Assembly: GCA_041499035.1 (NCBI GenBank) | Contig: JBGQJK010000002.1 | Location: 6,571 to 70,570 of the forward strand | DNA length: 64,000 nt | Reading direction: 5' to 3' | Origin: Patescibacteria group bacterium | Lineage (GTDB): Bacteria > Patescibacteriota > Microgenomatia > UBA8517 | Part shown: positions 1-64,000 of the stretch, piece by piece | How the letters are laid out: the number at the start of each line of letters is the position of its first letter | How positions within the stretch are numbered: position 1 is the stretch's first letter | Notes under the pieces: model-generated | Told to the model about the DNA's origin: nothing | The model's database searches: none | Seen by the model: the letters and a program-made list of their open reading frames with translations, nothing else | Program-made: the position numbers and the translations under genes

Positions 1-399
1 TTCCGTCCGGCCTTTTTAAGTTCGATCCTCTCTCCTATAATCGAAACAATATCAGTTTTACTTTTTACTTCCTGCACCTGATCGTTCATTTCAAATGTAG
101 TTTACCATAGAAAGACCGAAGAAAACCTGAAGTAGTCCGCGCCTAATGTTGCCCCTAGTCTTTCCCCAAACCTGACTGAGTCCCTAGCTGTGGGGTCGGG
201 GTTACAGCAGCAGGAAGGTCGACTTTAGTTTCCGCAGATTGCGTTTTGTTTAAACTCAAGTTGTAGCGCCCCGTCTCTCCGCCCCCGTGCGAAGTAGCAA
301 CGACTTTTGCTAGTTCAAGTAAATAATTTATCCTGTCTGCCTTCATGACCTTAGTTATATACCAAATCGGGATGATATTGTCAAACAACTGAACGAAAA

Positions 400-909
400 C
401 TACTTGAAAAATTTCTTTTTATCAATCCTCTTCCCCTTTAAAATCGCATCAACCATTTTTATCTCTTCTCCAATTCCGGCTATCAGATCATATTTTTCCG
501 AGTCTTTTGCCGGAAGCCAAGCAAAATCAATACTTTCCGAATTGAGTCTAATACTTCCCTTTTTTATCGGTGCATAAAAACTGAAAGCAATTACCGGAAT
601 GTTATCGGGCCTGATAAAGGTAAGGTCTAAAAGATAGTCAATTTTGCCTACCTCAACACCAACTTCTTCCATAATTTCCCTCCTCAAACTATCTTCCAGG
701 GCAAAATACCAAACTTTATCTTTTTTGGTTGTGGGGGCTTTCTTTACATAGTCATCAATAGTCAGCCCCCCACCCGGTACTGTCCACTTCCCCGGCCAGA
801 CTTTTTTATCCAAACTTCTTTTGGTAATCAGATACCTGCTGTCTTTATAAATTATCGCTGTGGAGACAATTCTATGGAGCTCTCTGTTTTTAATCTGCCC
901 ATATTTCAT
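400..909 (-). CDS. Nudix hydrolase
   Basis: Nudix box GGG-x5-E-x7-REIMEEVGVEV in translation 'PGGGLTIDDY...LRREIMEEVGVEV'. Confidence 0.75.
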   Translation of the reverse strand: MKYGQIKNRELHRIVSTAIIYKDSRYLITKRSLDKKVWPGKWTVPGGGLTIDDYVKKAPTTKKDKVWYFALEDSLRREIMEEVGVEVGKIDYLLDLTFIRPDNIPVIAFSFYAPIKKGSIRLNSESIDFAWLPAKDSEKYDLIAGIGEEIKMVDAILKGKRIDKKKFFK

Positions 910-947
910 AAAATAATTTTAACACTTTACCCGAAGAAAAGGAGAAG

Positions 948-1661
948 TTATACCTCAAAATCCAAAATTAACGGGAGGTGGTCGGAAATTTCCAAATATG
1001 GAACCTCAAATTTTTTAACTTTAACCTCGGGGGAAATAAAGCAATAATCTGCAAAGTACTGTTTTCCAAAATACTGCTTATCCTTTTTTGTATGGTCAGC
1101 TAAATCATTCCTTGTTGTTCTAACTTTAAAATCCTTGATTAGATTTTTATAGCCGGAGGCCTCAAAAACCTTTACGCTTTCTGTATCAGGCATTAGATTA
1201 AAATCACCCCCAATTATCTTTGGGCCAGTAAATTCATGAGCGAAGTCAATAATTTTTGCGGACTGTGTAAGCCGATCTTCCGAATCGAGTTTGTCACCTG
1301 GATATGCCATCCCCTGAAGATTTAAAACTGTCGTGCTTCCTAAATCAACCGCCTGAACAAAAGCAGGAACTTCCGTACCTCCAACACTCTCAAGAGCATC
1401 ATAAAGAAGTAACTTCTTGTAATCTAATACCAGAAGCTCCTTATTAACAAAAACTACTTGTGAGCTTTTAGAGTTTTTCAAACTATCATCAAAAGCAAAA
1501 TATCCTCCAAAATTGTCTAATAGAAATTGTAATTTTTTGTATAAAGTGGGTGTAACTTCTGAAAGACAAAAAGTACTTGTGGCCGAAGATTGTTTTGAAA
1601 TAAATTGAAGTAGCCCTCTCTCCACCTTTCCGCTCCAAGTATTTAGAAAAATAGCTCTCAT
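948..1661 (-). CDS. endonuclease/exonuclease/phosphatase (EEP) family protein
   Basis: C-terminal 'EISDHLPLILDFEV' is the typical EEP terminal SDH motif; 'GGDFNL' catalytic-type motif. Confidence 0.65.
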   Translation of the reverse strand: MRAIFLNTWSGKVERGLLQFISKQSSATSTFCLSEVTPTLYKKLQFLLDNFGGYFAFDDSLKNSKSSQVVFVNKELLVLDYKKLLLYDALESVGGTEVPAFVQAVDLGSTTVLNLQGMAYPGDKLDSEDRLTQSAKIIDFAHEFTGPKIIGGDFNLMPDTESVKVFEASGYKNLIKDFKVRTTRNDLADHTKKDKQYFGKQYFADYCFISPEVKVKKFEVPYLEISDHLPLILDFEV

Positions 1662-2155
1662 TTCTTGTTTTGGATCAACTTTTTCGCCTCTTTTAAAAAC
1701 GTCAGATCTCTTTTCTGAATAAAATGTCCTTGGTAATCTTCAGGTTTATCATTTTCGGTCTTCTTAATTGCTTCGTCCAAAGATAACCAGATAAGTCTAA
1801 AGCCTTCGTCTATCTCATCTTTTTCAAAATCCGGATTTCCTTTAGACAATATCTCCCCGAAGTAACAATACGATGTTTGTTTCAAATTAAATTCGGATCG
1901 AAACTCAACGACTTTGCCTATTTCTTTGCCTACTTTGATAGTGCTTCCAACTTCTTCCTTTACCTCCCGTACCAAGGCCTGAATTTGACCCTCCCCCTGC
2001 TCAATTCCACCACCAGGAAGTTTGTGATAGTTATTTTTGGAAACAAAAAGAAGCGGAATCAAGTTCTCACTATCAAATAAAACCGCCCTCGAAGCCTCAC
2101 GTGTTTTATGGTCTTTAGTAAAATCTTTATCCTTTATTGTTTTTAAAAGCCTCAT
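1658..2155 (-). CDS. Nudix hydrolase (start trimmed to internal Met; the longer ORF would overlap tRNA-Ser)
   Basis: Nudix box 'GGGIEQGEGQIQALVREVKEEVGS'. The six-frame ORF extends to 2227 but overlaps a canonical tRNA, so the internal Met 'MRLLKT' is the likely start. Confidence 0.65.
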   Translation of the reverse strand: MRLLKTIKDKDFTKDHKTREASRAVLFDSENLIPLLFVSKNNYHKLPGGGIEQGEGQIQALVREVKEEVGSTIKVGKEIGKVVEFRSEFNLKQTSYCYFGEILSKGNPDFEKDEIDEGFRLIWLSLDEAIKKTENDKPEDYQGHFIQKRDLTFLKEAKKLIQNKK

Positions 2156-2164
2156 AAACGAATG

Positions 2165-2247
2165 CGGAGGAGGCGAGACTCGAACTCGCGAGGGCTTGCG
2201 CCCGCACGCTTTCCAAGCGTGTACCATAGCCGCTAGGTGACTCCTCC
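2165..2247 (-). tRNA. tRNA-Ser (anticodon GGA)
   Basis: Reverse complement folds as 7-bp acceptor GGAGGAG/CTCCTCC, anticodon loop TTGGAAA, long variable arm, T-loop TTCGAGT, discriminator G. Confidence 0.8.
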
Positions 2248-2272
2248 AGAGTCTGTATTATACCCTAAAATG

Positions 2273-2344
2273 TGCCTCTGGACAGATTCGAACTGTCATC
2301 AAAGGATCCGGAATCCCTCATTCTATCCGTTAAACTACAGAGGC
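2273..2344 (-). tRNA. tRNA-Arg (anticodon CCG)
   Basis: RC: GCCTCTG acceptor pairs CAGAGGC, D-loop AACGGAT, anticodon loop TTCCGGA, T-loop TTCGAAT. Confidence 0.75.
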
Positions 2345-2875
2345 AAGTAGGTCTTTAGCTTTAACAAGTATCTGTTTCTCCCCACCGAAGGAAAGCTGTT
2401 TTTTAGCTTCCTCAAACGGAAGCCAAACAACTTCCTCAGTCTCCCAGTCATGCCCTTCGGGTAAATCTTTTATATACTCCATTAAGTAAAAGGTTACAAA
2501 TTTTAATATCTTCCCCACCTTGACATCGGTAAAAGAATACATTGAGGTGCCTATTTTTTTGACTATTTTGGCCTCAACTCCGGCTTCTTCCTTGACCTCT
2601 CTAATCGCCGCGTTTTCAAGAGAGGCTACATCAGCTTTAATTTTTCCGGAAGCCATTGGTCCCGGAAGATCACCGTCAGTATCGTCGATTCGCCCCTTGG
2701 GAAGCATCCAATATTGTTTTGGATAAAGGGCGCTAGCCGTGGTTTTTCTGATAAGCCAGAGTATTTGGCCATTATCTATTTTGAAGACTACTCCCCCAGA
2801 GGAAAACTCTCTGGTAACGGAGCTTTTTAGAACATCACCACTTCCTGTTTTTTGAGATTGTGTGTTTTTTCCCAT
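2330..2875 (-). CDS. Nudix hydrolase
   Basis: Nudix box 'LPKGRIDDTDGDLPGPMASGKIKADVASLENAAIREVKEEAGVE'. Confidence 0.7.
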   Translation of the reverse strand: MGKNTQSQKTGSGDVLKSSVTREFSSGGVVFKIDNGQILWLIRKTTASALYPKQYWMLPKGRIDDTDGDLPGPMASGKIKADVASLENAAIREVKEEAGVEAKIVKKIGTSMYSFTDVKVGKILKFVTFYLMEYIKDLPEGHDWETEEVVWLPFEEAKKQLSFGGEKQILVKAKDLLASVV

Positions 2876-3294
2876 TCTTTTAGAACGTCCTTCGCGCCTT
2901 TTAGCATGTCCTTTTCCCTTTTAAGACCCAGTCTTTTTAAAGCTTCGCCAAAATCCAGCCATTTAAATTGATCAAAGCCAATCAGCTCGCTGCTCCCACC
3001 TTTTTGCAACATTAAATAATAATAAAACTTTTGGGGAATTGATTTGGCATTAACAATTGTTGTTCCAGATGAGCGTCCTGCTTCTTCTAATACCCTTGCC
3101 GCCATTCCACCCTGCTCACTGGCCAAACGGATTGCGGCTCTGACAGAAGATTCCCCTTTCCTTACAGTCACTTTGGGAATCTCCCAATCGGGAGCCTCTC
3201 TCTGTTTCACCAATAAAAACTGCCGCTTGCCGCGGTTCTCTCTAAAGAGCACTGCCCCGCCTATTACAATTTGTTGATTTTTTCCGTTTTTCAT
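2827..3294 (-). CDS. Nudix-like hydrolase (degenerate Nudix box)
   Basis: 'GGAVLF...LLVKQREAPDWEIPKVTVRKGESSVRAAIRLASEQGGMAARV' has Nudix-fold spacing with a partly degenerate box. Overlaps the neighbouring gene by ~49 nt. Confidence 0.45.
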   Translation of the reverse strand: MKNGKNQQIVIGGAVLFRENRGKRQFLLVKQREAPDWEIPKVTVRKGESSVRAAIRLASEQGGMAARVLEEAGRSSGTTIVNAKSIPQKFYYYLMLQKGGSSELIGFDQFKWLDFGEALKRLGLKREKDMLKGAKDVLKEWEKTHNLKKQEVVMF

Positions 3295-3415
3295 TTTGTT
3301 TTTATGTTCTCGTCTGCCCGAAATTGTACAACAATTTCGAGAGGAGTAATAAACTTGCGTAAGTTTCCAAAACTTTCGTTTTGAGAAACTGCTAGCAACG
3401 TTTGATTACGACGAG

Positions 3416-3500
3416 CGGAGGGTACAGGATTTGAACCTGTGTAGGGATTACTCCCTCGAGTTTTCGAAACTCGTGCAATTGGCCGCTATGCGAACCCTCC
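3416..3500 (-). tRNA. tRNA-Ser (anticodon CGA)
   Basis: RC: acceptor GGAGGGT/ACCCTCC, anticodon arm CGAGT-TTCGAAA-ACTCG, long variable arm, T-loop TTCAAAT, discriminator G. Confidence 0.8.
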
Positions 3501-3510
3501 TCGCTTAGTG

Positions 3511-3582
3511 TGCCCTCGATCAGAATTGAACTGATATCTTAGGTTCCGCAAACCCATACTCTATCCGTTGAGCTACGAGGGC
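3511..3582 (-). tRNA. tRNA-Arg (anticodon GCG)
   Basis: RC: acceptor GCCCTCG/CGAGGGC, D-loop AACGGAT, anticodon loop TTGCGGA, T-loop TTCAATT. Confidence 0.7.
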
Positions 3583-3588
3583 TCATTT

Positions 3589-3663
3589 GACTCTCCGCAG
3601 GCTCATACTCTACTGCGAGCCCTCGAGCCAGCAAGCTCTGCTTATCCGTTAAGCTACGGGTGC
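3589..3663 (-). other. tRNA-like remnant (5' half resembles tRNA-Arg; no canonical cloverleaf)
   Basis: RC begins GCACCCGTAGCTTAACGGATAAGC, near-identical to the acceptor and D-arm of the adjacent tRNA-Arg. I could not find a pairing anticodon stem or a 3' acceptor strand. Confidence 0.3.
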
Positions 3664-3667
3664 AAGT

Positions 3668-4246
3668 CTATTTGTTCCCAGACAGTTTTTGTGTAAACCA
3701 ATCTGCGAGCTTATCAAGCCCAACAGTGGGTACTTCCTCATATGGAATGTAGGCAGAAACCTCTCTTTTTAAACTATCTTTAATTTCGGTATTTATTACA
3801 AGCTCAATTCGCCCCGGAATTAAAAATGTTTCAAGAATTATAACCTCGCTCCCGCTCCTCTTTCTAAACCGAAACCGGGTAAGCGTTTGCCACTCTGTCA
3901 GCTTGCCTGCAATTTTTACGCCTTTGGTAGTTATTTTGTATTCAATGTTTTCCGGCGGTACTGTCGAAAGAACATAATATAAAAACACCAGTGCAACTAT
4001 CAAAATAACAGGCATAATTCCCTCAGCCAGAAAAAGAACCAAGCTGATAATGCCTGCAATTGCAAAAACCGTTGTATAAAACTGACGGTCGCGCTTCATA
4101 AACGGCCTTGCCGGCGCTATCCATATAAGCAAATCGCGCTCAGGCTCACGCCTGACAACAACAGTCTGCGGCTCTTTATTTAAAGTGCTTTGATTGGACT
4201 TTTTTTCTTCTTTGGCAGCATCCATACCGACCTTATTATACCTCAA
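3668..4246 (-). CDS. membrane protein with bacterial PH-like (bPH_2/YdbS-type) domain
   Basis: Charged N-terminus, two TM helices, then a C-terminal beta-rich domain 'KITTKGVKIAGKLTEWQTLTRFRF'. Confidence 0.45.
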   Translation of the reverse strand: MRYNKVGMDAAKEEKKSNQSTLNKEPQTVVVRREPERDLLIWIAPARPFMKRDRQFYTTVFAIAGIISLVLFLAEGIMPVILIVALVFLYYVLSTVPPENIEYKITTKGVKIAGKLTEWQTLTRFRFRKRSGSEVIILETFLIPGRIELVINTEIKDSLKREVSAYIPYEEVPTVGLDKLADWFTQKLSGNK

Positions 4247-4273
4247 AACCTGCTATAATTGCAGTGCCTAAAA

Positions 4274-4361
4274 GGAGGATATGCCGAGCGGCTAAGGCAA
4301 AGGTTTGCTAAACCTTGGCCACGCAAGTGGCCGGTGGGTTCGACTCCCTCATCCTCCGCCA
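4274..4361 (+). tRNA. tRNA-Ser (anticodon GCT), CCA encoded
   Basis: GGAGGAT acceptor, D-arm GCCGAGCGGCTAAGGC, anticodon loop TTGCTAA, long variable arm, T-loop TTCGACT, 3' GCCA. Confidence 0.85.
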
Positions 4362-4362
4362 T

Positions 4363-4444
4363 GGTGGGCGGGCAGGACGGTAATGCGCGGGTCTTGAAAA
4401 CCCGTGAGCGCAAGCTCTAACAGGTTCGACCCCTGTGCCCACCG
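4363..4444 (+). tRNA. tRNA-Ser (anticodon TGA)
   Basis: Acceptor GGTGGGC/GCCCACC, anticodon arm CGGGT-CTTGAAA-ACCCG, long variable arm, T-loop TTCGACC. D-arm pairing is atypical. Confidence 0.65.
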
Positions 4445-4445
4445 C

Positions 4446-5126
4446 TTACCGTGCAATCGTCATTCCCCAAACTTTTTTAACACCTCCGTGTTTTAGCACT
4501 TTTGCGGCCTCGTGGAGGGTAGAGCCCGTGGTAAAAATGTCATCGAAAAGCAGTATATCGGCAATAGTATGTTGTATATAGGAAGGATTAAGATAAAAGG
4601 CCCCTTTGAGATTATGTTTACGCTCCTCAACTGACAATTCAACCTGAGAAGAGGTAGATTTATGCTTTATTAAAAGATCAGGATTAAATCCCCACCCCAT
4701 CTCTTTAGCTACCAACTTGCCGATTTCTACTGATTGGTTAAACCCGCGTACGTTTTGCCTGTGCCAATGAATTGGAATGGGAACAAGGGAATTAGTATTT
4801 GGTATGTAGTATTTAGCATATTGGGACCTAAGGGTATCCAAAAAAGCAGAAGATAGCTCACGGCCAACTTCGGTGGAGTATTTAAATTTTAGTGCCAATA
4901 TAGCCTTCTTAATTACACCTTCATATTTCCAGATAGAAGTCAGGCCGTCCAGACCATACTTTCTCCTACATTTGATGTGCGTAAAACCGTCAATTGACGC
5001 CTTTTCGCAATAAGGACAGGCCGGCTTGAGTATTCTGACCTTGCTCAAACAATTCTCACAAATATATTTGCCTTCTTTTCCACAGTCCAAACAAGCTTTC
5101 GGGAAAATCAAATTAAGTAGGTCCAT
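4446..5126 (-). CDS. comFC: ComF-family phosphoribosyltransferase-like protein
   Basis: N-terminal 4-Cys zinc ribbon 'CLDCG...CENC...CPYC', C-terminal PRTase motif 'LLFDDIFTTGSTLHEAAKVLKHGG'. Confidence 0.7.
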   Translation of the reverse strand: MDLLNLIFPKACLDCGKEGKYICENCLSKVRILKPACPYCEKASIDGFTHIKCRRKYGLDGLTSIWKYEGVIKKAILALKFKYSTEVGRELSSAFLDTLRSQYAKYYIPNTNSLVPIPIHWHRQNVRGFNQSVEIGKLVAKEMGWGFNPDLLIKHKSTSSQVELSVEERKHNLKGAFYLNPSYIQHTIADILLFDDIFTTGSTLHEAAKVLKHGGVKKVWGMTIAR

Positions 5127-5578
5127 TGAGGTACAATATAAGTATGAAATTATTCAACAAAAGAGCAAGATTTGAATATGAACTCACAGGAGAGGGAGTT
5201 GAGGCCGGATTGTCCCTAAAGGGAGCCGAGGCTAAATCTATCCGCGAAGGCCGGGGGGATTTGTCCAATTCTTTCGCAAAAATCATGGGTAATGAAATTT
5301 ATTTGGTCAATGCCAACATCCCGGCACAAGGGCTGGAAAAATATGACTCTACCCGCACCAGAAAACTCCTTTTGCACCACCAGGAGATACTGTCGCTAGG
5401 AACAAAAATGAAGCAAAAAAAGTTGCAAATTGTGCCTCTACGGCTGTATAATAAGGGTCGCTTAATCAAGCTCTATCTAGAGCTAGGCAAGCCTAAAAAG
5501 CAGTTTCAGAAGAAGGAGGCAATTAAGCGCCACGATATAAAGCGAGATATTGAAGGTGAATTTAAAGCTTCGCTTTAA
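5126..5578 (+). CDS. smpB: SsrA-binding protein SmpB
   Basis: 'NKRARFEYELTGE...GAEAKSIREGR' SmpB signature; immediately upstream of the tmRNA gene. Confidence 0.85.
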   Translation: MRYNISMKLFNKRARFEYELTGEGVEAGLSLKGAEAKSIREGRGDLSNSFAKIMGNEIYLVNANIPAQGLEKYDSTRTRKLLLHHQEILSLGTKMKQKKLQIVPLRLYNKGRLIKLYLELGKPKKQFQKKEAIKRHDIKRDIEGEFKASL

Positions 5579-5581
5579 ATC

Positions 5582-5942
5582 GGGGACGATCGGTTTCGAC
5601 GGGAAGCTCTTTGACAAAACGGCAAGCAGACTTTGACTCTAGGTCTTTGATAAGAGTTAAAAAACAAAAGCTACGAATTTATTCGAAGCTCCAGCCTACA
5701 ACGTAGTTTACGCTTAAGCTGGCGTCCTGAGATCTGATTCTCGATCGGGTCGACTGGGTGTAAACCATTCGAGATGCTGTTTAAGCTTTAATGATTTAAA
5801 GGTTTAAACAAAAGACAAATAAATCTTACCTTGAAATTCCTTTTTGGCTAGATAAGTTCAGGGAAAATTTAAAAACCAAATAAGCTTGTAGAAGTTTTGT
5901 TATTATGTTTTTCGGACGCGGGTTCGATTCCCGCCGTCTCCA
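5582..5942 (+). ncRNA. ssrA: transfer-messenger RNA (tmRNA, ssrA)
   Basis: 5' GGGGACGATCGGTTTCGACGGG (tRNA-like acceptor/D region), 3' GGACGCGGGTTCGATTCCCGCCGTCTCCA (T-arm plus acceptor), internal tag ORF ending ...YNVVYA-TAA. Adjacent to smpB. Confidence 0.8.
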
Positions 5943-6339
5943 CTTAAAAAATAATATTAGTTCTGAACTCTCATTTCAAAATCGTATTTTTATGCACCCT
6001 GGTGCAGGTGGTATTTATGCTAACGAGGGACATAGTATGACAGTTAACGGCAACGGGAGTAGTAATTTTCAGGGAATCCATTTTCATCATTCAGAACCTC
6101 TAACGGTAATCAAGTCAACGGCACTGCTCAGATTAAAAGGATTAATTCGCGACAACGAATCGGTTGTCGAGTTAAGAAGTTGTGGAACAGATAACAGAGG
6201 CGTTGAGGGATTCGCCGCGCGGACAGATAAAATGTTCGACAGTTATGAGCCTCACGTGTCGTTAGGCGATCTCTTTGATTCGATAAACACACTTCGCAAT
6301 TCCTCACTTTGGCCGAAGAAATAAGTATCTCGAACAAGA

Positions 6340-8241
6340 CTACTGATTCTGAATATCTAGCGAATACAGCTTGTCTCCTGTAAGAAGAATTATTTTCTTA
6401 TCAGCTTCCGAAACTACCAAGTTTATGCCTCCCGAAATTAATGAATCTTCATATTGGGCCTTATAAACACCCTTCTTATCGGTAACCACCACCCTGCTGC
6501 CTGCTTTATCAAGCAAATAAATATACTGATTATCCGGGTTGGCATAAATGGCGTCAATATTTCCAATTTCCGGAATTACACCAGAAACATTAAAGTTTTG
6601 GGGACTGCCCTGGCTGAACTTAAGCACTTTAGAGTTAGGATACAGGGCATAGATTGATCCGTCTATGGTTATCTGCAAAATATTCGAAAAATTAACATTA
6701 GTTCCTGCTGCAAGCCAATTTTGTTTATCACCAAACGAGTTCCCTGTCCCAGCATATCTATAAATTGCATTTCCGGCTTTGTCTATTACATACATATTTC
6801 CGGCAAAGGCTGATATAAGCGCATCAGATGTCCATACTTTACTGATAACCTTACTATTACCTGAATCAACTTCATAAATACCATCACTTTCAAGAACAAA
6901 GACTTTGGCTTCGTAAGCCGCCAGTGCGGAGGCCGAATTTATTACCCCGGGTCCTGCAACCACCCTGCTCTTTTTTGTGGAAAGGTCAACGCTAACTATT
7001 CGTTGTCCAGATTTATCGAGAACGTAGATAAACCCGCCCGAAAAAGCTACTATGTCGCCTTTAAACCCGGAGGAAAGCAGTGTCAAATCCAAAAACATCT
7101 GGGGCGTCTCCCGGTATTCCCCAAGAACTGCAGCCCGGCTGTCATCAATCTTTTTCTTGAGAGCGTCGATTTTAGTGTCATGTACGTTCATAGCAGTAAT
7201 TCGATTCAGTTTTTGTTCGCTGTCGGCAAACAGCTCACGGCTCCGCTCAGAACTGACACTCGCCAGGCTTATAGCCTGATCAGCCTCGCTTGTTGCCTGC
7301 GCAAGAATTCCCTGATATTTACTTTTCAAATCATTGATCTTTTTCTGACGTATGCCAAATCCGATACTTACTCCTAAAAGCACCAGAAGAATCGCCGCAA
7401 CCGTAAAAGTAAGCTTTTTGCTTTCGGGGGAAGCTTGGGGAGCCTGTTCCGCCTTTAAATAGATATTTTTTTGAGGAATTCTTTTGAAAAGCTTGGAAAC
7501 AAATTCCTGAATCTTATCTGATATCATCAACGGGTTTCTAAAATCTAGACTCAATTTGTTAAATTTTCTTGGTTCCGCGATTTCCGGACGCGCTTCTGCA
7601 AATAGTGTGTTTGCGTCTTCTTTTTCCTCAAATTTAATCACGGTTGCAGCCAAGTTTCCCTGGCTTTCTGAGCCAAGCACGATAGGACCGAACGTCTCAA
7701 TTGAATCTTCGGAAGTTTTTGCCGAAAGCGCAGCTCTAAGTATTCCGTTCGGGACCTTCTCAAAAAATGTTTTTGTCGCCAAAAGTATAACGTCGCCACT
7801 CTTGGGAAAACCCGAGGCAACAACTACCTGATCTTTTTCACTTTCCAGGATTTTTCCGAGCGAACCGTTCCGGAAAACCATTACGCCTGCCCCGCCAACC
7901 GCTACGGAATAAACAACATTTCCGACGAAAGCAGCTGCAACAATTTCGACGTCCCCCCAGGTGTGCCTGAATTCATCGGCAACTTTCTTGGTAGCATCCC
8001 TGAGAACATTGAAGGGCTTACCTGTCGGGTTGCCGTAGTATTCTTCATGGTACCTGGTTAAAAGTTCCCGTCCGGCAGCAAGTGTGTCTATACCGCTCTC
8101 TGTGTGACTGGTAGAAACTATCGCAAATAAGTGTCCCCGGAGTTTAAGCTTATCAGAATCCTCCGGTTCAAACTCATGTACTTGTGCCCACCCGGACGGC
8201 CCAGGCGCACCAGTCAACTTGGAGGCACTAGAAATTAACAT
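6340..8241 (-). CDS. transmembrane protein: degenerate PP2C-like N-domain, single TM, coiled coil, C-terminal beta-propeller-like repeats
   Basis: N-term 'IVAAAFVGNVVYSVAVGGAGVMVFRNGS' resembles the PP2C 'LYVANVGDSRAVLxRNG' core with Asp/Ser replaced by Gly. TM 'LTFTVAAILLVLLGVSIGFGI'. Five to six repeats of type 'YVLDKSGQRIVSVD / IYLLDKAGSRVVV'. Confidence 0.5.
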   Translation of the reverse strand: MLISSASKLTGAPGPSGWAQVHEFEPEDSDKLKLRGHLFAIVSTSHTESGIDTLAAGRELLTRYHEEYYGNPTGKPFNVLRDATKKVADEFRHTWGDVEIVAAAFVGNVVYSVAVGGAGVMVFRNGSLGKILESEKDQVVVASGFPKSGDVILLATKTFFEKVPNGILRAALSAKTSEDSIETFGPIVLGSESQGNLAATVIKFEEKEDANTLFAEARPEIAEPRKFNKLSLDFRNPLMISDKIQEFVSKLFKRIPQKNIYLKAEQAPQASPESKKLTFTVAAILLVLLGVSIGFGIRQKKINDLKSKYQGILAQATSEADQAISLASVSSERSRELFADSEQKLNRITAMNVHDTKIDALKKKIDDSRAAVLGEYRETPQMFLDLTLLSSGFKGDIVAFSGGFIYVLDKSGQRIVSVDLSTKKSRVVAGPGVINSASALAAYEAKVFVLESDGIYEVDSGNSKVISKVWTSDALISAFAGNMYVIDKAGNAIYRYAGTGNSFGDKQNWLAAGTNVNFSNILQITIDGSIYALYPNSKVLKFSQGSPQNFNVSGVIPEIGNIDAIYANPDNQYIYLLDKAGSRVVVTDKKGVYKAQYEDSLISGGINLVVSEADKKIILLTGDKLYSLDIQNQ

Positions 8242-8244
8242 TCT

Positions 8245-8466
8245 TTAAAGAATTATTAGAGCAGCCAGAAAAACTAAAACCGCAAAAGCTAAATGAATAT
8301 AGCCAAGCAGGATTATCGGAGCATCGAAACCAAGCGAGAGCGTGGATGTCATTAGTCTGATCTGCCGGACCATAATCAAAGCGAACACAAGATACATTGC
8401 CAAAAGCAGAAGAGCCGCGATTTTAATCACCAGCCAAATAGAAATTCCAAAAATAGGGTTGATCAT
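8245..8466 (-). CDS. small two-TM membrane protein
   Basis: Entirely hydrophobic 73 aa; translationally coupled (ATGA overlap) with the upstream gene. Confidence 0.4.
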   Translation of the reverse strand: MINPIFGISIWLVIKIAALLLLAMYLVFALIMVRQIRLMTSTLSLGFDAPIILLGYIHLAFAVLVFLAALIIL

Positions 8467-9131
8467 TTTCTTTTATCTTTTGTAATCAGATCCTCAATAA
8501 TTTTTGCCACCTTATCAGGATTTGGCACCGCTACGAAATCAAATTCGGCAACTTCCGCGGCAGTTTGAACAAAAACGTCCCCGTAATTAAAAATCGTCCT
8601 GGCAACCCCACCCATATTATATGTAACATCCTGAATTTTATCCAAGTTGGCGTCGGAAACCTCCTTATAAATTAAGTTGTAAAAATCGACGTCGACTACT
8701 CTCATATTTGTAACTATATAAACGTTAAAAAACCAGCTCAAAAAGTTTTCGAAAGCGTATGCCAATGTAATCAAATACCAGGCCATTGTGATAACCAATT
8801 CAAACCCGACCGGAAGAGATGAAAATACACCGAAGGCCGCCATAGTTGCCGGCACAAAAAGCAGCAGTATTGTAACCAAAATCCACTTAACATTAACTAT
8901 CAGGTGTTGCCTTAAAAGCAAAACTATTTTTTCTTCCTTAGAACGGGACTCAAAATCGATATGGTCGGGATAAAAGTAAAAGGCGGACAGGGGGCTATGG
9001 GTGTGTCCGGGGAGTTTAGACTTTTCAATCTCGGTCACTGGAGACTCTTCCGGCAAAACCGATGAGGCCGGCTCCTCAGGAGCTACTGGCTTTTGAGACT
9101 CATTTTTTGGAGAAACAAACACATCCGGCAT
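8463..9131 (-). CDS. membrane protein with bPH_2 (YdbS/YdbT-like) domain
   Basis: Two TM helices followed by 'YIVTNMRVVDVDFYNLIYKEV...GDVFVQTA', a bacterial PH-like pattern. Confidence 0.45.
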   Translation of the reverse strand: MPDVFVSPKNESQKPVAPEEPASSVLPEESPVTEIEKSKLPGHTHSPLSAFYFYPDHIDFESRSKEEKIVLLLRQHLIVNVKWILVTILLLFVPATMAAFGVFSSLPVGFELVITMAWYLITLAYAFENFLSWFFNVYIVTNMRVVDVDFYNLIYKEVSDANLDKIQDVTYNMGGVARTIFNYGDVFVQTAAEVAEFDFVAVPNPDKVAKIIEDLITKDKRK

Positions 9132-9211
9132 GGCAACCTGATTATATCAGGTCGATCTAATAACTTAAAACTAAAACCTACAGCTATTAGATATTAACTT
9201 TTAGTTATTGT

Positions 9212-10993
9212 TTAATGCTTCTCAATATTGAAGAGTGGTCCGACAATTTGGATGTTGCTCGGGGCTCTAAGGTTAAAGTATGTCTTAAAATCCTGACCGT
9301 CAAAATTTCGGCCGTCAATTGTAACGGTAGTTGTTTTTCCGCTTCCGAAATCAGCATTAACCGATATGTTTGAAGCACTGTCAAATGGTGTAATTCCCCT
9401 CGTAGAAAGTTCACTTTTAACTCTGCCAGCGTCCCAGGTATCAACTCCGTCGGGATTTGGTTTATCAACCTGTGTCAGATGATCCTGAGTTGACCCGTCG
9501 GCTTTGGCGAGCAAAATAATGTTTGCAAAGTCTGCAATCTCCTCGGGCTTCAGCCATGCTGTTTTGTTGTAAGAGGAACGGCTGCCCCAATCGCAGTAGA
9601 AAACCGGCGAACTTTTATCGTAGGTGCTATTTGCAAGATCGGAAAAACTGTTTATCCCACCAGGCGCATCCTTAAGCCTTTTGGTCCAACTTGTATTACT
9701 CCAGCCAATATCCCCCGATGTGTAAGCATAGCCCCCGTGTGTTGAGGAAAACCAAGCTTTTATTGGACTTCCCCCGGTAGTCATTACAATACCGCGTGTG
9801 GCGTCCACTGCAGCCTGCCATGCACCATCATTAAGTTCTTTTTTTACTACCTGGCACTGCTGGCTGGGGCAAATACTGCCTGAGCCATTATTTGTGTAAG
9901 CTAATGCGAACGACCTGGCCGCGACTGCCTGGGCTTTAAGAGCTTCCGGATTCCAGCTTGTTGGCATCTCGTATAAATGTTTAAGATAATCGTCAATGTT
10001 CCAAGTGTCGTTAAATGACTGACCAAATTCGTTGCTGCCGGTTACGTGAATGTTAATTGATTGGTTATAACCCGTTGTGTAATCGGCGTTGTAGTAAGTC
10101 TTGAGAATCGTTTCGGCATTCTGACCAGCCTCGGCCCGGCCTTTGGCTCCAAACTGGTTAAGCCCTATCCTGTTGGGCACTCCGTAGCTGAAAAACGCAT
10201 AAGCCGGGCTAAAACCGGGGTCTTTGAAGGGGTTGATATCACTACTGCATCCACCCTTCATGTTGTAAGCGGATCTTGAAAGGCCTAATGTTGCGAGCTT
10301 TGCTGCCAGGAAGGATTGCTGTTTGGCCGAAAGCGTTGCCAAATATGCGCTGGCTTTTGCAACTTCCCCCGCCAAAAAGTTTGCCTTTTCGGTTACTTGT
10401 TTTTGAGCGGCAGTCAAAGCATCTTTATTCTTCTGAAGAGTATCTTCGTCCTGCTTAAGTTTAATCAGATCAGTGGCATATTGAGCCATCGTCTGTCTGT
10501 CGGAATCCGCCGCTCTTTGCCTAAGGTTAATTTCCTGAAAAGCCTGCGAGGCCGTATCGGCAAAAATAAATGGGGTTATGGGATCATAAAGTCTTAAGAA
10601 AGTATATTGGTCTTTGGCCTTTTGATTAAAAATCTCTCTGGTAAAGGCCATTTTCTCCTCGCGCAGGTTAATATCGGCTTGGGTTTGCTTAAGTTGATCC
10701 AAAAAAGAATTTATTCTCGCCGCTAAATTTGCGAGCTGCTTTTGGAGGGCGCTAAGATCCTGTTTATTTTTTTCATTGGCGGACTGAATCGGAGCCAGAA
10801 GTTGCGGGATTCCTACGTTGTAGCACCAATCCTGGTCCCCCTGCGAAAGATCGCTGACATTTTTAGTAAGACATTCCTGGGCAGTTATGGCAAAAACCAC
10901 AGTCGTTTTTAGAATCAAAAGGCCTAATACGGCAAGGGCCGTAGTAATTAATAATTTGAAAGACCTAGAATTAAATGGAAATTGTTTGCCCAC
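9212..10993 (-). CDS. SpoIID/LytB-domain peptidoglycan-remodelling protein with N-terminal TM and coiled coil
   Basis: 'PEALKAQAVAARSFALAYT' matches the SpoIID/LytB signature (EALKAQAVAARTYAL). N-terminal TM and long Q/K/L-rich coiled coil. Confidence 0.6.
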   Translation of the reverse strand: MGKQFPFNSRSFKLLITTALAVLGLLILKTTVVFAITAQECLTKNVSDLSQGDQDWCYNVGIPQLLAPIQSANEKNKQDLSALQKQLANLAARINSFLDQLKQTQADINLREEKMAFTREIFNQKAKDQYTFLRLYDPITPFIFADTASQAFQEINLRQRAADSDRQTMAQYATDLIKLKQDEDTLQKNKDALTAAQKQVTEKANFLAGEVAKASAYLATLSAKQQSFLAAKLATLGLSRSAYNMKGGCSSDINPFKDPGFSPAYAFFSYGVPNRIGLNQFGAKGRAEAGQNAETILKTYYNADYTTGYNQSINIHVTGSNEFGQSFNDTWNIDDYLKHLYEMPTSWNPEALKAQAVAARSFALAYTNNGSGSICPSQQCQVVKKELNDGAWQAAVDATRGIVMTTGGSPIKAWFSSTHGGYAYTSGDIGWSNTSWTKRLKDAPGGINSFSDLANSTYDKSSPVFYCDWGSRSSYNKTAWLKPEEIADFANIILLAKADGSTQDHLTQVDKPNPDGVDTWDAGRVKSELSTRGITPFDSASNISVNADFGSGKTTTVTIDGRNFDGQDFKTYFNLRAPSNIQIVGPLFNIEKH

Positions 10994-11076
10994 GGCAATC
11001 CATTATATCAAGTGAAACATAGAAGGGGTTTGTTATTTGGAGTCACAAAAGTTAGAATAAATATATATCTAGATAA

Positions 11077-11661
11077 ATGAAAAGAATAGTTTTGTTATTA
11101 GGTCTTTTTGGGTTAATTTTCTTTTTGCTTCCGTATAAAGTTTTGGCAGGTCCTCAATGCTCTACTAAAGGCGGAAGCTGCTCAACCGCATGCAGCATCA
11201 GCGATACCCCTTCAGGACCTTTAGACTGCCCAACCCAAAATGGAGGTAGAGGGGCACCCATTCAACAAGTTTGTTGTGTACCTCAGTCATCAGGCGGTGG
11301 TAGCAGTGGTGGATCTACTAGCGGCAGTTCTCCAGTAAATATACAAGGACGCTGCGCAATCACAGCAATCGATACAGCAATAGGCTGCATTCCTGTCTTA
11401 AACAGCGATAACGGAACGGCATTTATGGGCTTTATCCTTAGATGGGCCGTGGGCATCGGGGGCGGAATCGCTTTTCTTTTAATTCTTTACGGAGGCTTTA
11501 TGATAATGACTTCCTCGGGTAACCCTGAGCGACTTAAAGCGGGACAGGAACTTCTAACTTCGGCAATTGGAGGAATAATTCTTCTTATTTTCTCTGTATT
11601 CCTGCTTAAGGTTATTGGAATTGACATACTCGGTCTTGGATCTTATGGTTTCGGGAAGTAA
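11077..11661 (+). CDS. pilin-like two-TM protein fused to N-terminal Cys-rich secreted domain (paralog 1 of array)
   Basis: Signal peptide, 10 Cys in 'GPQCSTKGGSCSTACS...CCVPQ', Gly/Ser linker, then C-terminal 'GGFMIMTSSGNPERLKAGQELLTSAIGGIILLIF' matching the array motif. Confidence 0.5.
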   Translation: MKRIVLLLGLFGLIFFLLPYKVLAGPQCSTKGGSCSTACSISDTPSGPLDCPTQNGGRGAPIQQVCCVPQSSGGGSSGGSTSGSSPVNIQGRCAITAIDTAIGCIPVLNSDNGTAFMGFILRWAVGIGGGIAFLLILYGGFMIMTSSGNPERLKAGQELLTSAIGGIILLIFSVFLLKVIGIDILGLGSYGFGK

Positions 11662-11669
11662 AAATAGAC

Positions 11670-12005
11670 ATGTTATTGGCACAAAACTTAGACGCAATTC
11701 AAAGCGGAGGAATTCCAGGTTTTACAATCCCTAATGGCGGGCTTGCATCTTCCGGTGTTGGTACGCTAATTACATTATTAATCCCGTATATATTTGAGGC
11801 CGCGGCACTTTTACTTTTAATTTACTTCCTACTTGGGGGGTTACAGCTTATGACGTCGAGGGGAGACCCTAAAGGGATACAAGCTGCTCAGGGAAAAATT
11901 GTCAACGCTTTAATTGGTTTTGCAATTATTCTCCTCGCGGGCTTTGTAGTGCTACTATTAGGGAGATTATTAAGAATAAATGTTTTTACAGGATTAATCG
12001 TTTAA
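11670..12005 (+). CDS. pilin-like (VirB2/TrbC-like) small two-TM protein, paralog 2
   Basis: 'LLGGLQLMTSRGDPKGIQAAQGKIVNALIGFAIILLAGFVV' shares the conserved motif with its neighbours. Confidence 0.5.
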   Translation: MLLAQNLDAIQSGGIPGFTIPNGGLASSGVGTLITLLIPYIFEAAALLLLIYFLLGGLQLMTSRGDPKGIQAAQGKIVNALIGFAIILLAGFVVLLLGRLLRINVFTGLIV

Positions 12006-12010
12006 AAAAA

Positions 12011-12301
12011 ATGGATATAAATAGTATTTTTGGCTCTCCTCTTACCCAACTTACGAATGTGGCAGGGCTAGTTACCATTTTTTTAAACGCGATCTTTGTT
12101 ATTGCCGGTCTTATTCTACTTTTTTACTTTATTTTGGGGGGAATAGGAATGATAAATAGCGCCGGGAAAAACGACCCGCGGGCAGCGGAACAGGCGAAAC
12201 AGACTGTTACTTCGGCTCTTATTGGGTTTGTTGTTGTAATTGCTGCCTACTGGATAGTAAAATTAACAGGAACGCTTTTAGGGATTCAAAATTTAATATG
12301 A
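12011..12301 (+). CDS. pilin-like small two-TM protein, paralog 3
   Basis: 'ILGGIGMINSAGKNDPRAAEQAKQTVTSALIGFVVVIAAYWIV'. Confidence 0.5.
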   Translation: MDINSIFGSPLTQLTNVAGLVTIFLNAIFVIAGLILLFYFILGGIGMINSAGKNDPRAAEQAKQTVTSALIGFVVVIAAYWIVKLTGTLLGIQNLI

Positions 12302-12630
12302 CCAACCCATTCGGATCAGTAAAGATGCCTAATACCGCTCTTGGAACGGATCCTGGCTTAGCTATCGGAAAAATAGTCCAGCTTGTAATTTGGGTTTTAC
12401 TCATAAGTGCTGGTGTTTACGCACTTATTAATTTTATTTTAGCCGGCTATGCATTTATGTCTGCTGGGGATGATGCCAAAAAAATCGAGGGTGCCTGGGC
12501 AAAAATCTGGCAGACAGCACTTGGTCTGGCAGTTGCAGCTGGCGCCTTTGTGCTGGCTGCAATTTTTGGCCAGCTAATTTTTAACGATCCTACAATTCTT
12601 TTCAATCCAACTATCCCAGCCTTACCATAA
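12298..12630 (+). CDS. pilin-like small two-TM protein, paralog 4 (divergent)
   Basis: 'ILAGYAFMSAGDDAKKIEGAWAKIWQTALGLAVAAGAFVLA'; ATGA overlap with the previous gene. Confidence 0.45.
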   Translation: MTNPFGSVKMPNTALGTDPGLAIGKIVQLVIWVLLISAGVYALINFILAGYAFMSAGDDAKKIEGAWAKIWQTALGLAVAAGAFVLAAIFGQLIFNDPTILFNPTIPALP

Positions 12631-12635
12631 ATAGA

Positions 12636-13001
12636 ATGAAAAATTTATTATCGCAAGTCAGTTTTGGTACATTTAAGGGCATCGGATCTGGAAATCTATC
12701 TAATTCAACCGGTGGCATAGCAACCCTGGCCAGTTTTATTACATCTGTAATTGGTGTCATGACAATAGTTGCAGTTATCTGGTTTATTTTTGTGTTTATC
12801 ACCGGTGCAATCGGGATAATTGCAGCAGGAGGAGACAAAGGCGCTCTCGAGAATGCCAGAAAAAGGATCACTACAGGACTAATCGGTTTAGTGGTCGTCA
12901 TTATTGCAACTTTTGTGATTGATTTGATCGGATATTTGCTCGGCTTTCCTTCCAACGGAATTTTAAATATTGTTAACCTGTTTAATACTCTACCCAAATA
13001 A
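12636..13001 (+). CDS. pilin-like small two-TM protein, paralog 5
   Basis: 'ITGAIGIIAAGGDKGALENARKRITTGLIGLVVVIIATFVI'. Confidence 0.5.
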   Translation: MKNLLSQVSFGTFKGIGSGNLSNSTGGIATLASFITSVIGVMTIVAVIWFIFVFITGAIGIIAAGGDKGALENARKRITTGLIGLVVVIIATFVIDLIGYLLGFPSNGILNIVNLFNTLPK

Positions 13002-13005
13002 ATAA

Positions 13006-13323
13006 ATGATAAAAAATCCGGTACTAGGGGGCTTGGGTGCGACGGCCGGCATCACCTTTTTCCAAACATTCTTTGGTAAGCTTGTAGCGGTTGCCCTTAT
13101 AGCAGGATCCGTAATTTTTCTTTTTATGCTGATTACTGGGGCAATACAGTGGATTTCTTCCGGTGGCGACAAGCAGGCACTTGAAAATGCAAAAAGCAAG
13201 GTGACAAACGCGATCGTCGGAATTATAATTCTGTTCGCTATTTTTGCAGTAATAAATTTTGTCAGCTCTTTCTTTGGAAATATCCCAATATTAAACGCGC
13301 CTCTAAATCCCGTTACCCCTTGA
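13006..13323 (+). CDS. pilin-like small two-TM protein, paralog 6
   Basis: 'ITGAIQWISSGGDKQALENAKSKVTNAIVGIIILFAIFAVI'. Confidence 0.5.
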   Translation: MIKNPVLGGLGATAGITFFQTFFGKLVAVALIAGSVIFLFMLITGAIQWISSGGDKQALENAKSKVTNAIVGIIILFAIFAVINFVSSFFGNIPILNAPLNPVTP

Positions 13324-13362
13324 CACGGCGTTTTAAAAAGGCCAATAATATAAAATACAGAT

Positions 13363-13701
13363 ATGGGGAACTCTCTGCTCGCGCAAATAAACTTAAAGCC
13401 GGATGCTAATTCGGGCTTCAGTAACCTGGGAGGCTATACTTTACCCGGAATTATATCCGCTCTTATAAAAGGGGCGTTGGTTGTGGCAGCAATAGTTTTC
13501 TTCTTTATACTCGTCCTCGGCGGAATAAAATGGATTGCGTCGGGTGGCGATAAAGCGGCAACAGAGGGTGCAAGAAATCAAATTACGGCGGCCCTAATCG
13601 GCCTTGTAATAGTCTTTGCTGCTTGGGCAATAGTTTCCTTAATCAATACTTTCTTTAACGTAAACATTTTCTCCTTGACACTTCCTCAAGTTAGCGGTTA
13701 A
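13363..13701 (+). CDS. pilin-like small two-TM protein, paralog 7
   Basis: 'VLGGIKWIASGGDKAATEGARNQITAALIGLVIVFAAWAIV'. Confidence 0.5.
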   Translation: MGNSLLAQINLKPDANSGFSNLGGYTLPGIISALIKGALVVAAIVFFFILVLGGIKWIASGGDKAATEGARNQITAALIGLVIVFAAWAIVSLINTFFNVNIFSLTLPQVSG

Positions 13702-13746
13702 AACGGGCTTGCTCAATCTTGCCCCCTAGTCTAGAATTGTCTTTAT

Positions 13747-14022
13747 ATGGACCCTGCGCGTATAACTGACCTCCAAACAGTCTTTGTTAATGTGGTAAAG
13801 GTTGCTATTGCTGCAGCCGGAATAGCTTTGTTTGTCATGCTTCTTATTGGTGGATTTAAATATATAACCTCGGGTGGGGATCCTAAGGCAACTGAGGGCG
13901 CGCAAAGAACTATCACTTATGCAATCGGCGGACTAGTCCTTATTCTTGCGGCCTACTTAATACTTTTACTCATACGAACCATAACAGGGGCTCAAGTGAC
14001 CAACTTTACCGTGGTCCAATAA
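13747..14022 (+). CDS. pilin-like small two-TM protein, paralog 8
   Basis: 'LIGGFKYITSGGDPKATEGAQRTITYAIGGLVLILAAYLIL'. Confidence 0.5.
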   Translation: MDPARITDLQTVFVNVVKVAIAAAGIALFVMLLIGGFKYITSGGDPKATEGAQRTITYAIGGLVLILAAYLILLLIRTITGAQVTNFTVVQ

Positions 14023-14042
14023 ACCATAATAATAAATCACAA

Positions 14043-16571
14043 ATGAAACGCTTTCTGCCCATTTTCGCAACCCTCTTCGGGCTTTCCTTTTTTTTTCCAA
14101 AAGCTTCAAAAGCCCAATACACACCTTTAAACGATGTCCCAATCCCCCAGATTCACTTTCCCTGTGACAAACAAACTCAACCCGAATTTGCTTCTTTAAG
14201 ACCTTACCAGGCAGCAGCCTGCGGAGACGCTGACAAAGCACTCTACTGCAGCAACGATCTTATATTCCTGGAGACTTTTAACAGCTTTCCGGAATGTGGA
14301 GGCCAAGCGCCCGCAGGGGAGGGAAAATTTATTTGCAACACAAATAAATTTATTCCAAACCATAATTTAATTGTAGATTTGGCCAATAGCGATCTCCCCA
14401 TCCTTGGAAATACCGAGTTAACTAAGGACAGCATCAACTCGACCGATAAAATTAGTGATGCGGGAAAAATGAATGAGTATGCAAGCTGGTACCTTAACGG
14501 AACTCTTAATAGAGCGGAGTACGGACAAATTGACCCTACCCAGATTGCCGATTATTCGGGACCAATTCAAAAAGTCATGCCCCAAGTAATTCTTGAGGCC
14601 GATAGAATAGGCACAATCGCCTCAGCTTCAGCAATGACAACATATATTCCGGAAAATGACAACGGCGGTACTGCGGCCCCACAAGCCACTACTGAGCCCC
14701 AAAACCATAACCAGATAGTTGTTTGCTATAAGAAACAGGCCCAACTTATTCCGCCCATCATCACAAATTTTTTTGGGCTTGGAGCAGTAGGGCTAGGCAA
14801 GGCACTTCCCGGGGATTGTTACGATGGGGCTGGTCACATGACAGATGGGCTAAGCATACTGAGACTTGAAAGTTGGGATAAATCCAGTCCTACTGTTGAT
14901 GTTGCCGGCATTGCCAGCTGGCTTCTTAAAATTTTTCCTCCGAATATTGTGTCTATACTTACAAGTAGCACTGCCATCCTCGATCGCTGGCCATATAAAT
15001 TTCCCCCTCTCCCTTGGTCGGATAAAAACGGTCAGCCTTTTTCTAGTCCGGACGCATATCAAAAGGCTTATAACGAATGGCGGGGGCAACTCTGTGCTTA
15101 TATTTCATTCCCAATACTGGGAACCAAGTTATTTTGTGGCGGAATTCCGGGCGTAACAAATAATGATTTTGCAGACCTTTTTCCCTTTATTCCCCTCGGG
15201 AACACTGTTGATAAACACGGCTCCGAAACCGCATATATAGCGGAAATTCAGCCACTGGGAGAGACCCAGATTGCTGACCCTTCGTACGATGTACCAAAAA
15301 ATGCTCCCCTTTGGTTCTCACACACCGAAGAAGTAATGAACATGTCAAAGTTCTTAAACTCCAGTTATACCCCCCTCGACTGCACAGTAACTAACGGTAA
15401 ACAAACCTGTCAGCCACTTGCCAGTGTAGCGGAACCTAAAACTACGGAGGCGAATGTCTGCAACGTAGTAAATGTAAGAACAAATTCGGGAGATAACCTC
15501 TTCCCCGGCCAAACACATGGAGTCGTGGTCCCCAATGTTCACTACACGATCACACAAGTCCCGTGCGAGAAAAAAATAGTAATACAGACGATCGGAAAAC
15601 CCCCTAATGAAAAAACAGTAAGACGAACCGTTATCACTTGCGATGCCGAAATAAATATAACAATCCCCACAATTACAAAGAGTCCATCACTTGACCCGAT
15701 ATTCCAAAGCACGGTTGCTTATTCCGGGTCTACATTCAGGAAGATCTATCCCAAAGTGGAAACGGGTGCCCCTGTAAATTGTATTGCGGATATTCCGGGT
15801 TCAACCGGAGTTGATTACACGGGAACAGATAACGTACCCGCGGGTGGAAACAGCTCGTTTAAATATAAAAATCCTGCGCTAGGTTCAAACAATGCCTCCG
15901 AACTATATTTTCCACACCTCGGTTCAGTCTATGACTACTTTCTTAAAGGCATTCAAACCGCTCTACGCCCGCAAGGATTCGGAGCCCCAACACCAATAAG
16001 CGGAAAGTACTGCAGTCCGACAGTACCAACCCAGTGCAATGCCAACGTCCCCGATTCAGCCGTCTCCAGCAAATTTCTTGGCGCTTTCAAAACCAACTTT
16101 ATACTCGTTGCCGACAGGTGGACTCTTGACTGCCCCGGGCCGCAATACAATTTGGCTGCTCAATGTTACAACTACGTTGTCAGCGAGGCCCAGAAAGCCG
16201 GTGTTAATCCTGCGTTTGCTTTGTCTATTTGGCTTCATGAATCAGATGCAAGCAACTATTGTCATGGCGGCCTCTCTACTCAGGATTTTGGACAAAATGT
16301 TGCCAGCGAGTATCAAAATATAGTTGCTCAGTTAACTGGATTCTTGGCTATGGCAAAGCAAAAGCTCTGCAACGGCGTTCCGGGATTCCCTGAACCCATG
16401 GCCGGTTGGCTAAGTAGATATAAAAGTAGTTCCGGTTCATGTAATCCGGCAGACTCTGATGCAATGAGCTATTACCCTGAAATTCGGGATACATCCTGGG
16501 GAGTGCTAACTAATTGTGTGAAAGGTACCAAATTCGGAATTACCTGGCCCACCGATATGAGTTGTCCCTAA
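14043..16571 (+). CDS. large secreted Cys-rich protein (842 aa), possible lysozyme-like C-terminal region
   Basis: Signal peptide 'MKRFLPIFATLFGLSFFFPKASKA', >30 Cys. C-terminal 'YNYVVSEAQKAGVNPAFALSIWLHESDASNY' resembles the catalytic E-S region of lysozyme-like/SLT folds; this is weak. Confidence 0.45.
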   Translation: MKRFLPIFATLFGLSFFFPKASKAQYTPLNDVPIPQIHFPCDKQTQPEFASLRPYQAAACGDADKALYCSNDLIFLETFNSFPECGGQAPAGEGKFICNTNKFIPNHNLIVDLANSDLPILGNTELTKDSINSTDKISDAGKMNEYASWYLNGTLNRAEYGQIDPTQIADYSGPIQKVMPQVILEADRIGTIASASAMTTYIPENDNGGTAAPQATTEPQNHNQIVVCYKKQAQLIPPIITNFFGLGAVGLGKALPGDCYDGAGHMTDGLSILRLESWDKSSPTVDVAGIASWLLKIFPPNIVSILTSSTAILDRWPYKFPPLPWSDKNGQPFSSPDAYQKAYNEWRGQLCAYISFPILGTKLFCGGIPGVTNNDFADLFPFIPLGNTVDKHGSETAYIAEIQPLGETQIADPSYDVPKNAPLWFSHTEEVMNMSKFLNSSYTPLDCTVTNGKQTCQPLASVAEPKTTEANVCNVVNVRTNSGDNLFPGQTHGVVVPNVHYTITQVPCEKKIVIQTIGKPPNEKTVRRTVITCDAEINITIPTITKSPSLDPIFQSTVAYSGSTFRKIYPKVETGAPVNCIADIPGSTGVDYTGTDNVPAGGNSSFKYKNPALGSNNASELYFPHLGSVYDYFLKGIQTALRPQGFGAPTPISGKYCSPTVPTQCNANVPDSAVSSKFLGAFKTNFILVADRWTLDCPGPQYNLAAQCYNYVVSEAQKAGVNPAFALSIWLHESDASNYCHGGLSTQDFGQNVASEYQNIVAQLTGFLAMAKQKLCNGVPGFPEPMAGWLSRYKSSSGSCNPADSDAMSYYPEIRDTSWGVLTNCVKGTKFGITWPTDMSCP

Positions 16572-16619
16572 AGGTAAAGGGCCTTTGATTTTTTACGTCA
16601 AACCATTAGAATAAACATA

Positions 16620-18185
16620 ATGTCCAAGCCGCTCAAAAAAATTGTATTTTCTTTTTTAACTGCACTCGTCCTTCTTTTTTCTTTTGCTCCATTTTTTAGA
16701 GCAAAAGCTGCAATCCCACCGGGAGGAATAAATGTCGGCATTGACCCAAGTAATCTTTGGAGTCATACGTGGTATGCCGAGGAGAATCCGTTTGCCTGGT
16801 ATCAAAAAGTTTACGACGATTCTATATCCCCAACCAGCGAGATTTTTGGAGAACGCTATACGGCCGCACAAGTCCAGTGGGTTATTTACGGGCTTTTCTC
16901 CTTCTTCTGGAACTTTATACCTGGAAACCCGCAACTGACAACCTGCGCTATTAGCGGGGATATCAGCAGCTGCCAAACCTTGCTTCAAAAACTCCAAAGT
17001 GCTATCAAAATAGGTGATAGTAGCGGGCCGACGCCGGCATCAACTACGGCATCTATATTTACTTTTGCTGGCCAGAATCCGATTTCAGGAGTTTATTATT
17101 TTAAAAACCTGATCGGGAAATTTTCCCTAATATCCGAGGTTCACGCCCAGGGGTTTGGCTACACAAACGCAGCAAATTCAATTGTAGGTATTTGGAGAGT
17201 TACCAGAAATATTAGCTACGGCTTTATGGTATTGGCCATAATCATTTTTGCTTTTATGATTATGTTTAGAGTAAAAATCAATCCCCAGGTAGTTATTACA
17301 GTTCAACTCGCAATACCGAGACTGGTATTCGCATTAATCCTCATTACTTTTTCATATGCAATCGCAGGGTTCGCGATCGATTTAATGTATGTAACAATCG
17401 GGCTTTTAGCAGTATTAATAAACGGGGCTCAGTTAACAAGCGAGACACCTATCCAGCTGTTCCAAAACTTTGTCTCGAGCAATAGTTTTGTATTATTATA
17501 TAACTACTGGATACATTTATTGGTCGCAAGTATTGTTGCCACGGTTTCGCCCGGTGGAGGATTCGGGCTTGGAATTCTTCTTGTCCTATTCGCAATAATT
17601 GCTATTCTTGCAGTTATATGGTGGTCCCTCAAAATTGTTTGGATGGTAATTAAAACGTTTGTGTCAATTATTCTGACGATCGTCGTTGGACCGTTAGAAA
17701 TAATGCTCGGGACAGTCACTGAATCTACAGGTTTTGGCGCGTGGCTTAAAAGACTGATATCTTATTTGGCGGTTTATCCTATGATGTGTTTAATGTTTTT
17801 TCTGGCATTTTTCTTCCTCAATCAGGGCGGGGACACAGCCGGATTCGGAGGGACAATTCCGTTTAACCCGGCAACAAATTTCATAGGTCCTAATTCGTGG
17901 GTTCCGCCTATGTCATTTTTAACGGGAAACGGACAAAGGTTAATATGGATTCTTGTAAGCTTTGTTATTTTCAGCGAGATAACAAAAGTCGCAGAAATGG
18001 CACAAAAATTTATTGAGGGTAAGCCGTGGGAGTATGGAACTGCTGTTGGAGAAGTGAGACAGGGTGCAAAGAACGTTGGTCAGTCCGCAACCGACTTCGC
18101 AAGACTATATGCCTCCACTAAGGCTATCGGAGGAACTGCACAAGGAGTAGTCAACGCTCTAAAGTGGCTAGCATTTATGCCGTAG
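16620..18185 (+). CDS. VirB6/TrbL-like polytopic membrane protein (type IV secretion inner-membrane component)
   Basis: Signal/TM, ~150-aa extracytoplasmic N-domain, then 6-8 TM helices rich in aromatic and Gly residues. Its position upstream of a VirB4-like ATPase fits VirB6/TrbL architecture. Confidence 0.5.
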   Translation: MSKPLKKIVFSFLTALVLLFSFAPFFRAKAAIPPGGINVGIDPSNLWSHTWYAEENPFAWYQKVYDDSISPTSEIFGERYTAAQVQWVIYGLFSFFWNFIPGNPQLTTCAISGDISSCQTLLQKLQSAIKIGDSSGPTPASTTASIFTFAGQNPISGVYYFKNLIGKFSLISEVHAQGFGYTNAANSIVGIWRVTRNISYGFMVLAIIIFAFMIMFRVKINPQVVITVQLAIPRLVFALILITFSYAIAGFAIDLMYVTIGLLAVLINGAQLTSETPIQLFQNFVSSNSFVLLYNYWIHLLVASIVATVSPGGGFGLGILLVLFAIIAILAVIWWSLKIVWMVIKTFVSIILTIVVGPLEIMLGTVTESTGFGAWLKRLISYLAVYPMMCLMFFLAFFFLNQGGDTAGFGGTIPFNPATNFIGPNSWVPPMSFLTGNGQRLIWILVSFVIFSEITKVAEMAQKFIEGKPWEYGTAVGEVRQGAKNVGQSATDFARLYASTKAIGGTAQGVVNALKWLAFMP

Positions 18186-18192
18186 AATGCAA

Positions 18193-20478
18193 CTAAGCTT
18201 CAAGGCCTTTATTGGTAGCATCTGTGGGGAGTCCCTTGGCTTGGTCTGGAGGGATAATTCCGATTCTTCCTATTCTATAACGTATCCTGTCTATGGCTGA
18301 TACTACCTTGTTTGTCATAACCCCTCTATCTTTGGTTGCTACTTTATCTGCATCTTGCGCCAGCCACTCCTTATACTGAGGGAGTGATCTTATTCCATCC
18401 CAAAAAGCTAGCACCAACTTTTTTTTATAATTCCTTACCTCATCCGTAACGTATTTATCTGTAGCTTTTTTGTTAGCTTTGGCTTGTTCCACTTTTCTTC
18501 TGTCTTTTTTATCCGCTTCGGTTAAGGCTGCCTCGCCTCCTTCTCTAATTCCATTATATATCCCCCTGAAGCGGCCGTTAAACACAACCTGCGCGTTTAG
18601 TGCAATCCCCATATTGGCGGCGAATTTTTCCCAAAAAGTTTTTTCTTTAAGTTCCCGTATATCCCAATCTGTTCTCATCATGTACTGGAAAAGTCCGATT
18701 TTTTCCCGACCGGCAATAAATATTCCAAGGGCTGCCTGATTATATGTTTTTGGATGAAGACCCTCCCACTGCAGCTCACCAAGATGAAATGCTCTTTCTG
18801 CGGGAAGTTCTACCATTTTTCTAAGAACGGGGTCATATCCCTGTCCTTTTCTATACCCCCATCTCATCTCGTCAAATGACCTTTTCCCAACATCTACAAA
18901 CTTCATTTTTATCTTACTCTCGACAAATTGCCTATTACCATCCTTATCCAAATCTTCCACCTCTTTTACCGTCCCGTCATCATTAAGCTCGTGCCCCTTA
19001 CCTGTCCAACTTTTAAAATAGGGAACCGCAAACCTATCAGGATATTTTTGGAAAGCGCCATCGGGTCCAAAACCTCTGATTTCAGGTTTTAAGAACCTAT
19101 AGACCTGAGTAAAAATATTGGGGCCAATTACTTTAATTCTATCGCAGGAAGTCATTCCCCCCATCTCATGGGATATATAGTTACCTTCCGGACGATCAAG
19201 TTCTTTATCATATTCTCTATGGTAAACCTGACCCCCAAGGTCGGAAGCCATTCCGGTTACTCTAAGCATCTCCCAAGCGATAAAGCGGGCATCCCGCGCC
19301 TCTTTTTTAGCCATGTTACCTTTAGCCTCGCTTCCACCCCCTATAAACCTTTCAATTTGTTCAAAAACATGCTCTGCGTCGTTCCACGAAGACTCAACCA
19401 AAATGTTTCCTTTCTCCGTAAGGAGCCCTCTAATGCCTTTGTGTTTTTTATCAGGATCATTAAAGTCGACCGGCTCTTTGTTCCATGACCACGGCTCGCC
19501 AATCCATTTAACCAAAGTAGCATTTAATGTTCTTCCTTGCCTTTCTTCGGGTCTTAAGAAAAGGTCATCTACTTCCTGATCCGAAACCTTAAATAAAAAC
19601 TTAAAACCGGGTCGTGTGACTAAATCTTTAAACTGCTCATAATTTTCGGACTGTGCAGCAAGTTCCAGACATTGGAGCGAAACACTCATTGCGTCCCCAA
19701 ACTCGTGGCCCTTTCTAAATTCCGCTCCGCCTTCTGTTTTTGTAAGAATGCTCTTCCTATCTACCCCTTCTACCCCAGTAAATCTACCCTCGGCGTCGCA
19801 AAGAATTCTCATCGCTTCATGGGTAAGGCTGCCCATAAAATAAAATTGGACTAGGCCCTCCAGATTTTCCGTCTGGTTCCAGACATATCTAGCCATTTTA
19901 ACCATATCTTCTCTGGCAGTCATTTCACCATCAACTCTGGTGAGGACCTCCGCAAGGGCTTTGCGCTGTTCGTCCGTACCGGGTTCGTAAGACACCGTCT
20001 GGCCAATTATCGACTCCTGCTTGATCTTTCCATCCTGATCCTGAACGACCCTCCTTTCCGTCTCCGCCCAAACAACAGTAGAGGTATAAGCATATCCCGG
20101 AAAAGAAAAGGTTGCCTCCCGCTGTTGGTCTCCATTTTCATCTACAACACTTTTGTAAGTAAGGTACCCCATATCCTGAAGATCCTGAAGCGTTTCGTTC
20201 ATTACAGAAATTCTGCCTTCCAGATTAGCTTTCACTTGATCCATACTCCATTCGGCAACTGTGCCGTCCGGCTTAAGGATCATATTTTCAAAGATGGCCA
20301 TATACGACCTACTGGCGTCGATTAATTGTTTGGGGTCTACCGAACGTTCTATGACCTCAATATTTGGAAGTCCTTCTCTAAGATGTCTTGCAGCTTCGGG
20401 TTGTTTATTTTTGTCGTCTTTACCTTGTTCCGTACTAGCACCAGTCGGGAGTTCAGTCATACAAAAATTGTAGCACAA
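18193..20478 (-). CDS. hypothetical large soluble protein (761 aa), opposite strand within T4SS-like locus
   Basis: Long ORF with no TM segment, P-loop or motif I recognise; highly charged. Confidence 0.4.
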   Translation of the reverse strand: MCYNFCMTELPTGASTEQGKDDKNKQPEAARHLREGLPNIEVIERSVDPKQLIDASRSYMAIFENMILKPDGTVAEWSMDQVKANLEGRISVMNETLQDLQDMGYLTYKSVVDENGDQQREATFSFPGYAYTSTVVWAETERRVVQDQDGKIKQESIIGQTVSYEPGTDEQRKALAEVLTRVDGEMTAREDMVKMARYVWNQTENLEGLVQFYFMGSLTHEAMRILCDAEGRFTGVEGVDRKSILTKTEGGAEFRKGHEFGDAMSVSLQCLELAAQSENYEQFKDLVTRPGFKFLFKVSDQEVDDLFLRPEERQGRTLNATLVKWIGEPWSWNKEPVDFNDPDKKHKGIRGLLTEKGNILVESSWNDAEHVFEQIERFIGGGSEAKGNMAKKEARDARFIAWEMLRVTGMASDLGGQVYHREYDKELDRPEGNYISHEMGGMTSCDRIKVIGPNIFTQVYRFLKPEIRGFGPDGAFQKYPDRFAVPYFKSWTGKGHELNDDGTVKEVEDLDKDGNRQFVESKIKMKFVDVGKRSFDEMRWGYRKGQGYDPVLRKMVELPAERAFHLGELQWEGLHPKTYNQAALGIFIAGREKIGLFQYMMRTDWDIRELKEKTFWEKFAANMGIALNAQVVFNGRFRGIYNGIREGGEAALTEADKKDRRKVEQAKANKKATDKYVTDEVRNYKKKLVLAFWDGIRSLPQYKEWLAQDADKVATKDRGVMTNKVVSAIDRIRYRIGRIGIIPPDQAKGLPTDATNKGLEA

Positions 20479-20583
20479 AAAGAAGAGCCAAGAACTTGTG
20501 AAAAGGGATTCCCCTTGCGTCTAGTGCTTCACGAGATAACCTGTAATGAGAGCTGCCCTACTTCGTAGAAGCAAGCTCCGCTT

Positions 20584-21627
20584 ATGGAACAGCACGCAAT
20601 ACCACAAAATGTATCTTCATACCAATTTAAATTGGTTGGAGATATGACGCTTAAACAGTTCTTTCAACTTGCGGGGGGTATTTTGGCCGGCATAATTTTT
20701 TATTCGTCCCCGCTTCTCGGCATAATCAAATGGCCGCTCGCAATTTTATCGGTACTACTTGGAATCGGACTTGCGTTTCTCCCTCTTGAGGAGCGTCCTT
20801 TGGAAAAATGGATCTTCGCTTTCTTTAAAGCAATCTACGCGCCTACTATTTTTTCCTGGCAAAAAGGCGCCACACGCCCAAAGTTTTATCAGGACGAAAC
20901 CCCTACAGCTTCCAACCCCGAACAGGACGCGGCTCTTAAAACTTATTTGGCAACGACTTCTCAAACTTCCACAGCCTTAGGAAATCTGGAAAAGGCGGAG
21001 AGCGGGTTTCTTGCCCAACTCACCGGGCTCTTTTCCCTGGGCCAGGGTACCACCCCCGCGCCCGCCCCCGTAGCGCCCCCGGTAGCCGCGCCGCCAAAGC
21101 CGGCGGTTGTACCGATTCCGGAAAACTCGCCGGTAAAAATTCCGGCAGCACCAACTCACCTGATCGTTGAAGAGAAGTTGATACCCGTAGTTCCCCAAAA
21201 CCAAGTCACCACAAACCAGGTTGTTGGGATTATTGCAGGCAACGAAATGATCTCGACCAAACAGGCAATGTTTTCTGTAGACGCAGCTCCACCCAATCCC
21301 CCCACCTCACCCAATGTAGTGGTAGGCCAGGTCGTAGACCAGGACAGAAAAATCATAGAGGGAGCAATTATGGAAATTAAAGACTCAATGGGACGCCCAA
21401 TAAGGGCCCTCAGAAGCAACAAGGTGGGACACTTCATTACGGTTACCCAACTTGATAACGGAAGATATGAAATTGTTACCGAAAAAGACGGCTATGAATT
21501 TACCCCGGTCTCGTTTGACGCAAACGGCAATCTTATTCCGCCAATTTTGGTTCAAGGAAAAAGGTTGGCACCTGAAGTAGAAGAGGCGCCCCCGGCAATA
21601 GTCAAACCGGCTTACTCAATCAATTAA
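20584..21627 (+). CDS. membrane protein with Pro-rich linker and C-terminal carboxypeptidase-regulatory-like (transthyretin-fold) domain
   Basis: Two N-terminal TM helices, 'PAPAPVAPPVAAPPKPAVVPIP' linker, and 'VVGQVVDQDRKIIEGAIMEIKDSMGRPI...DNGRYEIVTEKDGYEF' resembling the CarbopepD_reg/Cna-B pattern. Confidence 0.4.
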   Translation: MEQHAIPQNVSSYQFKLVGDMTLKQFFQLAGGILAGIIFYSSPLLGIIKWPLAILSVLLGIGLAFLPLEERPLEKWIFAFFKAIYAPTIFSWQKGATRPKFYQDETPTASNPEQDAALKTYLATTSQTSTALGNLEKAESGFLAQLTGLFSLGQGTTPAPAPVAPPVAAPPKPAVVPIPENSPVKIPAAPTHLIVEEKLIPVVPQNQVTTNQVVGIIAGNEMISTKQAMFSVDAAPPNPPTSPNVVVGQVVDQDRKIIEGAIMEIKDSMGRPIRALRSNKVGHFITVTQLDNGRYEIVTEKDGYEFTPVSFDANGNLIPPILVQGKRLAPEVEEAPPAIVKPAYSIN

Positions 21628-21631
21628 TAAT

Positions 21632-22324
21632 ATGTTAAATATTCCAAAAATACCTTACTTATCGGTTCCGGATAAGCCAATCACTTCGACGACTCAAAAT
21701 CACCTGCCTATCGCCGACGTAACAAACGATGTTGCTCTTTATAAGGACGGTGGGGCCGCCCTTGTCATGGAGTCAACTTCCTTAAACTTTGGGCTTCTTA
21801 GTGAAAAGGAACAACAGGCAGTGATAGCCGCATATGCGGCCATGATTAACTCTCTTTCTTTCTCGGTCCAGATAATAGTTAAGACACAGCGAAAAGATAT
21901 TAGCTCCTATATCAGCTACATTGACCAGCAGGCCAAAAAACTTACCCACCCTCTTCTTCAAAAATTGATGGCGGAATACCGCGGATTCATTATGGACTCG
22001 GTTAAAAAGAAAAACGTCTTGGGAAAGCGGTTTTTTGTTGTACTTTACCTTTCCCCCCTTGAACTTGGCGTCGGAAAATCAATAGCGGCAGTAACCAAAA
22101 GGGGCGAAATGCTTCCTTTTACAAAATCGTATGTCGTAAAAAAGACAAAAATAGTTCTCTACCCCCGGCGAGACCACCTGATGCGGCAGGCGGGGCGCCT
22201 CGGAATTAAATTTAGACAACTTACGACTGCCGAACTTATTGATCTTTTCTATTTGGTTTATAACCCGGAACGTCCAGCAGTTAAAAAAGAACCTGAGGTT
22301 ATATTAGAACATAAGCAGCAATGA
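21632..22324 (+). CDS. hypothetical protein; start codon overlaps the stop of the VirB4-like gene's upstream neighbour (translationally coupled)
   Basis: ORF ends in ATGA overlap with the VirB4-like gene; no motif I recognise. Confidence 0.35.
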   Translation: MLNIPKIPYLSVPDKPITSTTQNHLPIADVTNDVALYKDGGAALVMESTSLNFGLLSEKEQQAVIAAYAAMINSLSFSVQIIVKTQRKDISSYISYIDQQAKKLTHPLLQKLMAEYRGFIMDSVKKKNVLGKRFFVVLYLSPLELGVGKSIAAVTKRGEMLPFTKSYVVKKTKIVLYPRRDHLMRQAGRLGIKFRQLTTAELIDLFYLVYNPERPAVKKEPEVILEHKQQ

Positions 22325-24186
22325 AGATACAAGTTCCCGTTAATCAAGTTCCACCTCCGGCGCCCGCTGCAAGTCTTCTTGTTGTGGACAATCACACTTC
22401 AACCCCAGTCATCAAAACTCAGGAACTAAAACCAAAGATGGAAAGCCCCGCTGCAAGTGTGGCTCAAGGAGCAAGTGTTCTTGATATTATTGCCCCCCAG
22501 GCGATCGAAGAAGATTTTGATTTTTTTAAAATCAACGATGTATATTTCCGGACCATTTTTGTGGGCGGTTACCCCAGATTTGTGGCCCCGGGGTGGCTTG
22601 AGCCGGTTGTAAACTTTGATTCAAGCCTTGATATATCTTTCTATGTTTACCCCGTGGACGGAAAAAGCGTTCTCGATGATTTACGGCGCAAAATTGCGGA
22701 GATGGAGGCGGAAATTTCAACAGATATAGAACGCGGCAGAATCGTTGACCCTTCAACCCAAGCCAAACTTGAAGACGCAAGGAGTCTGCAGGAACAACTT
22801 GTCAAAGGCATTGAAAGATTCTACGAATTCAGCTTTTATATAACCATTCCCGCAAACACCGTTGAGGAGCTTAACCACGTGACCAAACAAATTGAGTCCC
22901 AACTCGGCTCACTTTTAATTGTCAGTAAACACGCCCTACTCGACCAGGAAGCCGGTTTTCTTTCAACCGCCCCGTTTGGGATGGACAGACTAAATATAAC
23001 GAGAAATATGGACACAACCTCTGTTGCTACAACTTTTCCTTTAACTTCAACGGAACTTTCAAGTGACCGTGGTGTTCTTTACGGAATAAACTCACAAAAC
23101 GAGTCTTTTATTATTTTCGACCGGTTTTCCCTTGAAAACGCAAACATGACCATTTTTGCTACCTCCGGCGCCGGAAAATCCTACTTTGTTAAGTTGGAAG
23201 CCCTAAGGTCACTTATGATTGGAACGGAAGCTATAATAATTGACCCAGAAAGCGAATATAAACCCTTGGCCCAAGCCGTAGGTGGAGAATATATTTCATT
23301 TAATTTTAATTCCCCTGCTAAAATCAACCCTTTTGACCTTTCTCAAGTCCGTGAAGAGGGCGAAAACCAGCTGGGGCAAAAAATTCTTTCGCTCCATTCA
23401 CTAATGAAAGTTATTATGGGAGTAATCACCCCGACCCAGGAGGCACTCCTCGACAGGGCTCTCGTTATGACCTACCGAAACAAAGGAATAACTATGGACC
23501 CCGACACACAATCTAGGGAACCCCCTCTTATGGAAGACTTGTATAAAACTTTAATCGGCATGGAGGTTCCCGACGCACTGGATCTTTCCGCCCGCATCGA
23601 AAAATTTGTCCGCGGGAGCTTCGTTGGAATTTTTGACAAGCAAACAAATATAAATATAACAAATCCTTTTACCGTTTTTTCGGTCAAAGACCTGCAGGAT
23701 GCCCTGCGTCCCATCGCCATGTTTATAATTCTTGACTATATTTGGACGCGCGTTAAGAAAGACTTAAAGAGAAGGATTCTGATAATTGATGAGGCCTGGC
23801 ACATGATGCGCTATCCCGACACTGCGCAGTTTCTTTGGAGTGTGGTTAAGAGGGCCCGTAAATACTTCCTGGGACTCACTACAGTAACGCAGGACGTCGA
23901 AGACTTCCTGGCGCAAGATATTGGTAAGGCAATCATTACAAACAGCTCCATGGAGGTTCTCCTAAAGCAATCCCCCGCGGCAATTGACAAAATCGGAGAA
24001 GTGTTTTATTTAAGCCAGGGAGAAAAACAACTACTTTTGGCCGCAAATGTCGGCGAAGGAATATTTTTTGCCGGACCCCACCATGCACCAATAAGAGTCG
24101 TGGCTTCCGAGGATGAAAACATCTTAATTACAACCAAGCCCCAGGAAATTGCGAAAGTAAACCCAAATCAATATGAAGCAAAATAA
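22321..24186 (+). CDS. VirB4/TraC-family type IV secretion ATPase
   Basis: Walker A 'FATSGAGKSYFVK', Walker B 'RILIIDEAWHMM' (the DEAW box typical of the VirB4/CagE/TrbE family), ~620 aa. Confidence 0.75.
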   Translation: MKIQVPVNQVPPPAPAASLLVVDNHTSTPVIKTQELKPKMESPAASVAQGASVLDIIAPQAIEEDFDFFKINDVYFRTIFVGGYPRFVAPGWLEPVVNFDSSLDISFYVYPVDGKSVLDDLRRKIAEMEAEISTDIERGRIVDPSTQAKLEDARSLQEQLVKGIERFYEFSFYITIPANTVEELNHVTKQIESQLGSLLIVSKHALLDQEAGFLSTAPFGMDRLNITRNMDTTSVATTFPLTSTELSSDRGVLYGINSQNESFIIFDRFSLENANMTIFATSGAGKSYFVKLEALRSLMIGTEAIIIDPESEYKPLAQAVGGEYISFNFNSPAKINPFDLSQVREEGENQLGQKILSLHSLMKVIMGVITPTQEALLDRALVMTYRNKGITMDPDTQSREPPLMEDLYKTLIGMEVPDALDLSARIEKFVRGSFVGIFDKQTNINITNPFTVFSVKDLQDALRPIAMFIILDYIWTRVKKDLKRRILIIDEAWHMMRYPDTAQFLWSVVKRARKYFLGLTTVTQDVEDFLAQDIGKAIITNSSMEVLLKQSPAAIDKIGEVFYLSQGEKQLLLAANVGEGIFFAGPHHAPIRVVASEDENILITTKPQEIAKVNPNQYEAK

Positions 24187-24188
24187 TT

Positions 24189-27038
24189 ATGGCCGCTATA
24201 GAAGTTCCTAATATTGATCTAAAAACAGCTAAGGCTCTTAGAAAGGCTTTTGGTTATTTCTATTCTGACGTAGATCCCGAAAAGACCGAAGCATTAAGAA
24301 AGGCTTTTGGTTATTTCGGTGATCTAGAAAAAAACGCTCCTGATATTAAAGAGCCTGTCGATTTTAAAGATCCGGATACAGGAATTGCCTTCAAAACGTC
24401 TGCCGACTTTAGAGCCGAATTAAAAAAACTTGGACTTCCGGAAGGCACACCGGTTAAAAACATCGGGATTGAGGTTGAGAGGTGGTATGAAACGCTCCAA
24501 CGGGGCGAGACAACAATGGCCGGGGCTCCGGAACCCGAAAACGCTGCAAATGTACCTAATGCAGGACTCCGGGAAGCCCAAAAAATAGAATACGAACAGC
24601 GACTGGCTGCAAAAATGGCCGCTGATGAAAATGCCAAGGCTGACGTTGAAAGAATGATTAAGAGATATAAAGACCGAACTATAACGGTAGTGCCAAAGGA
24701 TCTCCAAACTCTTACTTTAGATCCGAACCAAAAAATGACTATTTATAGGTACGCTCAAGCTGCAGCTTCTGACCCGGGAATAACACAGGAGGAAGTTGCA
24801 AATATTATGCGGGGTGCAATCCCTGAAGAGCTAAGGGATAGTATCCCCGAACAAGCTATTCAAAATACGGCGCGGGGTTTTGTCGAGAAGGCGCGGGGTT
24901 TTGCCGAATATAAAACGGCTGAAGAGATTCCAACCGAAACTACAATTATGAATCCAGCCGGACCGCCGGCCGCTCTCAATGATCCTAACAATAAAGTTTT
25001 TCAGGAAATAATTCCTGAAGAGGAAGTGAGAGTGGCCCTTGCATCAGATGCCCAGGTTATATCTTATGCATTTGCAGCAAGATACGACACGGAGACAACA
25101 TTAACGGCGCCACTTTTCGGTGGAGATACTACGCTCACATGGTCATTTTATGGTCCGCCATCTACGGAGTTTGAGCCGGTAAAAGGTGAAAACAAAAATG
25201 GTATTAAACTCAACCTTAGCGTAATTCACGAAGCCGGAAGCGATGTAAAAGAGTTTGTTGCCAAAGTGCCCAAGCTAGGAGTTTCCGGGGAGGGAAGAGA
25301 AGTTGCTTCAACAGGCATTGTCCCGACCAGGGTTCCCTATCAATATACGGGCGACGAAGCTCTCGCCAAGCGGGCCCAAGGTTTCTTGCAGAAGGAAAGA
25401 TTCGGAAGATTTAGGGGGTTCAACACTCAAGGCGAATACGCTAAATACGTTACGCGTATTTCCAAAACCTCAGAATTGTCCAGAGATGTCCCCGTTACCC
25501 CTGGCGTTATGGCGGGTTCAACAGATGGTGCTGTAAGGATACTGTTTACACAAATGGCCTTAAAAAAGGCCCCTCTTTTACTCGTACCGAAAGTAACAGA
25601 AGCTATAATTAAGGGTGGTTTCCAAACCACTGCTTTAGCATCACTCGCTACTGAAGGTCGGGTTATATATTTTGCAGGGCTTGGGAAATACTCATTTAAC
25701 ATTGTCAACCTTTCCGGGGCATCCTCTGAACTCTATATAGCTGGTCTAAACTTCGGGAACAGGGCTTTCGGACTAGGTCTTGCAAAAACCGGAGGAAAGG
25801 TTGTGGCCACCGGAATAATCACAAAAGGCGCCACAGGTCAAATAACAACCCGAGCCCTCCCCGCCCTTTTTTCAAAAGTTGGCTCTTGGCTCGGTTCAAT
25901 TGCCCCTATCATTGGCAATATCCTGGGAGCGATATCTGGCTGGATATTCGGAAAGGTACTTGACAAAATCCCCTGGAAAAAAGTTAAAGAATGGTCTGCC
26001 GCAATTCTCGGAACCGCGGCCGCAATAATTTCCTTACCCTTTGTAGGCTTGGCGGCAGCGTTAGGAATAGGTGGGGCTACAACTGTAATTTCTGCGCTTT
26101 TTGGTGGCGGCCTTGGAGGATTAACTTTAGGCGGGGTTGGAGCTAGTGTGGGAGGGTTTCTTGGCGCTCTTATTCTCACAACACTAGGCAACATCGCGGG
26201 ATGGCTTTTTGTAGTATTTATTTCCTTCTCATTAATGGTCACTCTAATTCTTTTTATAATTAATGCAGGCGCTTATGTAGTTCCCCAAATTCCTGAGGTT
26301 GCGACGGGCGCTGTAGGACGAACGGGTGTTAACGTGGTATGTTCAACCGATAAAGGCCCAGTGGGTGTCAGCGGGCCAACGTCCTCTTCTCCTATCGCAA
26401 ACCGCGCATGGGAAATCGTATTTGATCTTTACCAAGGTTTTTGGTGCTTTTGGAATAGATCTCCCAGCAACGTTCCTTGGAATGGCCCCCCCAGACCTGA
26501 TTTTCCCAATGACATCGTCAAATATCCACCAAACTACCCGCAGCCAATATATTTTGACTATAATCTTTACGCAGTAAACAAAAACCCTTCAGAAAAAAGC
26601 GGACCGGACCTTTTTTGGTGTACAGACCTGGTTATCAAGGCATATCAAGAAACCGGCCACAACATCCCACCAGACCTGGGGGTCGCCGAAATGCACGCAC
26701 ACTGGCCTGTAAACAAAATTATTGCCGCAAAAGACGCAACGCCTCAAAATATAGTTCCGGGAAGCGCAGTTTTCTTCAGAGTAACTTCCGGTGATTTCGC
26801 AAACCAGTTAAATCATGTGGGAATTGTCTACTCTGTAGACCTCGCGGGAATTACCGTTGTCGAATCAAATAATGCCGTTAAAAGCGAAAGAATAACTTTT
26901 ACATTTACTACGGCAGGATCCTGTACGCCTTTGTGTCTCAAAAATGCGACTTTCCAGGAATGCGGCTGTTATGGTCAAGTAAATGGCGTGGCGAACCTTC
27001 CCGGAATGCTGGTGGATTCTTTTGGATTACCATACTAA
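24189..27038 (+). CDS. T4SS-associated cell-wall hydrolase-like protein: N-terminal repeat domain, Gly-rich multi-TM region, C-terminal CHAP/NlpC-P60 domain
   Basis: C-terminus 'FWCTDLVIKAYQETGH...HVGIVYSV...VVESN' has the Cys...His...polar pattern of CHAP/NlpC-P60 peptidases. Mid-region 'GGGLGGLTLGGVGASVGGFLGALIL' TM helices. Tandem 'ALRKAFGYF' repeats at the N-terminus. Confidence 0.55.
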   Translation: MAAIEVPNIDLKTAKALRKAFGYFYSDVDPEKTEALRKAFGYFGDLEKNAPDIKEPVDFKDPDTGIAFKTSADFRAELKKLGLPEGTPVKNIGIEVERWYETLQRGETTMAGAPEPENAANVPNAGLREAQKIEYEQRLAAKMAADENAKADVERMIKRYKDRTITVVPKDLQTLTLDPNQKMTIYRYAQAAASDPGITQEEVANIMRGAIPEELRDSIPEQAIQNTARGFVEKARGFAEYKTAEEIPTETTIMNPAGPPAALNDPNNKVFQEIIPEEEVRVALASDAQVISYAFAARYDTETTLTAPLFGGDTTLTWSFYGPPSTEFEPVKGENKNGIKLNLSVIHEAGSDVKEFVAKVPKLGVSGEGREVASTGIVPTRVPYQYTGDEALAKRAQGFLQKERFGRFRGFNTQGEYAKYVTRISKTSELSRDVPVTPGVMAGSTDGAVRILFTQMALKKAPLLLVPKVTEAIIKGGFQTTALASLATEGRVIYFAGLGKYSFNIVNLSGASSELYIAGLNFGNRAFGLGLAKTGGKVVATGIITKGATGQITTRALPALFSKVGSWLGSIAPIIGNILGAISGWIFGKVLDKIPWKKVKEWSAAILGTAAAIISLPFVGLAAALGIGGATTVISALFGGGLGGLTLGGVGASVGGFLGALILTTLGNIAGWLFVVFISFSLMVTLILFIINAGAYVVPQIPEVATGAVGRTGVNVVCSTDKGPVGVSGPTSSSPIANRAWEIVFDLYQGFWCFWNRSPSNVPWNGPPRPDFPNDIVKYPPNYPQPIYFDYNLYAVNKNPSEKSGPDLFWCTDLVIKAYQETGHNIPPDLGVAEMHAHWPVNKIIAAKDATPQNIVPGSAVFFRVTSGDFANQLNHVGIVYSVDLAGITVVESNNAVKSERITFTFTTAGSCTPLCLKNATFQECGCYGQVNGVANLPGMLVDSFGLPY

Positions 27039-27727
27039 TGAAATTTTCATTTAACAAAAAACAAATCGTAATTATTATTTCTATTTTTGCGTTGCTTTTT
27101 GCCGGACTTTACCTATTCCTAAGTAGGGCTGTTCAGCCTACTGTAATAAATACCTCCCCGGATAACGGATCATCCGACGTTTCCGAAACATCACAAATCA
27201 GTATTAATTTTGACGCAAGCATTCAGGAAAAGTCAAAAACAAAAATATTTGTGGCTCTGAAACCTCAAGCAGATTTTGATTCAACATGGCTAGCAAACAC
27301 ATATAAAATAATCCCCAAAACAAATTTGCAAAACAACCAGAAATACACTGTCAATGTGTTATTTGATAATACTAAAATATATAGTTTTTCATTTGAAACA
27401 GAAATTTTTAACAGCGCTGTTATTCAAAAGTACGGCAGTCTTCAATCACAAAACGACTTCGTCTTCGGTCAGGTAACGAAAGACCTTATAACAAAGTATC
27501 CATGGTATACAAGTCTCCCTGTTAAAACCAATAACTATATCGTTGATTACGATTTTGACAAGCAAGAATTTGTAATAACATTTTTGGTTCCGATTGAGAG
27601 TTCTGATCAGCTAAATACTTTAACTTCGGATGTAATGCAAAAACTTAAAGGAATCGGGGTTAAAGACCCGATTACATATTACATGAATATGATAGCTCCA
27701 CGCCCTTCGCCTAACCCTGGACTCTAA
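27038..27727 (+). CDS. hypothetical signal-anchored protein (start trimmed to 'MKFSFNKKQ')
   Basis: ATG overlaps the stop of the upstream gene by 1 nt; N-terminal TM 'IVIIISIFALLFAGLYLFL'; remainder beta-rich. Confidence 0.4.
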   Translation: MKFSFNKKQIVIIISIFALLFAGLYLFLSRAVQPTVINTSPDNGSSDVSETSQISINFDASIQEKSKTKIFVALKPQADFDSTWLANTYKIIPKTNLQNNQKYTVNVLFDNTKIYSFSFETEIFNSAVIQKYGSLQSQNDFVFGQVTKDLITKYPWYTSLPVKTNNYIVDYDFDKQEFVITFLVPIESSDQLNTLTSDVMQKLKGIGVKDPITYYMNMIAPRPSPNPGL

Positions 27728-28826
27728 CAGGCATAATAAGATGAAGGTAGTTTGGGTCGGTTGAATCTGTAAATAGACCCGCTTTGTCCGAGGAAGTAAA
27801 TTCCATTTTAACCTCATCCCCGGCTACAGAATGCAAGAATTCTTCAAGAAATCGGTAGTTAAAGGCAATTTCAAAATCTTTTACGCTGCCTTCAACCCTA
27901 GCCTCCACATCCGTTTCCTGACTTCCCGAAGAACTACTTTCGGCCAAAACCTTAACTGAGTCCTTATATAGTTTAAGTTTGACTATGTTCGCAGCCTCTC
28001 TGGCAAAGATTGATGCCAGCTTTACAGCCCTTAAAAATTCTTCTTTATCCAATCTAACGGAAATAGAAGAACTCTTGGGTATAATTTTTTCAAAATCCGG
28101 ATATTCCCCTTCCAGAAGCCTTGAACTTAAAACTACGTCGCCTAAACCAAAAACAACTTGCCTGTCTTTTTCCTGAATCTCGAGTTGAATCTCATCAATA
28201 TCTCCCGCCGACCTCCCAATCTCCCCCAATATACTCTTTGGAATTACAATTTTTTTCATTACCGGTTCGTTCTTTTGTAATGTCAGAACAACTTTCTTTT
28301 GAGAAAGTCTAAAACCGTCTGTAGCTACCAGAACAAGGCTGTTTTTGTTAAGAATAACAAGTACGCCGGTTAGTACCGGCCGTGTTTCATCCGTACTTGT
28401 GGCATAAATAACCTGCGCGAGAGATTCCAAAATAGCTTTTTTAGGTAAGCTGAAAGGTTTTGCTAAAGATCCCGGAATTTTAGGAAAATCAGACGCATTC
28501 ATGCCCAAAATTTTCGCCGTAAAGCCTGAAGTCGTAATATTAAGTTGTTCCTTTTCCGATTCAAGTGTTACGGTTTCTTTTGGGAGATTGGAAATCAGCT
28601 CTGTTATTACTTTTGAGGGAATACTGATTTCACCTTCACTTTCTATCTTTGCGCCTATTTGGGTAAGAACGGAGACTTCAAGGTTCGTTGAAGCAACTGT
28701 AAGTTTTGTTTTGGTAGCCCTAAGTAAAATATTACCGAGGATTGGAAGTTGAGATCTAAGGCTCACAAATCTTGAAGCTTGTGTAACTGCATTTGTAAGA
28801 TTTTCCTGTAAAACGGTTAATTTCAT
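27711..28826 (-). CDS. dnaN: DNA polymerase III beta sliding clamp
   Basis: 'MKLTVLQENLTNAVTQASRFV...LPILGNILLRA' canonical DnaN N-terminus; ~370 aa; downstream of dnaA. Confidence 0.9.
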   Translation of the reverse strand: MKLTVLQENLTNAVTQASRFVSLRSQLPILGNILLRATKTKLTVASTNLEVSVLTQIGAKIESEGEISIPSKVITELISNLPKETVTLESEKEQLNITTSGFTAKILGMNASDFPKIPGSLAKPFSLPKKAILESLAQVIYATSTDETRPVLTGVLVILNKNSLVLVATDGFRLSQKKVVLTLQKNEPVMKKIVIPKSILGEIGRSAGDIDEIQLEIQEKDRQVVFGLGDVVLSSRLLEGEYPDFEKIIPKSSSISVRLDKEEFLRAVKLASIFAREAANIVKLKLYKDSVKVLAESSSSGSQETDVEARVEGSVKDFEIAFNYRFLEEFLHSVAGDEVKMEFTSSDKAGLFTDSTDPNYLHLIMPVRVQG

Positions 28827-28869
28827 AATGTGTCAGTTATTATATATTAAATAGTAGGAGTAGTAGTAG

Positions 28870-29012
28870 GCACTGTTGATAAGTGCAAAAAAGTCTGATT
28901 TTGAATTTATGTTTCGGATCATGTTTGTGTGAATACCAGCCACGCTGTTTTGTTGATAAAGTTGTGGATAATTCTAAAGCTTGTGTTGATAAGTCTACTC
29001 TTTTATCAAAGC
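28870..29012. promoter_or_regulatory. oriC-type DnaA-box cluster between dnaA and dnaN
   Basis: TTGTGGATAA (28962-28971, perfect TTATCCACA on the - strand), TGTTGATAA at 28874, 28951 and 28984, TTATCAAA at 29003; AT-rich flank 28840-28860. Confidence 0.6.
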
Positions 29013-29016
29013 ATCC

Positions 29017-30378
29017 TCATATCCCCAACTTGATATGCGCGATATCCTCACGGATATGCACATCGGTTGTGGCCAGCTCGGTGATTTTACCCACAGCGTG
29101 CATAACGGTAGTGTGGTCCCTGTCCCCCACGAGCCTACCGACCTCTTCTAATGAAATTCCCAAATGGGTTCTAAGTAAATACATTAAAATTTGCCGGGGC
29201 CTTGCTACCGGTCTGGCACGCGAATCTCCCAGGAGAGCCCGTTTTCCTATCTGGTAGTAACCTGAGACAGCTTCAATCACTTCGGAAGGGTCTTTTTTAA
29301 CCGCTTTTCCGTTTACCTCAATCCCCTTTCCGAGTACAGACTCGATGAGCTCGTTGCTCATTTCAATGTGCTTTAGTTTTATTTCAGTCATGAGCTTAAT
29401 CAATACCCCTTCTATTTTTCTCGCCGAATCAATATTTCCTGCGATCATCTGTATTTGATCCATCGCAAGCTCTAAACCTTTTTCTCTGGCTTTAATTTGG
29501 GCGATTGCGCACCGCAGCTCAAAGTCAGGTGGCGCAACATCGACAATTAGACCAGCCTCAAACCGGCTCCGTAGGCGTTCTTCCAGGCGTGGAATTTCGC
29601 TCGGAGGTCTGTCGCTGGTTAATATGACTTGTCCTCCGGCTGACGTTACCGCGTTAAATGTGTGGAAGAATTCCTCCTGAGCGGTGTCTTTTCCTGCAAT
29701 AAATTGAATATCGTCTATAAGGAGGAGGTCCAGTTTTCTATATTTGTCCCTGAAGCTTTGGGTAGTTTTGTTTCTTATGCCCTCTATGATGTCGTTTGTA
29801 AAACTTTCCCCGGTGCAAAGGAGGACTTTCAGATCAGAGTTTTTTTGCAGCGAAGAGTTACCTACAGCTCCCATTAAATGAGTTTTGCCCACTCCTACTC
29901 CACCCCATATGAAAAGAGGATTATATGCCGACCCCAGGGTTTCTGATACGGCTAAAGCCGCTGCGTGAGCCATTTGATTTGAACCCGAAACGGCAAAGTT
30001 TTCGAAGTTGAAATTAGATCTGATTTTGGCTTTTTGCAAAACCTCAATCAAATTTTCATCCTTGACTTCCTCTTGGAACAGAGGTGAGGCCGTATTTTCC
30101 GCTGCTTTACTCTTCTCCGGACTTTCTTTGACTATAAATACCAGATCGCAGGGTTTGCCTAATACTTTTGAGACGGAGTCTTGAACTAAACCGAAATATC
30201 TTGATTCGATTGTGCTTTTAACAAAAGACGAGGAACAACCTATTTCAACCAACATTCTCTCCCCCATTTCTTTAATTGAAGCTATGTGGGTTTGTGAAAA
30301 CCAGGTAGAAAATATCGCAGGAGAAACCGAAACTTTAACAATCTCTAATGTGTCTTTCCATGAAGATTTATTATCCAT
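29017..30378 (-). CDS. dnaA: chromosomal replication initiator DnaA
   Basis: AAA+ Walker A '[16 protein letters not shown]', Walker B '[13 protein letters not shown]', C-terminal DnaA-box-binding domain '[13 protein letters not shown]'. Confidence 0.9.
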
Positions 30379-30420
30379 ATTTGTTTTAAATTTGCTGTAA
30401 GCATATGTGTATTTACAAAG

Positions 30421-30429
30421 TTATCCACA
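30421..30429 (+). promoter_or_regulatory. consensus DnaA box TTATCCACA in the dnaA/rpmH intergenic promoter region
   Basis: Exact 9-mer seen in sequence. Confidence 0.55.
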
Positions 30430-30474
30430 ATGAGTCAAGTGGCAATTTGTATGATTGTCATATATAATTGCCTT

Positions 30475-30615
30475 ATGTCCACCAAGCGTACTTATCAACC
30501 GAGCAAAACAAAAAGAAGAAATATTCACGGTTTTATGTCGCGGATGAAAAGTGCCGGAGGGAGGAATGTACTAAAAAGGAGAAGACTTAAAGGTAGAAAA
30601 AGTTTGACGGTTTGA
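30475..30615 (+). CDS. rpmH: 50S ribosomal protein L34
   Basis: '[46 protein letters not shown]' matches the L34 family; start trimmed to an internal Met of the longer ORF. Confidence 0.85.
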
Positions 30616-30633
30616 CCTTCAACCTGATTAATA

Positions 30634-30978
30634 ATGTTGGCAAAAAAATATAGACTCACAGGTTCAAGTGACTTTGCAAAAGTCCAGGCCTCAGGGAAAA
30701 CTTTTCAATCGGAGAATTTTGGTGTGGCGATTCTTGAGAGGGGAGATGACGCTCCACCTCGGTTTGCTTTTGTAGTTTCTACGAAAATTGCAAAAGATGC
30801 GGTTGACCGGAATACTATTAAACGGCACATGAGCGAAACGGTCCGTTTGATGACGAACGAAGTTAAAAATGGACTGGATGTAGTTTTTTTGGCGAAGACC
30901 AACATAATGAGAGTTCCGGCTGACACAATCGTTCGGGAGGTTCGTGCCGCGGTTAGGGAGAGCGGGATAACCAGGTGA
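30634..30978 (+). CDS. rnpA: ribonuclease P protein component
   Basis: ~114 aa basic protein directly after rpmH; '[14 protein letters not shown]...' RnpA-like. Confidence 0.75.
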
Positions 30979-31205
30979 AAATTTTTTTGATTTTTCTTCT
31001 TACGTCGTATCAAAGAATCGTTTCACCGACTTTAGAAGTTCTTTTGGGTAAGGCTTGCAGGTTTACACCGACCTGCAGTCAGTATACAATTGAGGCTCTC
31101 GAAAAATACGGGGCATCTAAAGGTTTGAGTTTGGGAATTAAAAGATTTCTTAGATGTCACCCTTGGGGAGGGTCAGGATACGACCCCGTACCAAATAATA
31201 AGTAA
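30975..31205 (+). CDS. yidD: membrane protein insertion efficiency factor YidD
   Basis: 'YQRIVSP...[19 protein letters not shown]...[14 protein letters not shown]' is the YidD signature. Confidence 0.85.
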
Positions 31206-31206
31206 A

Positions 31207-32055
31207 ATGGGACAATTTTTTGGAACACTATTTAACATTATTCAATGGCCGTTAGCAAACGGTCTTATTCTTTTTTATAATTTTTTTGGCCACAATTTGG
31301 GAGTTGCCACAATTCTTTTTAGTACATTCCTTTTCTTAATTACACGCCCGCTCAGTAAGCCTCAAATGGATTCAATGAAGAAGATAAGAGAAGTCCAGCC
31401 GCTTGTCGATAAGCTTAAGAATAAATATGGGAGCGACAAAATGGGTTTTTCCAAGGCTCAGGCGGAGCTTTACAAACAGAAGGGAATTAACCCTGGGTCG
31501 GGATGCATTTTCCAAATTTTACAACTTGTGATTTTAATCGCCTTTTACCAGGTTTTTGCTTCATCTCTATCAAACAATGTTGATTCTATAGCCAAACTGA
31601 ACGCTCACTTATATCCCAGTCTAAGAATAGAATCCCAAGCCACATTAAATACAAACTTCCTTTATCTGAACATTAGCAAGCCCGACCTTTTCAATGTCCC
31701 GGGTTTGGCGTTTGGTCTCCCTGGAGTTTTTCTGATCTTGGCCACAGTTTCACAATTTTTGTCAATTAAAATCACGGCCCCCTTTGTTGAAGCCGAGAAG
31801 AAAGTTGTGAAAGCAACAAAAAGCGAGACCGATGATATGCAGCTTGCCATGAGCTCCAGCATGATGTACACCGTACCTTTGATGACATTATATTTTGGTT
31901 ACAAATTTCCTTCCGGGCTTGCTCTCTACTGGCTCGTGTTTTCACTTGGCACCGTTTGGCAGCAGGTGTCTTCTAACGGATGGGGAAGTCTGACCCCTTT
32001 TCTTCGCCGCTATGGTCTGCTACAATCAGAGCCTAGCAATGGAAAAAAGAGTTAA
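31207..32055 (+). CDS. yidC: membrane protein insertase YidC (short form)
   Basis: Position after yidD, 5 TM helices, 'GLALYWLVFSLGTVWQQ' C-terminal YidC/Oxa1 motif. Confidence 0.75.
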   Translation: MGQFFGTLFNIIQWPLANGLILFYNFFGHNLGVATILFSTFLFLITRPLSKPQMDSMKKIREVQPLVDKLKNKYGSDKMGFSKAQAELYKQKGINPGSGCIFQILQLVILIAFYQVFASSLSNNVDSIAKLNAHLYPSLRIESQATLNTNFLYLNISKPDLFNVPGLAFGLPGVFLILATVSQFLSIKITAPFVEAEKKVVKATKSETDDMQLAMSSSMMYTVPLMTLYFGYKFPSGLALYWLVFSLGTVWQQVSSNGWGSLTPFLRRYGLLQSEPSNGKKS

Positions 32056-32500
32056 AGATCTTAAGAAAATAACCGACGAACTTCTTTCCCTAATGGGGAC
32101 AAAAGCGGCCGCAGAAGTTTCCTACGACAAATCGAACGAATGCTATTTGGTCAATATCGACGGGGGCGATGAAACAGGACTTATAATTGGCAAAAAAGGG
32201 GAAACACTTCTGAGTCTGCAAACAATGCTTGGCATCCTTCTTAAGGGTAAGACCGGAGAGTGGGAAAGGGTTACGGTTAACGTAGGAGATTATTTGGAAA
32301 AGGAGGAAGAATATCTCAAAAACCTTGCCGAGAGTGCAGCAACGAGGGCAAAAGAGACTGGAGATCCCCAAAGCCTCTATAATCTAAAACCAGCCCAAAG
32401 ACGAATCATCCATATGGTTTTGGCGGAAGATAAAGACATTACAACAGAGTCTCTGGGGGAGGGAGAAGAGAGATATTTAGTTGTGAAAGCTTCAAAATAG
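32039..32500 (+). CDS. jag: Jag/KhpB-like RNA-binding protein (KH + R3H)
   Basis: Follows yidC as in the conserved rpmH-rnpA-yidC-jag cluster; 'LIIGKKGETLLSLQ' KH-like and 'LKPAQRRIIHMVL' R3H motifs. Confidence 0.7.
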   Translation: MEKRVKDLKKITDELLSLMGTKAAAEVSYDKSNECYLVNIDGGDETGLIIGKKGETLLSLQTMLGILLKGKTGEWERVTVNVGDYLEKEEEYLKNLAESAATRAKETGDPQSLYNLKPAQRRIIHMVLAEDKDITTESLGEGEERYLVVKASK

Positions 32501-32515
32501 AGTAAAATCCAATAA

Positions 32516-33769
32516 GTGATCAGGAACTTCAAGACACTGGAAAAATATTTAGTGGTTTCTTTTCTTTTTTTACTTCCAACACAGCTCGCCCTGCACTTTT
32601 GGCCCAATTGGGCATTTGTATTTGGGCTACGGGTAGACATCCTCGCCCCCGCAATTTATTTAACTGACGTATTTATAGTCGCCCTTCTCATATTTAAAGT
32701 CTTTAAAGACAAAGAATTTTTCAAGCCTATGACAAGCCGGAAAACTTACTTGGGCTTGTTTGTAGTCTTTGCCGTTATAAATTGTGTTTTTTCTTCATCT
32801 CCACCTGTGAGTGTTTATAGATGGTTTAAGGTGGCAGAGTATTCCTTCGCTGCCTATTATTTTTTTAGGCAAGACATTTTAAAACTTTCTTCAGTTATTA
32901 AGATTCTTTTTTGGTCCTCGATCACCTTTTCCTTAATAGGTATATTTCAATTTTTAAAAGGAGCGACCATTGGGGGCCCATTGTACTATTTAGGTGAGAG
33001 GACCTTTAATATGGGAACCCCGGGAATAGCTTTAGTTAGTTTAAACGGAGTAGAGCACCTGAGAGCATATTCAACCTTTTCGCACCCAAACTCACTGGCG
33101 GGATTTTTGGGGGCGGTGGTTCTTTTTATTCTTCTAAGCGGGAAATTAAGAAGAAGTTTTTTTAATTTCTTTGGACTATTAATAATACTCGTTTCATTTC
33201 TATTGTCGTTTTCTATATCCGCTTATTTGGGAATATTTTTAGCATTCTCCTTCTATTTATTTTCCAAGAATAAAGGATTTTTCAGGCGAGCCGTAATTAC
33301 CTCATTTTTCCTACTCGTTCTCGGGAGTCTTTTATTACCTCTTCTTTCCCCATGGTTTCTGGAAAGATTCCCCTTTGTCGGACAAAACATCGGTGAGAGA
33401 TTGGACCTGGCCTATCTTGCAGGAAAGATGATAAGTCAAAGATTTTTGATTGGGGTGGGCTTGGGCACTTTTATAGTTAACCTACCTCTTTTCAAAGGTA
33501 TTTTTTCCTATTCTTGGCTCTTGCAGCCGGTTCATAATATTTTTCTGCTCGTTTTGTCCGAAACGGGGATTGTTGGCCTTCTAATATTCTGTTTTGCGGT
33601 TTACAAAACTCTTGTTACGCAGCTGAAAAGTAAAACACTTTACCTGATCTTACCAGTTCTATTTATTTTATTTACGGGTCTTTTTGACCACTACACGCTG
33701 ACCCTTCAGCAAAATATGCTGCTTTTTAGTATCTTCATGGGCATATCTTTTAATGTTAAAATGGCCTAA
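32516..33769 (+). CDS. O-antigen ligase (Wzy_C)-family polytopic membrane protein
   Basis: ~10 TM helices; 'VHNIFLLVLSETGIVGLLIF' matches the conserved H-N-x-x-L-x-x-x-x-E-x-G motif of the O-antigen ligase/polymerase family. Confidence 0.55.
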   Translation: MIRNFKTLEKYLVVSFLFLLPTQLALHFWPNWAFVFGLRVDILAPAIYLTDVFIVALLIFKVFKDKEFFKPMTSRKTYLGLFVVFAVINCVFSSSPPVSVYRWFKVAEYSFAAYYFFRQDILKLSSVIKILFWSSITFSLIGIFQFLKGATIGGPLYYLGERTFNMGTPGIALVSLNGVEHLRAYSTFSHPNSLAGFLGAVVLFILLSGKLRRSFFNFFGLLIILVSFLLSFSISAYLGIFLAFSFYLFSKNKGFFRRAVITSFFLLVLGSLLLPLLSPWFLERFPFVGQNIGERLDLAYLAGKMISQRFLIGVGLGTFIVNLPLFKGIFSYSWLLQPVHNIFLLVLSETGIVGLLIFCFAVYKTLVTQLKSKTLYLILPVLFILFTGLFDHYTLTLQQNMLLFSIFMGISFNVKMA

Positions 33770-34185
33770 TGCAAAACGGTCATATAACTATCCACACCGA
33801 CGGCGGTTCCCGTGGGAATCCCGGGACTGCTGCCTGTGCTTTTGTAGTTGAGGAAGGGGATAGGGAAATTTATAGAGGTTCAAGATATTTAGGGCATAGA
33901 ACCAACAATGTTGCTGAATATAGTGGAGTGTTACTGGCTCTAAAGTGGTTAGTAGAAAACAATAAACAGAACTCCTTTGTGAGCTTTTATCTTGACTCGG
34001 AACTTGTGGTGAAACAGATAAATGCAGTTTATAAAGTTAAGGACGAAAATTTAAGAAACCTTTTATCCGAAGTTTTGTTTCTTCTAAAAAAGTTTGATGG
34101 CGAAGTGGTTTTTAAAAACGTTCCCCGCGAAAAAAACAAAATTGCAGACCTTTTGGTTAATCAGGAATTGGATAAAAATCTTTAA
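33769..34185 (+). CDS. rnhA: ribonuclease HI
   Basis: 'ITIHTDGGSRGNPG...NNVAEYSGVLLAL...LDSELVVKQI...ADLL' gives the RNase H DEDD arrangement. Confidence 0.75.
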   Translation: MQNGHITIHTDGGSRGNPGTAACAFVVEEGDREIYRGSRYLGHRTNNVAEYSGVLLALKWLVENNKQNSFVSFYLDSELVVKQINAVYKVKDENLRNLLSEVLFLLKKFDGEVVFKNVPREKNKIADLLVNQELDKNL

Positions 34186-34293
34186 CTGCCTTTGGGATAC
34201 TTTCGTGTGAAAGTTTCACGTCAGGTATTAGGTTCAAAATCTTTTAGTCCCAATTTCTTGTAGAATTAAATACTACGCTGTTGCGGTAATATA

Positions 34294-36933
34294 ATGGCTG
34301 ACATGAATAGAGAATCAAAACTTCTGGTTTGTCTTTTTTCCGACCCGAACTTTTTAGCTATTACTATTCTGGAGAACCTTCTTGCTAAGAATTGTTTAGT
34401 AAAGATTGTTACAGGGAACAAACGTCTCTGGAGTGAAAAAACACAGCACATTTCACAAACAGGAAGATTCTCTTTCATAGGTCTTGAAGAATATAAGCAG
34501 TTTGGGAATTTTTCATACGCAATATTTTGTGGAGGTTTCCTAAAGAAAGAGACCGCTTACACCGATTTTAAAAAGTTTATATCTAACAAAAACTTCGGGG
34601 ACGCCAAAACCCTGGCAATCTTTCCTTTTGAAACATTTTCACTTAAAAGGAGCAGCAAAATTGCGATAAGCGGGAATGCCGGAATTATCTACTTGGGTGA
34701 TCTTATGGGACCCCGGATTGATCTCTCTAGCGATCTTTTAGTTCCATCATTAATAAACGAAATGGTTACCCAAAGGTCCGTAACCTTAGGAGTAGGGGAG
34801 CTTTTTTATCCGCTTTTTATAGCGGACGCGGGCAGAGTTATCGTTAAGTGGTTGCTGTCGTTTGGCCCTTATGGTAAAGACACTTTTCTTTTAGGCAAGC
34901 AGGTTTCAAGCGGAGATTTTTGGAAACAAAACCTAAAGTCTTTCCCGGATCTAAAAATTCTTTATGATACCGATATCGAAACCCGTTTTATTCCAAAGGG
35001 CTATGAAACACAATATATAAACTCAAATTTAAACATTTGTCTCAACGAGACATACAAGTGGATAATAAAAGAGAAGATTTCGGGAGCTACAAAACAAACG
35101 AAAAATCTTGCGCCTAAAAAAGCTAAGATAAGAAAACCTTCACGGCTCAGGTTTTTAAGACCTTTTCTTATACCTTTTTTTGTAGTTTTATTTTTTCCAC
35201 TTATCACCTCGATTATATCCGGCGGTCTTTTATACCTATCTTATAAACAGTTCCTCTCGGAGAAAATACCGAGTGCCCAAAATACTGCGCTACTGGCAAA
35301 GACTGTTTTTGTTATTGGAAAGTCGGAGAGCGATCTGTTGAGTATATTACCTTTAATAGGTAAACCCTTTAAGGAAACCTCTTATATTTCCAAGGCTGGC
35401 GAAACTCTGTCCGATATGGCGGTTAATGCTATGCCGATTCTGGATACGGCTCGTAGTATGGTGCTTACCATTTTAGGCACAGGGGTATATGACGTAAAAG
35501 CTCCTTCTCAGGAAATAAAGACGGGGATGGAATATATATATAAAGATATTTCTATCTTTGAGATTATTACTAAAGAAAAGGCTGGCCAAGGCGTCCTCTC
35601 CGCAAAACAAGTGCTTCAGGTTTTAGACCTCGCTAAACTAAAGACTCTTTCTCGGGGGGGGAGCCTTCTTGCGGGGCAGTTGCCTTTGATCTTAGGTGCG
35701 GATACGGACAAAAATTATTTGGTGCTTTTTGAAAACAACATGGAGCTTAGGCCTACCGGCGGATTTGTAGGTTCATACGGAATTGCAAATTTTGGCGGGG
35801 GAAAATTAAATGGGTTGACAATAAACGATATTTATTCAGCCGACGGGCAGCTTAAGGGCCATATAGAGCCCCCGGCGCCCATTAAGACTTATTTAAATGA
35901 AGCAAACTGGTGGTTTAGAGATAGCAACTGGGATCCGGACTTTCCTACCTCAGCTGAGCGTGCCGAGTGGTTTTTGGGCAAAGAAATGAATCAGAATGTC
36001 GACGGGGTTATTGCGGTCGATTTGGAACCCATTAAGAGCCTTCTAAAATACACGGGCCCGATTTTTTTGCCCGACTACAATTTAACCGTAAACTCTGATA
36101 ATTTATATGAAAAGACACAGGAAGAAGCACAGTCTGATTTTTTCCCGGGATCAAGGAAAAAAGCAAGCTTCTTAACGGCTCTTTCAAGGTCTCTTCTGGG
36201 TGAAGTGCCGAAGCTGAGTTCGATTAACAGAGTTTTGACATTGAAAGCTTTATACGAAAGCCTGAACGGGCGCCATATTCAGGTTTATCTTCATGATCAA
36301 AATTCGGAGGCTGCGCTAGACAGCCTGGCTTGGGATGGAAAAATTCAATCATATTCTTGTGGTGACAGTTGTTATTCAGATTTCTTTGGGGATGTTGAAG
36401 CAAATGTTGGCGTTAACAAGTCCAATTATTTTGTAAGCAGAAAGTTTGATTTTAAAGTAAATATAAGTCCCCAAAAAATTTCCAGACAACTTACGATTAG
36501 CCTTACTAATTCCTCTAATCCCTCCCTCGGGCCCTCGGGTGTTTATAAACCCTACTTGAGGCTTCTGATCCCTACCGACTCGGAACTTTTAGGCGTTAAG
36601 GTTGTGAGCAGTGGAAACGAAAAGATCTTAACTCCCGATATAACCCGGGAAAAAGGCCGGCAGGAGGTAGGGGTGTATTTCGAGATGACTCCAGGACAAA
36701 AAGATGACATTGAGTTTATGTGGCAGAACACTATTTCTCCTGAACCTGCAATAAAAAGTTATGGCCTGTTTGTTAGAAAGCAGGCTGGAGTTGACGCAGA
36801 TCCAATAACAGTTCAATTTACGGGAACGAGGAACGTTCAGAGCCAGCCGGTGTTTTCCTTGACCAAGGAGGGTGTTTACACGTATAATACTGCCTTAGGC
36901 AAAGACCTCTTTGCGAGATTAACCTGGAAGTAA
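34294..36933 (+). CDS. large membrane-anchored hypothetical protein (879 aa)
   Basis: ~270-aa cytoplasmic N-region, single TM 'FLRPFLIPFFVVLFFPLITSIISGGLLYL', ~580-aa extracytoplasmic region; no motif I recognise. Confidence 0.4.
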   Translation: MADMNRESKLLVCLFSDPNFLAITILENLLAKNCLVKIVTGNKRLWSEKTQHISQTGRFSFIGLEEYKQFGNFSYAIFCGGFLKKETAYTDFKKFISNKNFGDAKTLAIFPFETFSLKRSSKIAISGNAGIIYLGDLMGPRIDLSSDLLVPSLINEMVTQRSVTLGVGELFYPLFIADAGRVIVKWLLSFGPYGKDTFLLGKQVSSGDFWKQNLKSFPDLKILYDTDIETRFIPKGYETQYINSNLNICLNETYKWIIKEKISGATKQTKNLAPKKAKIRKPSRLRFLRPFLIPFFVVLFFPLITSIISGGLLYLSYKQFLSEKIPSAQNTALLAKTVFVIGKSESDLLSILPLIGKPFKETSYISKAGETLSDMAVNAMPILDTARSMVLTILGTGVYDVKAPSQEIKTGMEYIYKDISIFEIITKEKAGQGVLSAKQVLQVLDLAKLKTLSRGGSLLAGQLPLILGADTDKNYLVLFENNMELRPTGGFVGSYGIANFGGGKLNGLTINDIYSADGQLKGHIEPPAPIKTYLNEANWWFRDSNWDPDFPTSAERAEWFLGKEMNQNVDGVIAVDLEPIKSLLKYTGPIFLPDYNLTVNSDNLYEKTQEEAQSDFFPGSRKKASFLTALSRSLLGEVPKLSSINRVLTLKALYESLNGRHIQVYLHDQNSEAALDSLAWDGKIQSYSCGDSCYSDFFGDVEANVGVNKSNYFVSRKFDFKVNISPQKISRQLTISLTNSSNPSLGPSGVYKPYLRLLIPTDSELLGVKVVSSGNEKILTPDITREKGRQEVGVYFEMTPGQKDDIEFMWQNTISPEPAIKSYGLFVRKQAGVDADPITVQFTGTRNVQSQPVFSLTKEGVYTYNTALGKDLFARLTWK

Positions 36934-36937
36934 AAGT

Positions 36938-37636
36938 ATGGACAAAAAAGTATTAAAAGCGGAACAAAGAAAATTAAGCGGGAGAAAAGTGAAAACCTTG
37001 CGTACCACGGGCCTCATCCCAGGAAATATTTATGGAAAAAAGACCAAATCTTTGGCCGTCCAGGTTGATAAAAAAGAGTTTGAGAAGCTTTACAAGGAAG
37101 TCGGGGAAACCGGGTTGGTTACACTTCAAGTAGGCAGTGATGAGCGGCCCGTTCTTGTTAACAATGTTCAGGTGCATCCCGTTACGGACGAGCCTATACA
37201 TATTGATTTTAGACAAGTTGATCTTAAGGTAAAAGTCACAGCTGAAGTTCCTGTAGAAGTAGTGGGCGAGTCGCCTGCAGAAAAACAGGGGATTGGAACC
37301 GTTGTTCAATACCTTAAAGAAGTCGAGATTGAAGCCCTCCCCTCGGATTTACTCGAGAAGTTTGAGATTGACGCTTCAATTCTCGCTGAAGTTGATCAGG
37401 CAATTTACGTGAAAGACTTGAAAGTAGATGCCTCGAAAGTTGAGATTAAAACAGGGGCCGAGGAAATTGTAGTAAAGGTTGAACCTCCTCAAAAAGAGGA
37501 AGTTGTGGAAGTTCCAGTAGTTCCTGTAGAAGGTGAAGTCCCGGCAGAGGGAGCGCCTGTAGCCGAAGGTCAAACACCTGGTGAGCAACCCGCCTCAGCT
37601 GAAGCTCCGTCGGGCAAGGAAGAACCTAAGGCCTAG
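36938..37636 (+). CDS. rplY: 50S ribosomal protein L25/general stress protein Ctc with acidic C-terminal extension
   Basis: 'LKAEQRKLSGRKVKTLRTTGLIPGNIYG...PVLVNNVQVHPVTDEPIHIDF' is the L25/Ctc signature. Confidence 0.8.
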   Translation: MDKKVLKAEQRKLSGRKVKTLRTTGLIPGNIYGKKTKSLAVQVDKKEFEKLYKEVGETGLVTLQVGSDERPVLVNNVQVHPVTDEPIHIDFRQVDLKVKVTAEVPVEVVGESPAEKQGIGTVVQYLKEVEIEALPSDLLEKFEIDASILAEVDQAIYVKDLKVDASKVEIKTGAEEIVVKVEPPQKEEVVEVPVVPVEGEVPAEGAPVAEGQTPGEQPASAEAPSGKEEPKA

Positions 37637-37952
37637 TATAGTTTGGATCGATCTCCATTGCTTTATCCAACTTTCCTGTTTCAATCCATCCGGGCACATA
37701 GCTTGGGTTTTTATCCAAAAAAACTTCCCAAAAGTCTGTTGACTTATTTTGAGTCTCCGCCGCCAAAACCTTGACTTTTTTAGGTCTTAAATATGTGCTA
37801 ATATTTATTAAGGTTAGAAGAAGAGTAAAGAGTAGAGCAACGTAGATAAATAACTCTTTGGAAGCCATTTTGAGAGCATCGTTCTTGTTAGCAGTTTTGG
37901 GCATTTTCAAGTATTGTAAAAACATGCTACTATAAATCATGGACGCAAACAA
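37626..37952 (-). CDS. small single-TM hypothetical protein
   Basis: ORF with one hydrophobic helix; weak support. Confidence 0.25.
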   Translation of the reverse strand: MFASMIYSSMFLQYLKMPKTANKNDALKMASKELFIYVALLFTLLLTLINISTYLRPKKVKVLAAETQNKSTDFWEVFLDKNPSYVPGWIETGKLDKAMEIDPNYTRP

Positions 37953-38469
37953 TTCACAACCAACAGGGGGTAATTCAAATTTAAATAAGATAGAGGAAGA
38001 TTTGCAAAAACTGACTAAAGAAGCTGCGTCGACTGCGCCGGTCGCAGCCGAAGTTCCTGCACAAACTAGTCAAGAAATCCCTGCAGTAGAACCGCTGACG
38101 CCTGTTTCCCCGCAGCCCGCACCTGTTTCGGTTGAACCGGTTAACGTTTCCACTACTCCAGGAGAGACTCCGCCCCCGCCGCCGAATGTCCCGGTAGAAG
38201 GTGATAAAAAGGGTATGCCCTTGATGACCATTGCTATGGGAATTTTGATACTGGCACTGGTTGTTGTAATCGGTTATGTAGTTTACGTTAAAGTTACAAC
38301 TCCCGCTGCGCCTGCAGCAGTACAAACAGTAGACACTCCTCAACCGACAGATGTTCCTGTTACCGATGTAACCCCGGCTCCCGACGCGGCAGCAACACCG
38401 GCTGATGCAGTGGTTCCTACCGATACTCCGGCTGCTACCGACTCCGCGCAACCGAGCCCTACCCCTTAG
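37939..38469 (+). CDS. Pro/Thr/Ala-rich single-TM hypothetical protein
   Basis: Low-complexity 'PVSPQPAPVSVEPV...TPPPPPNVP' flanks TM 'LMTIAMGILILALVVVIGYVVYV'. Confidence 0.35.
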   Translation: MDANNSQPTGGNSNLNKIEEDLQKLTKEAASTAPVAAEVPAQTSQEIPAVEPLTPVSPQPAPVSVEPVNVSTTPGETPPPPPNVPVEGDKKGMPLMTIAMGILILALVVVIGYVVYVKVTTPAAPAAVQTVDTPQPTDVPVTDVTPAPDAAATPADAVVPTDTPAATDSAQPSPTP

Positions 38470-40612
38470 GCCAACTAGAAGTTATTAGAAGATCCTTGTT
38501 TCCCATTTCGTGCCAGATTTGTTCTGTGACAAAAGGCATAAAGGGGTGAAGAAGTTTCAAGAAAGTTTCTAGTCCTTTAATCATAACGTCTCTATCTATC
38601 ATTCCGACTTTTGTATGTTCTATACAAATATCGCAGTACCAATGCCAAAATTCATCATAAAGCTTTTCAGAAGCAAGGTTTAGTTGATACTTTTCTAACA
38701 ACAATGAAACCTCTTCAATGATTTTCTTGATCCTTTTGTTGAATTCATTGTTTTCACTTCCTGGGTTTTCACCGGATTTATTAGACTGAAGCATAAATAA
38801 AAACCTCGCAGCATTCCAGATTTTATTTGAAAAGTTTCTCATACCCTTTACCTTATCTTCAGATAGAATTACTTTTCCACCCGCCGGGGAGCCATAGAGA
38901 AGCGACATCCTTAATGCGTCGGCGCCGTACTTATCTACAAAATCCAGTGGGTTAACCACATTGCCCTTACTTTTACTCATCTTTTGGCCTTTTGAATCGG
39001 CAAGCATGCTCCAAAGGTAAACATCTTTAAAAGGAATTTCCTTTTTCAAGTAGAGCGAAAAAAGAATCATTCTGGATACCCAAAACTTAAGAATATCGGA
39101 AAGAGTTGCCATAAGGTCAGTTGGGAAGCGGGTTTTAAATTCATCTTCTTTTAGCGTGACCATTGGCCATTGACCTGAAGAGAACCAGGTGTCAAAAGTG
39201 TCTGTCTCGGGCAAATATTTACCTTTGGGTTTTCCTCTACTTACTATATATTTTGCGCTTGCGGGTGCTCTTACGGACTGAAGGCCTTTTTCCACATCAC
39301 CGAAATCAAAGTCTGATACTTTACCAAACTTCTTTTCTCGATCTTTTCCGATGAAGGAAACTTGTAAATCAGGATTGTCAGAAACGGAATACCAAACTGG
39401 GATTTGAATCCCCCAAACTATTTGTCTGCTGATCGGCCAGTCGTGCATGATATCAAGCCAAGTCAGCATATGCCGCTTAAATTTCTTGGGGTAAAACTTA
39501 ATTTCGTCTTTTTCTACAACCTCTTTAACCTTTTCTTTGAGCGTTTCTACTTTTATAAACCAATTCGGTATAGTTAGGGGTTCAAGAACATGACCGCATT
39601 TGTAACATGTGATTACGTTGTGTGTATAGTTTTCGTCAACTTTTTCTAAAAGGCCTTTCTTTTTTAGGTCTTCGACTACCTTTACCCTAGCTTCCATAAC
39701 TTTCATTCCTGCATAAGGTCCAGTTATACTTGTGAGCCTACCCCTAAAGTCGATGACGCTTTTTATTTCAAGTCCATGCCTTTTACCCATTTCGAAATCG
39801 GTTGGGTCGTGTCCTGGCGTTACTTTAACTACGCCGGTCCCGAAAGCTGGATCTACCGATTCGTCCTCAATTACTTTTAGTTTAAATTTACCCAAAAGTC
39901 CTTCGACTTCAATTTCTTTGCCAACCCATTTTTTGTATCTTTTGTCTTTAGGGTTTACTGCTACCGCCGTGTCACCGAATTTAGTTTCAGGTCTTACTGT
40001 AGCCAAAGTAAATGGCCCGTACTTTATATAATAGAGGGGATCTTTTTGTTCGACATGTTTTACTTCGAGTTCTGCTAAAGAAGTGCCATCGTGGACGCAG
40101 TAGTTGACGATATAACTATCTCTATATACCAGACCTTCAGCTTCCATCTTCTTGAAGGTCTCAAAAACCTGATTGATTACGTTTTCATCGAGCGTAAAGA
40201 CGCTTCTATCCCAATCAGCGGAGAAACCAAGGCGCTTAAATTGTTCAAAAATAAGTCCGGAATTGTTTTTGACAAAATCAAAAATGTTTTGATATAAAGT
40301 CTGGCGGTCAAAGTCCATTCTGGATTTACCTTCCTTGGCCAATTGTTTTTCGTAAACATACTGCGTCTCAAAGCCAGCGTGATCCATTCCCGGAATCCAA
40401 AGTGCGGAATAGCCATTCATTCGTTTGTAGCGGATCAAGATGTCGTCCACTGTGTACATTGCATGCCCGGCATGAAGTGAGGCATTGGCGTTTGGTGGGG
40501 GCATTAATATTGTATAGGGAGTACCCGTCTTACTTGCTTTAAATGCGCCGGACTCCTCCCATTTTTTATAAATTTCGCTCTCAAATTTTTTGTGATCGTA
40601 TTGAGGATCCAT
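38459..40612 (-). CDS. valS: valyl-tRNA synthetase (compact form)
   Basis: Class I HIGH 'PPPNANASLHAGHAM' (ValRS-type PPPN-x-x-G/S-x-LH-x-GHA) and 'KMSKSKGN'. Shorter than typical ValRS; lacks the C-terminal coiled coil. Confidence 0.7.
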   Translation of the reverse strand: MDPQYDHKKFESEIYKKWEESGAFKASKTGTPYTILMPPPNANASLHAGHAMYTVDDILIRYKRMNGYSALWIPGMDHAGFETQYVYEKQLAKEGKSRMDFDRQTLYQNIFDFVKNNSGLIFEQFKRLGFSADWDRSVFTLDENVINQVFETFKKMEAEGLVYRDSYIVNYCVHDGTSLAELEVKHVEQKDPLYYIKYGPFTLATVRPETKFGDTAVAVNPKDKRYKKWVGKEIEVEGLLGKFKLKVIEDESVDPAFGTGVVKVTPGHDPTDFEMGKRHGLEIKSVIDFRGRLTSITGPYAGMKVMEARVKVVEDLKKKGLLEKVDENYTHNVITCYKCGHVLEPLTIPNWFIKVETLKEKVKEVVEKDEIKFYPKKFKRHMLTWLDIMHDWPISRQIVWGIQIPVWYSVSDNPDLQVSFIGKDREKKFGKVSDFDFGDVEKGLQSVRAPASAKYIVSRGKPKGKYLPETDTFDTWFSSGQWPMVTLKEDEFKTRFPTDLMATLSDILKFWVSRMILFSLYLKKEIPFKDVYLWSMLADSKGQKMSKSKGNVVNPLDFVDKYGADALRMSLLYGSPAGGKVILSEDKVKGMRNFSNKIWNAARFLFMLQSNKSGENPGSENNEFNKRIKKIIEEVSLLLEKYQLNLASEKLYDEFWHWYCDICIEHTKVGMIDRDVMIKGLETFLKLLHPFMPFVTEQIWHEMGNKDLLITSSWPKG

Positions 40613-41327
40613 GGCTGTATTGCTTTGCCCTTCCGAAGCTTTATGCGAAGGAGGGTAGCATCAGGTTATATTCTATCATCCGAGTTTGCATTTTGCAGAG
40701 GGAGCGAGTAATATCTGAGCATGCAAGAATTTGGATCGTCACAGGCAAGAAAAGCGAATCTTTTATGCACTGATTCATCTTGTGAATTAAATGAAACAGA
40801 ATCCCAACTACGGCCAGTTGAGGAAGTAATTGCTCTAGCTATGGAACACGATAAATTGGTAGGACATGAGGCTGTTGTAGTTCGCCACGATGATAGCCAC
40901 CCGCTTACTTCAGAAGAAGGAACAAAAGCCTGGATTGCAACTGGTACACTCCTTGTGTAAACCTTTTATTTATTTCTTTTTAAGCGTCTTGAAGATTAAA
41001 AAACCCAAAATTGCCAGGAAGATTGAAACAATGGCAGATAGAATAGTCACGCTTACCGTCATTTGTTAATTTTAGCACCCAAACTTGATTTTTGCAGAAT
41101 GAAGCATATGATTGGGCTATATGGAGTTTGCTAAACCGGGATATCCCGAGGAACGTTTGTACAATTTAACCTTGGCGATTAGAGATGGTTTATTGGCAGA
41201 AAGGCAACAACCACAAGGTTCTATTACACTCATTTACAGTTTTGAACTTCTAAGAGAGGCGGCAAAAAAAACCGGTGATTCCAAAACGGAAGAAGAAGCA
41301 AATGCCCTTGTAGAGTACTTGTATAAA

Positions 41328-42356
41328 TCACAACAGCCTTAAATTGGGGCTCCGGTCAATTATATCTGGATTTGTAAATTCTCCTCTATCTGCCTTGAAA
41401 CTTGCGGCTACCCCGATCATTGCGGCGTTGTCTCCGTAGAGTCTTTTGGTATATGGGAACCAAAGTCTCAAGCCATATTTTTTACATAAACCCCTCAACA
41501 TTTTTCTTAAAGTGACGTTTGCCATTACCCCGCCTCCGGCCAAAACATCTTTAGCACCACCGATTTTTTGATTACGGATCGTATATTCAAAGACCCTGAT
41601 GAAATGGGTAAACGCAGCATGTTGGAACGACGCAGCCAGGTCTTTAATGGCCTGAGTATTTAGGCCTTTTTTACGTTTCAATTCTCCAACTTTTCTAAAC
41701 ATCGACGTTTTTACTCCCGAATAACTAAAGATCATTCTTTTTTCCTGACCTAAGAGGGGAATAGGGAGTGGATATTTTTTTGGATCACCTTCCTTTGCGA
41801 GTTTTTCTATAATATGACCCCCGGGGTAGCCAAACCCCAACATTCTTGCAGCCTTGTCCAATGCCTCACCGATCGCGTCATCTACCGATTGGGCAAGAAG
41901 TTTGTAACTTCCGATTTTGTTTATAAGAATAATATCCGTGTGTTTTCCTGAGGTTGTGATTCCAATAGCAGGAAAATCGGGAAGTTTTTCCAAATTCGCG
42001 AGCGGGCTTAATATGTGACCTTCAATGTGGTTCATGGCCAGAAAGGGCTTATTATATTTTTCCGACAGCTCTTTGGCTTTTTTAATCCCAACTTCAAGAG
42101 CAATGGCCAACCCGGGTCCAACAGTAACCGCTATGCAGCCCAGGTTTTCCATTTTCCATTTTCCATTTTCCATTGCTTTGCTTACTACAAAATCTATTCT
42201 TTCCTCGTGTTTTCTTTTGGCCAGAGAGGGAACAACCCCGCCGAACTTGGCGTGGAGTGAAGCCTGTGACCAAATGGTATTACTTAAAATTTTTGTTCCT
42301 TCAGTTACTGCTACGGCTGTCTCGTCACAGCTCGTGTCAATTGATAATATTTTCAT
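41328..42356 (-). CDS. tsaD: tRNA N6-adenosine threonylcarbamoyltransferase TsaD (Kae1/Gcp family)
   Basis: 'MKILSIDTSCDETAVAV' N-terminus and 'GGVMANVTLR' are typical of TsaD. Confidence 0.85.
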   Translation of the reverse strand: MKILSIDTSCDETAVAVTEGTKILSNTIWSQASLHAKFGGVVPSLAKRKHEERIDFVVSKAMENGKWKMENLGCIAVTVGPGLAIALEVGIKKAKELSEKYNKPFLAMNHIEGHILSPLANLEKLPDFPAIGITTSGKHTDIILINKIGSYKLLAQSVDDAIGEALDKAARMLGFGYPGGHIIEKLAKEGDPKKYPLPIPLLGQEKRMIFSYSGVKTSMFRKVGELKRKKGLNTQAIKDLAASFQHAAFTHFIRVFEYTIRNQKIGGAKDVLAGGGVMANVTLRKMLRGLCKKYGLRLWFPYTKRLYGDNAAMIGVAASFKADRGEFTNPDIIDRSPNLRLL

Positions 42357-43412
42357 TTATAGATTGCCCCAACTGATTAATCTTTCATTCTCTCCTGACC
42401 CGTATTTAATTTTTACCCAAATAATAATTGCTTCATCGTCAAACTCGCGAATGGTGTCGGAAACACGCTCGGCCCACTCAACAGCAATAACGGATCTGTC
42501 TTTAATTAGTTTTTCAAAATCCAAGTCGCGGATTTCGTTAGGATCGCTCATTCTCCAGGCGTCAAAGTGAAACAGTTTTTCTTTACCCGTTGCATATTCG
42601 TTTTCCAAAATAAAAGTTGGGGAGGTAACTAGTTCAGTTATTCCCATTGCGCGGGCCAGGCCCTTGGTAAAAACAGTCTTACCTGCTCCCATTTCGCCTT
42701 CAAGCGCGAAAACAATTGCGCGTTTGCCCTCATTGTTTTGATATTTTTGCCAGATCTCTTTTGCTAAATTTTGAGTGTTCTCTTCACCCCGGCTCAAGAC
42801 CTTATTTTCGTTAGAAAGTTTTATTTCTCCCTGTCTAAGGACCACAGGGTCGTCAAGAGTTGTATCGACTACCGTTGAAGGATCATTTTTTGGTAATTCC
42901 CCGGCGTCAATTATTAAATCAATCAAGCTTTTTTGTTTTGCGCTGATGTTTTCCAAAATATCCGATATTTGATAAGGTCTCTTTTTATAACTGGCATTGG
43001 CTGATGTTGAGGTTATTGGCTTTCCAAATTTCTTAACGATATCAATAACAAGTTTGTAATCCGGAATGCGAATTCCCAAGGTTCCGTCCTCACTTTCAAC
43101 TTCGGGAGCGGTTTTGTGCTTGCCTTTGGAAATGATGGTTAGCGGTCCCGGAAGGAATTTCTCGTACAAATTTTTCGCTGACTGGTTTAGAGTTACATAT
43201 TCTTCCGCCATTTTTTCATCAGTTACAGCTATTGAATAAGGTTTGCCGAACGGCCGGTTTTTGTATTCGGTTAATTTCTTAACAGCATCGGGGTTTGTGG
43301 CGTCGGCGCCGATTCCGTAAAGAGTTTCCGTCGGATAGATAATAAGTCCACCACGCTTAAGTACTTTAACCGCTTTTTGAACCGTACGTTCGTCATTTTT
43401 GGTCACTTGCAT
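42357..43412 (-). CDS. fusion protein: threonylcarbamoyl-AMP synthase (TsaC/Sua5/YrdC) + TsaE (YjeE) P-loop ATPase
   Basis: N-half 'GLIIYPTETLYGIGADA...GIRIPD' is YrdC-like; C-half 'RAIVFALEGEMGAGKTVFTKGLARAMGI...PTFIL' is TsaE-like. Confidence 0.7.
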   Translation of the reverse strand: MQVTKNDERTVQKAVKVLKRGGLIIYPTETLYGIGADATNPDAVKKLTEYKNRPFGKPYSIAVTDEKMAEEYVTLNQSAKNLYEKFLPGPLTIISKGKHKTAPEVESEDGTLGIRIPDYKLVIDIVKKFGKPITSTSANASYKKRPYQISDILENISAKQKSLIDLIIDAGELPKNDPSTVVDTTLDDPVVLRQGEIKLSNENKVLSRGEENTQNLAKEIWQKYQNNEGKRAIVFALEGEMGAGKTVFTKGLARAMGITELVTSPTFILENEYATGKEKLFHFDAWRMSDPNEIRDLDFEKLIKDRSVIAVEWAERVSDTIREFDDEAIIIWVKIKYGSGENERLISWGNL

Positions 43413-43454
43413 TTGGCTATTTTACCACGAGATCTTTTGTAATATAGTACCCAC

Positions 43455-44060
43455 ATGTATCAGATGGTCGAAATGATGAGGAACTTTAAGCCCGCAAAAG
43501 ATGTCTATGATACGGTTGGCAAAAAACGAGCAGAGGACATCTTTAAAAAAATAGAAAAATATCTCGGTAAAAACGATAAAATTTTGGAACTGGGAGCCGG
43601 AACTTGCCATATCGTTGAATTTCTGAGGAATCGTAACTTTGATGTAACCCCATTGGACGTTATAAATATAAGCTTCATTGATGGTATAAACCCGATAATA
43701 TACGATGGAAAGACAATTCCCTTTAAGGATAATTATTTTGACATTTCGCTATTAATCACTGTATTACATCATTGTCAGGATCCTGAAGACGTCTTAAAAG
43801 AAGCTAAGAGAGTATCAAAGAAAGTAATTGTTATCGAGGATGTTTATGATAACACTTTTGAGAAGTACGTGACTTTTGTATGGGACAGTTTAATAAATTT
43901 AGAATTTTTTGGACATCCCCACTCAAATAAAAGTCACAAAGAATGGAGGGAAACATTTAAAAAACTTGACCTAAAACTCGATGGTTATGATAGGAGTCCT
44001 CTGGTAGGCGGATATTTGAACGGCACTTACTTTCTTACGAAAACCAAACCGCAACCCTAA
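43455..44060 (+). CDS. class I SAM-dependent methyltransferase
   Basis: Motif I 'ILELGAGTCHIVEFL', acidic motif II 'VTPLDV'. Confidence 0.6.
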   Translation: MYQMVEMMRNFKPAKDVYDTVGKKRAEDIFKKIEKYLGKNDKILELGAGTCHIVEFLRNRNFDVTPLDVINISFIDGINPIIYDGKTIPFKDNYFDISLLITVLHHCQDPEDVLKEAKRVSKKVIVIEDVYDNTFEKYVTFVWDSLINLEFFGHPHSNKSHKEWRETFKKLDLKLDGYDRSPLVGGYLNGTYFLTKTKPQP

Positions 44061-44071
44061 GCACGGGTGTA

Positions 44072-45874
44072 TTATTGGGGTGCCGTACCTCTTAAATATA
44101 TTGCCTGCCAGGGTTGGTAGTTGCTTACGAAGGTTTTCTTATAAACCTGTTCACCCGCTCTAACTACGGAATAATTGAAAACCACTTTAGCTCCCCAGGC
44201 GGCGAAATCAGTTTGTTTAACAGTTCCGGTGGGGATAGTTGGGTCGTCCTGATAAAGGTCAGGTAGGGGTGGGGTAACGTTACTAATAACCGGTTTTGTA
44301 ACTACCGAAACGCGCCCGTCGCTTGTTCCGTAAAGCTCGAAGGATAAAGCAAGCTTCTTCGGGTCGTTTTTGGCTACGATTAAAATATATCCTGGAGTAT
44401 CGTTGGTGAATTTAAAATCGGGTGAAGGGGCATAAACGGTTGCGTCGATTCCGGGAGGCGAGTTTTGTTCATAATAACCGACGCGGTAAGCGTGAGCAGC
44501 CCGCTCGTTAATTGGGAGGCCGGCATTTAATGCCGCCCGGAACAAAGTTGTTGAAACCTGGCATACTCCTCCACCATCACCGAGGATTGTTTTTCCAGCC
44601 GAGATTATATAAGCCTGTTGGTAGCCAGTGAATTTAGAAACATCACCCAGGGTTTGATTAAAGGAAAAAGTATCGCCCGGTTTAACCAAAGTACCGTTTA
44701 TCCTGCTGGCTGCCAGGTTTACGTTAAAAACACGTCCGGGAATTGAGTGGAAATAAGTTGAATTACCCCGGCCAATTAATTCCTTAATCCCCAAATTGTT
44801 TACCTGGTCTATGGTAATCTCAGGTTTTATTCTCGTTACCGGAATGTCAAAAGCTAGAGTTTTACTCTCCCCGGCGCCCAGATCATCGATCTTTGCCAGA
44901 AGAAGCTCTTTCAGTTTTTCGTTGTCGAGGGTTATTCCGTCAAGCGCGGGTTGGAACTCCGTAACTTTTTTTCCGTCAAAATCAAACTTTGAATTTTGAG
45001 GATCCCTGTTTATTTGGGTAGCAATTTTATAAATAGCATTATTAACCACATTATCCGAATATCCGCCCGCAGGGTTTAGAAACGTCAGAAGATTGTTTCG
45101 GGAATAGTCAAAACTTTGTGCTTCAAAGTTCATGGATAAAGTTTTACCCAAATATTTTTCCGCTCTGTCTTTTGCAGCCAAAGCTTCTTGATCGTTTAAT
45201 GTCGGATCGACTACCGAGAGAGGAATGGTTATATCGCCTGCGGTCGCATACGCCAAGTTGTGGCCGACCAAGGCCCTAAATAATTGAACGTCGATTTGTG
45301 ATCCGAGAGTTCCGCGGTTCACCCGAATATTTTGGCCGGATACTTCAACCGTAGGATAAACAGGACTTAGAGTTACTTGGCCTGCTATAACTGATGTAAA
45401 GTTCGTAAGTTTTGTTTCGTCAAGATTTGTTATTAAGCCAATGTCTTCCCGGTTTCTTAGGAGCCCAACCCTTTTAACCGAGTCAAGGAAAAAGTTCCCG
45501 GTCCGGGTCAGGTTGAACGCCCGCTCAGCAGACTCCATAAAATCGTAATTCAAGTCGATACTCTCGGTGTTTAATTCAAAAGACGCTGAGGGCGTAATAA
45601 AATTTATTTTTGCCGGTTTAACGATCTTTTGTGAAAGAAGTTCCGTTGCCTCGGAGGGAAGTTTGCCTCCAACGTTAACCCCGCCAACAAATGTATTTGG
45701 ATAGATTTTACCCATAAAATTTATACTATAAAGTAGAAACGGGCTCAGAATAAAAATGATAATTAGAGATAAAAAAACGATAGTTGGATGGGCAATTTTG
45801 CCAACTTTTGATATCGCGCGGCTCATTCCGATATGATACCATTTAGTTATGGACGGAAACCAGAACTCATCCAA
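44072..45874 (-). CDS. VanW-family protein (N-terminal TM)
   Basis: 'GDGGGVCQVSTTLFRAALNAGLPINERAAHAYRVGYYE' matches the VanW signature. Confidence 0.65.
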   Translation of the reverse strand: MDEFWFPSITKWYHIGMSRAISKVGKIAHPTIVFLSLIIIFILSPFLLYSINFMGKIYPNTFVGGVNVGGKLPSEATELLSQKIVKPAKINFITPSASFELNTESIDLNYDFMESAERAFNLTRTGNFFLDSVKRVGLLRNREDIGLITNLDETKLTNFTSVIAGQVTLSPVYPTVEVSGQNIRVNRGTLGSQIDVQLFRALVGHNLAYATAGDITIPLSVVDPTLNDQEALAAKDRAEKYLGKTLSMNFEAQSFDYSRNNLLTFLNPAGGYSDNVVNNAIYKIATQINRDPQNSKFDFDGKKVTEFQPALDGITLDNEKLKELLLAKIDDLGAGESKTLAFDIPVTRIKPEITIDQVNNLGIKELIGRGNSTYFHSIPGRVFNVNLAASRINGTLVKPGDTFSFNQTLGDVSKFTGYQQAYIISAGKTILGDGGGVCQVSTTLFRAALNAGLPINERAAHAYRVGYYEQNSPPGIDATVYAPSPDFKFTNDTPGYILIVAKNDPKKLALSFELYGTSDGRVSVVTKPVISNVTPPLPDLYQDDPTIPTGTVKQTDFAAWGAKVVFNYSVVRAGEQVYKKTFVSNYQPWQAIYLRGTAPQ

Positions 45875-47345
45875 TACTTACACTATTCCGGCGACTCCGC
45901 AGGCCCCAAAACCGTCTGAAGTTCCATCTCCGGCACCGTCTTCATCACCAACACCTGAGCCACAAATAGCGCCGCCCGGTCAGCAAACGGCACAGACCCC
46001 AAACACAACTCCGCCGGTCGTTCCGGCCCCTCCCAATAAAGGTTTTCCTAAAGTAGCCATTTTTGCCGGGGTTGCCTTTGTTGTTTTAATTTTGATCTTT
46101 GTGGTTTTTAAGGTTTTAACTTCGTCTTCACAGTCACCAACCGGGACGATTACCTGGTGGGGCCTTTGGGAAGATCCGGTAGTTGTTAAACCACTTATCG
46201 ATAGTTATCAGTCGCAGCATAGTGGTATAAAAATAAACTATATTAAACAGTCCCCTCAGGATTATAGAGAGAGGCTTACCAGTTCGCTTGCGAAAGGCAG
46301 CGGCCCTGACATTTTTGCTTTTCATAATTCCTGGGTGCCGATGTTTCGAAGCAGCCTGGATGCACTCCCTGCGGCGGTTATGAACCCGGCTGATTTTGCA
46401 AAAACTTTTTATCCGATTGCTTCGTCAGACTTAACATCCGGTGCCAGTATAGTCGGGATACCGCTCGAGTATGATGCTCTAACACTCTATATCAACCAGG
46501 ATATATTTGATAAAGCAGGTAAAACTCCACCGACGAGTTGGGACGATTTTAGGTCTATTGCCAAATCTCTCACCGTTAAAGACGACCAGGGGGTAATTAC
46601 CCAAGCTGGAGCCGCAATGGGCCGAACAGAGAATGTAGACCATTGGCCGGAGATACTTGCGCTTTTAATGCTTCAAAACGGAGTGGATTTAGGTAGTCCC
46701 ACGGGGTCAAATGCCCAGGGTGCACTTACCTTTTTTACACTTTTCTCTACAACAGACGGTGTTTGGGATGCAACGCTTCCGAGTTCAACCCAAGCTTTTG
46801 CTGCCGGCAAGTTGGCAATGTATATTGCCCCAAGTTGGAGAGCGTTTGATATTTTGCAAATGAACCCCAATCTCAGATTTAAGACTTTTCCTATCCCGCA
46901 GCTCCCTAAAGATAGTCCAAGTCAGCCCGATATCACCTATGCAACATATTGGGCGCAGGGAGTATGGTCGGGAAGTAGTCATAAAGCTGCTGCATGGGAT
47001 TTCCTGAAGTTTCTTTCCACCCAGGACTCTTTAACTAAGCTGTACCAAAATGAAAGTAAGACCCGCAGTTTTGGGGAGCCTTACCCAAGAACTGATATGA
47101 CAAGTTTACTATCCAGTCATCCGATTGCAGGGTCAGTGATTTCTCAGGCCCCGGGTGCAACAAGCTGGTATCTTGATTCGCGTACTTTTGACGGGCCAAC
47201 GGGAATAAATTCTCAGATGATTAGTTATTTCGGGGATGCCGTCAATGCTGTCGCTAACGGGACAACAACTCCGGACAAAGCTCTGGTAACGGCGGCGCAG
47301 GGAATTCAACAGGTGTTGACTCAGTATAAGCTAATCGCACGCTAA
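45849..47345 (+). CDS. ABC transporter substrate-binding protein (family 1, sugar-type), membrane-anchored with Pro-rich linker
   Basis: Pro-rich N-terminus, TM 'VAIFAGVAFVVLILIFVVF', then the 'TITWWGLWEDP...GSGPDIFAFHNSWV' periplasmic-binding pattern. Confidence 0.6.
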   Translation: MDGNQNSSNTYTIPATPQAPKPSEVPSPAPSSSPTPEPQIAPPGQQTAQTPNTTPPVVPAPPNKGFPKVAIFAGVAFVVLILIFVVFKVLTSSSQSPTGTITWWGLWEDPVVVKPLIDSYQSQHSGIKINYIKQSPQDYRERLTSSLAKGSGPDIFAFHNSWVPMFRSSLDALPAAVMNPADFAKTFYPIASSDLTSGASIVGIPLEYDALTLYINQDIFDKAGKTPPTSWDDFRSIAKSLTVKDDQGVITQAGAAMGRTENVDHWPEILALLMLQNGVDLGSPTGSNAQGALTFFTLFSTTDGVWDATLPSSTQAFAAGKLAMYIAPSWRAFDILQMNPNLRFKTFPIPQLPKDSPSQPDITYATYWAQGVWSGSSHKAAAWDFLKFLSTQDSLTKLYQNESKTRSFGEPYPRTDMTSLLSSHPIAGSVISQAPGATSWYLDSRTFDGPTGINSQMISYFGDAVNAVANGTTTPDKALVTAAQGIQQVLTQYKLIAR

Positions 47346-47346
47346 C

Positions 47347-48210
47347 ATGCTTAACCTTTATACAGTCTCGACGAGAAACGAAAGTACAGAAGGCCGGTTT
47401 ACAGCGGGTGAAAGAATTTCGATCCTGTACCACGACCTTTTTGACTACCCGTTAAGCATGGCAGATTTGATTAAGTGGAAGGCTGGGGAGAACGTTTTAG
47501 AAATAAATGATGACCAAACCGTGACCGGTAAAAACGGCTACTTTTATTTGGAAGAGCGTGAGGGGCTAATCTATAAAAGGCTTCTCCGGAAGCGAATTTC
47601 GGTCAAAAAGATGAAAATTGCAGAAAGAGTTGCAAAGCTCATCGCATTTTTACCGGGTGTAAAAATGGTTGGGGTCACTGGGTCGCTGGCCATGGAGAAT
47701 TCCCCCGACGAAAGCGATATTGACTTGATCGTAATAACTGGTGAAGGCTTACTTTGGACAACGCGGGTGCTTGCCTATACAGTTATTCGCTTGGCAGGAA
47801 TTCATACACGTACACCCAATGATAAACACCAAAAGGACAAACTATGTCTTAATATATGGCTTGACGAAAGCGATTTGGTTTGGCCCAAGAAAGATCGTAA
47901 TTTATACACAGCCCATGAAATTGCCCAGATTATATCGATCGTTAATAAAGACAAAACTTATGAAAAGTTTTTATATAAAAATAAATGGCTCCTTAATTTC
48001 TGGCCTAATTCGGTAAAGGTAAATAGCAAGTTGGGGCATACTAACCCTGGACGGTCAGCCCTGTTTGCTGTCTTTGAAAAGTTTGCTTTTTGGATTCAAT
48101 ACAGGCATATGAAAGTAAAAATTACCCGCGAGGTAATTTCTCCAACCCGCGCCCTTTTCCATCCGCACGACTGGGGAAAGGTTGTTTTAAGCAGATTAAA
48201 GGTCCAGTAA
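47347..48210 (+). CDS. nucleotidyltransferase-domain protein
   Basis: 'GVTGSLAMENSPDESDIDLIVIT' is a Pol-beta-like NTase motif (GS...D-x-D). Confidence 0.5.
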   Translation: MLNLYTVSTRNESTEGRFTAGERISILYHDLFDYPLSMADLIKWKAGENVLEINDDQTVTGKNGYFYLEEREGLIYKRLLRKRISVKKMKIAERVAKLIAFLPGVKMVGVTGSLAMENSPDESDIDLIVITGEGLLWTTRVLAYTVIRLAGIHTRTPNDKHQKDKLCLNIWLDESDLVWPKKDRNLYTAHEIAQIISIVNKDKTYEKFLYKNKWLLNFWPNSVKVNSKLGHTNPGRSALFAVFEKFAFWIQYRHMKVKITREVISPTRALFHPHDWGKVVLSRLKVQ

Positions 48211-48483
48211 CTGGCAAAGATACTCAAAGAGAAAAAAGACGGTAGATGGGCCAGGTGTTGCTTACCGAGGGTTTAAGTAGTCTAAAATTCACAACTAATG
48301 TCATGGAAATAATGCCTATGCATTGATTAACCAATACATAGGCATTCAAAGCTAGCACCTGTTCAAATATAAGGAAACAAAAGAACAGGTTCCGACCTGA
48401 CAGGCAAAGATTCGAAACGTCCGTGGTCAACCAATCAGTAGGTCAAAGTATGTATAACTAAAAAATACATAGTTGGATTCCTC

Positions 48484-48537
48484 TTGACATTAGGCGATCG
48501 GATTCGTAGAATAGCACTCAGAGAGTTAGAATGCTAA
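48484..48537 (+). promoter_or_regulatory. groESL promoter (TTGACA-17-TAGAAT) with CIRCE-like HrcA operator
   Basis: TTGACAT 48484-48490 and TAGAAT 48506-48511; ATAGCACTC-N9-GAATGCTAA at 48511-48537 differs from CIRCE TTAGCACTC-N9-GAGTGCTAA at 2 positions. Confidence 0.6.
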
Positions 48538-48565
48538 GTGATTAGCATTATTTTTTCGCAAAAAA

Positions 48566-48859
48566 ATGGCAAAACTTAATTTAAAACCAACCGCAGGCTA
48601 TCTTCTTGTCGAGCCTCTGGAAAAAGAGGTAAAAACTGCTTCGGGCATTTACCTTCCCGATAATGCAGGCGAAAAACCCCAAAAAGGTAAAGTGTTAGCA
48701 GCGGGCGGATCAATTCCTCAAGATGGTCAAAAGGTCCCCTCACCAGCAAAAGTGGGCGACACAGTTCTTTACAAAAAATGGGGCGGTAATGAAGTAAAAG
48801 TTGACGGTAAAGAGTATCTATTTGTAAAATTTGAGGACGTTCTGGCTATCGAGGTTTAA
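48566..48859 (+). CDS. groES: co-chaperonin GroES
   Basis: 'LKPTAGYLLVEPLEKEVKTASGIYLPD...VLAAG' ~97 aa. Confidence 0.9.
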   Translation: MAKLNLKPTAGYLLVEPLEKEVKTASGIYLPDNAGEKPQKGKVLAAGGSIPQDGQKVPSPAKVGDTVLYKKWGGNEVKVDGKEYLFVKFEDVLAIEV

Positions 48860-48862
48860 GGA

Positions 48863-50506
48863 ATGGCAAAGCAGTTAAAATTCAGTAAAGATGCAAGAAA
48901 AGCCCTTTTGAAGGGTATTGATATTGTGGCCAAAGCAGTTGTTACTACGCTCGGGCCAAAGGGCAGGAACATTGCCTTGGATAAAAAATGGGGAGCTCCA
49001 AACATAGTTCACGACGGAGTTTCCGTAGCTAAAGAAATTGATCTTCCTGATCCATTCGAAAACATGGGCGCGCAACTTGTTAAAGAAGCCGCAAGTAAAA
49101 CCAATGATAATGCAGGGGATGGAACCACGACTTCTACGCTTTTAGCACAGGTTTTGACTCAAAAAGGTATGGCCAAAATTGACGCTGGAGCCAATCCGAT
49201 GATTGTCAAAAAAGGTATAGAAAAAGCGGTTGAGGCCGTTGTGGCAGAGCTCAAAAAAATGTCCAAACCAATTAAGGGCAAAGTGGAAATCGCCCAGGTT
49301 GCTACAATTTCGGCGGGCGACGTTGCAATCGGAAATAAAATTGCGGAAGCATTGGATAAGGTCGGGCGTGACGGAGTTGTAACGGTCGAAGAGGGAAAGG
49401 GTCTTACCATCGATATAGAATATAAAGAGGGAATGGAGTTTGATCGTGGCTACGCTTCAGCCTATTTTGTGACCAATGCCGACAGAATGGAAGCGGAAAT
49501 TGAGGATTCCTACATTCTTTTAACAGACAAGAAGATTTCCTCTATTCAGGATCTTCTCCCATTTCTGGAGAAATTTGTAAAAGTCAGTAAGAGCCTGGTA
49601 ATTATTGCCGATGAGATTGAGGGAGAAGCCTTGGCTACACTCGTTGTAAATAAGCTCCGCGGTACTTTCAATGTTTTGGCAATCAAAGCTCCAGGGTTTG
49701 GTGACCGGCGCAAAGAGATGCTTGAGGATATTGCAACTCTTACGGGCGGGACGGTTATAAGCGAAGATACCGGCAGGACTTTTGAATCAATTGAAGTAAC
49801 AGATCTGGGTAGGGCTGATAAAGTTTGGGCAGACAAAGACAACGCAAGGATAATTGGAGGCAAGGGGGATAAGAAGTTAATCGACAGCAGGGTGGAATCA
49901 ATAAAAAAACAGATTAAAGCTAGCGACAGCGATTTTGATAAGGAAAAGTTCGAAGAGCGATTGGCCAAGCTTTCCGGCGGGGTGGCCCAGATCAACGTTG
50001 GCGCGGCAACCGAGATTGAGCTTAATGACAAGAAGGAAAGAGTTAAAGATGCAGTCGGAGCTACCAAAGCAGCAGTTGAAGAAGGTATAGTTCCCGGAGG
50101 CGAAACTGCACTCCTCAGGTCCCGAGACGCACTCAAAAAAGTTAAAGTCGAAAAGGGGGACGAGAAAATTGGGCTGGACATTGTCTCAGAGGCTTTGGAA
50201 GAACCGATCAAATGGTTGGCTAAAAATGCTGGGGATGATGGGGCAGCCGTTCTTAAGAAAGTGTTGAGCAAAAGCGACAACGATTTTGGCTACAATGCCC
50301 TAACGGGCGAGTTCGGCTCAATGACTAAAATGGGCATAATTGACCCTGTTAAAGTTACCAGGAGCGCACTTCAAAATGCGGCCAGTGTTGCCATGATGGT
50401 ATTAACCACGGAGGGATTGGTTACGGATATCCCCGAAGAAAAGAATCCTTCGACAGGCTCAGGATCAATGCCCCCGGGTGGCGGCATGGGCGGAATGGAC
50501 TATTAG
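48863..50506 (+). CDS. groEL: chaperonin GroEL
   Basis: '[38 protein letters not shown]', 'DGTTTST', C-terminal 'GGGMGGMDY'. Confidence 0.95.
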
Positions 50507-50514
50507 ACTACTTC

Positions 50515-50736
50515 ATGTCAGAAAAAGGATCACAAGGGATAAAAGGTTGGTGGGATCTGTCATGCGAGGAACTTTTGGAGGCGGTATTAAATACAAAATC
50601 CTCCGATGTCAATAAAATTTCAGGGTTTGATTCACTTAAATCGAGGATAGATGAGTGTTTGGAAGCGGGGAAAATAAAGCCCGAGCAGGCTCAAAAAGCC
50701 ATTAGTCATATAGAATCCCTCAAGCCGCGAGTGTAA
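50515..50736 (+). CDS. hypothetical small protein
   Basis: ORF only. Confidence 0.25.
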   Translation: MSEKGSQGIKGWWDLSCEELLEAVLNTKSSDVNKISGFDSLKSRIDECLEAGKIKPEQAQKAISHIESLKPRV

Positions 50737-50748
50737 TATAATAGCTTC

Positions 50749-51348
50749 ATGATGTGGCAAAAGGCAGAGAAGTTTCTTCTTAAAGATAAATACATGGCAC
50801 CACTTATTAAGAAGTGGGGACATTGCACTATTGCACCAAAACTTCATATTGATTACTTTCAAGGCTTAGTAGGGGACATTATCGGTCAGCAGCTTTCAGG
50901 ACGCGTGGCAGACGTAATTGAAGGCCGCCTCAAGGCTAAAATTAAAGGCATTATGACTCCGGAAAAAATTCTCAAGTTGGATGAAAACGAATTAAGGGGC
51001 TGTGGCATGGCTTGGAGCAAAGTCCGCGCCATTAAAGACTTGGCGCTAAAGACCAAAAATGGCGAGTTGAAGGTTAAGAGCCTGGATAAACTCGGCAATG
51101 AAGAAGTCAGAAAAGAGCTGGTTGCAGTTAAGGGAATTGGTCCTTGGACTGCGGATATGTTTTTGATGTTCAAACTTGGCAGGCCCGATATTTTTCCTGT
51201 CGAGGATCTGGGTATCAAAAATGGCTTTGAAAAAGTCACCGGTAAGAAGTTTGACAAGCTTAAATCCGCCAAATTTGCAGAGAAGAATTGGAAACCGTTT
51301 AGAACAGTAGCAAGCTGGTATCTTTGGAGATCTCTCGAAAACGACTGA
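50749..51348 (+). CDS. HhH-GPD DNA glycosylase (3-methyladenine DNA glycosylase II / AlkA-like)
   Basis: HhH 'LVAVKGIGPWTADMFLMFKLGRPDIFPVED' with catalytic Asp. Confidence 0.65.
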   Translation: MMWQKAEKFLLKDKYMAPLIKKWGHCTIAPKLHIDYFQGLVGDIIGQQLSGRVADVIEGRLKAKIKGIMTPEKILKLDENELRGCGMAWSKVRAIKDLALKTKNGELKVKSLDKLGNEEVRKELVAVKGIGPWTADMFLMFKLGRPDIFPVEDLGIKNGFEKVTGKKFDKLKSAKFAEKNWKPFRTVASWYLWRSLEND

Positions 51349-52080
51349 TTACCTTGGCAGAACCGAAAGGGGGTTTACGGGGAGGCCGTTTTGGTGAATT
51401 TCCAGATGCAAATGGGGGCCGGTTGAGCGTCCTGTTACCCCAACTTGTCCAATCTCTGTATTAGTAGTAACTTCATCGCCTGTTTTTACCTCAATTTTGC
51501 TCAAATGAGCATAGCGCGAACTTAACCCCTGGCCATGGTCGATCAAAATAGTATTTCCATAGCCGTCGGTTGTGTATCCTGCCTCGATAACCTCGCCAGC
51601 TTTGACCGGCTCAACTGGGTCCCCGATTTCGGCTCCCAAGTCAACTGCCGGGTGAAAGAAACTGAACCCCTGGTTGATTTTGACGGTACCAAGGGGATAT
51701 TGAATAGATTTGACGGTATTTAGTGTATTCTGGGTTTGAATGACGGTTTCATCAGGCTGGGTATCAGCAGAGGCTGCCTGCGCGTTGCTTTGGCCGGTAG
51801 GCAAGAGCGTGCCTGCAATAACCAATGCGCTCAAGTTGGCCGCAAAGAACTTTCTGGTGCTTTTATGCTCACTTAGGTGCCTGACAATCTTACCCAACAG
51901 GCTCCCGCTTCTGTATTTCTTGTTAACCACAGAAAGAGTAGGCACAAAAGGGTCGTGCACAAGGGGCTTTCGCCTTTTAACGAGCCTCATATGAAGCTGA
52001 AGGCGGTACTTAGGCAGTTCAAGGCTAAATTTGTGCATAGTCGGGCAGTGACCAAAAAACCCGCTAGTATAGCGGGTCAA
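51349..52080 (-). CDS. M23-family peptidase
   Basis: 'GDPVEPVKAGEV...GYGNTILIDHGQGLSSRYAHL...GRSTGPHLHLEIH' is the LytM/M23 HxxxD...HLH signature. Confidence 0.75.
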   Translation of the reverse strand: MTRYTSGFFGHCPTMHKFSLELPKYRLQLHMRLVKRRKPLVHDPFVPTLSVVNKKYRSGSLLGKIVRHLSEHKSTRKFFAANLSALVIAGTLLPTGQSNAQAASADTQPDETVIQTQNTLNTVKSIQYPLGTVKINQGFSFFHPAVDLGAEIGDPVEPVKAGEVIEAGYTTDGYGNTILIDHGQGLSSRYAHLSKIEVKTGDEVTTNTEIGQVGVTGRSTGPHLHLEIHQNGLPVNPLSVLPR

Positions 52081-52131
52081 GCCGCTATTCTAGCTTAGTC
52101 TGAGCTTGAAAGTCAAGTTTCCTGAGGCTAC

Positions 52132-52521
52132 CTAAAACTGGATGTCGAAATTTAAAACTGGCGGAGTAAGACGGCTTTGATGAACATCCAAATTGTTTAT
52201 TTGATTTTTTAGATCTTCCAGTTTGGTTTGCGATTTTATTAGAACGTCAGAAGACCCGGAGGCTTTCGGGGTACTTAAGATAAAGGGACTTGGGGACGGA
52301 GTGACACGAGTAGTTTGAGTCGAGCGTATTTTTGCGGAAACAGCAGCAAGCAGAATAAGAAGAAATAGGAAACCCAGTCCTATACTTACCGGCCAAAAGA
52401 TTTTTTTGTTCGAGTAAAACTTATCCCACAAACTTTTCAATATTGGCTTGAGGTTGGTCAGCAAGGATTTCCAGTTCAAGCCGGAGGCCGGCATTTCCGG
52501 ATTTATCTTCTGTTCTGTCAT
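52132..52521 (-). CDS. hypothetical single-TM protein (possible FtsB/DivIC-like)
   Basis: TM 'IFWPVSIGLGFLFLLILLAAV' and short coiled coil; weak support. Confidence 0.3.
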   Translation of the reverse strand: MTEQKINPEMPASGLNWKSLLTNLKPILKSLWDKFYSNKKIFWPVSIGLGFLFLLILLAAVSAKIRSTQTTRVTPSPSPFILSTPKASGSSDVLIKSQTKLEDLKNQINNLDVHQSRLTPPVLNFDIQF

Positions 52522-53330
52522 TGTGTTTGGTTTTGTATCGTCGTTAGCATTTCTGTTAAGTAGTTATTTAGTTGTGTCAGAGGACTAATGGAGTTGGCAA
52601 GGGCCTGGATGGCATTATTGTAGCCTTGGCTGAGTCCGTAATCCTGAGTATAAAGTAGTTGTATCTTAGCTGCTGCAGCAGTTTCATTAGTCTGGAGCAT
52701 GGTGAGAACCGCATCTGTGTCATTAAGCCACCTGTTAAAAGGGTCAATTCTAAGTTTTCCCGCCTCTACTTGGTCGTTAATGTAATTAGTAAGATCGGAG
52801 TAGATTTGCTGGTGGGCAATCCGAAGACCAATTTCCTGGCTCAGTCCGATATCAAACAGCGACTCGTCTATAACCAGTAAAGTCGAAGCCGTATACCTGG
52901 CTTTGCTCCCATCGGACTTAACAAAAAGTGTATCCAGGGGATCGCCATCCTGATAATTCTGCATATGGTCTTTGTACCACGCCACTTCCGGATCAATTTT
53001 GCCGAAAATAGGGCCTTTTTGATTATCATCAAAGCCCGTCGTTTCGACAAATTGCATTCTTATCGCCGTTAAATAGACAATCATTAACTGATCTCTATTT
53101 TTAAGCATATTTAGAGTCGCTTTCCTTGCGTCCTCTCTGAGTTGCAGGGTGGGGTTGCCTTTGTAGAAAGTTTTGGCGTCCTGATAATCTGAATTAGCCT
53201 TCTGATATATGCTTAATTGATACTGGTAATCGGAGTATGCTTTTTGGGCGTTAAAAGTTTGGGCAAAAACCCTGGCCGGTGCCAAGGCAAATACAGAGAG
53301 GGAGATTAGTATAAGGGCAGTTTTTTTCAT
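52518..53330 (-). CDS. secreted hypothetical protein (start trimmed to 'MKKTALILISL'; the longer ORF would overlap tRNA-Cys)
   Basis: Signal peptide; Tyr/Gln/Asn-rich. Confidence 0.4.
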   Translation of the reverse strand: MKKTALILISLSVFALAPARVFAQTFNAQKAYSDYQYQLSIYQKANSDYQDAKTFYKGNPTLQLREDARKATLNMLKNRDQLMIVYLTAIRMQFVETTGFDDNQKGPIFGKIDPEVAWYKDHMQNYQDGDPLDTLFVKSDGSKARYTASTLLVIDESLFDIGLSQEIGLRIAHQQIYSDLTNYINDQVEAGKLRIDPFNRWLNDTDAVLTMLQTNETAAAAKIQLLYTQDYGLSQGYNNAIQALANSISPLTQLNNYLTEMLTTIQNQTQ

Positions 53331-53337
53331 TTTTGGG

Positions 53338-53410
53338 AGGCCACGACCAGAATCGAACTGGTGCGATAGCTGTTTTGCAGACAGCCGTGTTTCCACTTCA
53401 CCACGTGGCC
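53338..53410 (-). tRNA. tRNA-Cys (anticodon GCA)
   Basis: RC: acceptor GGCCACG/CGTGGCC, anticodon arm GCTGT-CTGCAAA-ACAGC, T-loop TTCGATT. Confidence 0.75.
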
Positions 53411-53494
53411 CTGTAGCAGTATTCTATCATTTGGGCCACCAAATGGCCAAGCTATTTGGTCTCTATAAAATATGATACACTCGAGGCTACTTAA

Positions 53495-54379
53495 ATGAAA
53501 ACCCTAAAAGTTATCTTCGTGGTACTGGTTACTCTCGCCGTAGTTTTGGCTACAGGATTTTTCCTGATAGGCTATTTTAAGCCAAAACCTGGCGGGCTTA
53601 TGGTCGACACAACCCCGAGCTCGAGCGTTTATATTAACGGCAATTTTGCCGGCAAAACACCTTACAAGGGCACTTACGCTGCGGGACAAGTGAGTGTTAA
53701 GCTTGTACCTGATCTTTCCGGTCAAAACCTTGTTCCCTACGAAACAAAAGTGAGTCTGGATGCAGGCATTCAGACAGTAATACAGCGTGAATTTGGAGCA
53801 ACCGAAGACCTGTCTTCCGAGGACGTTATATCTTTTGACAAAACCGGCGGGAGTTTTGCAAGTCTTGTGGTTATTTCTACACCGGACAACTCACAGGTAT
53901 TAATTGACGGATTGGCCCAGGGTTTTTCGCCATATAACACCGACTCCACAGCCGCCGGGTCACACCAAATTATGGTTAGAGCACAGGGTTTTGCCGACAA
54001 AACCATGAATGTAAAAACTCAGATCGGCTATCGTTTGACTGTTTTTGCAAAGCTAGCAAAGTCCCAGGACGCGCTTCCGTCCCCGAGCCCTTCGCCAACC
54101 CCTGCTTCCTCCGTAAAAACCTATGTTTTGATAGGCAACACCCCCACGGGATTTTTGAGGATGAGAACTGAGCCTGCCACAAAAGGAGAAGAGATAGCGG
54201 AACTAAAACCCGGGCAGAAATATTTGTATTTGGATACGGATGCAGCTAGCGGTTGGTACAAAATTCAATATCAAGATCCAGCCCCCGGATTGCCCAATGG
54301 AATTACGGGTTGGATTTCCAACCAATATGCCTCCCTGGCTACTCAAAGCGCCACTCTAGCCACCCCAACACCCAAATAA
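53495..54379 (+). CDS. secreted protein with two PEGA-like domains and C-terminal SH3b-like domain
   Basis: 'TTPSSSVYINGNFAGKTPY' and 'STPDNSQVLIDGLAQGFSPY' are PEGA-like; C-terminal 'KPGQKYLYLDTDAASGWYKIQY' is SH3b-like. Confidence 0.45.
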   Translation: MKTLKVIFVVLVTLAVVLATGFFLIGYFKPKPGGLMVDTTPSSSVYINGNFAGKTPYKGTYAAGQVSVKLVPDLSGQNLVPYETKVSLDAGIQTVIQREFGATEDLSSEDVISFDKTGGSFASLVVISTPDNSQVLIDGLAQGFSPYNTDSTAAGSHQIMVRAQGFADKTMNVKTQIGYRLTVFAKLAKSQDALPSPSPSPTPASSVKTYVLIGNTPTGFLRMRTEPATKGEEIAELKPGQKYLYLDTDAASGWYKIQYQDPAPGLPNGITGWISNQYASLATQSATLATPTPK

Positions 54380-54729
54380 GTTTGACATTTATTATCTTAT
54401 AGTACATAATCATCGCATTATGGTGGATAAACTTTGTGGAAACTGTAAATTATGCGATTTTTCAAGCGATGCAGCTAAAGCCAAGGCTCTAGACGTCGGG
54501 GGAAACATGTTAGTAAGAGCTGCAACTCAGCTTTCGAATAACTCCGAGATTTTGAAAACAGACGATATGGGCAAAAGGTTAGAAAGACTTCAGGAGTCTT
54601 TGGACGACGCAACTGATACACTTTTGGATGCCTTGTATCCGAGGGGTATAAAACAATGTAGTGGAATGGAAGGAGTGGTAACAAGTTCGAATGAAAGCTG
54701 TACAAATCCGATGTATTATACTCCACTCA

Positions 54730-55698
54730 CTAAATAGACCCGGTTACCGATATTCCCGAATAAAGTACCCAGTAAACAAGGAGTACCCAAAGGGCGACGG
54801 CAATAATTAGAGCCTTGTCGGTTAAAAGCAACTTCTCGGGGGTTTCGGATCTGTTTGCAAAAATTAATGACTCATAGCGCATTATTCCAAAGATTGTAAC
54901 AGGGATAGTGAACATCAATAGTTTATTGATCGTGGTGGTTCGACTCAGTTCAGCCAGAACCAGCCAAAAGGGAATAGTTGCTTTTGGACTTTCAAAAAAA
55001 GTAAAAAGCGCCCAGCTCATCCAAGACGCGTTTGCAAACATGGTCACATATGAGTTAAGAAGCTCCTTCTTATAATCTCCCAAACTCTTTCTCGTTACCG
55101 GATTGTCTTCACCAACCAGATTGAGTTCAGCCCGGCGTTTTCCGGAAGCCAAAAAGAGAGCTACAGAAATCACACAGAGCAGGAACCATACGGAAAGGTG
55201 GGCGTTTACGACAAACGCTCCCGCATAAACTCTCATTACAAATCCGGTGGCGATAATGACGATATCAACGATGGCGATATTTTTAAGGCCCAAACTGTAA
55301 AAGACTTGAAGAATAATATAGCCTACGACGAGTAAAAAGAGGAGCGAGTTTAAACCTGCGCTTATTAAAAGTGCCGCGCCGGCTAAAACTACAGCTTCAA
55401 CTATTGCTACAGGAACAGGGAGGGCGCCGGAAGCGATTGGCCTGAACCTTTTCCCGGGGTGCAATCTGTCGCGTTTCATATCGAGTAAATCATTAATTAC
55501 ATATGTCGCGGATGTGGCAAAACAGAATGCAACAAAAGCCTGAACAACAAGTGCAAGGAGGCCCTTGTCAAACATAATGCCCGAAAGGAATACCGCGGCA
55601 AAAAGCGAGACGTTTTTAACCCAGTGAATGGGCCGCGCAACTTTAATTGCTGCAAGTATCAAATTATCTTTTTGTTTTTGGATCGGTAAGTTAGCCAT
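54730..55698 (-). CDS. UbiA-family prenyltransferase (decaprenyl-phosphate phosphoribosyltransferase-like)
   Basis: 'NDLLDMKRDRLHPGKRFRPIASG' (Asp-rich motif plus the KR-x-RPI element typical of DPPR synthase-type UbiA members); 8 TM helices. Confidence 0.6.
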   Translation of the reverse strand: MANLPIQKQKDNLILAAIKVARPIHWVKNVSLFAAVFLSGIMFDKGLLALVVQAFVAFCFATSATYVINDLLDMKRDRLHPGKRFRPIASGALPVPVAIVEAVVLAGAALLISAGLNSLLFLLVVGYIILQVFYSLGLKNIAIVDIVIIATGFVMRVYAGAFVVNAHLSVWFLLCVISVALFLASGKRRAELNLVGEDNPVTRKSLGDYKKELLNSYVTMFANASWMSWALFTFFESPKATIPFWLVLAELSRTTTINKLLMFTIPVTIFGIMRYESLIFANRSETPEKLLLTDKALIIAVALWVLLVYWVLYSGISVTGSI

Positions 55699-56729
55699 AT
55701 AATTAGCCCTCCGAGAAACGCAGCTACTCCCACCATTGTATAAACCTTTGCTCCGGTATTCAAATTTACTGCTATGACGCCAAGAACCGCCGTTACCGTC
55801 CAGTAGAAAAGTGCCACCTGGCCTTTTGTTAGTCCGGCATCGAGTAGTCTGTGGTGTAAGTGACCCCGGTCGCCCCAAACTGGGGATTTACCATTTAGAA
55901 CCCTGTTGATAATAACATAGCCGGTATCAATAAGCGGGATACCAAGTACTACCAAGAGGACCCCAACTTTAGCCGTCGCCAAAATCGAAAGTACTCCGAG
56001 GAGGTAGCCGGCTAGGGTACTGCCCCCGTAACCCGGCATTATTTTCTGGGGAAAGACATGCCATGGTAAAAATCCGAAATATGCCCCCGCAGTAATTGCT
56101 GCCAGGATTATAACCGGCCACTGGGCTATGTCTGCGGAGTAGCGGAGGGAAAGAAACCCAATAGTAAGCGCCGCGACAACCGTTACCCCGCTAAGTTGTC
56201 CGTCGACTCCTTTTGCACCCATATTAATCATATTCATTAAAAAAGTTATCCAAAATAGAGCAAAGAGGTCGGCAATTAGCCAAATACTATGTATACCAAA
56301 TAGACTGAAAGTAATCTGCGGCTGGCTTAGATTAATGGTTCCGCCTAAAGGGTTGGTAATAAATGCAATTCCGATTCCGGCAGCGATGGGTGCTCCCGCC
56401 GCAATGAAACCAAGGCCCAGTCTGACATAAGGGTTTAGGTTATATTTGTCATCCAGTATTCCCATTACAACCAAGACCCCCGCTCCAACCAAAACGCCAA
56501 TCATATGTTTATCGATTGGCAGAAAAAACAAAGTTGTGATGAGTAAGGCAAGAAATATTGGGATTCCGCCGCCTCTAGGGGTGGGGATAGTATGAATAAC
56601 CTTTGGATGGCTGCTTTTTTTAGGATCATCAATGATGCCCAGTTTACCTGCGAATTTGATTACAACAGGAGTAATAAGAAAGGAGATTAAGGCAGATACC
56701 AGCCACGGAAATAAAAATATATCCTTCAT
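55659..56729 (-). CDS. glycosyltransferase family 4 (WecA/MraY-like polyprenyl-phosphate sugar-1-phosphate transferase)
   Basis: 10-11 TM helices; 'LLDDKYNL', 'MNMINMGAKGVDGQ' (N-x-x-N-x-x-D-G-x-D-G box), 'HHRLL'. Confidence 0.7.
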   Translation of the reverse strand: MKDIFLFPWLVSALISFLITPVVIKFAGKLGIIDDPKKSSHPKVIHTIPTPRGGGIPIFLALLITTLFFLPIDKHMIGVLVGAGVLVVMGILDDKYNLNPYVRLGLGFIAAGAPIAAGIGIAFITNPLGGTINLSQPQITFSLFGIHSIWLIADLFALFWITFLMNMINMGAKGVDGQLSGVTVVAALTIGFLSLRYSADIAQWPVIILAAITAGAYFGFLPWHVFPQKIMPGYGGSTLAGYLLGVLSILATAKVGVLLVVLGIPLIDTGYVIINRVLNGKSPVWGDRGHLHHRLLDAGLTKGQVALFYWTVTAVLGVIAVNLNTGAKVYTMVGVAAFLGGLIIWLTYRSKNKKII

Positions 56730-56730
56730 T

Positions 56731-57063
56731 TTAAAAAAATCCGACCAGTAAGATTATTTTAGTCACTGCAATTGCTAACAGCAAAGAAACAAAGGCGCTT
56801 GAAATCATCAAAGTTTTTTTCAAGAATAAATCTTTGGTAAGCATGCTCACCAGGATGTTTATGGCGGTTATAATAAAACCCACTCCCGGGGCCAAAACAA
56901 GCCAGATTGCAGGTTTCAGCTGCTCCGCCCCCGACGGAAGCCCGTAGAAAAGAGGTGTTATTGGCGGAAGAATCTTTTTTAAAGCCAGAATGGCGATAAT
57001 GGAGATGGCATTTAGAACTATTGAGAAATAGACACAACCTTTAAACGGTAAATTTTTCCACAT
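56731..57063 (-). CDS. small 3-4 TM membrane protein
   Basis: Hydrophobic ORF immediately upstream of the GT4 gene (1-nt gap). Confidence 0.35.
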   Translation of the reverse strand: MWKNLPFKGCVYFSIVLNAISIIAILALKKILPPITPLFYGLPSGAEQLKPAIWLVLAPGVGFIITAINILVSMLTKDLFLKKTLMISSAFVSLLLAIAVTKIILLVGFF

Positions 57064-57160
57064 CTAGCCTGATTTTACCATAAACTCAAGGATACCTCGC
57101 TATGTCCCAAGAGGATGAATTGAATTTATGGCCAAGGCTTCACCTTGTTGAAGCCTTACA

Positions 57161-58672
57161 CTACTTACCCTTGGGAGCAAAATCAATTCTGGAGTAAATG
57201 TTTGCATTTTCAATCTGGTCGATCAACAAGTATTCGGATTTGATGAGCGGTGTTAGCTCGGGGAAAGGTCGGCCCGAAGTCAGGATAATAAACTTAGGCG
57301 GGTTGAGCGTAATCTGATTTGCCGCTTCGCTGAGACTTGAATAGTCGGTAACGTGGTAGTCGGCCACATATTTTATAGGCGGAAGCCGGCGGGACAGGGC
57401 ATAGACAGCCGGGCTATCGGAATCCCACATAAAAACTTTTTCACCCGGTTTACTTGAAGCGACTATGAAATCTGCGATTTTATAATTTCTGTTAACGGTT
57501 GGGCCAAAACCCCGAAAATACTCTGTCCGATCTATCTTTCCGGCTGCAAAGTTTATAAAACGCACGTAGTAGCTTGCGGTTTGGTAATAATAGAATTTGT
57601 AATAAACGGGTACAAAAAAACTTAGAGCTAAGGGGAGTACCACAAAGGACTGCTCAACGCTTTTTTCGGCAAAAAACATGCCCAAAAGGAATGAAATTGG
57701 AGCAAGCACCTGGACAAAATAGTGCGGATAGGGCCGCTCGGATAATGTTACGGCAAATAACCCCAAAAGTGTCCAAACACAAAAAAGAATAAAGTTCTTT
57801 GACAACTTTTTCCGTGATAAATAAAGAATAAGTGTCCCGACAAAAACAATTGCAGCCCGGATTAGGAGAGGGCCGTTTCTGATATAAAAAGGTTTTTGGA
57901 CATCTCCAGGTCTGAAACTACTTAAATAGCCGACGTTTTGTAAGAATGCAGCTTTAATATATTCAGGGAGAGCTCCTTTCATGTAGTACCATAGAAATGT
58001 AAAAAGGATTGGAGTTGTAAATCCTAGCCCCAAAATAAATGTGTTTTTTATTACTTTAGGCCAGCTTTTGAAATCATTTGTGATGAACCAAAAGAGAACA
58101 ATGACGGGCATATCGAAAGCGGCAGGAATTTTAAAAAGAGTTCCGATTCCAAAAAGAAATCCGGCAAAAAAAATCATTTTTGAGGTCAATTTTTCCGAGA
58201 GAAGTACATAAAGAGCAATTAGTGTAAAGCCGATCATAAAAAGCTCGGCGTTAACAATATTACCTTCGAAAAGCGGAATCGTAGTTAGAATCGCAAAAAT
58301 AAAAGTTGACACTTTTACAACCTTTCCGCCCCCTTCCGAAGTCTTTGACGAATGAGGGTCAAATAACTTTACCGAAAGCTTATAGAAGAAGGCGACTGCC
58401 AGTAAACTCCAGAAACAGAGGATAACTTTGAATAAGAAAAGGTTGCCAGCCGCCGCTGCTGTTAAATAAAGAAGCGGGGGTTTATTATCATGGATATCCT
58501 TGTACAAACTTAGGCCTTGTCTTACCCCTTGCCCCAGGGTGATGTAAATCATTTCGTCACCGTAATAGTATGGTTCAAAGAATGATGGGATCCTGAGGAT
58601 CAAAACCAGAGCCAAGATGCCCACAACCCAAGTAGGAAGGTGAATTTTCTTGATCCAGTCTGTCTTTGGCAT
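57161..58672 (-). CDS. glycosyltransferase family 39 (ArnT/PMT-like) polytopic membrane protein
   Basis: ~12 TM helices; N-terminal 'YYYGDEMIYITLGQ...YKDIHDNKPPLLY' is GT39/PMT_2-like. Confidence 0.6.
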   Translation of the reverse strand: MPKTDWIKKIHLPTWVVGILALVLILRIPSFFEPYYYGDEMIYITLGQGVRQGLSLYKDIHDNKPPLLYLTAAAAGNLFLFKVILCFWSLLAVAFFYKLSVKLFDPHSSKTSEGGGKVVKVSTFIFAILTTIPLFEGNIVNAELFMIGFTLIALYVLLSEKLTSKMIFFAGFLFGIGTLFKIPAAFDMPVIVLFWFITNDFKSWPKVIKNTFILGLGFTTPILFTFLWYYMKGALPEYIKAAFLQNVGYLSSFRPGDVQKPFYIRNGPLLIRAAIVFVGTLILYLSRKKLSKNFILFCVWTLLGLFAVTLSERPYPHYFVQVLAPISFLLGMFFAEKSVEQSFVVLPLALSFFVPVYYKFYYYQTASYYVRFINFAAGKIDRTEYFRGFGPTVNRNYKIADFIVASSKPGEKVFMWDSDSPAVYALSRRLPPIKYVADYHVTDYSSLSEAANQITLNPPKFIILTSGRPFPELTPLIKSEYLLIDQIENANIYSRIDFAPKGK

Positions 58673-58759
58673 TTACACCTACACCACTCACATACAGATG
58701 TGTGTTGGTTGTAGTTATTTCATTATAGAGATACTCAAGAGAGAAGATCAACTATACGT

Positions 58760-60619
58760 TTGGCGAGGCGGGATGGCATGTGCAATAATCAAAGTATGAT
58801 AACTAAAAAACGAGACGTGATTAGACCGATTAAACAAACACTTTTCAATTTGAAAAGAATGCTAACACTGGCCTGGACTATGGATCGGACAATAATGCTT
58901 GGTTATTATCTAACCACTATTATTGCCGCTGTTGCAGCAATTGTTGTTAGCATTATCTTGAAATTTTTGGTTGACGATCTAATTGTCTCCCAAAACCTAG
59001 GCATAGCTAAATCAATTCCAACAATAGTAATAATTGTTCTTGGCGCAAGATACCTGATGGGGTTGATAAGTGAAATAACCGTTTTTGGTTTGAACCAGGT
59101 TTATTTTGATTATTTGTTTCGATACAAACTTCAAAATTACATAAATTATTCTTTTTACCAAAAACTTACAAATCTCGATATAGCACAATTGGAAGATCCA
59201 GACACGCAAAATTTAATTGCTAAGGCAAAAGATACAATGACCTGGAGACCTCCTGATTTTTTGCGTTCGTTTTCTTATTTTTTAAGTAGCGTTGTAACCT
59301 TGATTGCCGCTTTTATTGTGCTTTTGCCCTTTGGTTGGTGGATTCCAGTGTCAATTACTTTGCTAAATATTCCATTTCTGTACCTCAGGGCGAAGTTCGG
59401 AAGCATCCAGTGGTCACTATATGGGTCGGGTGCACCCGAAGTCAAAAAACTCTGGTATTTTACATGGCTTCTTTCAACAGAAACTGCAATTAAAGAAATG
59501 CGGATCTTTAAATCAACCGCTGTACTTCTTGAAAAATTTAAAGAAGTACAAAAATATCTTTTTGATTTAAATTCCGGACCGATAAAATCGTATCTCAAAA
59601 TTTTATTAGTACCTTCTTTTTTTGAAGCCGTGGTAATGTTTTCTCTTGCTTATTTCAAGTTGGGGGACGTGACGCGCGGCATTTTAAGCGTCGGTAGTTT
59701 TACATTACTTGTTAATATGATCGACACCCTTAATGGAAATGTCGGTGGCGCGGTTATAAACTTTGGCGAGATTTACACCCACTCATTATATGTTGACCAC
59801 TATTTCCAAGTTATGGAACTTCCAAAACTAGTTAAGGAAATTGAGAACCCGATCACTTTTAAGAAATTAGCTCCTCCAAGAATTGAATTTAAGAATGTTT
59901 CCTTTGCATATCCTAATGGTTCCCTGGTCTTAAAAAATATATCCTTTGTTATTAATCCTGGAGAAAATATTGCCTTTGTCGGTGATAATGGGGCAGGTAA
60001 ATCTACAATCATTAAGTTAATTTGTCGATTTTACGACGTGACCGACGGTGAAGTTTTAGTCAACAGAGTCAATATAAAAAAGATCAAACTTTCCCAGTGG
60101 TATGGTTTTTTGGGAACACTTTTTCAAGACTTTGTTCAGTATCATTTTACAGTTAAAGACAATATTTCTCTTGGAAGCTCTAGAAAACAAAATATTATAA
60201 AGATTCGCGAGGCTGCAAAAAAGGCCGGCGCACTAGAATTTATCGAGAAACTTCCTCAGGGATTTGATACTATGCTCGGTAGGGAATTTGAGGAGGGTAA
60301 AGAGCTATCCATTGGGCAATGGCAGAAATTAGCAATCGCAAGAGCCTTTTATGAAGAAGCGCCTTTACTTATCCTTGACGAACCAACAAGTGCAATTGAT
60401 GCCGAATCGGAATATGAAATTTTTAATAATTTATCAAAAACTTATAAAAACAAATCACTTATTCTTGTTTCACACCGTTTTTCTACCGTCCGCAATGCGG
60501 ATATGGTTTTTGTTGTACAAGATGGACAAATCACAGAGAATGGAACGCATGAGGACTTACTTAAGTTAAATGGAAAATACGCAAGAATGTTTACCGTCCA
60601 AGCAAAAGGTTATAGCTAA
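58760..60619 (+). CDS. ABC transporter permease/ATPase fusion (MsbA-type exporter)
   Basis: 6 TM helices then an NBD with Walker A 'GDNGAGKST', signature 'LSIGQWQKLAIARA', Walker B 'ILDEPTSAID'. Confidence 0.8.
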   Translation: MARRDGMCNNQSMITKKRDVIRPIKQTLFNLKRMLTLAWTMDRTIMLGYYLTTIIAAVAAIVVSIILKFLVDDLIVSQNLGIAKSIPTIVIIVLGARYLMGLISEITVFGLNQVYFDYLFRYKLQNYINYSFYQKLTNLDIAQLEDPDTQNLIAKAKDTMTWRPPDFLRSFSYFLSSVVTLIAAFIVLLPFGWWIPVSITLLNIPFLYLRAKFGSIQWSLYGSGAPEVKKLWYFTWLLSTETAIKEMRIFKSTAVLLEKFKEVQKYLFDLNSGPIKSYLKILLVPSFFEAVVMFSLAYFKLGDVTRGILSVGSFTLLVNMIDTLNGNVGGAVINFGEIYTHSLYVDHYFQVMELPKLVKEIENPITFKKLAPPRIEFKNVSFAYPNGSLVLKNISFVINPGENIAFVGDNGAGKSTIIKLICRFYDVTDGEVLVNRVNIKKIKLSQWYGFLGTLFQDFVQYHFTVKDNISLGSSRKQNIIKIREAAKKAGALEFIEKLPQGFDTMLGREFEEGKELSIGQWQKLAIARAFYEEAPLLILDEPTSAIDAESEYEIFNNLSKTYKNKSLILVSHRFSTVRNADMVFVVQDGQITENGTHEDLLKLNGKYARMFTVQAKGYS

Positions 60620-60628
60620 GGTATAATA

Positions 60629-61576
60629 ATGTATATGGAAAAGGTTTTAGTGACCGGGGGAGCTGGTTTTATCGGAAGCCATCTTTGCGATTATTTATTG
60701 AATAAAGGCTATAAAGTTACATGTCTTGACAATTTAGTGACAGGGACCAAAAAAAATATTGAGCCATTCTTAGGAAATCCGAACTTTGAATTTATCGAAG
60801 GCGACGTCCGTGAACTTCCCGACCATATATCTAATCAGCAAATTACACATATTTTTGATCTTGCCTCACCCGCTTCACCGGTAGACTTTGAAAAGCTCTC
60901 CGAAGAAATACTGACAGTAAACTCTCTGGGAACTTTAAAGCTTTTGGAATTGGCAAAAAAGACAAAAGCGAAGTTTTTGATGGCGTCGACATCTGAAGTT
61001 TATGGTGACCCGCTTGAACATCCGCAAAAGGAGGCTTATTTCGGCAATGTTAATTCATTTGGAAGAAGGTCATGTTATGACGAGAGTAAGCGATTTGCCG
61101 AGGCCGCGTGCTATGTTTACCTAAACAAATATGACGTCGACCTCAGGGTAGTTAGGATTTTTAATACGTACGGACCAAAGATGAGGATTGACGACGGCAG
61201 GGCATTGATAACTTTTGTAATGGAAGCGATAAAAAATGAGCCGTTTACGGTTCATGGCGACGGTAGCCAAACCCGCTCACCTTGCTACGTCACCGACATG
61301 GTAGAAGGGCTTTTCAAAGCGATGTTTACGGAAGGGACAAAAGGAGAGATCTTTAATATAGGTAACTCGGAAGAAGTTTCTATGTTGGAACTGGTTAAAA
61401 GAATTTCTAAAATTACCGGCGCTGAAGAAAAAATTGAGTATAAACCGCTTTCCCAAAATGACCCGGTAAGGAGATGTCCGGATATTTCAAAAGCCGAAAG
61501 AGTTCTCAATTGGAGACCTGCTGTTAATTTGGATGAGGGTCTTCAAAAAACAATTGAATATTACAAAAGTTTATGA
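60629..61576 (+). CDS. NAD-dependent sugar-nucleotide dehydratase/epimerase (UDP-glucuronate decarboxylase/UXS-like)
   Basis: 'VLVTGGAGFIGSHLCDYL', 'SEVYGDP', 'YDESKR' catalytic YxxxK, ~315 aa. Confidence 0.7.
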   Translation: MYMEKVLVTGGAGFIGSHLCDYLLNKGYKVTCLDNLVTGTKKNIEPFLGNPNFEFIEGDVRELPDHISNQQITHIFDLASPASPVDFEKLSEEILTVNSLGTLKLLELAKKTKAKFLMASTSEVYGDPLEHPQKEAYFGNVNSFGRRSCYDESKRFAEAACYVYLNKYDVDLRVVRIFNTYGPKMRIDDGRALITFVMEAIKNEPFTVHGDGSQTRSPCYVTDMVEGLFKAMFTEGTKGEIFNIGNSEEVSMLELVKRISKITGAEEKIEYKPLSQNDPVRRCPDISKAERVLNWRPAVNLDEGLQKTIEYYKSL

Positions 61577-62496
61577 CGAAGGTTCTTGTAACCGCCAAGC
61601 TTAATCCCGACTTGGATGGTACTTCCTGCTCTTTAGCTTACGCAGATTTACTCCGGCAACTTGGAGACGATGCAGAAGGTTGGGTTACCGGCCAGCCTCA
61701 GCCCGAAACCAAATATTTTATTGCGAAATATAATATCAAAATTCCGGTAAGACCCGATAAGTCTTCGGGAAATTGGGACAAATTTATTCTGGTTGATGCA
61801 TCTTCCATGAAGGGCATGCCAAAAGTTGTTATTGCCGAGAGGGTAATTGAATCTATCGATCATAGAACCGGCGAACCGGAAAAAGAATTTCCTAACGCCA
61901 AAATCCAAAATGAATTAATTGGTGCAGCAGCTACCATTGTTGTGGAAAGATTTATTAAAGCAGGAAAGAAGATCCAGACCGACCATGCGAGACTATTGTA
62001 TGGGGCAATTTATCATAATACCCTTAATTTTATTGCTACAAACGCGACCCAGAGAGATAAAGAGGCTGCAGGGTATCTGGAATCAAATTTTGGCCTCGGA
62101 GAAAATATTATTCTGGAGATGTTTGATTATGCAACTCGTGAGGTTGAAGGAAATGTTCGGGTAGCCTTAGAAAATGATGCTAAAGAATTTGGTACCGGTT
62201 GGAAAATAGGGGCCTATCAACTTATCATGTGGGGAAAGGGAATCTTTACTCAAACAGAACTAATTGAAGAGGGCGTAAGGGATTTGAAAATTAAAATGGA
62301 AGCTAATTGGTCCTTTGTAAATATAGTTGACCTTCAGACAAAGAAAAGTCACATTTTTGTTACGGGATCGGAAGGGGAGCAAGTCTTATCAAAAGCACTT
62401 AATGTAAAGTTTGAAAACAATTGGTCTATTTTGCCTGCTTTATTAAGAAAGCAAATAATGCCTAAGATCTACCAAGAATTAGAGCGAGCTCGGTAA
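61573..62496 (+). CDS. DHH-family phosphoesterase-like protein
   Basis: N-terminal 'LNPDLDGTSCSLAYADLL' resembles DHH motif I/II; 'IDHRT' is a degenerate DHH triad. Confidence 0.4.
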   Translation: MTKVLVTAKLNPDLDGTSCSLAYADLLRQLGDDAEGWVTGQPQPETKYFIAKYNIKIPVRPDKSSGNWDKFILVDASSMKGMPKVVIAERVIESIDHRTGEPEKEFPNAKIQNELIGAAATIVVERFIKAGKKIQTDHARLLYGAIYHNTLNFIATNATQRDKEAAGYLESNFGLGENIILEMFDYATREVEGNVRVALENDAKEFGTGWKIGAYQLIMWGKGIFTQTELIEEGVRDLKIKMEANWSFVNIVDLQTKKSHIFVTGSEGEQVLSKALNVKFENNWSILPALLRKQIMPKIYQELERAR

Positions 62497-62501
62497 TAAT
62501 T

Positions 62502-63992
62502 TTAAACTTTCTCTGTGACTCTATACTCTATGTATTTCCCTAGCATGAGTCTTGTGTGGGCGTCTATACCGGGGAGGGCGGAGAAAAAGAAACCGGCGAT
62601 TGGCATCAAAACAAACTCAAGCGGAGCCAGAATTTGTTTCCAAACCGAAACTTCTTTAGGGCGGGGTGGTTTTTGGATATTATCAATAACAAGCATGACG
62701 ACCAGGAATACCAGCGAAATAGTAAGAATAAAAGATGACAGCTTAGGAACCGTGTAACCCAAGGCGGTTCTGCCGAATGCGGGGCTAATAAGAGTTGGGA
62801 TAGTTAACCCAATTGTGATAAGGAACCAGTTTACTGGCCAGAGGAAATGCGCCCATATAACTTGAATCAGTCTCATTGTTTTGTCCCAAAAAGGAACATT
62901 CCGGGCCAATAAATAACTTTTTATAATCCATGGGTCATCACTTACTCCCCAAGCCCATCTCTGGATTTGTTGGTATTGGTTTTTTAGAGTTTTCCAGAGT
63001 GACGTGGATTGTGCCGCGTCGGCCAAAAGAGGCAAATAAATAGGCTCTACTTCAAGCCCCCCGCCTACTTTATAAAACGCCTTAAAAAATATACCCCAAT
63101 CCTCCGGAATTTTGTCCGCGTCCCAATAACCCACCTCGTCCAATAGTTTGAAAGAGAGGGAATAGTTTTGGGCATTAATAAGCCGGTCGCGGCGGGGGAG
63201 TTGGGAAAGATTCCAAATTGACATTAATGTATTTGGGACGCGGGTAATTGCCGGAATTTCCCAGATATTGTTATAAAACATAACGGCCGGCTGCCAGAAC
63301 CTTCTGTAACGGTGAGGATTATCTAAGAACTTGAAAGCAAGGTTTGCAAAATGCTTAGGATGGAATTTATGGTCGGCATCGCAGGAAGTTACAGTTACAT
63401 AGTTAATATCAATTTTGTTGAGGTCAATATAATTTTTCTTGATCCAAATGGCTGCAAATCTTTCGTTGCTGGCTTTACCTGTAACCTCTCCCATTTCCAG
63501 TTCATGAACTGTCATATAAAAGTGGCCGAATATGCGACCATATTTTTCGTTCAACACTTTCCATTTTTCCTCCCTCTGTTGCCGGGTTTCTTTACCCTCC
63601 ATAGCAAGAACCGGAATAATTTGCTTAGTTGGGAAGTCCTGTGCAGCCAAAGAATCAAGGGTACGCTCGAGAATATAAATTGGCTCCTGGTAAGTTGGAA
63701 TAATTACAACATGGCGCAGCTTTTCCCAGTCCGGAAACCCTTTAACATCCGGCATCCAGTCATATACTTTAGCTGCTTGGATTTTTAAGTGAGAAATGAT
63801 TGATGAAACAGCAAGCTGGAGTGATTGATAAAACCAGTAAATGTTGAAGAATAAAATGAAATAAGCAACAAAGACCGGAAAAACAAAAATACCCCAGTAG
63901 GGGAGGAGGATCAGGTTCCAGGAGGTAAATCCCGGTAAAATTTCCAGAGCGCGAAGAATTCCCTTGTCGTGTTTGATAATAAAGTCTCTCAT
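62502..63992 (-). CDS. family 2 glycosyltransferase, membrane-integrated processive type (cellulose-synthase-like)
   Basis: 'TSCDADHKF' (D-x-D), 'QIQRWAWG' (Q-x-x-RW), N- and C-terminal TM helices. Confidence 0.65.
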   Translation of the reverse strand: MRDFIIKHDKGILRALEILPGFTSWNLILLPYWGIFVFPVFVAYFILFFNIYWFYQSLQLAVSSIISHLKIQAAKVYDWMPDVKGFPDWEKLRHVVIIPTYQEPIYILERTLDSLAAQDFPTKQIIPVLAMEGKETRQQREEKWKVLNEKYGRIFGHFYMTVHELEMGEVTGKASNERFAAIWIKKNYIDLNKIDINYVTVTSCDADHKFHPKHFANLAFKFLDNPHRYRRFWQPAVMFYNNIWEIPAITRVPNTLMSIWNLSQLPRRDRLINAQNYSLSFKLLDEVGYWDADKIPEDWGIFFKAFYKVGGGLEVEPIYLPLLADAAQSTSLWKTLKNQYQQIQRWAWGVSDDPWIIKSYLLARNVPFWDKTMRLIQVIWAHFLWPVNWFLITIGLTIPTLISPAFGRTALGYTVPKLSSFILTISLVFLVVMLVIDNIQKPPRPKEVSVWKQILAPLEFVLMPIAGFFFSALPGIDAHTRLMLGKYIEYRVTEKV

Positions 63993-64000
63993 GTTGTTTT

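Follow-up and report, generated by a model that had tools for sequence, protein, structure and literature searches.

What holds four Nudix genes and a gene for an endonuclease/exonuclease/phosphatase-fold protein (EEP) together, interleaved with tRNA genes, in a member of the Patescibacteria (Woesebacteria)? An earlier note on this DNA had seen in the block either specialised nucleotide sanitation or salvage in a reduced genome, which this Woesebacteria genome is, or a tRNA-linked accessory island. Our analysis covered the window, that is, the whole 64-kb stretch of DNA, and its related loci. The reading that we favour, with moderate confidence, is that the block represents a conserved Woesebacteria housekeeping locus, in the version with the most genes seen so far, and not a single-purpose Nudix island. 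In this view, housekeeping pyrophosphatases have probably accumulated around a conserved Nudix protein that is predicted to be non-catalytic.

Gene content and putative transcription units

ORF calling in the window recovered all five protein genes with unchanged coordinates on the minus strand, in the order N1, EEP, N2, tRNA-Ser(GGA), tRNA-Arg(CCG), N3 and N4 by rising coordinate. The cluster is real: the four Nudix proteins exceed the Pfam NUDIX gathering cutoff of 21.1 bits (N1, 39.8; N2, 52.7; N3, 56.2; N4, 33.9 bits), EEP exceeds that of PF03372 (Exo_endo_phos; 26.8 against 24.5 bits), and both ARAGORN and Rfam call the tRNA genes between N2 and N3. No further Nudix ORF was found in the other 60 kb of the window, and the chance of four within five consecutive genes is about 3e-7 by a rough estimate that supposes a genome of about 700 genes with four Nudix genes only. 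Pairwise identity among N1 to N4 is 24-35%, and comparison with profile and structure databases gave the paralogs different best PDB and NCBIfam relatives; thus, they fall in different subfamilies and are not recent copies of one MutT-like gene. Every NCBIfam equivalog match of the block's proteins is far below its cutoff, so the subfamily labels used here denote nearest neighbours only.

Since the genes are transcribed from right to left, the tRNA genes beyond N4, which had been placed directly downstream, do adjoin N4 but are transcriptionally upstream of these minus-strand genes. They are tRNA-Ser(CGA) (3415..3500, minus strand; ARAGORN and Rfam), directly upstream of N4, and tRNA-Arg(GCG) (3510..3582, minus strand; ARAGORN; Rfam, 65 bits). 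Next to the latter, alignment revealed a tRNA-Arg gene remnant (3583..3667, minus strand; repeat families D2 and D10) with similarity to the acceptor/D-arm and the anticodon region and without the 3' half; it is called by neither ARAGORN nor Rfam, and its fold z-score is 0.1. It is followed by MEM (3668..4225, minus strand; ORF call and 185-aa gene call), a small membrane protein of 185 aa from the ATG at 4225 with a weak Pfam match to DUF5673, and by a divergent plus-strand unit of tRNA-Ser(GCT) and tRNA-Ser(TGA) (4274..4445; ARAGORN and Rfam). Four tRNA-Ser isoacceptors (GCT, TGA, CGA and GGA) thus lie inside 2.3 kb.

Within the block the genes are closely packed. The reading frames of N4 and N3 share 49 nt, and the first 15 nt of tRNA-Arg(CCG) (2272..2344, minus strand; ARAGORN; Rfam, 62.6 bits) coincide with the end of N3 (four codons and the stop), an overlap that recurs, at 10-27 nt, in loci L011-L014 and L032. 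Only 8 nt separate tRNA-Ser(GGA) (2164..2247, minus strand; ARAGORN; Rfam, 49.7 bits) from the start of N2, and the N2 stop overlaps the EEP start as ATGA. The most likely N2 start is the ATG at 2155, giving 165 aa, in agreement with the gene call in locus L005 and with ortholog lengths; a longer ORF to 2227 was rejected, its start falling inside tRNA-Ser(GGA). At the downstream end of the locus, which is conserved, is the 5' end of dnaG (1..89, minus strand), with rpoD next, beyond the window; in locus L001, which is from the same genome, the order is N1, small ORF, DnaG, RpoD. The small ORF (155..388, minus strand; 77 aa by ORF call) has no Pfam match and no homolog among 72 related loci, and is either a lineage-specific gene or a spacer between N1 and dnaG.

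From the spacing and conserved -10 boxes we infer two transcription units, with tRNAs as punctuation in each. A TATAAT box on the minus strand, read from the sequence, is located 9 nt upstream of the MEM ATG (4235..4240) and is likely to be the promoter of a first unit, in which MEM, the probable first gene, would be followed by tRNA-Arg, tRNA-Ser, N4, N3 and tRNA-Arg. A second such box (2257..2262, minus strand), 9 nt upstream of the 5' end of tRNA-Ser(GGA), is the likely promoter of a unit in which this tRNA would be the leader of N2, EEP, N1 and then dnaG and rpoD. The two box regions have a 20-nt motif in common (repeat D8). TATAAT is present within 40 nt upstream of tRNA-Ser(GGA) in 38 of 69 loci, at a usual distance of 9-13 nt from the 5' end of the tRNA, and before tRNA-Ser(GCT) in 43 of 53, in most of these 43 at 8-15 nt (background frequency, 0.00058 per nt); a -10 box precedes tRNA-Ser(CGA) in one of 63 loci and tRNA-Arg(CCG) in none of 14. 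In the window, a generic promoter scan gave nothing above chance, and terminator-like sites showed no excess over shuffle expectation.

The mRNAs would be freed through 5' and 3' processing of the tRNAs. In the tRNA-tufB operon and in mitochondrial tRNA punctuation, proteins and tRNAs are encoded on common transcripts that tRNA processing cuts apart, and a similar arrangement is probable here. The macromolecular-synthesis operon of Escherichia coli is rpsU-dnaG-rpoD; there, as in the present locus, dnaG and rpoD are co-oriented behind a small upstream gene, but here S21 is replaced by a tRNA-Ser leader, variable Nudix/EEP genes and a degenerate Nudix protein.

A conserved backbone with a variable slot

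We used N4 to retrieve 72 Woesebacteria species loci, and compared the block with these and with three close relatives. The 72 loci have a common backbone, SmpB/tmRNA, ComF, tRNA-Ser(TGA)/tRNA-Ser(GCT), the membrane protein, tRNA-Arg(GCG), tRNA-Ser(CGA) and N4, which continues with N3 and tRNA-Arg(CCG), neither of them constant, tRNA-Ser(GGA), a variable slot, and dnaG-rpoD, the DnaG-RpoD pair following the block in most related loci. MEM was seen in 61 of the 72, as a rule immediately upstream of the tRNA-Arg(GCG)/tRNA-Ser(CGA)/N4 group. A tRNA-Ser is the upstream neighbour of N4 in 58 of 62 loci (median, 48 nt to the first aligned residue), and tRNA-Ser(CGA) is the nearest same-strand tRNA upstream in 48 of 62; in 62 of 71, the first same-strand tRNA to follow N4 or N4-N3 is tRNA-Ser(GGA).

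Among the protein genes, N4 is the constant one, present in all the loci retrieved, a universality that is partly by construction because the loci were found through it. The content downstream of N4 was counted in the 68 loci whose sequence reaches far enough: N3 occurs in 41 of them, EEP in 25, N1 in two and N2 in two, where absence of N1, N2 and EEP refers to about 8 kb only and the genes may be located elsewhere in those genomes. N1-like genes occur at other positions in loci L038 and L039, and in L087 a Nudix-GNAT fusion follows rpoD. None of the 68 has all four of N1, N2, N3 and EEP. The block is therefore variable among related genomes, and only the part behind tRNA-Ser(GGA), namely N2, EEP and N1, behaves as accessory. 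To this extent the earlier suggestion holds in part. The block is not one coherent Nudix island: the degenerate N4, a minor point in the earlier note, is the constant element of all the loci retrieved.

The degenerate Nudix protein N4 and its neighbour N3

N4 (2827..3294, minus strand; 155 aa) is a Nudix-fold protein whose box, as had been noticed before, is degenerate: it reads PKV..GE..R-L-A-S-E-Q-G-G-M against the consensus G..E..R-E-U-x-E-E-x-G-U. V42 is in place of the first Gly, and R56-L57 and E60-Q61 stand where the Glu of 'RE' and the second Glu of 'EE' would be expected. Of the three catalytic glutamates only one is left, and the ApnA-specificity tyrosine is lost as well. Among the N4 homologs (n = 471; species loci, n = 72) the degenerate motif is conserved, is canonical in none, and is set apart from canonical relatives by a sharp boundary; the family is confined to Woesebacteria/Microgenomates. 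The N4 profile aligns gap-free with Ap4A hydrolases through the Nudix-box and X-loop regions, where the catalytic Glu and Tyr positions, including E52, E56 and the specificity Tyr of the Caenorhabditis elegans enzyme, are replaced; the role of this Tyr has been described (PMC5389931). In contrast to those hydrolases, N4 is strongly basic (pI 9.99; family median, 9.85). Its dN/dS is 0.04-0.06, compared with 0.07-0.10 for N3, so that purifying selection is stronger on N4 than on its catalytically intact neighbour, and DnaG and SmpB have diverged to a similar degree as N4. The AF2 prediction for N4 is poor (pLDDT 55).

The degenerate box, together with a Nudix fold under purifying selection, suggests a binding rather than a catalytic role for N4. 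Having lost metal-binding glutamates and the adenine-stacking tyrosine, it may act as a non-catalytic basic Nudix-fold protein that binds a protein, a nucleotide or RNA, in a role independent of the adjacent N3. However, some Nudix enzymes with non-canonical boxes, such as GDP-mannose mannosyl hydrolase, are active, and thus N4 could still be catalytic. A class of non-catalytic Nudix-homology proteins has been described (PMC5389931). N4 has the Nudix fold and a degenerate box in common with the NrtR regulators, DBC1, CFIm25/NUDT21 and mitoribosomal mL46, but has no sequence relationship to them beyond the fold, lies inside a tRNA operon, and lacks the extra (HTH) domain of NrtR.

N3 (2330..2875, minus strand; 181 aa) is of the asymmetric Ap4A-hydrolase type. 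Both N3 and N4 resemble these enzymes and align in full length with the Aquifex aeolicus Ap4A hydrolase 3I7U, C. elegans 1KT9/1KTG, human NUDT2 and Thermus thermophilus Ndx1. N3 matches 3I7U at E=4e-14 and, as in the solved hydrolases, retains REVKEEAGV and the X-loop specificity tyrosine, but differs from them in a 15-aa insertion within the Nudix box ('LPGPMASGK..'; the 'PGPMASG' stretch is absent from the solved enzymes). The insertion is kept in most orthologs and missing in seven; the catalytic residues are intact in all. Judged by family membership, N3 would be catalytically active as an asymmetric pyrophosphatase of the Ap4A/NpnN type.

The closest paralog of N3 is N4, and vice versa (E=1.5e-9, with 35% identity across 92 aa), N3 being an old tandem paralog of N4. 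In most loci the two reading frames share about 30-50 nt; in the window, N3 begins with an ATG inside the conserved Glu-Trp codons of N4. These relations, and the alignment of both proteins with the same solved hydrolases, would also suit a heterodimeric Ap4A/NpnN hydrolase with N4 as its regulatory or scaffolding pseudoenzyme subunit and the other genes as unrelated neighbours. We regard such a complex as a tentative and rather doubtful alternative, as in 27 of the 68 loci there is no N3 next to N4, and the Aquifex and animal hydrolases of this type are not known to require a partner.

Possible roles of the slot genes

N2, EEP and N1 fill the variable slot before dnaG-rpoD. In the preferred reading of a housekeeping locus, N1 to N3 and EEP may clear different nucleotide-derived pyrophosphates ('house-cleaning'), and would be expressed together with core replication and transcription genes. 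The specialised sanitation or salvage function suggested earlier is likewise an inference from family membership.

N1 (400..909, minus strand; 169 aa) is NudI-like. Its best PDB match is NudI 6DT3 (E=4e-9), and the motifs 'PGxW..GGG' and RREIxEExG are similar to those of NudI (6DT3, 3OGA and 3N77). In contrast to the NudI nucleoside triphosphatase, it scores below the NCBIfam cutoff (43.9 against 95 bits) and, like N3 with its 15 aa, has an insertion within the box, of 16 aa, with the REIMEEVGV half intact. It may be a (d)NTP or prenyl-diphosphate pyrophosphatase. N2 (1658..2155, minus strand) has a canonical box, GGGIEQGEGQIQALVREVKEEVGS, and its best solved relatives are Enterococcus faecalis 2AZW and the DIPP1/NUDT3-type diphosphoinositol/ApnA hydrolases, although with E-values of only 1e-6 to 1e-8; by its sequences it belongs to a tight CPR/DPANN family of its own, with homologs 60-76% identical across CPR bacteria and DPANN/Bathyarchaeia archaea. 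EEP (948..1661, minus strand; 237 aa) has an intact fold and intact catalytic residues: N7, E35, D153, N155, D227 and H228 vary little or not at all among 49 homologs, and its AF2 model has a pLDDT of 93.8. The best Foldseek matches (TM about 0.7) are Bacteroides BVU_0621 (3G6S), 3MPR, the mannosyl-6-phosphatase Bt3783, TDP2 and Nocturnin. EEP has the fold of such phosphoesterases, CNOT6L among them, and a full set of catalytic residues (Asn, Glu, Asp, His); its sequence identity to them is 12-21%, and no substrate-defining subfamily can be assigned. N2, as a DIPP/ApnA-like enzyme, would be translationally coupled to an active EEP phosphoesterase.

Another possibility, which we consider unlikely, is that these genes are a module for RNA ends, located in tRNA operons because the products act on the RNAs made there: N3 and N2, perhaps with an RNA-binding N4, would remove triphosphate, Np4 or NAD-type caps, and EEP would trim or dephosphorylate RNA 3' ends. 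The bacterial Nudix protein RppH removes Np4 caps (PMC7044304, PMC8833179), and N2 has weak matches to the RppH and YtkD models. N3 and N4 are members of the Ap4A-hydrolase branch; N4 has a weak match to the N-terminal Nudix region of Dcp2, shares its basic character (pI about 10) with SmpB, and is tightly set between tRNA-Ser genes. The structural neighbours of EEP include, with TDP2, the CNOT6L deadenylase, the 2',3'-cyclic phosphatase ANGEL2 and Crc, but equally sugar and NADP(H) phosphatases. However, all of these similarities are at the superfamily or branch level and under curated cutoffs, in other lineages the N2 homologs are found among unrelated genes and have no EEP, and many species lack N3, N2 and EEP at this locus, which would be strange in core RNA-decay machinery.

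That an accessory or defence island was acquired horizontally and integrated beside tRNA genes is very improbable, for although slot content differs even between close relatives with N4 86-90% identical, the EEP of the window is only 47% identical to that of a relative with N4 87% identical, the 60-65% identity of N2 homologs in DPANN and Bathyarchaeia archaea suggests inter-domain transfer, and the GC content of 1-2000 is slightly lower (0.385 against about 0.43), this dip is inside the normal range of the window (0.374-0.468), a search at the block found no integrase, transposase, att-like direct repeats or composition break, and N4 and N3 are vertically conserved at the site. For the block's proteins, PADLOC gave generic Nudix-box matches to one candidate family, nothing for EEP, N4 or MEM and no specific defence match, and PHROGs gave generic Nudix matches only. 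N1-like genes occur at other positions in loci L038 and L039, and in L087 a Nudix-GNAT fusion follows rpoD.

Cluster and layout of the locus

The earlier note described a cluster of Nudix and EEP (endonuclease/exonuclease/phosphatase-fold) genes among tRNA genes as a possible accessory island. The clustering is real and far beyond chance. All four Nudix open reading frames (ORFs) pass the gathering cutoff of PF00293 (21.1 bits; N1 39.8, N2 52.7, N3 56.2 and N4 33.9 bits), and the EEP ORF passes that of PF03372 (26.8 versus 24.5 bits). No further Nudix ORF was found in the other 60 kb of the window. What changes is the interpretation, which is here re-centred on a conserved locus around N4. Judged from sequence comparison, the block appears to have arisen by accretion, with different housekeeping enzymes of the Nudix and EEP families gathered in a variable slot of a conserved tRNA-rich locus, which lies just upstream of dnaG-rpoD and seems to be built around N4, a conserved, catalytically degenerate derivative of an Ap4A hydrolase. 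The novelty is a variant within well-known families, and knowledge of the Nudix and EEP families is unchanged.

On the minus strand, the order of transcription begins with a small membrane protein gene, MEM (3668-4225 from its likely ATG, according to the ORF list and the sequence), followed by tRNA-Arg(GCG) (3510-3582), tRNA-Ser(CGA) (3415-3500), N4 (2827-3294), N3 (2330-2875), tRNA-Arg(CCG) (2272-2344), tRNA-Ser(GGA) (2164-2247), N2 (1658-2155), EEP (948-1661), N1 (400-909) and finally dnaG, which starts at 89. Divergent from these are tRNA-Ser(GCT) and tRNA-Ser(TGA) (4274-4445), and then ComF, SmpB and tmRNA. The tRNAs were identified by ARAGORN and Rfam, and N1-N4 and EEP as ORFs. A 77-aa minus-strand ORF between N1 and dnaG (155-388) matches nothing in Pfam, lacks homologs across the 72 related loci and may be a spacer rather than a gene. 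N4 shares 49 nt with N3, and the overlap of N2 and EEP is ATGA. The tRNA and ORF features of this series lie on the same strand, with gaps ranging from a 15-nt overlap up to 38 nt, except for a 120-nt spacer before N4. A same-strand tRNA-Ser precedes N4 in 58 of 62 loci, the median distance between the 3' end of that tRNA and the first aligned residue being 48 nt; the spacer in the window is unusually long by that measure, and contains a hairpin, GTTTCTCAAAAC-GAAA-GTTTTGGAAAC, at 3335-3375 (minus strand). At a permissive threshold, Rfam gave nothing besides tRNAs and tmRNA in 1-7000, and a terminator scan of 1-5200 gave no excess over shuffled sequences.

When N2 is read as 1658-2227, its beginning falls within tRNA-Ser(GGA). 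The true start is most likely the ATG at 2155 (165 aa), in agreement with the orthologs and with the public gene call at a further locus, L005. Most public gene calls give 189 aa, from an ATG within the tRNA (window 2156-2227), and the seeming Shine-Dalgarno sequence of this longer form, GGAGGAG, is the acceptor stem of tRNA-Ser(GGA); the 189-aa call is probably a systematic mis-annotation.

Four tRNA-Ser isoacceptors (TGA, GCT, CGA and GGA) and two tRNA-Arg lie within 2.3 kb (2164-4445), and this cluster is kept throughout the Woesebacteria loci L008-L082, apart from local inversions. At the position of 3510-3582, the tRNA-Arg of L008-L079 has the anticodon GCG in 61 loci and ACG in one; GCG would fit decoding without A34-to-I editing. 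The 85 nt that separate MEM from this tRNA (3583-3667) hold a tRNA-Arg gene remnant, in which the 5' acceptor/D arm matches the 5' part of tRNA-Arg(CCG) at 84% identity, a segment of the anticodon region is recognizable and the 3' half is missing. An intron-bearing tRNA at this place was considered and rejected; the remnant has no stable fold. In four close relatives (L008 and L080-L082), the corresponding gap is 4-78 nt.

The Nudix paralogs and the EEP protein

The four Nudix paralogs diverged long ago and are unlike one another. Any two share 24-35% identity, with N3 and N4 the most similar (35% over 92 residues, E=1.5e-9), and the closest solved relatives differ: NudI for N1 (4e-9), which also has an N-terminal likeness to IPP isomerases; Enterococcus faecalis 2AZW and DIPP/NUDT3 enzymes for N2; the Aquifex Ap4A hydrolase 3I7U (4e-14) and then Chlamydia CT771 for N3; and the Ap4A hydrolases of Caenorhabditis elegans and Aquifex, together with Thermus thermophilus Ndx1, for N4. 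None of the four reaches an NCBIfam equivalog cutoff, and thus these names denote nearest neighbours and not assignments. Against the RppH, MutT, NudC and ADP-ribose pyrophosphatase equivalogs the scores are 12-44 bits (cutoffs 80-475), and N1 scores 43.9 bits against the NudI equivalog NF012016 (cutoff 95). Our search of the literature turned up no relevant work on Nudix proteins of Woesebacteria or CPR.

We took GX5EX7REUXEEXGU, with the three metal-binding Glu of REUXEE, as the mark of a catalytic Nudix box. The box of N2 is fully canonical. N1 and N3 keep the catalytic half (REIMEEVGV and REVKEEAGV, respectively), and their first half is split by an insertion of 15-16 aa. Relative to NudI and the Aquifex enzyme, the insertion is at the same point in both proteins, between Gx5(E/D) and the catalytic helix, in members of different subfamilies. 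All N3 orthologs keep REVxEExG. The N3 insertion (PGPMASG..KA) is kept in most of them and absent in seven, which have an ordinary box, PKGWIDEGE..REV.EE.GV. N3 resembles asymmetric Ap4A hydrolases of the NUDT2/Aquifex type over its full length (3I7U, E=4e-14), and the Tyr of its MYSF motif aligns with HYWY of the Aquifex enzyme. In ApnA hydrolases, the X-loop tyrosine is conserved and contacts or stacks on the adenine (PMC5389931).

The structure model of EEP has a pLDDT of 93.8 and matches EEP structures by Foldseek at E values of 1e-13 to 1e-15. The catalytic Asn, Glu, Asp and His residues (N7, E35, D153, N155, D227 and H228) are invariant or nearly so. Its structural neighbours (TM about 0.7, identity 12-21%) are uncharacterised Bacteroides EEPs, mannosyl-6-phosphatase, TDP2, Nocturnin, CNOT6L, ANGEL2 and Crc.

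The N2 family is tight, with 60-76% identity in CPR lineages and in sequences source-labelled Pacearchaeota, Woesearchaeota and Bathyarchaeia. Three of these homologs, P0453, P0457 and P0466 (loci L083 and L084), are source-labelled Pacearchaeota, Bathyarchaeia and Woesearchaeota and are 61-65% identical to N2. This distribution suggests horizontal spread, with inter-domain transfer among ultra-small prokaryotes. A functional N2-EEP pair outside Woesebacteria was rejected: no EEP lies beside the N2 homologs in Woesearchaeota, the Bathyarchaeia-labelled contig or CPR3, where the neighbours are unrelated genes, and thus the coupling of N2 with EEP is local.

The degenerate Nudix protein N4

The degenerate Nudix box previously noticed in 2827-3294 proved to be genuine. 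The box of N4 reads V..GE..R-L-A-S-E-Q-G-G-M, which departs from the catalytic pattern, and two glutamates, the one next to the Arg and the second of the EE pair, are substituted in each of the 72 Woesebacteria species loci found through N4, as well as in about 55 representative clusters (50% identity) from a full HMM search. In neither set does a family member have REUxEE. The motif kept in both is WE.PK..VR.GESSVR...R[L/M/Y..]..E[Q/K/M..]..M...VLEE.GR; part of it was used in the pattern that retrieved the 72 loci, from which the RE and EE positions were excluded. In the HMM search, an abrupt change to canonical PKG..E.GE...REV.EE.G proteins was observed below about 76 bits. The homologs number 471, and all named ones are from Woesebacteria, Microgenomates or unclassified Patescibacteria.

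The N4 family profile resembles 3I7U (7.6e-7), 1KT9 (1.2e-5) and NUDT2 (1.6e-4) over the full length, and its alignment with the Ap4A hydrolases of Aquifex, C. elegans and human is gap-free through the Nudix box and the X-loop. K36, E43, R51 and E55 (C. elegans numbering) are retained; Val stands in place of G37, Leu/Met of E52 and Gln/Lys of E56. The position of the X-loop tyrosine is Val81 in N4 and Val, Ile or Leu across the family. AF2, run on an alignment of 25 sequences, gave an unusable model of N4 (pLDDT 54.7).

The N4 gene is not decaying. Against four close relatives, dN/dS is 0.04-0.06 for N4 and 0.07-0.10 for N3 and MEM, rough values with synonymous sites near saturation. We also considered and rejected exceptional conservation of N4: its divergence is that of DnaG, SmpB and N3, and only the close-relative dN/dS is lower. 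Some atypical Nudix boxes are active. N4 is most likely a functional, non-catalytic protein with the Nudix fold. That it represents a Woesebacteria-wide, non-catalytic, basic Nudix family derived from an Ap4A hydrolase, recruited to the translation/transcription core, binding RNA (such as tRNA-Ser precursors or 5' ends) or an NpnN alarmone, and expressed inside a tRNA-Ser operon, is a far more speculative and, taken whole, improbable proposal. The median pI of the family is 9.85 (65 of 73 above 9), compared with 7.8 for canonical relatives and 8.9 for N3; this basicity is only suggestive, because N1, MEM, ComF and SmpB of the window are likewise basic (pI 9.35-10.02).

A module acting on RNA ends, in which the Nudix proteins would perform decapping and the EEP protein 3' trimming, fits the family branches of these proteins, the tRNA context and the basic N4, but a resemblance at the superfamily level is its sole basis. 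An N3-N4 heterodimer is attractive for tandem paralogs encoded by overlapping genes, but N4 occurs without adjacent N3 in 27 of 68 loci. On the improbable reading of N4 as a family recruited to the translation/transcription core, its position directly upstream of tRNA-Ser(GGA)-dnaG-rpoD would roughly correspond to the place of rpsU in the macromolecular-synthesis operon of Escherichia coli.

Spare genes are few in the very small genomes of Patescibacteria. That one locus holds four Nudix genes, among them an apparently dead copy under strong selection class-wide, suggests that turnover or sensing of nucleotide-derived pyrophosphates matters in these organisms. The locus is a lead rather than a discovery, and its main weight lies in N4 and the tRNA-punctuated gene arrangement.

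The variable slot and predicted transcription units

The block is present in identical form in a 690-kb contig of GCA_041485065.1 and in seven other contigs. For the 72 loci (one genome per species, N4 identity 41-86%), ORFs and tRNAs were called anew and assigned by phmmer and tblastn, as the supplied calls sometimes miss N3; its absence from the supplied calls of two close relatives, L080 and L081, was rejected in this way, because tblastn finds it. The common order is SmpB/tmRNA - ComF - tRNA-Ser(TGA), tRNA-Ser(GCT) - MEM - tRNA-Arg(GCG) - tRNA-Ser(CGA) - N4 - [N3] - [tRNA-Arg(CCG)] - tRNA-Ser(GGA) - [slot] - DnaG - RpoD. tRNA-Ser(GGA) follows N4, with or without N3, in 62 of 71 loci, and in species without N3 the gap between N4 and this tRNA is often just 3-30 nt. 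N4 is present in every locus by construction, and absence of the other genes was scored within about 8 kb. In 68 loci the sequence extends 3 kb or more downstream of N4; of these, 41 have N3, 25 have EEP, and two each have N1 and N2. None of these genes is found in 22 loci, N3 only in 20, N3 and EEP in 17, EEP only in five, N3, N2 and EEP in two, and N3, EEP and N1 or N3 and N1 in one each; no locus has all four. The content varies even among relatives with N4 86-90% identical: L080 has N4-N3-tRNA-Arg-tRNA-Ser-DnaG, L081 has the same order plus an EEP 47% identical to that of the window, and the third relative, L082, has N4-N3-tRNA-Ser-DnaG. The locus thus combines a constant part with a variable slot, and the window, with four Nudix genes, carries its fullest version. 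Another Woesebacteria contig, L087, has N4-N3-N2-EEP-DnaG-RpoD and then, directly 3' of rpoD (10127-10942), a fusion of Nudix and GNAT acetyltransferase domains, so that Nudix genes accumulate at the far end of the locus too.

The rapid turnover of slot content and the seemingly mobile N2 might indicate a mobile or defence island, but this is not supported, since the locus has no integrase or recombinase gene, no att repeats or direct repeat flanking the slot, no composition break (GC is within the range of the window), and PADLOC gives only generic Nudix matches to the candidate PDC-S07 (24-41 bits). PADLOC gave no match for EEP, N4 or MEM, and a phage-family scan gave generic Nudix matches only. 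Besides short two-copy families, the direct repeats of the locus are the tRNA-Arg paralogs with the remnant, and Nudix-box coding segments.

A generic sigma-70 scan of 1-5200 gave counts not above those of shuffled sequences, and promoter inference rests instead on comparison of -10 boxes. In 38 of 69 loci, TATAAT, mostly as T[G/A]nTATAAT, precedes the mature 5' end of tRNA-Ser(GGA), as a rule by 9-13 nt, and it is also present upstream of tRNA-Ser(GCT) in 43 of 53, compared with one of 63 for tRNA-Ser(CGA) and none of 14 for tRNA-Arg(CCG); the background is 0.00058 per nt, or about 2% per 40-nt window. In the window, the sequence occurs at 2257-2262, 9 nt before tRNA-Ser(GGA), and again at 4235-4240, where the ATG of MEM follows after 9 nt. 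Such boxes were found solely before tRNA-Ser(GGA), tRNA-Ser(GCT) and MEM. In L008-L079, consensus or extended -10 boxes 9-13 nt upstream of mature 5' ends were seen with tRNA-Asn(GTT) included. This spacing implies that the leaders of tRNA-Ser(GGA), tRNA-Ser(GCT) and tRNA-Asn(GTT) may be very short, and a MEM mRNA from the box at 4235-4240 would be nearly leaderless.

From the -10 boxes and the spacing, three transcription units are predicted: tRNA-Ser(GCT)-tRNA-Ser(TGA); MEM-tRNA-Arg-tRNA-Ser-N4-N3-tRNA-Arg; and tRNA-Ser(GGA)-[N2-EEP-N1]-dnaG-rpoD. The four Nudix genes would then be split over two units, tRNA processing would cut out the mRNAs and have to set their ends, and the accessory genes of the slot would hitch-hike on the promoter of dnaG-rpoD. 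The slot behind the tRNA-Ser(GGA) promoter may be the place at which accessory enzymes enter and leave such genomes. The locus is a clear bacterial case of protein genes packed between tRNAs, with near-zero spacers and one stop codon within a tRNA. This stop codon belongs to N3, whose final 15 nt (2330-2344, four codons and the stop) are the initial 15 nt of tRNA-Arg(CCG), within its 5' acceptor/D-arm; such an overlap also occurs in five other loci (L011-L014 and L032). RNase P cutting of the co-transcript would leave an N3 mRNA without a stop codon, a potential substrate of tmRNA. N3 orthologs without tRNA-Arg(CCG) end in ...KELL.

Follow-up and report, generated by a model that had tools for sequence, protein, structure and literature searches.

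The locus analyzed here lies in a Woesebacteria genome of the Patescibacteria (CPR bacteria) and occupies part of a 64-kb window, that is, the whole stretch of DNA that was analyzed, within a 690-kb contig. It encodes a type IV secretion system (T4SS) that was assigned to the Gram-positive, MPF-FATA-like type by HMM, structure, and synteny tests, and every ORF listed in an earlier sequence-only reading of this DNA was found to be real and correctly placed. The locus begins with eight small proteins with two transmembrane (TM) segments, encoded at 11077-14022 and previously proposed to be pilin-like paralogues. The first (11077..11661, + strand, 194 aa) consists of a signal peptide, an 8-Cys region, a Gly/Ser linker, and a VirB2-like two-TM hairpin; the public gene call gives it a shorter form of 78 aa (11425-11661). 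The seven further VirB2-like paralogues, recognized by PF18895 and by TM layout, follow on the same strand at 11670-12005, 12011-12301, 12298-12630, 12636-13001, 13006-13323, 13363-13701, and 13747-14022, and share the arrangement TM1, 'SGGD(P/K)' loop, TM2. Five of the eight pilins scored above the 26.6-bit cutoff of PF18895 (T4SS_pilin), with 28.1 (pilin 1), 27.7, 39.1, 35.1, and 35.7 bits, two were slightly below it (26.2 and 23.3 bits), and pilin 4 gave no match to this family. Weak matches were also found to NF045849, the NCBIfam model of a pilin-like protein from a Mycoplasma ICE. Pairwise identity among the eight paralogues is 27% on average and 41% at most, in agreement with the value of about 25% published for such pilin arrays.

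Two of the larger proteins are predicted from sequence and structure tests to carry peptidoglycan-cleaving modules, one lysozyme-like and the other CHAP-like. The lysozyme-like module belongs to what had been noted as a giant Cys-rich secreted protein (14043..16571, + strand), which has 842 aa, 24 Cys, and a signal-like N-terminal segment. Its N-terminal ~640 aa are beta-rich and of no recognized fold, and sequence and structure tests placed its C-terminal ~170 aa in the lysozyme-like (muramidase/lytic transglycosylase) superfamily, with Glu733 within 'WLHES' as the candidate catalytic residue. The CHAP-like module belongs to a modular, membrane-anchored wall hydrolase of 949 aa (24189..27038, + strand), which comprises a cytoplasmic region of ~560 aa, a Gly-rich TM bundle (about residues 570-690), and the extracellular CHAP-like domain (809-894). 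The Gly-rich TM segments that had been described for this protein were recovered as the bundle, but its CHAP assignment held only at the borderline, with 25.4 bits against a cutoff of 26. The bundle contains the motif 'INAGAYVVP', for which the family consensus is 'INSGAY.VPP' with five invariant positions. Among 31 orthologues of the 949-aa protein, the C-terminal enzyme module varies, being Peptidase_M23 in 11, CHAP in six, Amidase_2 in two, and NlpC/P60 in one. The combination that marks a Gram-positive VirB1-like hydrolase of the PrgK/TraG/CwlT type, muramidase/lytic transglycosylase together with CHAP/NlpC-P60, is found here across two proteins. The 949-aa gene is followed by a gene for a membrane-anchored Big_5 protein of 229 aa (27038..27727, + strand; PF13205, E 7e-11), which is bitopic but Ig-like. 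It occurs in only four of 80 loci and appears to be a lineage-variable tail gene, whose membership in the locus is uncertain. A search of Pfam and NCBIfam provided no candidate for a VirB8-like (NTF2-fold) bitopic protein.

Three neighboring genes encode the PrgI/VirB3-like protein, the TrsD-like protein, and VirB4. The first of these proteins (20584..21627, + strand, 347 aa) had been described as a membrane protein with a transthyretin-like domain, and it does have, after a Pro-rich linker, a C-terminal domain of the transthyretin-like clan resembling CarboxypepD_reg (PF13620, a weak match with E 4.5e-4); its N-terminus, however, turned out to be PrgI/VirB3-like, with a marginal match to PF12666 (27.4 bits, cutoff 27). 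In 78 of 80 loci this gene is located directly upstream of the gene for the TrsD/TraC-like protein (21632..22324, + strand, 230 aa). The latter, previously listed as a translationally coupled unknown, does overlap virB4 by 4 nt, and it could be identified as a detached N-terminal domain of VirB4. It matched NCBIfam TrsD with E 1.2e-6 and 28.5 bits, far under the full-length cutoff of 200, gave a probability of 74% (E 3e-5, 179 columns) against pGO1 TrsD in hhalign, and has a precomputed Pfam match to TraC-like PF26593. Furthermore, positions 103-234 of the VirB4_plasma model were matched by the 230-aa protein and positions 293-875 by the 621-aa VirB4, and the two genes are naturally fused in frame in four loci (L055, L060, L074, and L080). 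VirB4 itself (22321..24186, + strand) belongs to the CD1110/MPF-FATA type of the family. The earlier placement of this protein as a VirB4-family ATPase with a DEAW Walker B was borne out by NCBIfam NF045971 (368.6 bits, cutoff 325), PF19044 (E 7e-30), and the PDB entry 4AG5 (E 1e-45; TrwK, 8e-4), and both its Walker A (ATSGAGKS) and Walker B (ILIIDEAW) motifs are intact. Full-length alignment with pGO1 TrsE gave 26% identity (E 9e-43). The best 80 relatives of VirB4 share 64-90% identity with it, and nearly all of them carry one of the labels Patescibacteria, Woesebacteria, and Microgenomates or belong to generically labeled sets.

The polytopic protein (16620..18185, + strand, 521 aa) is encoded where a VirB6-type channel subunit would be expected. 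Its polytopic nature, noted earlier, was confirmed, with a signal-like segment and about 8 hydrophobic segments, but the VirB6/TrbL homology was not, since no link to VirB6, TrbL, or PrgH was obtained with Pfam, NCBIfam, PDB profiles, or hhalign (3% for TrsL and 0.2% for PrgH); the VirB6 assignment is one of position and topology. Its gene was found in 57 of the 80 loci. One UniRef entry carries the name 'Type IV secretion system protein' for this protein.

The locus borders a chromosomal anchor on the minus strand (27711..30429), in which dnaN (27711-28826) and dnaA (29017-30378) were identified by Pfam, with DnaA-box clusters at 28874-28992 (four DnaA-box-like sites) and 30371-30429. The distance from the last gene of the locus to dnaN is 672 bp, with the small Big_5 gene in between, so that the locus is indeed less than 1 kb from dnaN, as had been noted. 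When gene order was compared across related CPR genomes, 80 species-level Woesebacteria/Microgenomates loci were covered, and 61-68 of these showed the same order beside dnaN(-)/dnaA(-)/yidC(+); the T4SS adjoins dnaN in 68 of them and dnaA in 66. This conserved order suggests that the locus is vertically inherited and chromosomal rather than an integrated conjugative element (ICE). In close pairs, moreover, the median identity of VirB4 (0.84) exceeds that of DnaA (0.73), which indicates that purifying selection is strong and that the function is a core one.

These observations bear directly on the possibility that the locus is an ICE, or what remains of one after decay, with its genes for relaxase, coupling protein, and integrase located beyond the region first described. 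Such an origin would fit the homology between the components and proteins used for conjugation by Gram-positive plasmids and ICEs. It would likewise fit the tmRNA gene and the cluster of tRNA genes that lie 5-9 kb upstream, and a 19-nt imperfect direct repeat on both sides of the locus (9551 and 28937). However, Pfam searches of about 45 ORFs in the 64-kb window detected no relaxase, VirD4/T4CP, or integrase, extending to the whole window what the sequence-only reading had reported. Walker-A motifs in the long ORFs of the window were assigned to VirB4, DnaA, TsaE, and an ABC ATPase, and two further matches, in the SpoIID and VanW ORFs of non-ATPase families, probably arose by chance. The locus is not directly bordered by a tRNA gene, and no flanking direct repeat was convincing or att-like: one copy of the 19-nt repeat is part of the coding sequence for SpoIID, the other lies among the clustered DnaA boxes, and ~0.05-0.5 such pairs would be expected by chance. 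The GC content is 0.445 for the locus and 0.420 for the rest of the window. Together with the constant site by dnaN/dnaA and a VirB4 more conserved than DnaA, this makes an ICE highly improbable and brings that reading close to refuted, and the synteny and the lack of DNA-transfer genes in the 64 kb favor the chromosomal, non-conjugative machine that had been proposed. A VirD4 farther along the 690-kb contig, or a relaxase of unrecognized type, may nevertheless exist; VirD4 homologues have been reported to lie far from virB4 in most Patescibacteria (Quinonero-Coronel et al., PMC12102498).

The sequence-only reading had described the block as co-directional, which is contradicted by a gene on the minus strand (18193..20460, or to 20478 if a TTG start is used) between the gene at the VirB6 position and prgI. 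It encodes a soluble, highly charged protein of 755 aa; the position of the gene is conserved, whereas its sequence is hypervariable. A minus-strand ORF of 440-1083 aa was present at this position in all 57 loci compared, and yet the proteins split into at least eight clusters by Blast, with a median identity of 0.20 where that of VirB4 is 0.84. The products are soluble proteins of 600-1000 aa, and the gene is replaced by recombination even where the VirB4 proteins of two genomes share 98% identity. Among 59 of these proteins there was no significant Pfam match (two isolated weak ones, best E 2e-4) and no match to a defense system, a fold search gave no match, and only 78 matching representatives were detected among 1.84e9 proteins. 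The gene is known from this T4SS context only; it is absent from the text of the phylum survey (PMC12102498), and a literature search returned no description of it. It marks a hypervariable slot and might, as we tentatively suggest, encode a translocated effector or a determinant of host specificity, caught up in an arms race with the bacteria that serve as hosts. In that case its product would be the first candidate substrate of the Patescibacteria T4SS, the function of which has been described as 'completely unknown'.

By analogy with Southlakia epibionticum, which cannot grow epibiotically without the homologous cluster, the system could serve contact-dependent exchange between the cell and its host, most likely by exporting proteins and not by conjugation. 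VirB4 and the TrsD-like protein would dock on PrgI and the 521-aa polytopic protein, the latter acting as a VirB6-type channel. The hydrolases would open the cell wall, that of the cell itself and possibly also that of the host, and the pilins may polymerize into a pilus or conduit.

Transport in the opposite direction was also considered; uptake of DNA or nutrients, including nucleotides, has been proposed as a role in a review (PMC11665869). A machine importing DNA or host nutrients, like H. pylori ComB or archaeal Ced, would suit an organism expected to be without nucleotide biosynthesis; the coupling protein and relaxase are absent, as in ComB, and VirB4 weakly matches CedB (E 8.5e-13) and CedD. 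However, the CedB match amounts to 47.8 bits, compared with 368.6 for the conjugative VirB4 family, and the locus is without a ComEC-like or CedA-like channel. The direction of transport is not readable from sequence, and on balance import seems unlikely. Alternatively, the locus could build nothing more than a pilus or adhesion organelle at the cell surface that attaches to the host, with VirB4 as an assembly motor and no translocation. The diversity of the eight pilins would fit variation at the surface, whether to match hosts or to escape recognition, and the fast evolution of the envelope-exposed parts and the absence of a T4CP would also be consistent with such an organelle. In contrast, adhesion and motility in Patescibacteria are already served by type IV pili, and the hypervariable cytoplasmic protein encoded within the locus is easier to explain as cargo than as part of a pilus, so that we consider an organelle of this kind quite improbable.

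Taken together, the locus very likely represents a Patescibacteria-typical, vertically inherited chromosomal T4SS derived from the conjugation machinery of monoderms (MPF-FATA), with a layout nearest that of pGO1/pSK41 trs and no DNA-processing genes in the window. It is ordinary for its phylum, save for the one overlooked hypervariable gene. A chromosomal T4SS without conjugation genes is not new, having been published for Patescibacteria between 2023 and 2025; Wang et al. 2023 (Cell, PMC10633639) and Quinonero-Coronel et al. 2025 (Microb Genom, PMC12102498) described its pilin arrays, its TrsD, its lack of a relaxase, and its location close to dnaA.

The gene order parallels that of trs of pGO1/pSK41 from Staphylococcus aureus, which runs from the pilin-like TrsB (CagC/VirB2-like) through VirB3-like TrsC, TrsD, the VirB4 TrsE, and membrane protein TrsF to the CHAP protein TrsG. 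No similarity was detectable between the 949-aa hydrolase and TrsG or TrsF. Furthermore, pGO1 is a conjugative plasmid with one pilin-like gene and with a relaxase, VirD4 (TrsK), the TrbL-family TrsL, a topoisomerase, and SSB. The PrgI family and a CD1110-family VirB4 (PrgJ) are shared with Prg/Pcf of pCF10 from Enterococcus faecalis. There, however, VirB4 is not split into a TrsD-like and an ATPase part, and lytic transglycosylase and CHAP are united in the bifunctional wall hydrolase PrgK instead of residing on separate proteins. Unlike pCF10, the Woesebacteria window is without the PrgB adhesin, PcfC (VirD4), and the PcfG relaxase, and neither PrgH nor the N-domain of PrgJ could be linked to its proteins by hhalign.

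The closest parallels are found within the phylum. The Saccharibacteria system, SEML1_0006-0019 of Southlakia epibionticum, has been shown by Tn-seq to be essential and has pilins but no recognizable coupling or relaxase proteins (PMC10633639). It resembles the Woesebacteria locus in being chromosomal, with low locus-tag numbers and Gram-positive-type subunits, in its pilin array (essential there), and in peptidase and lysozyme homologues downstream of virB4. It differs in belonging to the class Saccharimonadia and in having six pilins rather than eight, and its essentiality was established by experiment. In the Patescibacteria survey (PMC12102498), the T4SS likewise has an MPF-FATA-related VirB4, with TrsD and PrgI/VirB3 encoded beside it; divergent VirB2-like pilins in tandem arrays of 2-11 genes, notably in Microgenomatia; no relaxase; and, in Microgenomatia, proximity to dnaA/dnaN. 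Compared with that survey, the Woesebacteria lineage is distinguished by the adjacency of PrgI in 78/80 loci, a conserved polytopic protein at the VirB6 position, and two hydrolase modules.

Pfam scans of approximately 45 ORFs across the whole 64-kb window detected no T4CP, relaxase, or integrase, in agreement with the sequence-only reading, whose listed genes were all confirmed by ORF listing and translation; the remainder of the window was found to contain only housekeeping and envelope genes. Walker A motifs in the long ORFs of the window were restricted to VirB4, DnaA, TsaE, an ABC ATPase, and ORFs with SpoIID and VanW domains, the matches in these last ORFs being likely due to chance. It has been reported that VirD4 homologues located far from virB4 are common in Patescibacteria (Quinonero-Coronel et al. 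2025, PMC12102498). The tRNA genes and the tmRNA gene are located 5-9 kb upstream, with none abutting the T4SS locus (11077-27038), and the sole repeat bracketing the locus, which consists of two imperfect 19-nt copies, one of them within a coding region, was judged to be a chance occurrence. When gene order was compared across 80 species-level loci, which carry the names Candidatus Woesebacteria, Microgenomates, Patescibacteria group, or generic labels, the arrangement of the pilins, the 842-aa protein, the polytopic protein, a minus-strand gene, prgI, the trsD-like gene, virB4, the hydrolase, dnaN (-), dnaA (-), and yidC (+) was conserved, and dnaN, dnaA, and yidC were adjacent to the T4SS locus in 68, 66, and 61 of the 80 loci, respectively. 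Among close pairs of Woesebacteria genomes, the median identity of VirB4 (0.84) was higher than that of DnaA (0.73), YidC (0.67), and DnaN (0.65), and the envelope-exposed parts of the T4SS were far less conserved (0.36-0.37). An ICE was rejected in view of this synteny and of the absence of an integrase and att sites, which supports, within the 64 kb of contig, the earlier view of a chromosomal machine. Therefore, with T4CP, relaxase, and integrase genes lacking in the window, gene order conserved, and VirB4 more conserved than its chromosomal neighbors, the locus belongs to the chromosomal core and has been passed on vertically.

Several other features of the window were recorded. Six tRNA genes (four Ser and two Arg) and the tmRNA gene (tag ATNLFEAPAYNVVYA) occupy 2164-5943, with no integrase close by. 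The gene at 6340-8241 (-), immediately upstream of a DUF5657/bPH_2/SpoIID group, encodes 633 aa with a single strong TM segment and many repeats in the C-terminal half; this protein had no Pfam or NCBIfam matches. DnaA-box-like sites (TTATCCACA, with at most one mismatch) number 29 in the window, above every one of 100 shuffles; four are in the dnaN-dnaA spacer (28874-28992) and two just upstream of dnaA (30371-30429). A small RNase H/RVT_3-like gene at 33769-34185 (+) is flanked by an O-antigen-ligase-like gene and a DUF4012 gene.

The assignment of the 621-aa protein (22321-24186) to the VirB4 family, with a DEAW Walker B motif, was borne out: it contains ATSGAGKS as Walker A and ILIIDEAW as Walker B, scored 368.6 bits against the NCBIfam model 'VirB4-like conjugal transfer ATPase, CD1110 family' (curated cut-off 325), and matched the solved VirB4 C-terminal domain (4AG5, E 1e-45) and R388 TrwK (8e-4) in the PDB. 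Its identity with the counterparts at the 80 loci was 64-90%, and, given the names of these loci, the source organism is placed among Woesebacteria-type members of the class Microgenomatia. The preceding gene, previously noted as a translationally coupled unknown, does overlap virB4 by 4 nt, and its 230-aa product can now be identified as TrsD-like. It matched NCBIfam TrsD (E 1.2e-6), a precomputed PF26593 'TraC-like' match is attached to exactly this protein in a public collection, and hhalign of a profile of 35 orthologues against pGO1 TrsD aligned 179 columns (probability 74%, E 3e-5). On a Mycoplasma-ICE VirB4 model of 894 positions, the 230-aa protein covers 103-234 and the 621-aa protein 293-875. 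Searches with the TrsD-like protein gave no matches against solved structures or the PrgJ N-domain. Furthermore, the two genes, which are separate and overlapping in the window (21632-24186), form a single in-frame ORF of 832-914 aa in four related loci (L055:9071-11815, L060:9203-11812, L074:9305-11803, and L080:1877-4381), and the pair is therefore a split VirB4. Because of these fusions, the TrsD and PF26593 matches, the hhalign result, and the coverage of the VirB4 model, the 230-aa protein is a detached N-terminal domain of VirB4, an arrangement shared with Gram-positive conjugation systems of the pGO1 subclass.

The eight two-TM pilin-like paralogs were likewise recovered, as small plus-strand ORFs at 11077-14022, each with two strong hydrophobic segments and a common layout in which TM1 is followed by an 'SGGD(P/K)' loop and TM2. 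Five of the eight scored above the gathering score of PF18895 (T4SS_pilin), two were slightly below it, and one had no match; their mean pairwise identity was 27%. In its long form (with an additional 11077-11424), pilin 1 begins with a signal peptide, and a region of eight Cys and a Gly/Ser linker follow ahead of the VirB2-like hairpin, its start being uncertain because public gene calls begin at 11425 (78 aa). The membrane protein described earlier as containing a transthyretin-like domain does have a weak CarboxypepD_reg-type domain at its C-terminus, but its N-terminus identifies it as a member of the PrgI/VirB3 family (PF12666, 27.4 bits, cut-off 27).

The 521-aa protein (16620-18185, +) was correctly described as polytopic, with approximately eight hydrophobic segments, but its proposed homology to VirB6/TrbL was not upheld by any sequence test. 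Searches of Pfam (with the window protein and 42 orthologues), NCBIfam, and PDB profiles for VirB6, TrbL, or PrgH homology were all negative, as was hhalign against pGO1 TrsL and pCF10 PrgH. Of its 1200 homologues, none of the 120 listed carried a Pfam domain; one UniRef cluster is named 'Type IV secretion system protein'. Its position is kept in 57 of the 80 loci, and the VirB6 assignment is one of position and topology only. The scarcity of VirB6 in Microgenomatia has been noted and extreme divergence suggested (Quinonero-Coronel et al. 2025, PMC12102498).

The giant Cys-rich secreted protein of the sequence-only reading is an 842-aa protein with 24 cysteines and a signal-like N-terminus. 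It has more than 300 homologues, with a Pfam domain in none of the 120 matches listed, and sequence searches of the PDB, including those with its C-terminus, matched nothing. A confident AlphaFold model based on 54 homologues (pLDDT 83.6, pTM 0.70) was obtained, and solely the fold search revealed a lysozyme-like domain at the C-terminus, with Slt, FlgJ, and MltC listed as matches; the Glu of its 'WLHES' motif (E733) is kept in 43 of the 54 homologues. No informative match was found for the N-terminal ~640 residues. The 949-aa protein (24189-27038) consists of a cytoplasmic N-terminal region, the Gly-rich TM bundle noted before, and an extracellular domain that had been called CHAP. This domain aligns with nearly the full CHAP model but, at 25.4 bits, stays below the gathering score (26), and it matched nothing in a sequence search of the PDB; a borderline, CHAP-like domain is the most fitting description. 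The conserved motif of the TM bundle has the consensus 'INSGAY.VPP', with five invariant positions. Across 31 orthologues the membrane scaffold is constant, whereas different genomes carry different extracellular enzyme heads on it (Peptidase_M23 in 11, CHAP in 6, Amidase_2 in 2, and NlpC/P60 in 1). When the 949-aa protein was compared by BLASTP with TrsG and TrsF of pGO1, no similarity was seen. An exact 21-nt direct repeat (24240-24260 and 24297-24317, 57 nt apart) encodes the peptide 'ALRKAFGYF' twice at its N-terminus. The 842-aa and 949-aa proteins jointly supply a muramidase and peptidase pair, on two proteins in the window, whereas Gram-positive VirB1-like proteins, PrgK among them, carry both activities on one chain.

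The block is not co-directional as had been stated, since the interval separating the polytopic gene from the next plus-strand gene is occupied by a minus-strand gene for a 755-aa protein (18193-20460; the mechanical ORF extends to 20478). A minus-strand ORF of 440-1083 aa was present at the same position in all 57 loci in which both neighbors could be located, and the positional homologues are all soluble, with ~15% basic and ~16% acidic residues. Comparison of 59 positional homologues with Pfam gave no significant match, the two weak ones being isolated (best E 2e-4), and there was none in NCBIfam and nothing above noise among PADLOC defence matches. A defence island or hotspot, or a disguised coupling protein or relaxase, was rejected because no P-loop, nuclease, or defence signal was seen. 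BLAST separates the proteins into eight or more clusters, the two largest of which showed no link even in profile-profile comparison. Between close genomes the median global identity was at noise level (0.20), compared with 0.37 for the polytopic protein and 0.84 for VirB4. For example, two loci (L016 and L018) have VirB4 proteins that are 98% identical and flanks of ~90% nucleotide identity on either side, yet a 4-kb stretch (L016:3807-7894), in which lie the greater part of the polytopic gene and the whole minus-strand gene beyond its first 60 codons, has no detectable nucleotide similarity; the first 60 codons are identical at 59 positions and the remainder is unrelated, with sharp recombination breakpoints. 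Inheritance of the polytopic and minus-strand genes as one cassette is true of this pair but not general: between the window and another locus, L007, the two genes are 34% and 51% identical, respectively, whereas with L018 the VirB6-position gene is 47% identical and the minus-strand gene has no detectable match. Cluster type tracks the VirB4 phylogeny weakly, with nearest neighbors of the same type in 32 of 55 cases against a random expectation of 24.2 +/- 4.3. The family of the window's protein has 78 representatives in 1.84 billion proteins; the genes of three distant members that were looked up are surrounded locally as in the window, each converging on a gene of the size found at the VirB6 position, and the one on a long contig also has a full T4SS neighborhood. 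We infer that diversifying selection and recombination act on this slot, the content of which may be a translocated effector or specificity factor. As a candidate for the T4SS substrate or for a specificity factor, this hypervariable cytoplasmic gene lends itself to experimental testing.

With VirB4, the TrsD-like and PrgI-like proteins, the pilins, and the hydrolase folds identified in a chromosomally inherited locus, and DNA-processing genes absent from the window, a working scheme can be drawn from T4SS families. The VirB3-like protein and the polytopic channel would serve as the docking site of VirB4/TrsD, the peptidoglycan would be breached by the hydrolases, and the pilins would form a pilus or conduit. 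By analogy with Saccharibacteria, the machine might play a role in host-cell dependence.

The T4SS interpretation is already published (Wang et al. 2023; Quinonero-Coronel et al. 2025). Southlakia epibionticum has an essential T4SS cluster (SEML1_0006-0019) that resembles Gram-positive conjugative systems and includes an essential pilin array, but in which neither a coupling protein nor a relaxase can be recognised (Wang et al. 2023, PMC10633639). A survey of 3,035 genomes found that the Patescibacteria VirB4 clade is monophyletic and nested in MPF-FATA, that the components include TrsD, PrgI/VirB3, and VirB6 with relaxases almost absent, that VirB2 arrays of 2-11 genes with ~25% identity are abundant in Microgenomatia, and that in Paceibacteria and Microgenomatia the T4SS lies close to dnaA/dnaN (Quinonero-Coronel et al. 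2025, PMC12102498). The same account is given in a FEMS review of 2025. The pGO1 trs operon has a gene order parallel to that of the window locus, and its TrsE is 26% identical to the window VirB4 across the full length. The T4SS as a whole is therefore not conceptually new, as nearly all Patescibacteria are known to have such a system and it is essential in the single species tested; the contribution of the window is resolution for the class Microgenomatia. In published HMM surveys, VirB6 homologues were scarce in this class, as were VirB3 homologues close to virB4; here, a PrgI-like gene does adjoin virB4, a conserved polytopic protein is present at the VirB6 position, the lysozyme-like domain of the large secreted protein provides a wall-hydrolase function, and a second hydrolase is built on a membrane scaffold that bears, depending on the genome, a CHAP, M23, amidase, or NlpC/P60 head.

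Follow-up and report, generated by a model that had tools for sequence, protein, structure and literature searches.

[quoted passage not shown] To these descriptions we add eight positional classes, the putative pil7 promoter, a class 1 with signal peptide and Cys-rich region, and a divergent class invisible to Pfam. According to its text, the survey of Quinonero-Coronel et al. 2025 covered 441 arrays of 2-11 genes in Patescibacteria; a search of that text by term returned neither positional orthology nor a class-specific promoter, a Cys-rich class or a Pfam-invisible class.

The ORF list places in this interval eight plus-strand genes for paralogous proteins with two transmembrane helices, exactly where the original prediction had put them:

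11077..11661, + strand: pil1, 194 aa; PF18895 at 28.1 bits, above the cutoff of 26.6
11670..12005, + strand: pil2, 111 aa, class 2; PF18895 at 27.7 bits; positional orthologs in 58 loci
12011..12301, + strand: pil3, 96 aa, class 3; PF18895 at 39.1 bits, the top Pfam score among the eight; positional orthologs
12298..12630, + strand: pil4, 110 aa, class 4; no Pfam match
12636..13001, + strand: pil5, 121 aa, class 5; PF18895 at 23.3 bits, below the cutoff; positional orthologs
13006..13323, + strand: pil6, 105 aa, class 6; PF18895 at 26.2 bits
13363..13701, + strand: pil7, 112 aa, class 7; PF18895 at 35.1 bits
13747..14022, + strand: pil8, 91 aa, class 8; PF18895 at 35.7 bits; positional orthologs

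The intergenic gaps from pil1 to pil8 are 8, 5, -4, 5, 4, 39 and 45 nt, the pil4 start overlapping the pil3 stop by 4 nt (ATGA), so that the anticipated spacing of 4-40 bp comes close to the measured -4 to 45 nt. The expected size of about 100 aa holds for seven copies but not for copy 1, with its 194 aa; pil8, the shortest, almost lacks an N-terminal tail. Each protein contains two hydrophobic stretches, 25-35 residues long, with a polar loop of about 14 residues between them, and AF2 models pil7 as a hairpin of helices 27-59 and 64-98 (pLDDT 80). The motif GGxx(W/Y/M)I(S/T)SGGD(K/P)...AxExAxxxI, proposed as common to the array, holds literally for copies 7 and 8 alone, is off by one residue in copy 6 and is looser in copy 5 (GGIKWIASGGDK, GGFKYITSGGDP, GAIQWISSGGDK, GAIGIIAAGGDK); it is likewise looser in copies 1-3 and different in copy 4 (AGYAFMSAGDDA). 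Antisense ORFs over the array (e.g. 12611-12997) have no support, and a class III (prepilin peptidase) signal sequence is absent from all eight protein sequences.

At the family level, the motif had been left without a named family, but one does exist. PF18895 (T4SS_pilin) matches five copies above threshold and two just under it (E values from 7e-10 to 7e-5 for the seven), and copy 4 has no match. These matches, together with the surrounding T4SS genes, support the earlier suggestion of T4SS pilin-type two-helix hairpins, and the profile search gave no clear assignment to an unrelated family such as holins or bacteriocin immunity proteins. Copies 2-8 are only 12-27% identical to copy 1. Profile-profile comparison of the eight ortholog classes with hhalign gave probabilities of 88-99.9%, with the exception of class 1 against class 4 (35%); class 4 reaches 95-98% against classes 2, 3, 5, 6, 7 and 8, class 5 reaches 99.5-99.6% against classes 6 and 7, and classes 6 and 7 match at 99.9%. 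Judged by these profiles, the paralogy of the eight copies is far beyond chance. No further member of the family was found outside the array among ORFs of at least 45 aa in the window. Apart from PF18895, weak similarity recurs with a single named family, Mbov_0395 (NF045849), a pilin-like protein for conjugal transfer in mycoplasma ICEs, which seven of the eight copies match with E values between 1e-6 and 4e-3. This too is a small protein of pilin type, from an MPF-FATA-type T4SS of wall-less or monoderm cells, but it is single-copy in mycoplasma, and the eight copies score at most 28 bits against its cutoff of 40 and are therefore not members. Some sources annotate orthologs of the array proteins as 'TRAP transporter small permease'.

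The loop between the two helices had been predicted to be periplasmic, which is probably wrong. pil1 is composed of a signal peptide, a Cys-rich variable N-terminal ectodomain, a Gly/Ser linker, a conserved TAIGC motif and the pilin hairpin, with a conservation of 0.29 for the N-tail against 0.78-0.83 for the core. Within class 1, 48 of the 59 orthologs have a signal-peptide-like N-terminus and the median is 8 Cys, against 0 in the other classes; no other class has the signal peptide or the Cys-rich ectodomain. Because of these features of pil1, and because K+R density peaks in the inter-helix loop, both termini are predicted to lie outside and the loop probably in the cytoplasm (N-out/C-out). 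The same membrane arrangement is textbook knowledge for VirB2/TraA propilins, and solved structures of conjugative pili have the lumen lined by the loop, with the termini at the surface. The eight classes would fit such an arrangement, since the loop is the most conserved segment of each class or near the top (0.62-0.89) and the tails are the least conserved. Covalently fused 'polypilins', with 2-17 hairpins per protein, exist as well, and demonstrate that more than one hairpin can function next to another in this topology. VirB2/TrbC/TraA pilins (PF04956; T-pilus, F-pilus) are also small helix-loop-helix proteins encoded near VirB3, VirB4 and VirB6 homologues, and some other PF18895 members match PF04956 too. 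However, neither HMM nor profile-profile searches detected a link between the eight copies and classical VirB2/TrbC, and fold searches with the pil7 model returned only generic helical hairpins and no conjugative pilins. Furthermore, seven of the eight proteins lack a long cleavable leader, and one subunit there stands against eight distinct conserved subunits here.

The array lies in a chromosomal, monoderm-type T4SS cluster about 15 kb from dnaA/oriC, with the following neighbours:

9212..10993, - strand: 593-aa membrane-anchored coiled-coil protein with a SpoIID (peptidoglycan-cleaving) domain (PF08486, E = 4e-15)
14043..16571, + strand: 842-aa secreted protein with signal peptide, 20 nt downstream of pil8
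16620..18185, + strand: 521-aa polytopic membrane protein, signal peptide plus about five hydrophobic segments
20584-21627, + strand: PrgI/VirB3-like protein (PF12666, NF041427, PF19044 and NF045971 matches across 20584..24186)
21632-22324, + strand: TrsD-like protein (profile matches within the 20584..24186 block)
22321-24186, + strand: VirB4 ATPase (NF045971, CD1110-family VirB4, 368.6 bits, cutoff 325)
24189..27038, + strand: 949-aa membrane protein with two TM-like segments and a C-terminal CHAP (peptidoglycan hydrolase) domain (PF05257, 25.4 bits, just under the cutoff of 26)

The SpoIID-domain gene diverges from the array and keeps its position in 56 of 58 loci. The 842-aa protein, for which Pfam, NCBIfam and PDB searches gave no match, lies downstream on the same strand in 53 of 58 and is 32% identical. 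The 521-aa protein, syntenic in 49 of 58, has a predicted VirB6-like fold (AF2 pLDDT 77): its best seven Foldseek matches in the PDB, with E from 6e-3 and probabilities of 0.89-1.00, are without exception chains of TrwI/VirB6 in the R388 stalk. VirB6 is the proposed docking and assembly platform for pilins. VirB2-type pilins belong to diderm T4SSs, whereas the host here is monoderm and no VirB5, VirB7, VirB9 or VirB10 was found. Since the window contains no relaxase or coupling protein, the remainder being housekeeping genes, the system would probably serve an epibiotic lifestyle, in which material is exchanged or taken up or effectors are delivered, and not conjugation. Patescibacteria arrays reported previously (SEML1_0014-0019 of Southlakia epibionticum ML1, N. 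lyticus TM7x and those of the 2025 survey) share the Pfam family PF18895, the tandem organization of sequence-divergent copies (about 25% identity) and the location in a chromosomal MPF-FATA-like T4SS cluster with VirB4, TrsD and PrgI, near dnaA and without relaxase. They are reported to be abundant in Microgenomatia, and the present array is an eight-member Woesebacteria version of them.

At the expression level, three promoter-like sites were recognized, all of them consensus matches only, to a sigma-70-type consensus that may not be the rule in Patescibacteria:

11030..11058, + strand: promoter-like site TTGTTA-17-TAGAAT (consensus scan, 9/12 matches)
13320..13349, + strand: near-consensus sigma-70-type promoter TTGACA-18-AATAAT (11/12 matches)
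13709..13737, + strand: second promoter-like element, TTGCTC-17-TAGAAT, in the pil7-pil8 spacer (read from the sequence)

The first site sits in the 83 nt that separate pil1 from the divergently transcribed SpoIID-domain gene, and is a candidate promoter for pil1-pil6; it is weakly conserved, with a score of at least 9/12 in 37% of arrays. The second ends 13 nt upstream of the pil7 ATG, and an exact TTGACA-N17/18-nAnnnT, in its fuller form TTGACA-N17/18-(A/G)ATAAT, precedes pil7 in 56 of 59 arrays. A score of at least 10/12 is reached upstream of pil7 in 95% of arrays, as opposed to at most 7% upstream of any other pil gene. The -35 box overlaps the pil6 3' end or stop codon; 46 arrays have it within the pil6 CDS and 10 have it beyond. 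Because these ten sites fall outside the coding sequence, the conserved TTGACA signal belongs to the DNA and not to the peptide. Upstream of pil8, TTGnnn-N16-18-TAnA[AC]T is present in 41 of 59 arrays, compared with 0-6 of 59 elsewhere. No conserved terminator hairpin was detected in the pil7-pil8 spacer.

It can be proposed from these data that each protein enters the cytoplasmic membrane as a hairpin of two helices, with its termini outward and the conserved basic loop toward the cytoplasm. The adjacent machine (VirB4 ATPase, TrsD, the PrgI/VirB3-like protein, the VirB6-like platform and the SpoIID- and CHAP-type wall hydrolases) would pull subunits from the membrane and stack them into a tubular filament or conduit across the wall. 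pil7, the most conserved copy and the one with its own near-consensus promoter, would be the bulk subunit, and pil1-pil6 and pil8 low-copy specialised subunits at priming, tip, base or adaptor positions; pil1 may expose its disulfide-rich hypervariable ectodomain outside as a candidate host-contact element. This division of roles has an inferred analogy, in function only, with the pilin sets of type IV pili and of the pseudopili of type II secretion, in which one abundant subunit is encoded together with conserved low-copy paralogs that prime or cap the fibre; those fibres have another fold and assembly machine, and the class III signal sequence is missing here. Less likely, but the strongest competitor of this filament, is a short cell-associated 'stalk', in which the eight hairpins form a hetero-oligomeric rod, ring or channel spanning membrane and wall. 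Pilus formation is not otherwise known for T4SSs of Gram-positive (monoderm) type; an invariable set of eight is characteristic of a complex of defined stoichiometry, and the fused 2-17-hairpin proteins would suit a ring or bundle no less well than a helical polymer. On the other hand, that one class alone has a dedicated strong promoter suggests a subunit required in large, polymer-like excess, PF18895 is an enormous, highly expressed-looking family (87,556 cluster representatives), and cryo-ET has revealed a tube 8.6 nm wide, the width of a conjugative pilus, and 61 nm long joining a Saccharibacterium to its host (PMC11880426).

The composition of the array is itself conserved. The order 12345678 is present in 58 of the 81 related loci scanned, most exceptions being contig truncations; these loci were picked by similarity to pil7, so that pil7 conservation is inflated and the sample represents one clade. 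In 96/96 comparisons within a set of four genomes the best match is the gene at the corresponding position, the class HMMs separate 464/464 assignments by a margin of 8 bits or more, and each class retains distinct diagnostic motifs, with per-class mean identities of 42-64% between orthologs and the window copies. Class 7 is the most conserved (mean pairwise identity 63%) and its orthologs dominate the family-wide search. Copy 4 had been described as strongly diverged in the motif; its motif does differ (LAGYAFMSAGDDxKK...GAWAxIWQT), but it is not a decaying copy, class 4 being the second most conserved (57%), with orthologs 60-64% identical in three genomes. Class 2 evolves fastest (43.5%). 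The identities of pil7 (64%) and pil4 (59%) resemble that of the housekeeping SmpB (62%), whereas the neighbouring 842-aa (32%) and 521-aa (36%) proteins evolve far faster than either. dN/dS is 0.02-0.17 across the pilins and about 0.02 for pil7, in two genome pairs with dS near saturation. By these comparisons, the eight paralogs constitute eight ancient classes of 1:1 positional orthologs under purifying selection, and their recurrence in the same order in dozens of species suggests one multi-part filament and not interchangeable variants. Of the two functions originally envisaged, a multi-subunit fibre is thus favoured by the comparative data and antigenic or host-range variation is disfavoured.

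That second function would require eight alternative major pilins, used singly or in shifting mixtures, to vary the filament surface toward other host strains or in escape from host or phage recognition. This is improbable, even though it has been suggested in the literature, for Patescibacteria in PMC12102498, and could draw on the low identity between paralogs, the weak conservation of the predicted-external tails and the extra copies of class 1 or class 7 in some genomes. Lineage-specific turnover is confined to class 1 and to class 7 with class 6 loss, and the class-by-class retention of motifs, the slow evolution relative to secreted neighbours and the dedicated strong promoter on one copy only all point elsewhere; inverted repeats, a recombinase or silent cassettes were not met in the ORF, Pfam, promoter and terminator scans. 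Redundancy is also hard to reconcile with Tn-seq in S. epibionticum, where each of the six PF18895 genes SEML1_0014-0019 was scored essential (PMC10633639 supplement), a result that for the upstream genes could be a polar effect. Bartonella and Anaplasma (A. phagocytophilum) also carry several tandem VirB2-type genes in non-conjugative host-interaction T4SSs, and these have been interpreted as antigenic or host-range variation with lineage-specific turnover, as cited in PMC12102498; the copies analysed here differ in being ancient, 1:1 orthologous and under purifying selection.

Far less probable is that the proteins are Sec-exported subunits of a multi-subunit effector or toxin released by the T4SS, the secreted-toxin-like reading that McLean et al. 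2020 gave of the TM7x array by analogy with pertussis toxin ptx/ptl (PMC7427843). The gene order, a small-protein array flanked by T4SS genes, and the pil1 signal peptide agree with it, but the other seven proteins have no signal peptide, the proteins match PF18895, and the two long hydrophobic helices that dominate all eight indicate integral membrane proteins instead of soluble subunits. Finally, a chance location beside the T4SS of unrelated holins, bacteriocin immunity proteins or transporter accessory subunits, to which the TRAP transporter names and sub-threshold Pfam matches (enterocin, MgtC, OAD_gamma) might point, is effectively refuted, given that those matches all have E >= 0.017, far under cutoffs, that no phage, bacteriocin or transporter genes adjoin the array, and that its assignment to PF18895 is accompanied by synteny with T4SS genes in all related loci examined.

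The plus-strand region at 11077-14022 contains eight consecutive ORFs, pil1 to pil8, that encode proteins of 194, 111, 96, 110, 121, 105, 112 and 91 aa with successive spacings of 8, 5, -4, 5, 4, 39 and 45 nt, and the tandem array described in the original prediction is therefore real and was correctly delimited. Two long hydrophobic segments with a polar loop of ~14 residues between them are present in all eight copies, and a common core can be aligned across the whole set. No further family members were found among the ORFs of the 64-kb window outside the array. Identity within the array is low, with copies 2-8 sharing 12-27% with copy 1 and a mean column identity of 30%. The core motif originally quoted for the array is literal in copies 7 and 8, but it is one residue off in copy 6, departs further in copy 5, is looser in copies 1-3 and is different in copy 4. 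This last copy had been regarded as strongly diverged and does carry a motif of its own, but it constitutes a conserved class that is homologous to the others. The statement that the motif could not be assigned to a named family did not hold, as the proteins belong to Pfam PF18895 (T4SS_pilin), and the idea of T4SS pilins turned out to be right on the basis of these matches and of the T4SS cluster in which the array lies. The PF18895 gathering threshold (26.6 bits, whole-protein score) is passed by pil1 (28.1 bits), pil2 (27.7), pil3 (39.1), pil7 (35.1) and pil8 (35.7), pil6 (26.2) and pil5 (23.3) stay just below it, and pil4 gives no match to this profile. The hairpin of two TM helices in ~70 residues that characterizes the family is found in all eight copies. 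Moreover, profile-profile comparison of the ortholog classes with hhalign linked pil5 and pil6 to class 7 with 99.5-99.9% probability and pil4 to six other classes with 95-98% probability, which supports the homology of these three proteins to the array despite their missing the PF18895 threshold.

PF18895 matches are also precomputed for the pilin orthologs of other genomes. A profile built from the eight copies retrieved 3,545 relatives among 8,000 scored candidates, annotated nearly throughout as PF18895, and a search of 1.84 billion cluster representatives returned 87,556 matches at E <= 1e-3, so that the PF18895 pilin family is very large. The NCBIfam model NF045849 (Mbov_0395 pilin-like conjugal transfer protein of mycoplasma ICEs; cutoff 40 bits) was not reached by any copy, the best being pil3 with 28.1 bits and the others scoring 10.8-24.6 bits. 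Holin, bacteriocin-immunity and transporter-subunit readings were rejected, as they returned sub-threshold matches only. The class III signal of type IV pilins (T4P/T2SS; short basic leader with a final G, then F/M-x-x-x-E and one N-terminal hydrophobic helix) is absent from 8/8 proteins, each of which has two TM helices, and a type IV pilin reading was rejected for these reasons.

The relation to the classical conjugative pilins is a different matter. None of the eight proteins matched PF04956 (TrbC/VirB2) at E <= 1. When six authentic plasmid VirB2/TrbC sequences were compared by hhalign with the single classes as well as with the family as a whole, probabilities of 0.3-5% were obtained, with alignments that are topologically in register and not significant; against A. 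tumefaciens VirB2 alone the probability was <=5%. Among PDB sequences, the pil7 family profile matched no pilin and nothing else of relevance, and fold searches with the pil7 model returned only generic helical hairpins. VirB2/TrbC proteins have a long leader that is cut at an AxA|Q-type site, whereas here a signal-peptide-like N-terminus occurs in class 1 only. Homology of the eight proteins to VirB2/TrbC was thus not demonstrable by these searches. Since other PF18895 members do cross-match PF04956, a distant relationship is plausible. They are accordingly filed as PF18895 members that work like VirB2 and stand outside the VirB2 family.

The anatomy of the classes (numbered 1-8 by array position) points to the orientation of the hairpin in the membrane. 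The signal-peptide-like N-terminus is present in 48/59 class 1 proteins and in 0-2 of 59 in the other classes. Cysteines are likewise confined to class 1 (median 8, mostly even numbers), whose N-terminal region extends for 13-223 residues ahead of a conserved TAIGC motif. An exported, disulfide-rich N-domain in class 1 implies that the N-terminus is outside, that TM1 runs out-to-in, that the loop is cytoplasmic and that the C-terminus is outside. In agreement with a cytoplasmic loop, K+R density peaks there in all classes. The periplasmic loop that had been proposed earlier is contradicted by this predicted topology. Conservation within each class is best or near-top in the loop (0.62-0.89) and worst in the tails (0.29-0.59; 0.70 for the class 6 C-tail). 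In the AF2 model of pil7, two helices (27-59 and 64-98) pack as a hairpin, the core of which has pLDDT >90. The N-out/C-out arrangement with a cytoplasmic loop is the membrane topology known for VirB2/TraA. Classes 2-7 tend to start with a short M-x-x-L-L-A-Q motif (pil2 at 11670, pil5 at 12636, pil7 at 13363 and their orthologs), which resembles the end of the VirB2/TrbC leader and its cleavage site (AxA|Q) with no hydrophobic leader ahead of it. Similar '...(V/Y)(H/A)AQ...' strings lie at the hairpin junctions of two fused multi-hairpin proteins, P0133 and P0159. Possible explanations for the motif are that it is a relic or that processing takes place there.

The array is embedded in a T4SS cluster with the following genes.

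Genes around the pilin array
9212-10993, minus strand: SpoIID-domain wall hydrolase, divergent from the array
14043-16571, plus strand: 842-aa secreted protein of no known family, directly after the array
16620-18185, plus strand: 521-aa polytopic membrane protein with a VirB6/TrwI-like predicted fold
18193-20478, minus strand: 761-aa cytoplasmic protein in the middle of the T4SS cluster
6.5-8.3 kb downstream of the array, same strand as the array: PrgI/VirB3-like protein, TrsD-like protein and CD1110-type VirB4 ATPase (VirB4: NF045971, 368.6 bits)
24189-27038, plus strand: 949-aa CHAP-domain protein

This setting, with eight tandem genes near virB4, TrsD and PrgI on the chromosome of a Patescibacterium, close to dnaA and without a relaxase, is that of the pilin arrays described for Patescibacteria T4SSs (PMC12102498, PMC10633639). 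Neither a relaxase nor a coupling protein was found in the 64-kb window, the rest of which is housekeeping. The interval of 27.7-30.4 kb (27711-30430) contains dnaN and dnaA on the minus strand together with a clustering of DnaA boxes, of which four were matched at 28874-28992 and a further two at 30371-30429. The minimum of the cumulative GC skew falls at 28-30 kb. The origin of replication is likely located at 27711-30430, ~15 kb from the pilin array, a placement that coincides with the one published for Patescibacteria T4SSs.

Among the neighbours, the 521-aa protein has no Pfam or NCBIfam match. Its model (68-sequence alignment, pLDDT 77) has a polytopic, VirB6/TrwI-like fold, and the best seven Foldseek matches in the PDB were without exception to TrwI/VirB6 chains from the stalk of the R388 T4SS (7o3v, 8rtd, 8rt9), with E = 6e-3 to 0.37, probability 0.89-1.00 and TM-score on target of 0.39-0.44. 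These matches therefore indicate, with moderate confidence and at the level of the predicted fold, a VirB6-like subunit that is missed by sequence profiles. The 2025 survey found VirB6 homologues to be scarce in Microgenomatia and suspected extreme divergence (PMC12102498). The family to which the 521-aa gene belongs (1,213 relatives at E <= 1e-5) probably supplies the VirB6 that had seemed to be missing. Searches of PDB sequences with the 842-aa, 761-aa and 949-aa proteins found nothing. The position of the 842-aa gene is conserved with ~32% identity between species and no family match, and its product could be a VirB1- or VirB5-like partner. The 761-aa protein has no family match and no homolog in any of 58 related loci (tblastn, E <= 1e-5), and three other loci (L005-L007) carry a gene for 650-906 aa at the same place and strand. 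This site looks like a hypervariable slot. As a separate observation, the C-terminal region of the 842-aa protein contains '...AFALSIWLHESDASNYC...', which by eye recalls the E-S catalytic motif of lytic transglycosylases.

Evidence on the meaning of the eight copies comes from other genomes. Four other array-carrying contigs (L001-L004) are identical over the compared region. In L005-L007, which represent three further genomes, eight pilin genes lie between the same flanking genes, and the best BLASTP matches among the four genomes were positional in 96/96 comparisons, with identities of 45-81% as opposed to 12-27% between paralogs. This comparison was extended to 79 loci from species-representative genomes, retrieved via the conserved copy-7 family, the nearest of them titled Candidatus Woesebacteria, Microgenomates or Patescibacteria. 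When the ORFs of all loci were classed with eight position-specific HMMs, the exact order 1-2-3-4-5-6-7-8 was recovered in 58 of the 81 loci scanned, most of the others being cut by contig ends, with a margin of at least 8 bits over the second-best class. The only deviations were extra class 1 genes, or an extra class 7 with class 6 missing. When orthologs are compared pairwise, class 7 has the highest mean identity (63%), followed by class 4 (57%), and class 2 has the lowest (43.5%). As a yardstick, identity to the window in the same loci reaches 62% in SmpB and 68% in TrsD, the 842-aa and VirB6-like proteins having 32% and 36%, respectively, and by these sequence comparisons the fast-evolving part of the locus is not the pilins. 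Values of dN/dS were 0.02-0.17, which are indicative only, as they derive from two close genome pairs with dS of ~1-2.4. In L010, L012, L014, L016 and about 35 other loci, an eight-pilin array of the Woesebacteria type is found with its flanking regions in public TPA metagenome bins that bear the title 'uncultured Gammaproteobacteria bacterium' (in one case 'Alphaproteobacteria'), and these proteobacterial titles are evidently wrong.

One member of the array is also distinguished by its upstream DNA. A near-consensus promoter, TTGACA-18-AATAAT, occupies 13320-13349 and ends 13 nt before the pil7 start codon. An exact -35 box, a 17-18-nt spacer and a -10-like hexamer are found upstream of class 7 in 56/59 arrays, and a score of at least 10/12 is reached at this position in 95% of arrays and in <=7% for any other class. 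The -35 box lies inside the class 6 coding sequence in 46 arrays and outside it in 10, and therefore it is the DNA signal that is conserved. The class 7-8 spacer is consistently longer (median 49 nt), and a search for a terminator or attenuator in the pil7-pil8 spacer revealed no conserved hairpin. This spacer contains a second promoter-like motif, TTGCTC-N17-TAGAAT (13709-13737), in 41/59 arrays as compared with 0-6 elsewhere. From these motifs we infer that the array may be organized as three nested transcription units, with class 7 predicted to be expressed highest.

The family profile gave its top matches to 'polypilins', in which 2-17 pilin hairpins follow one another in a single polypeptide (among them P0121, P0122 and P0123). 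Proteins of 552 aa with six hairpins, 1147 aa with 11 and 1775 aa with 17 matched stretches are examples. P0121 (L092:1777-3435) is an uninterrupted ORF of 552 aa inside another pilin gene array. The linkers of the polypilins fit the N-out/C-out topology, and these fused proteins support the view that several hairpins can be used side by side. When polypilins of distant lineages are compared with the eight classes, the assignments collapse to classes 8, 2 and 7, which are generic, and they carry no information on hairpin order.

The best-supported reading of the array is a fixed heteromeric set of eight. In such a set, class 7 would be the major subunit and the other seven conserved low-copy subunits, class 1 would bear a variable external domain, and assembly would depend on a VirB4/TrsD/VirB3-like/VirB6-like machine, for which the SpoIID and CHAP enzymes would open the wall. 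Polymerisation, the division into major and minor roles and the biological function are what we infer for this set. In its most explicit and still tentative form, the eight classes might all be obligate and non-interchangeable parts of one heteromeric structure, a T4SS filament or conduit with pil7 as major subunit, seven minors specialised by position and pil1 as the variable, adhesin-bearing one. The composition of this structure would have been fixed before the Woesebacteria radiation, and its expression ratio would be hard-wired by the conserved internal promoter. If this were true, neither a heteropolymeric VirB2-type pilus nor a pilus from a monoderm-type T4SS would have a precedent. Pilus-building by Patescibacteria T4SSs has been considered speculative (PMC12857230), a pilus is 'an intriguing possibility' in the words of a 2025 review, and a 2024 perspective describes the role of the T4SS as 'completely unknown' (PMC11665869). 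A short rod or ring embedded in the membrane, in place of a pilus, is a less likely alternative. Cryo-ET of another Patescibacterium has visualized an intercellular tube of 8.6 nm x 61 nm (PMC11880426), so that a structure of suitable calibre does occur in this phylum. This tube is the sole indirect support for polymerisation with phospholipid into an extracellular pilus, a property of VirB2/TrbC pilins.

A second alternative takes the eight copies as interchangeable antigenic or host-range variants, one of the two ideas in the original prediction beside a multi-subunit fibre. Quinonero-Coronel et al. 2025 (PMC12102498) surveyed 383 assemblies with a total of 441 arrays, each made up of 2-11 VirB2-like genes; the arrays were richest in Microgenomatia and Saccharimonadia, often near dnaA and with a mean identity of 25% (maximum 54%), and suggested that pilin variety aids adaptation to different hosts. 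Positional orthology, purifying selection and reported essentiality disfavour such variants; in the supplement of Wang et al. (PMC10633639), the six-pilin array of Southlakia epibionticum (SEML1_0014-0019) consists of PF18895 proteins, each scored GD/ES/ES. It has also been proposed that the TM7x array encodes Sec-secreted, pertussis-toxin-like subunits (McLean et al. 2020, PMC7427843), but a reading as secreted toxin subunits is contradicted here by the seven copies without a signal peptide and by the TM hairpins. That the eight are unrelated small membrane proteins is refuted.

It is important to note that the PF18895 family and the phenomenon of pilin arrays are already published, and this array alone is no discovery. 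An octet with strict positional orthology, a promoter hard-wired to one class, a signal-peptide/Cys-rich class and a VirB6-like platform in Microgenomatia were not found in the main text of the 2025 survey (PMC12102498). The constancy of the eight classes with their 1:1 orthologs, together with the dedicated promoter of one of them, leads to the prediction of a heteromeric structure with defined stoichiometry, in contrast to the host-variation reading of the literature. These points turn a vague alternative between a pilus and host-range variation into a testable model. Class 7 becomes the candidate major subunit to be sought in filaments, proteomes and tomograms, class 1 the candidate host-contact subunit, and a putative VirB6-like platform is identified in Microgenomatia, where sequence profiles had found few. 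Much of bacterial diversity belongs to the Patescibacteria, whose cells live in attachment to other microbes, and no T4SS before theirs had been shown to be essential to the bacterium that carries it.

Several minor features of the region were also recorded. A 73-aa two-TM protein with a DUF5657 domain (PF18901; 8245-8466, minus strand) adjoins a bPH_2-domain protein (8463-9131) and a 633-aa protein (6340-8241), and this trio is kept beside the array in >50 of 58 loci. No relation of the 73-aa protein to the pilins was detectable, the class HMMs never matching it, and the three proteins may be part of the T4SS-pilin system. The listed GTG start of a Big_5-domain ORF (26933-27727, plus strand) overlaps the end of the CHAP gene (24189-27038) by ~100 nt, and its true start is probably a downstream Met before its TM segment. 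Finally, a dense RNA gene cluster at 2164-5943 comprises four tRNA-Ser, two tRNA-Arg and a tmRNA (5582-5943; tag ATNLFEAPAYNVVYA) that follows immediately after smpB (5126-5578).
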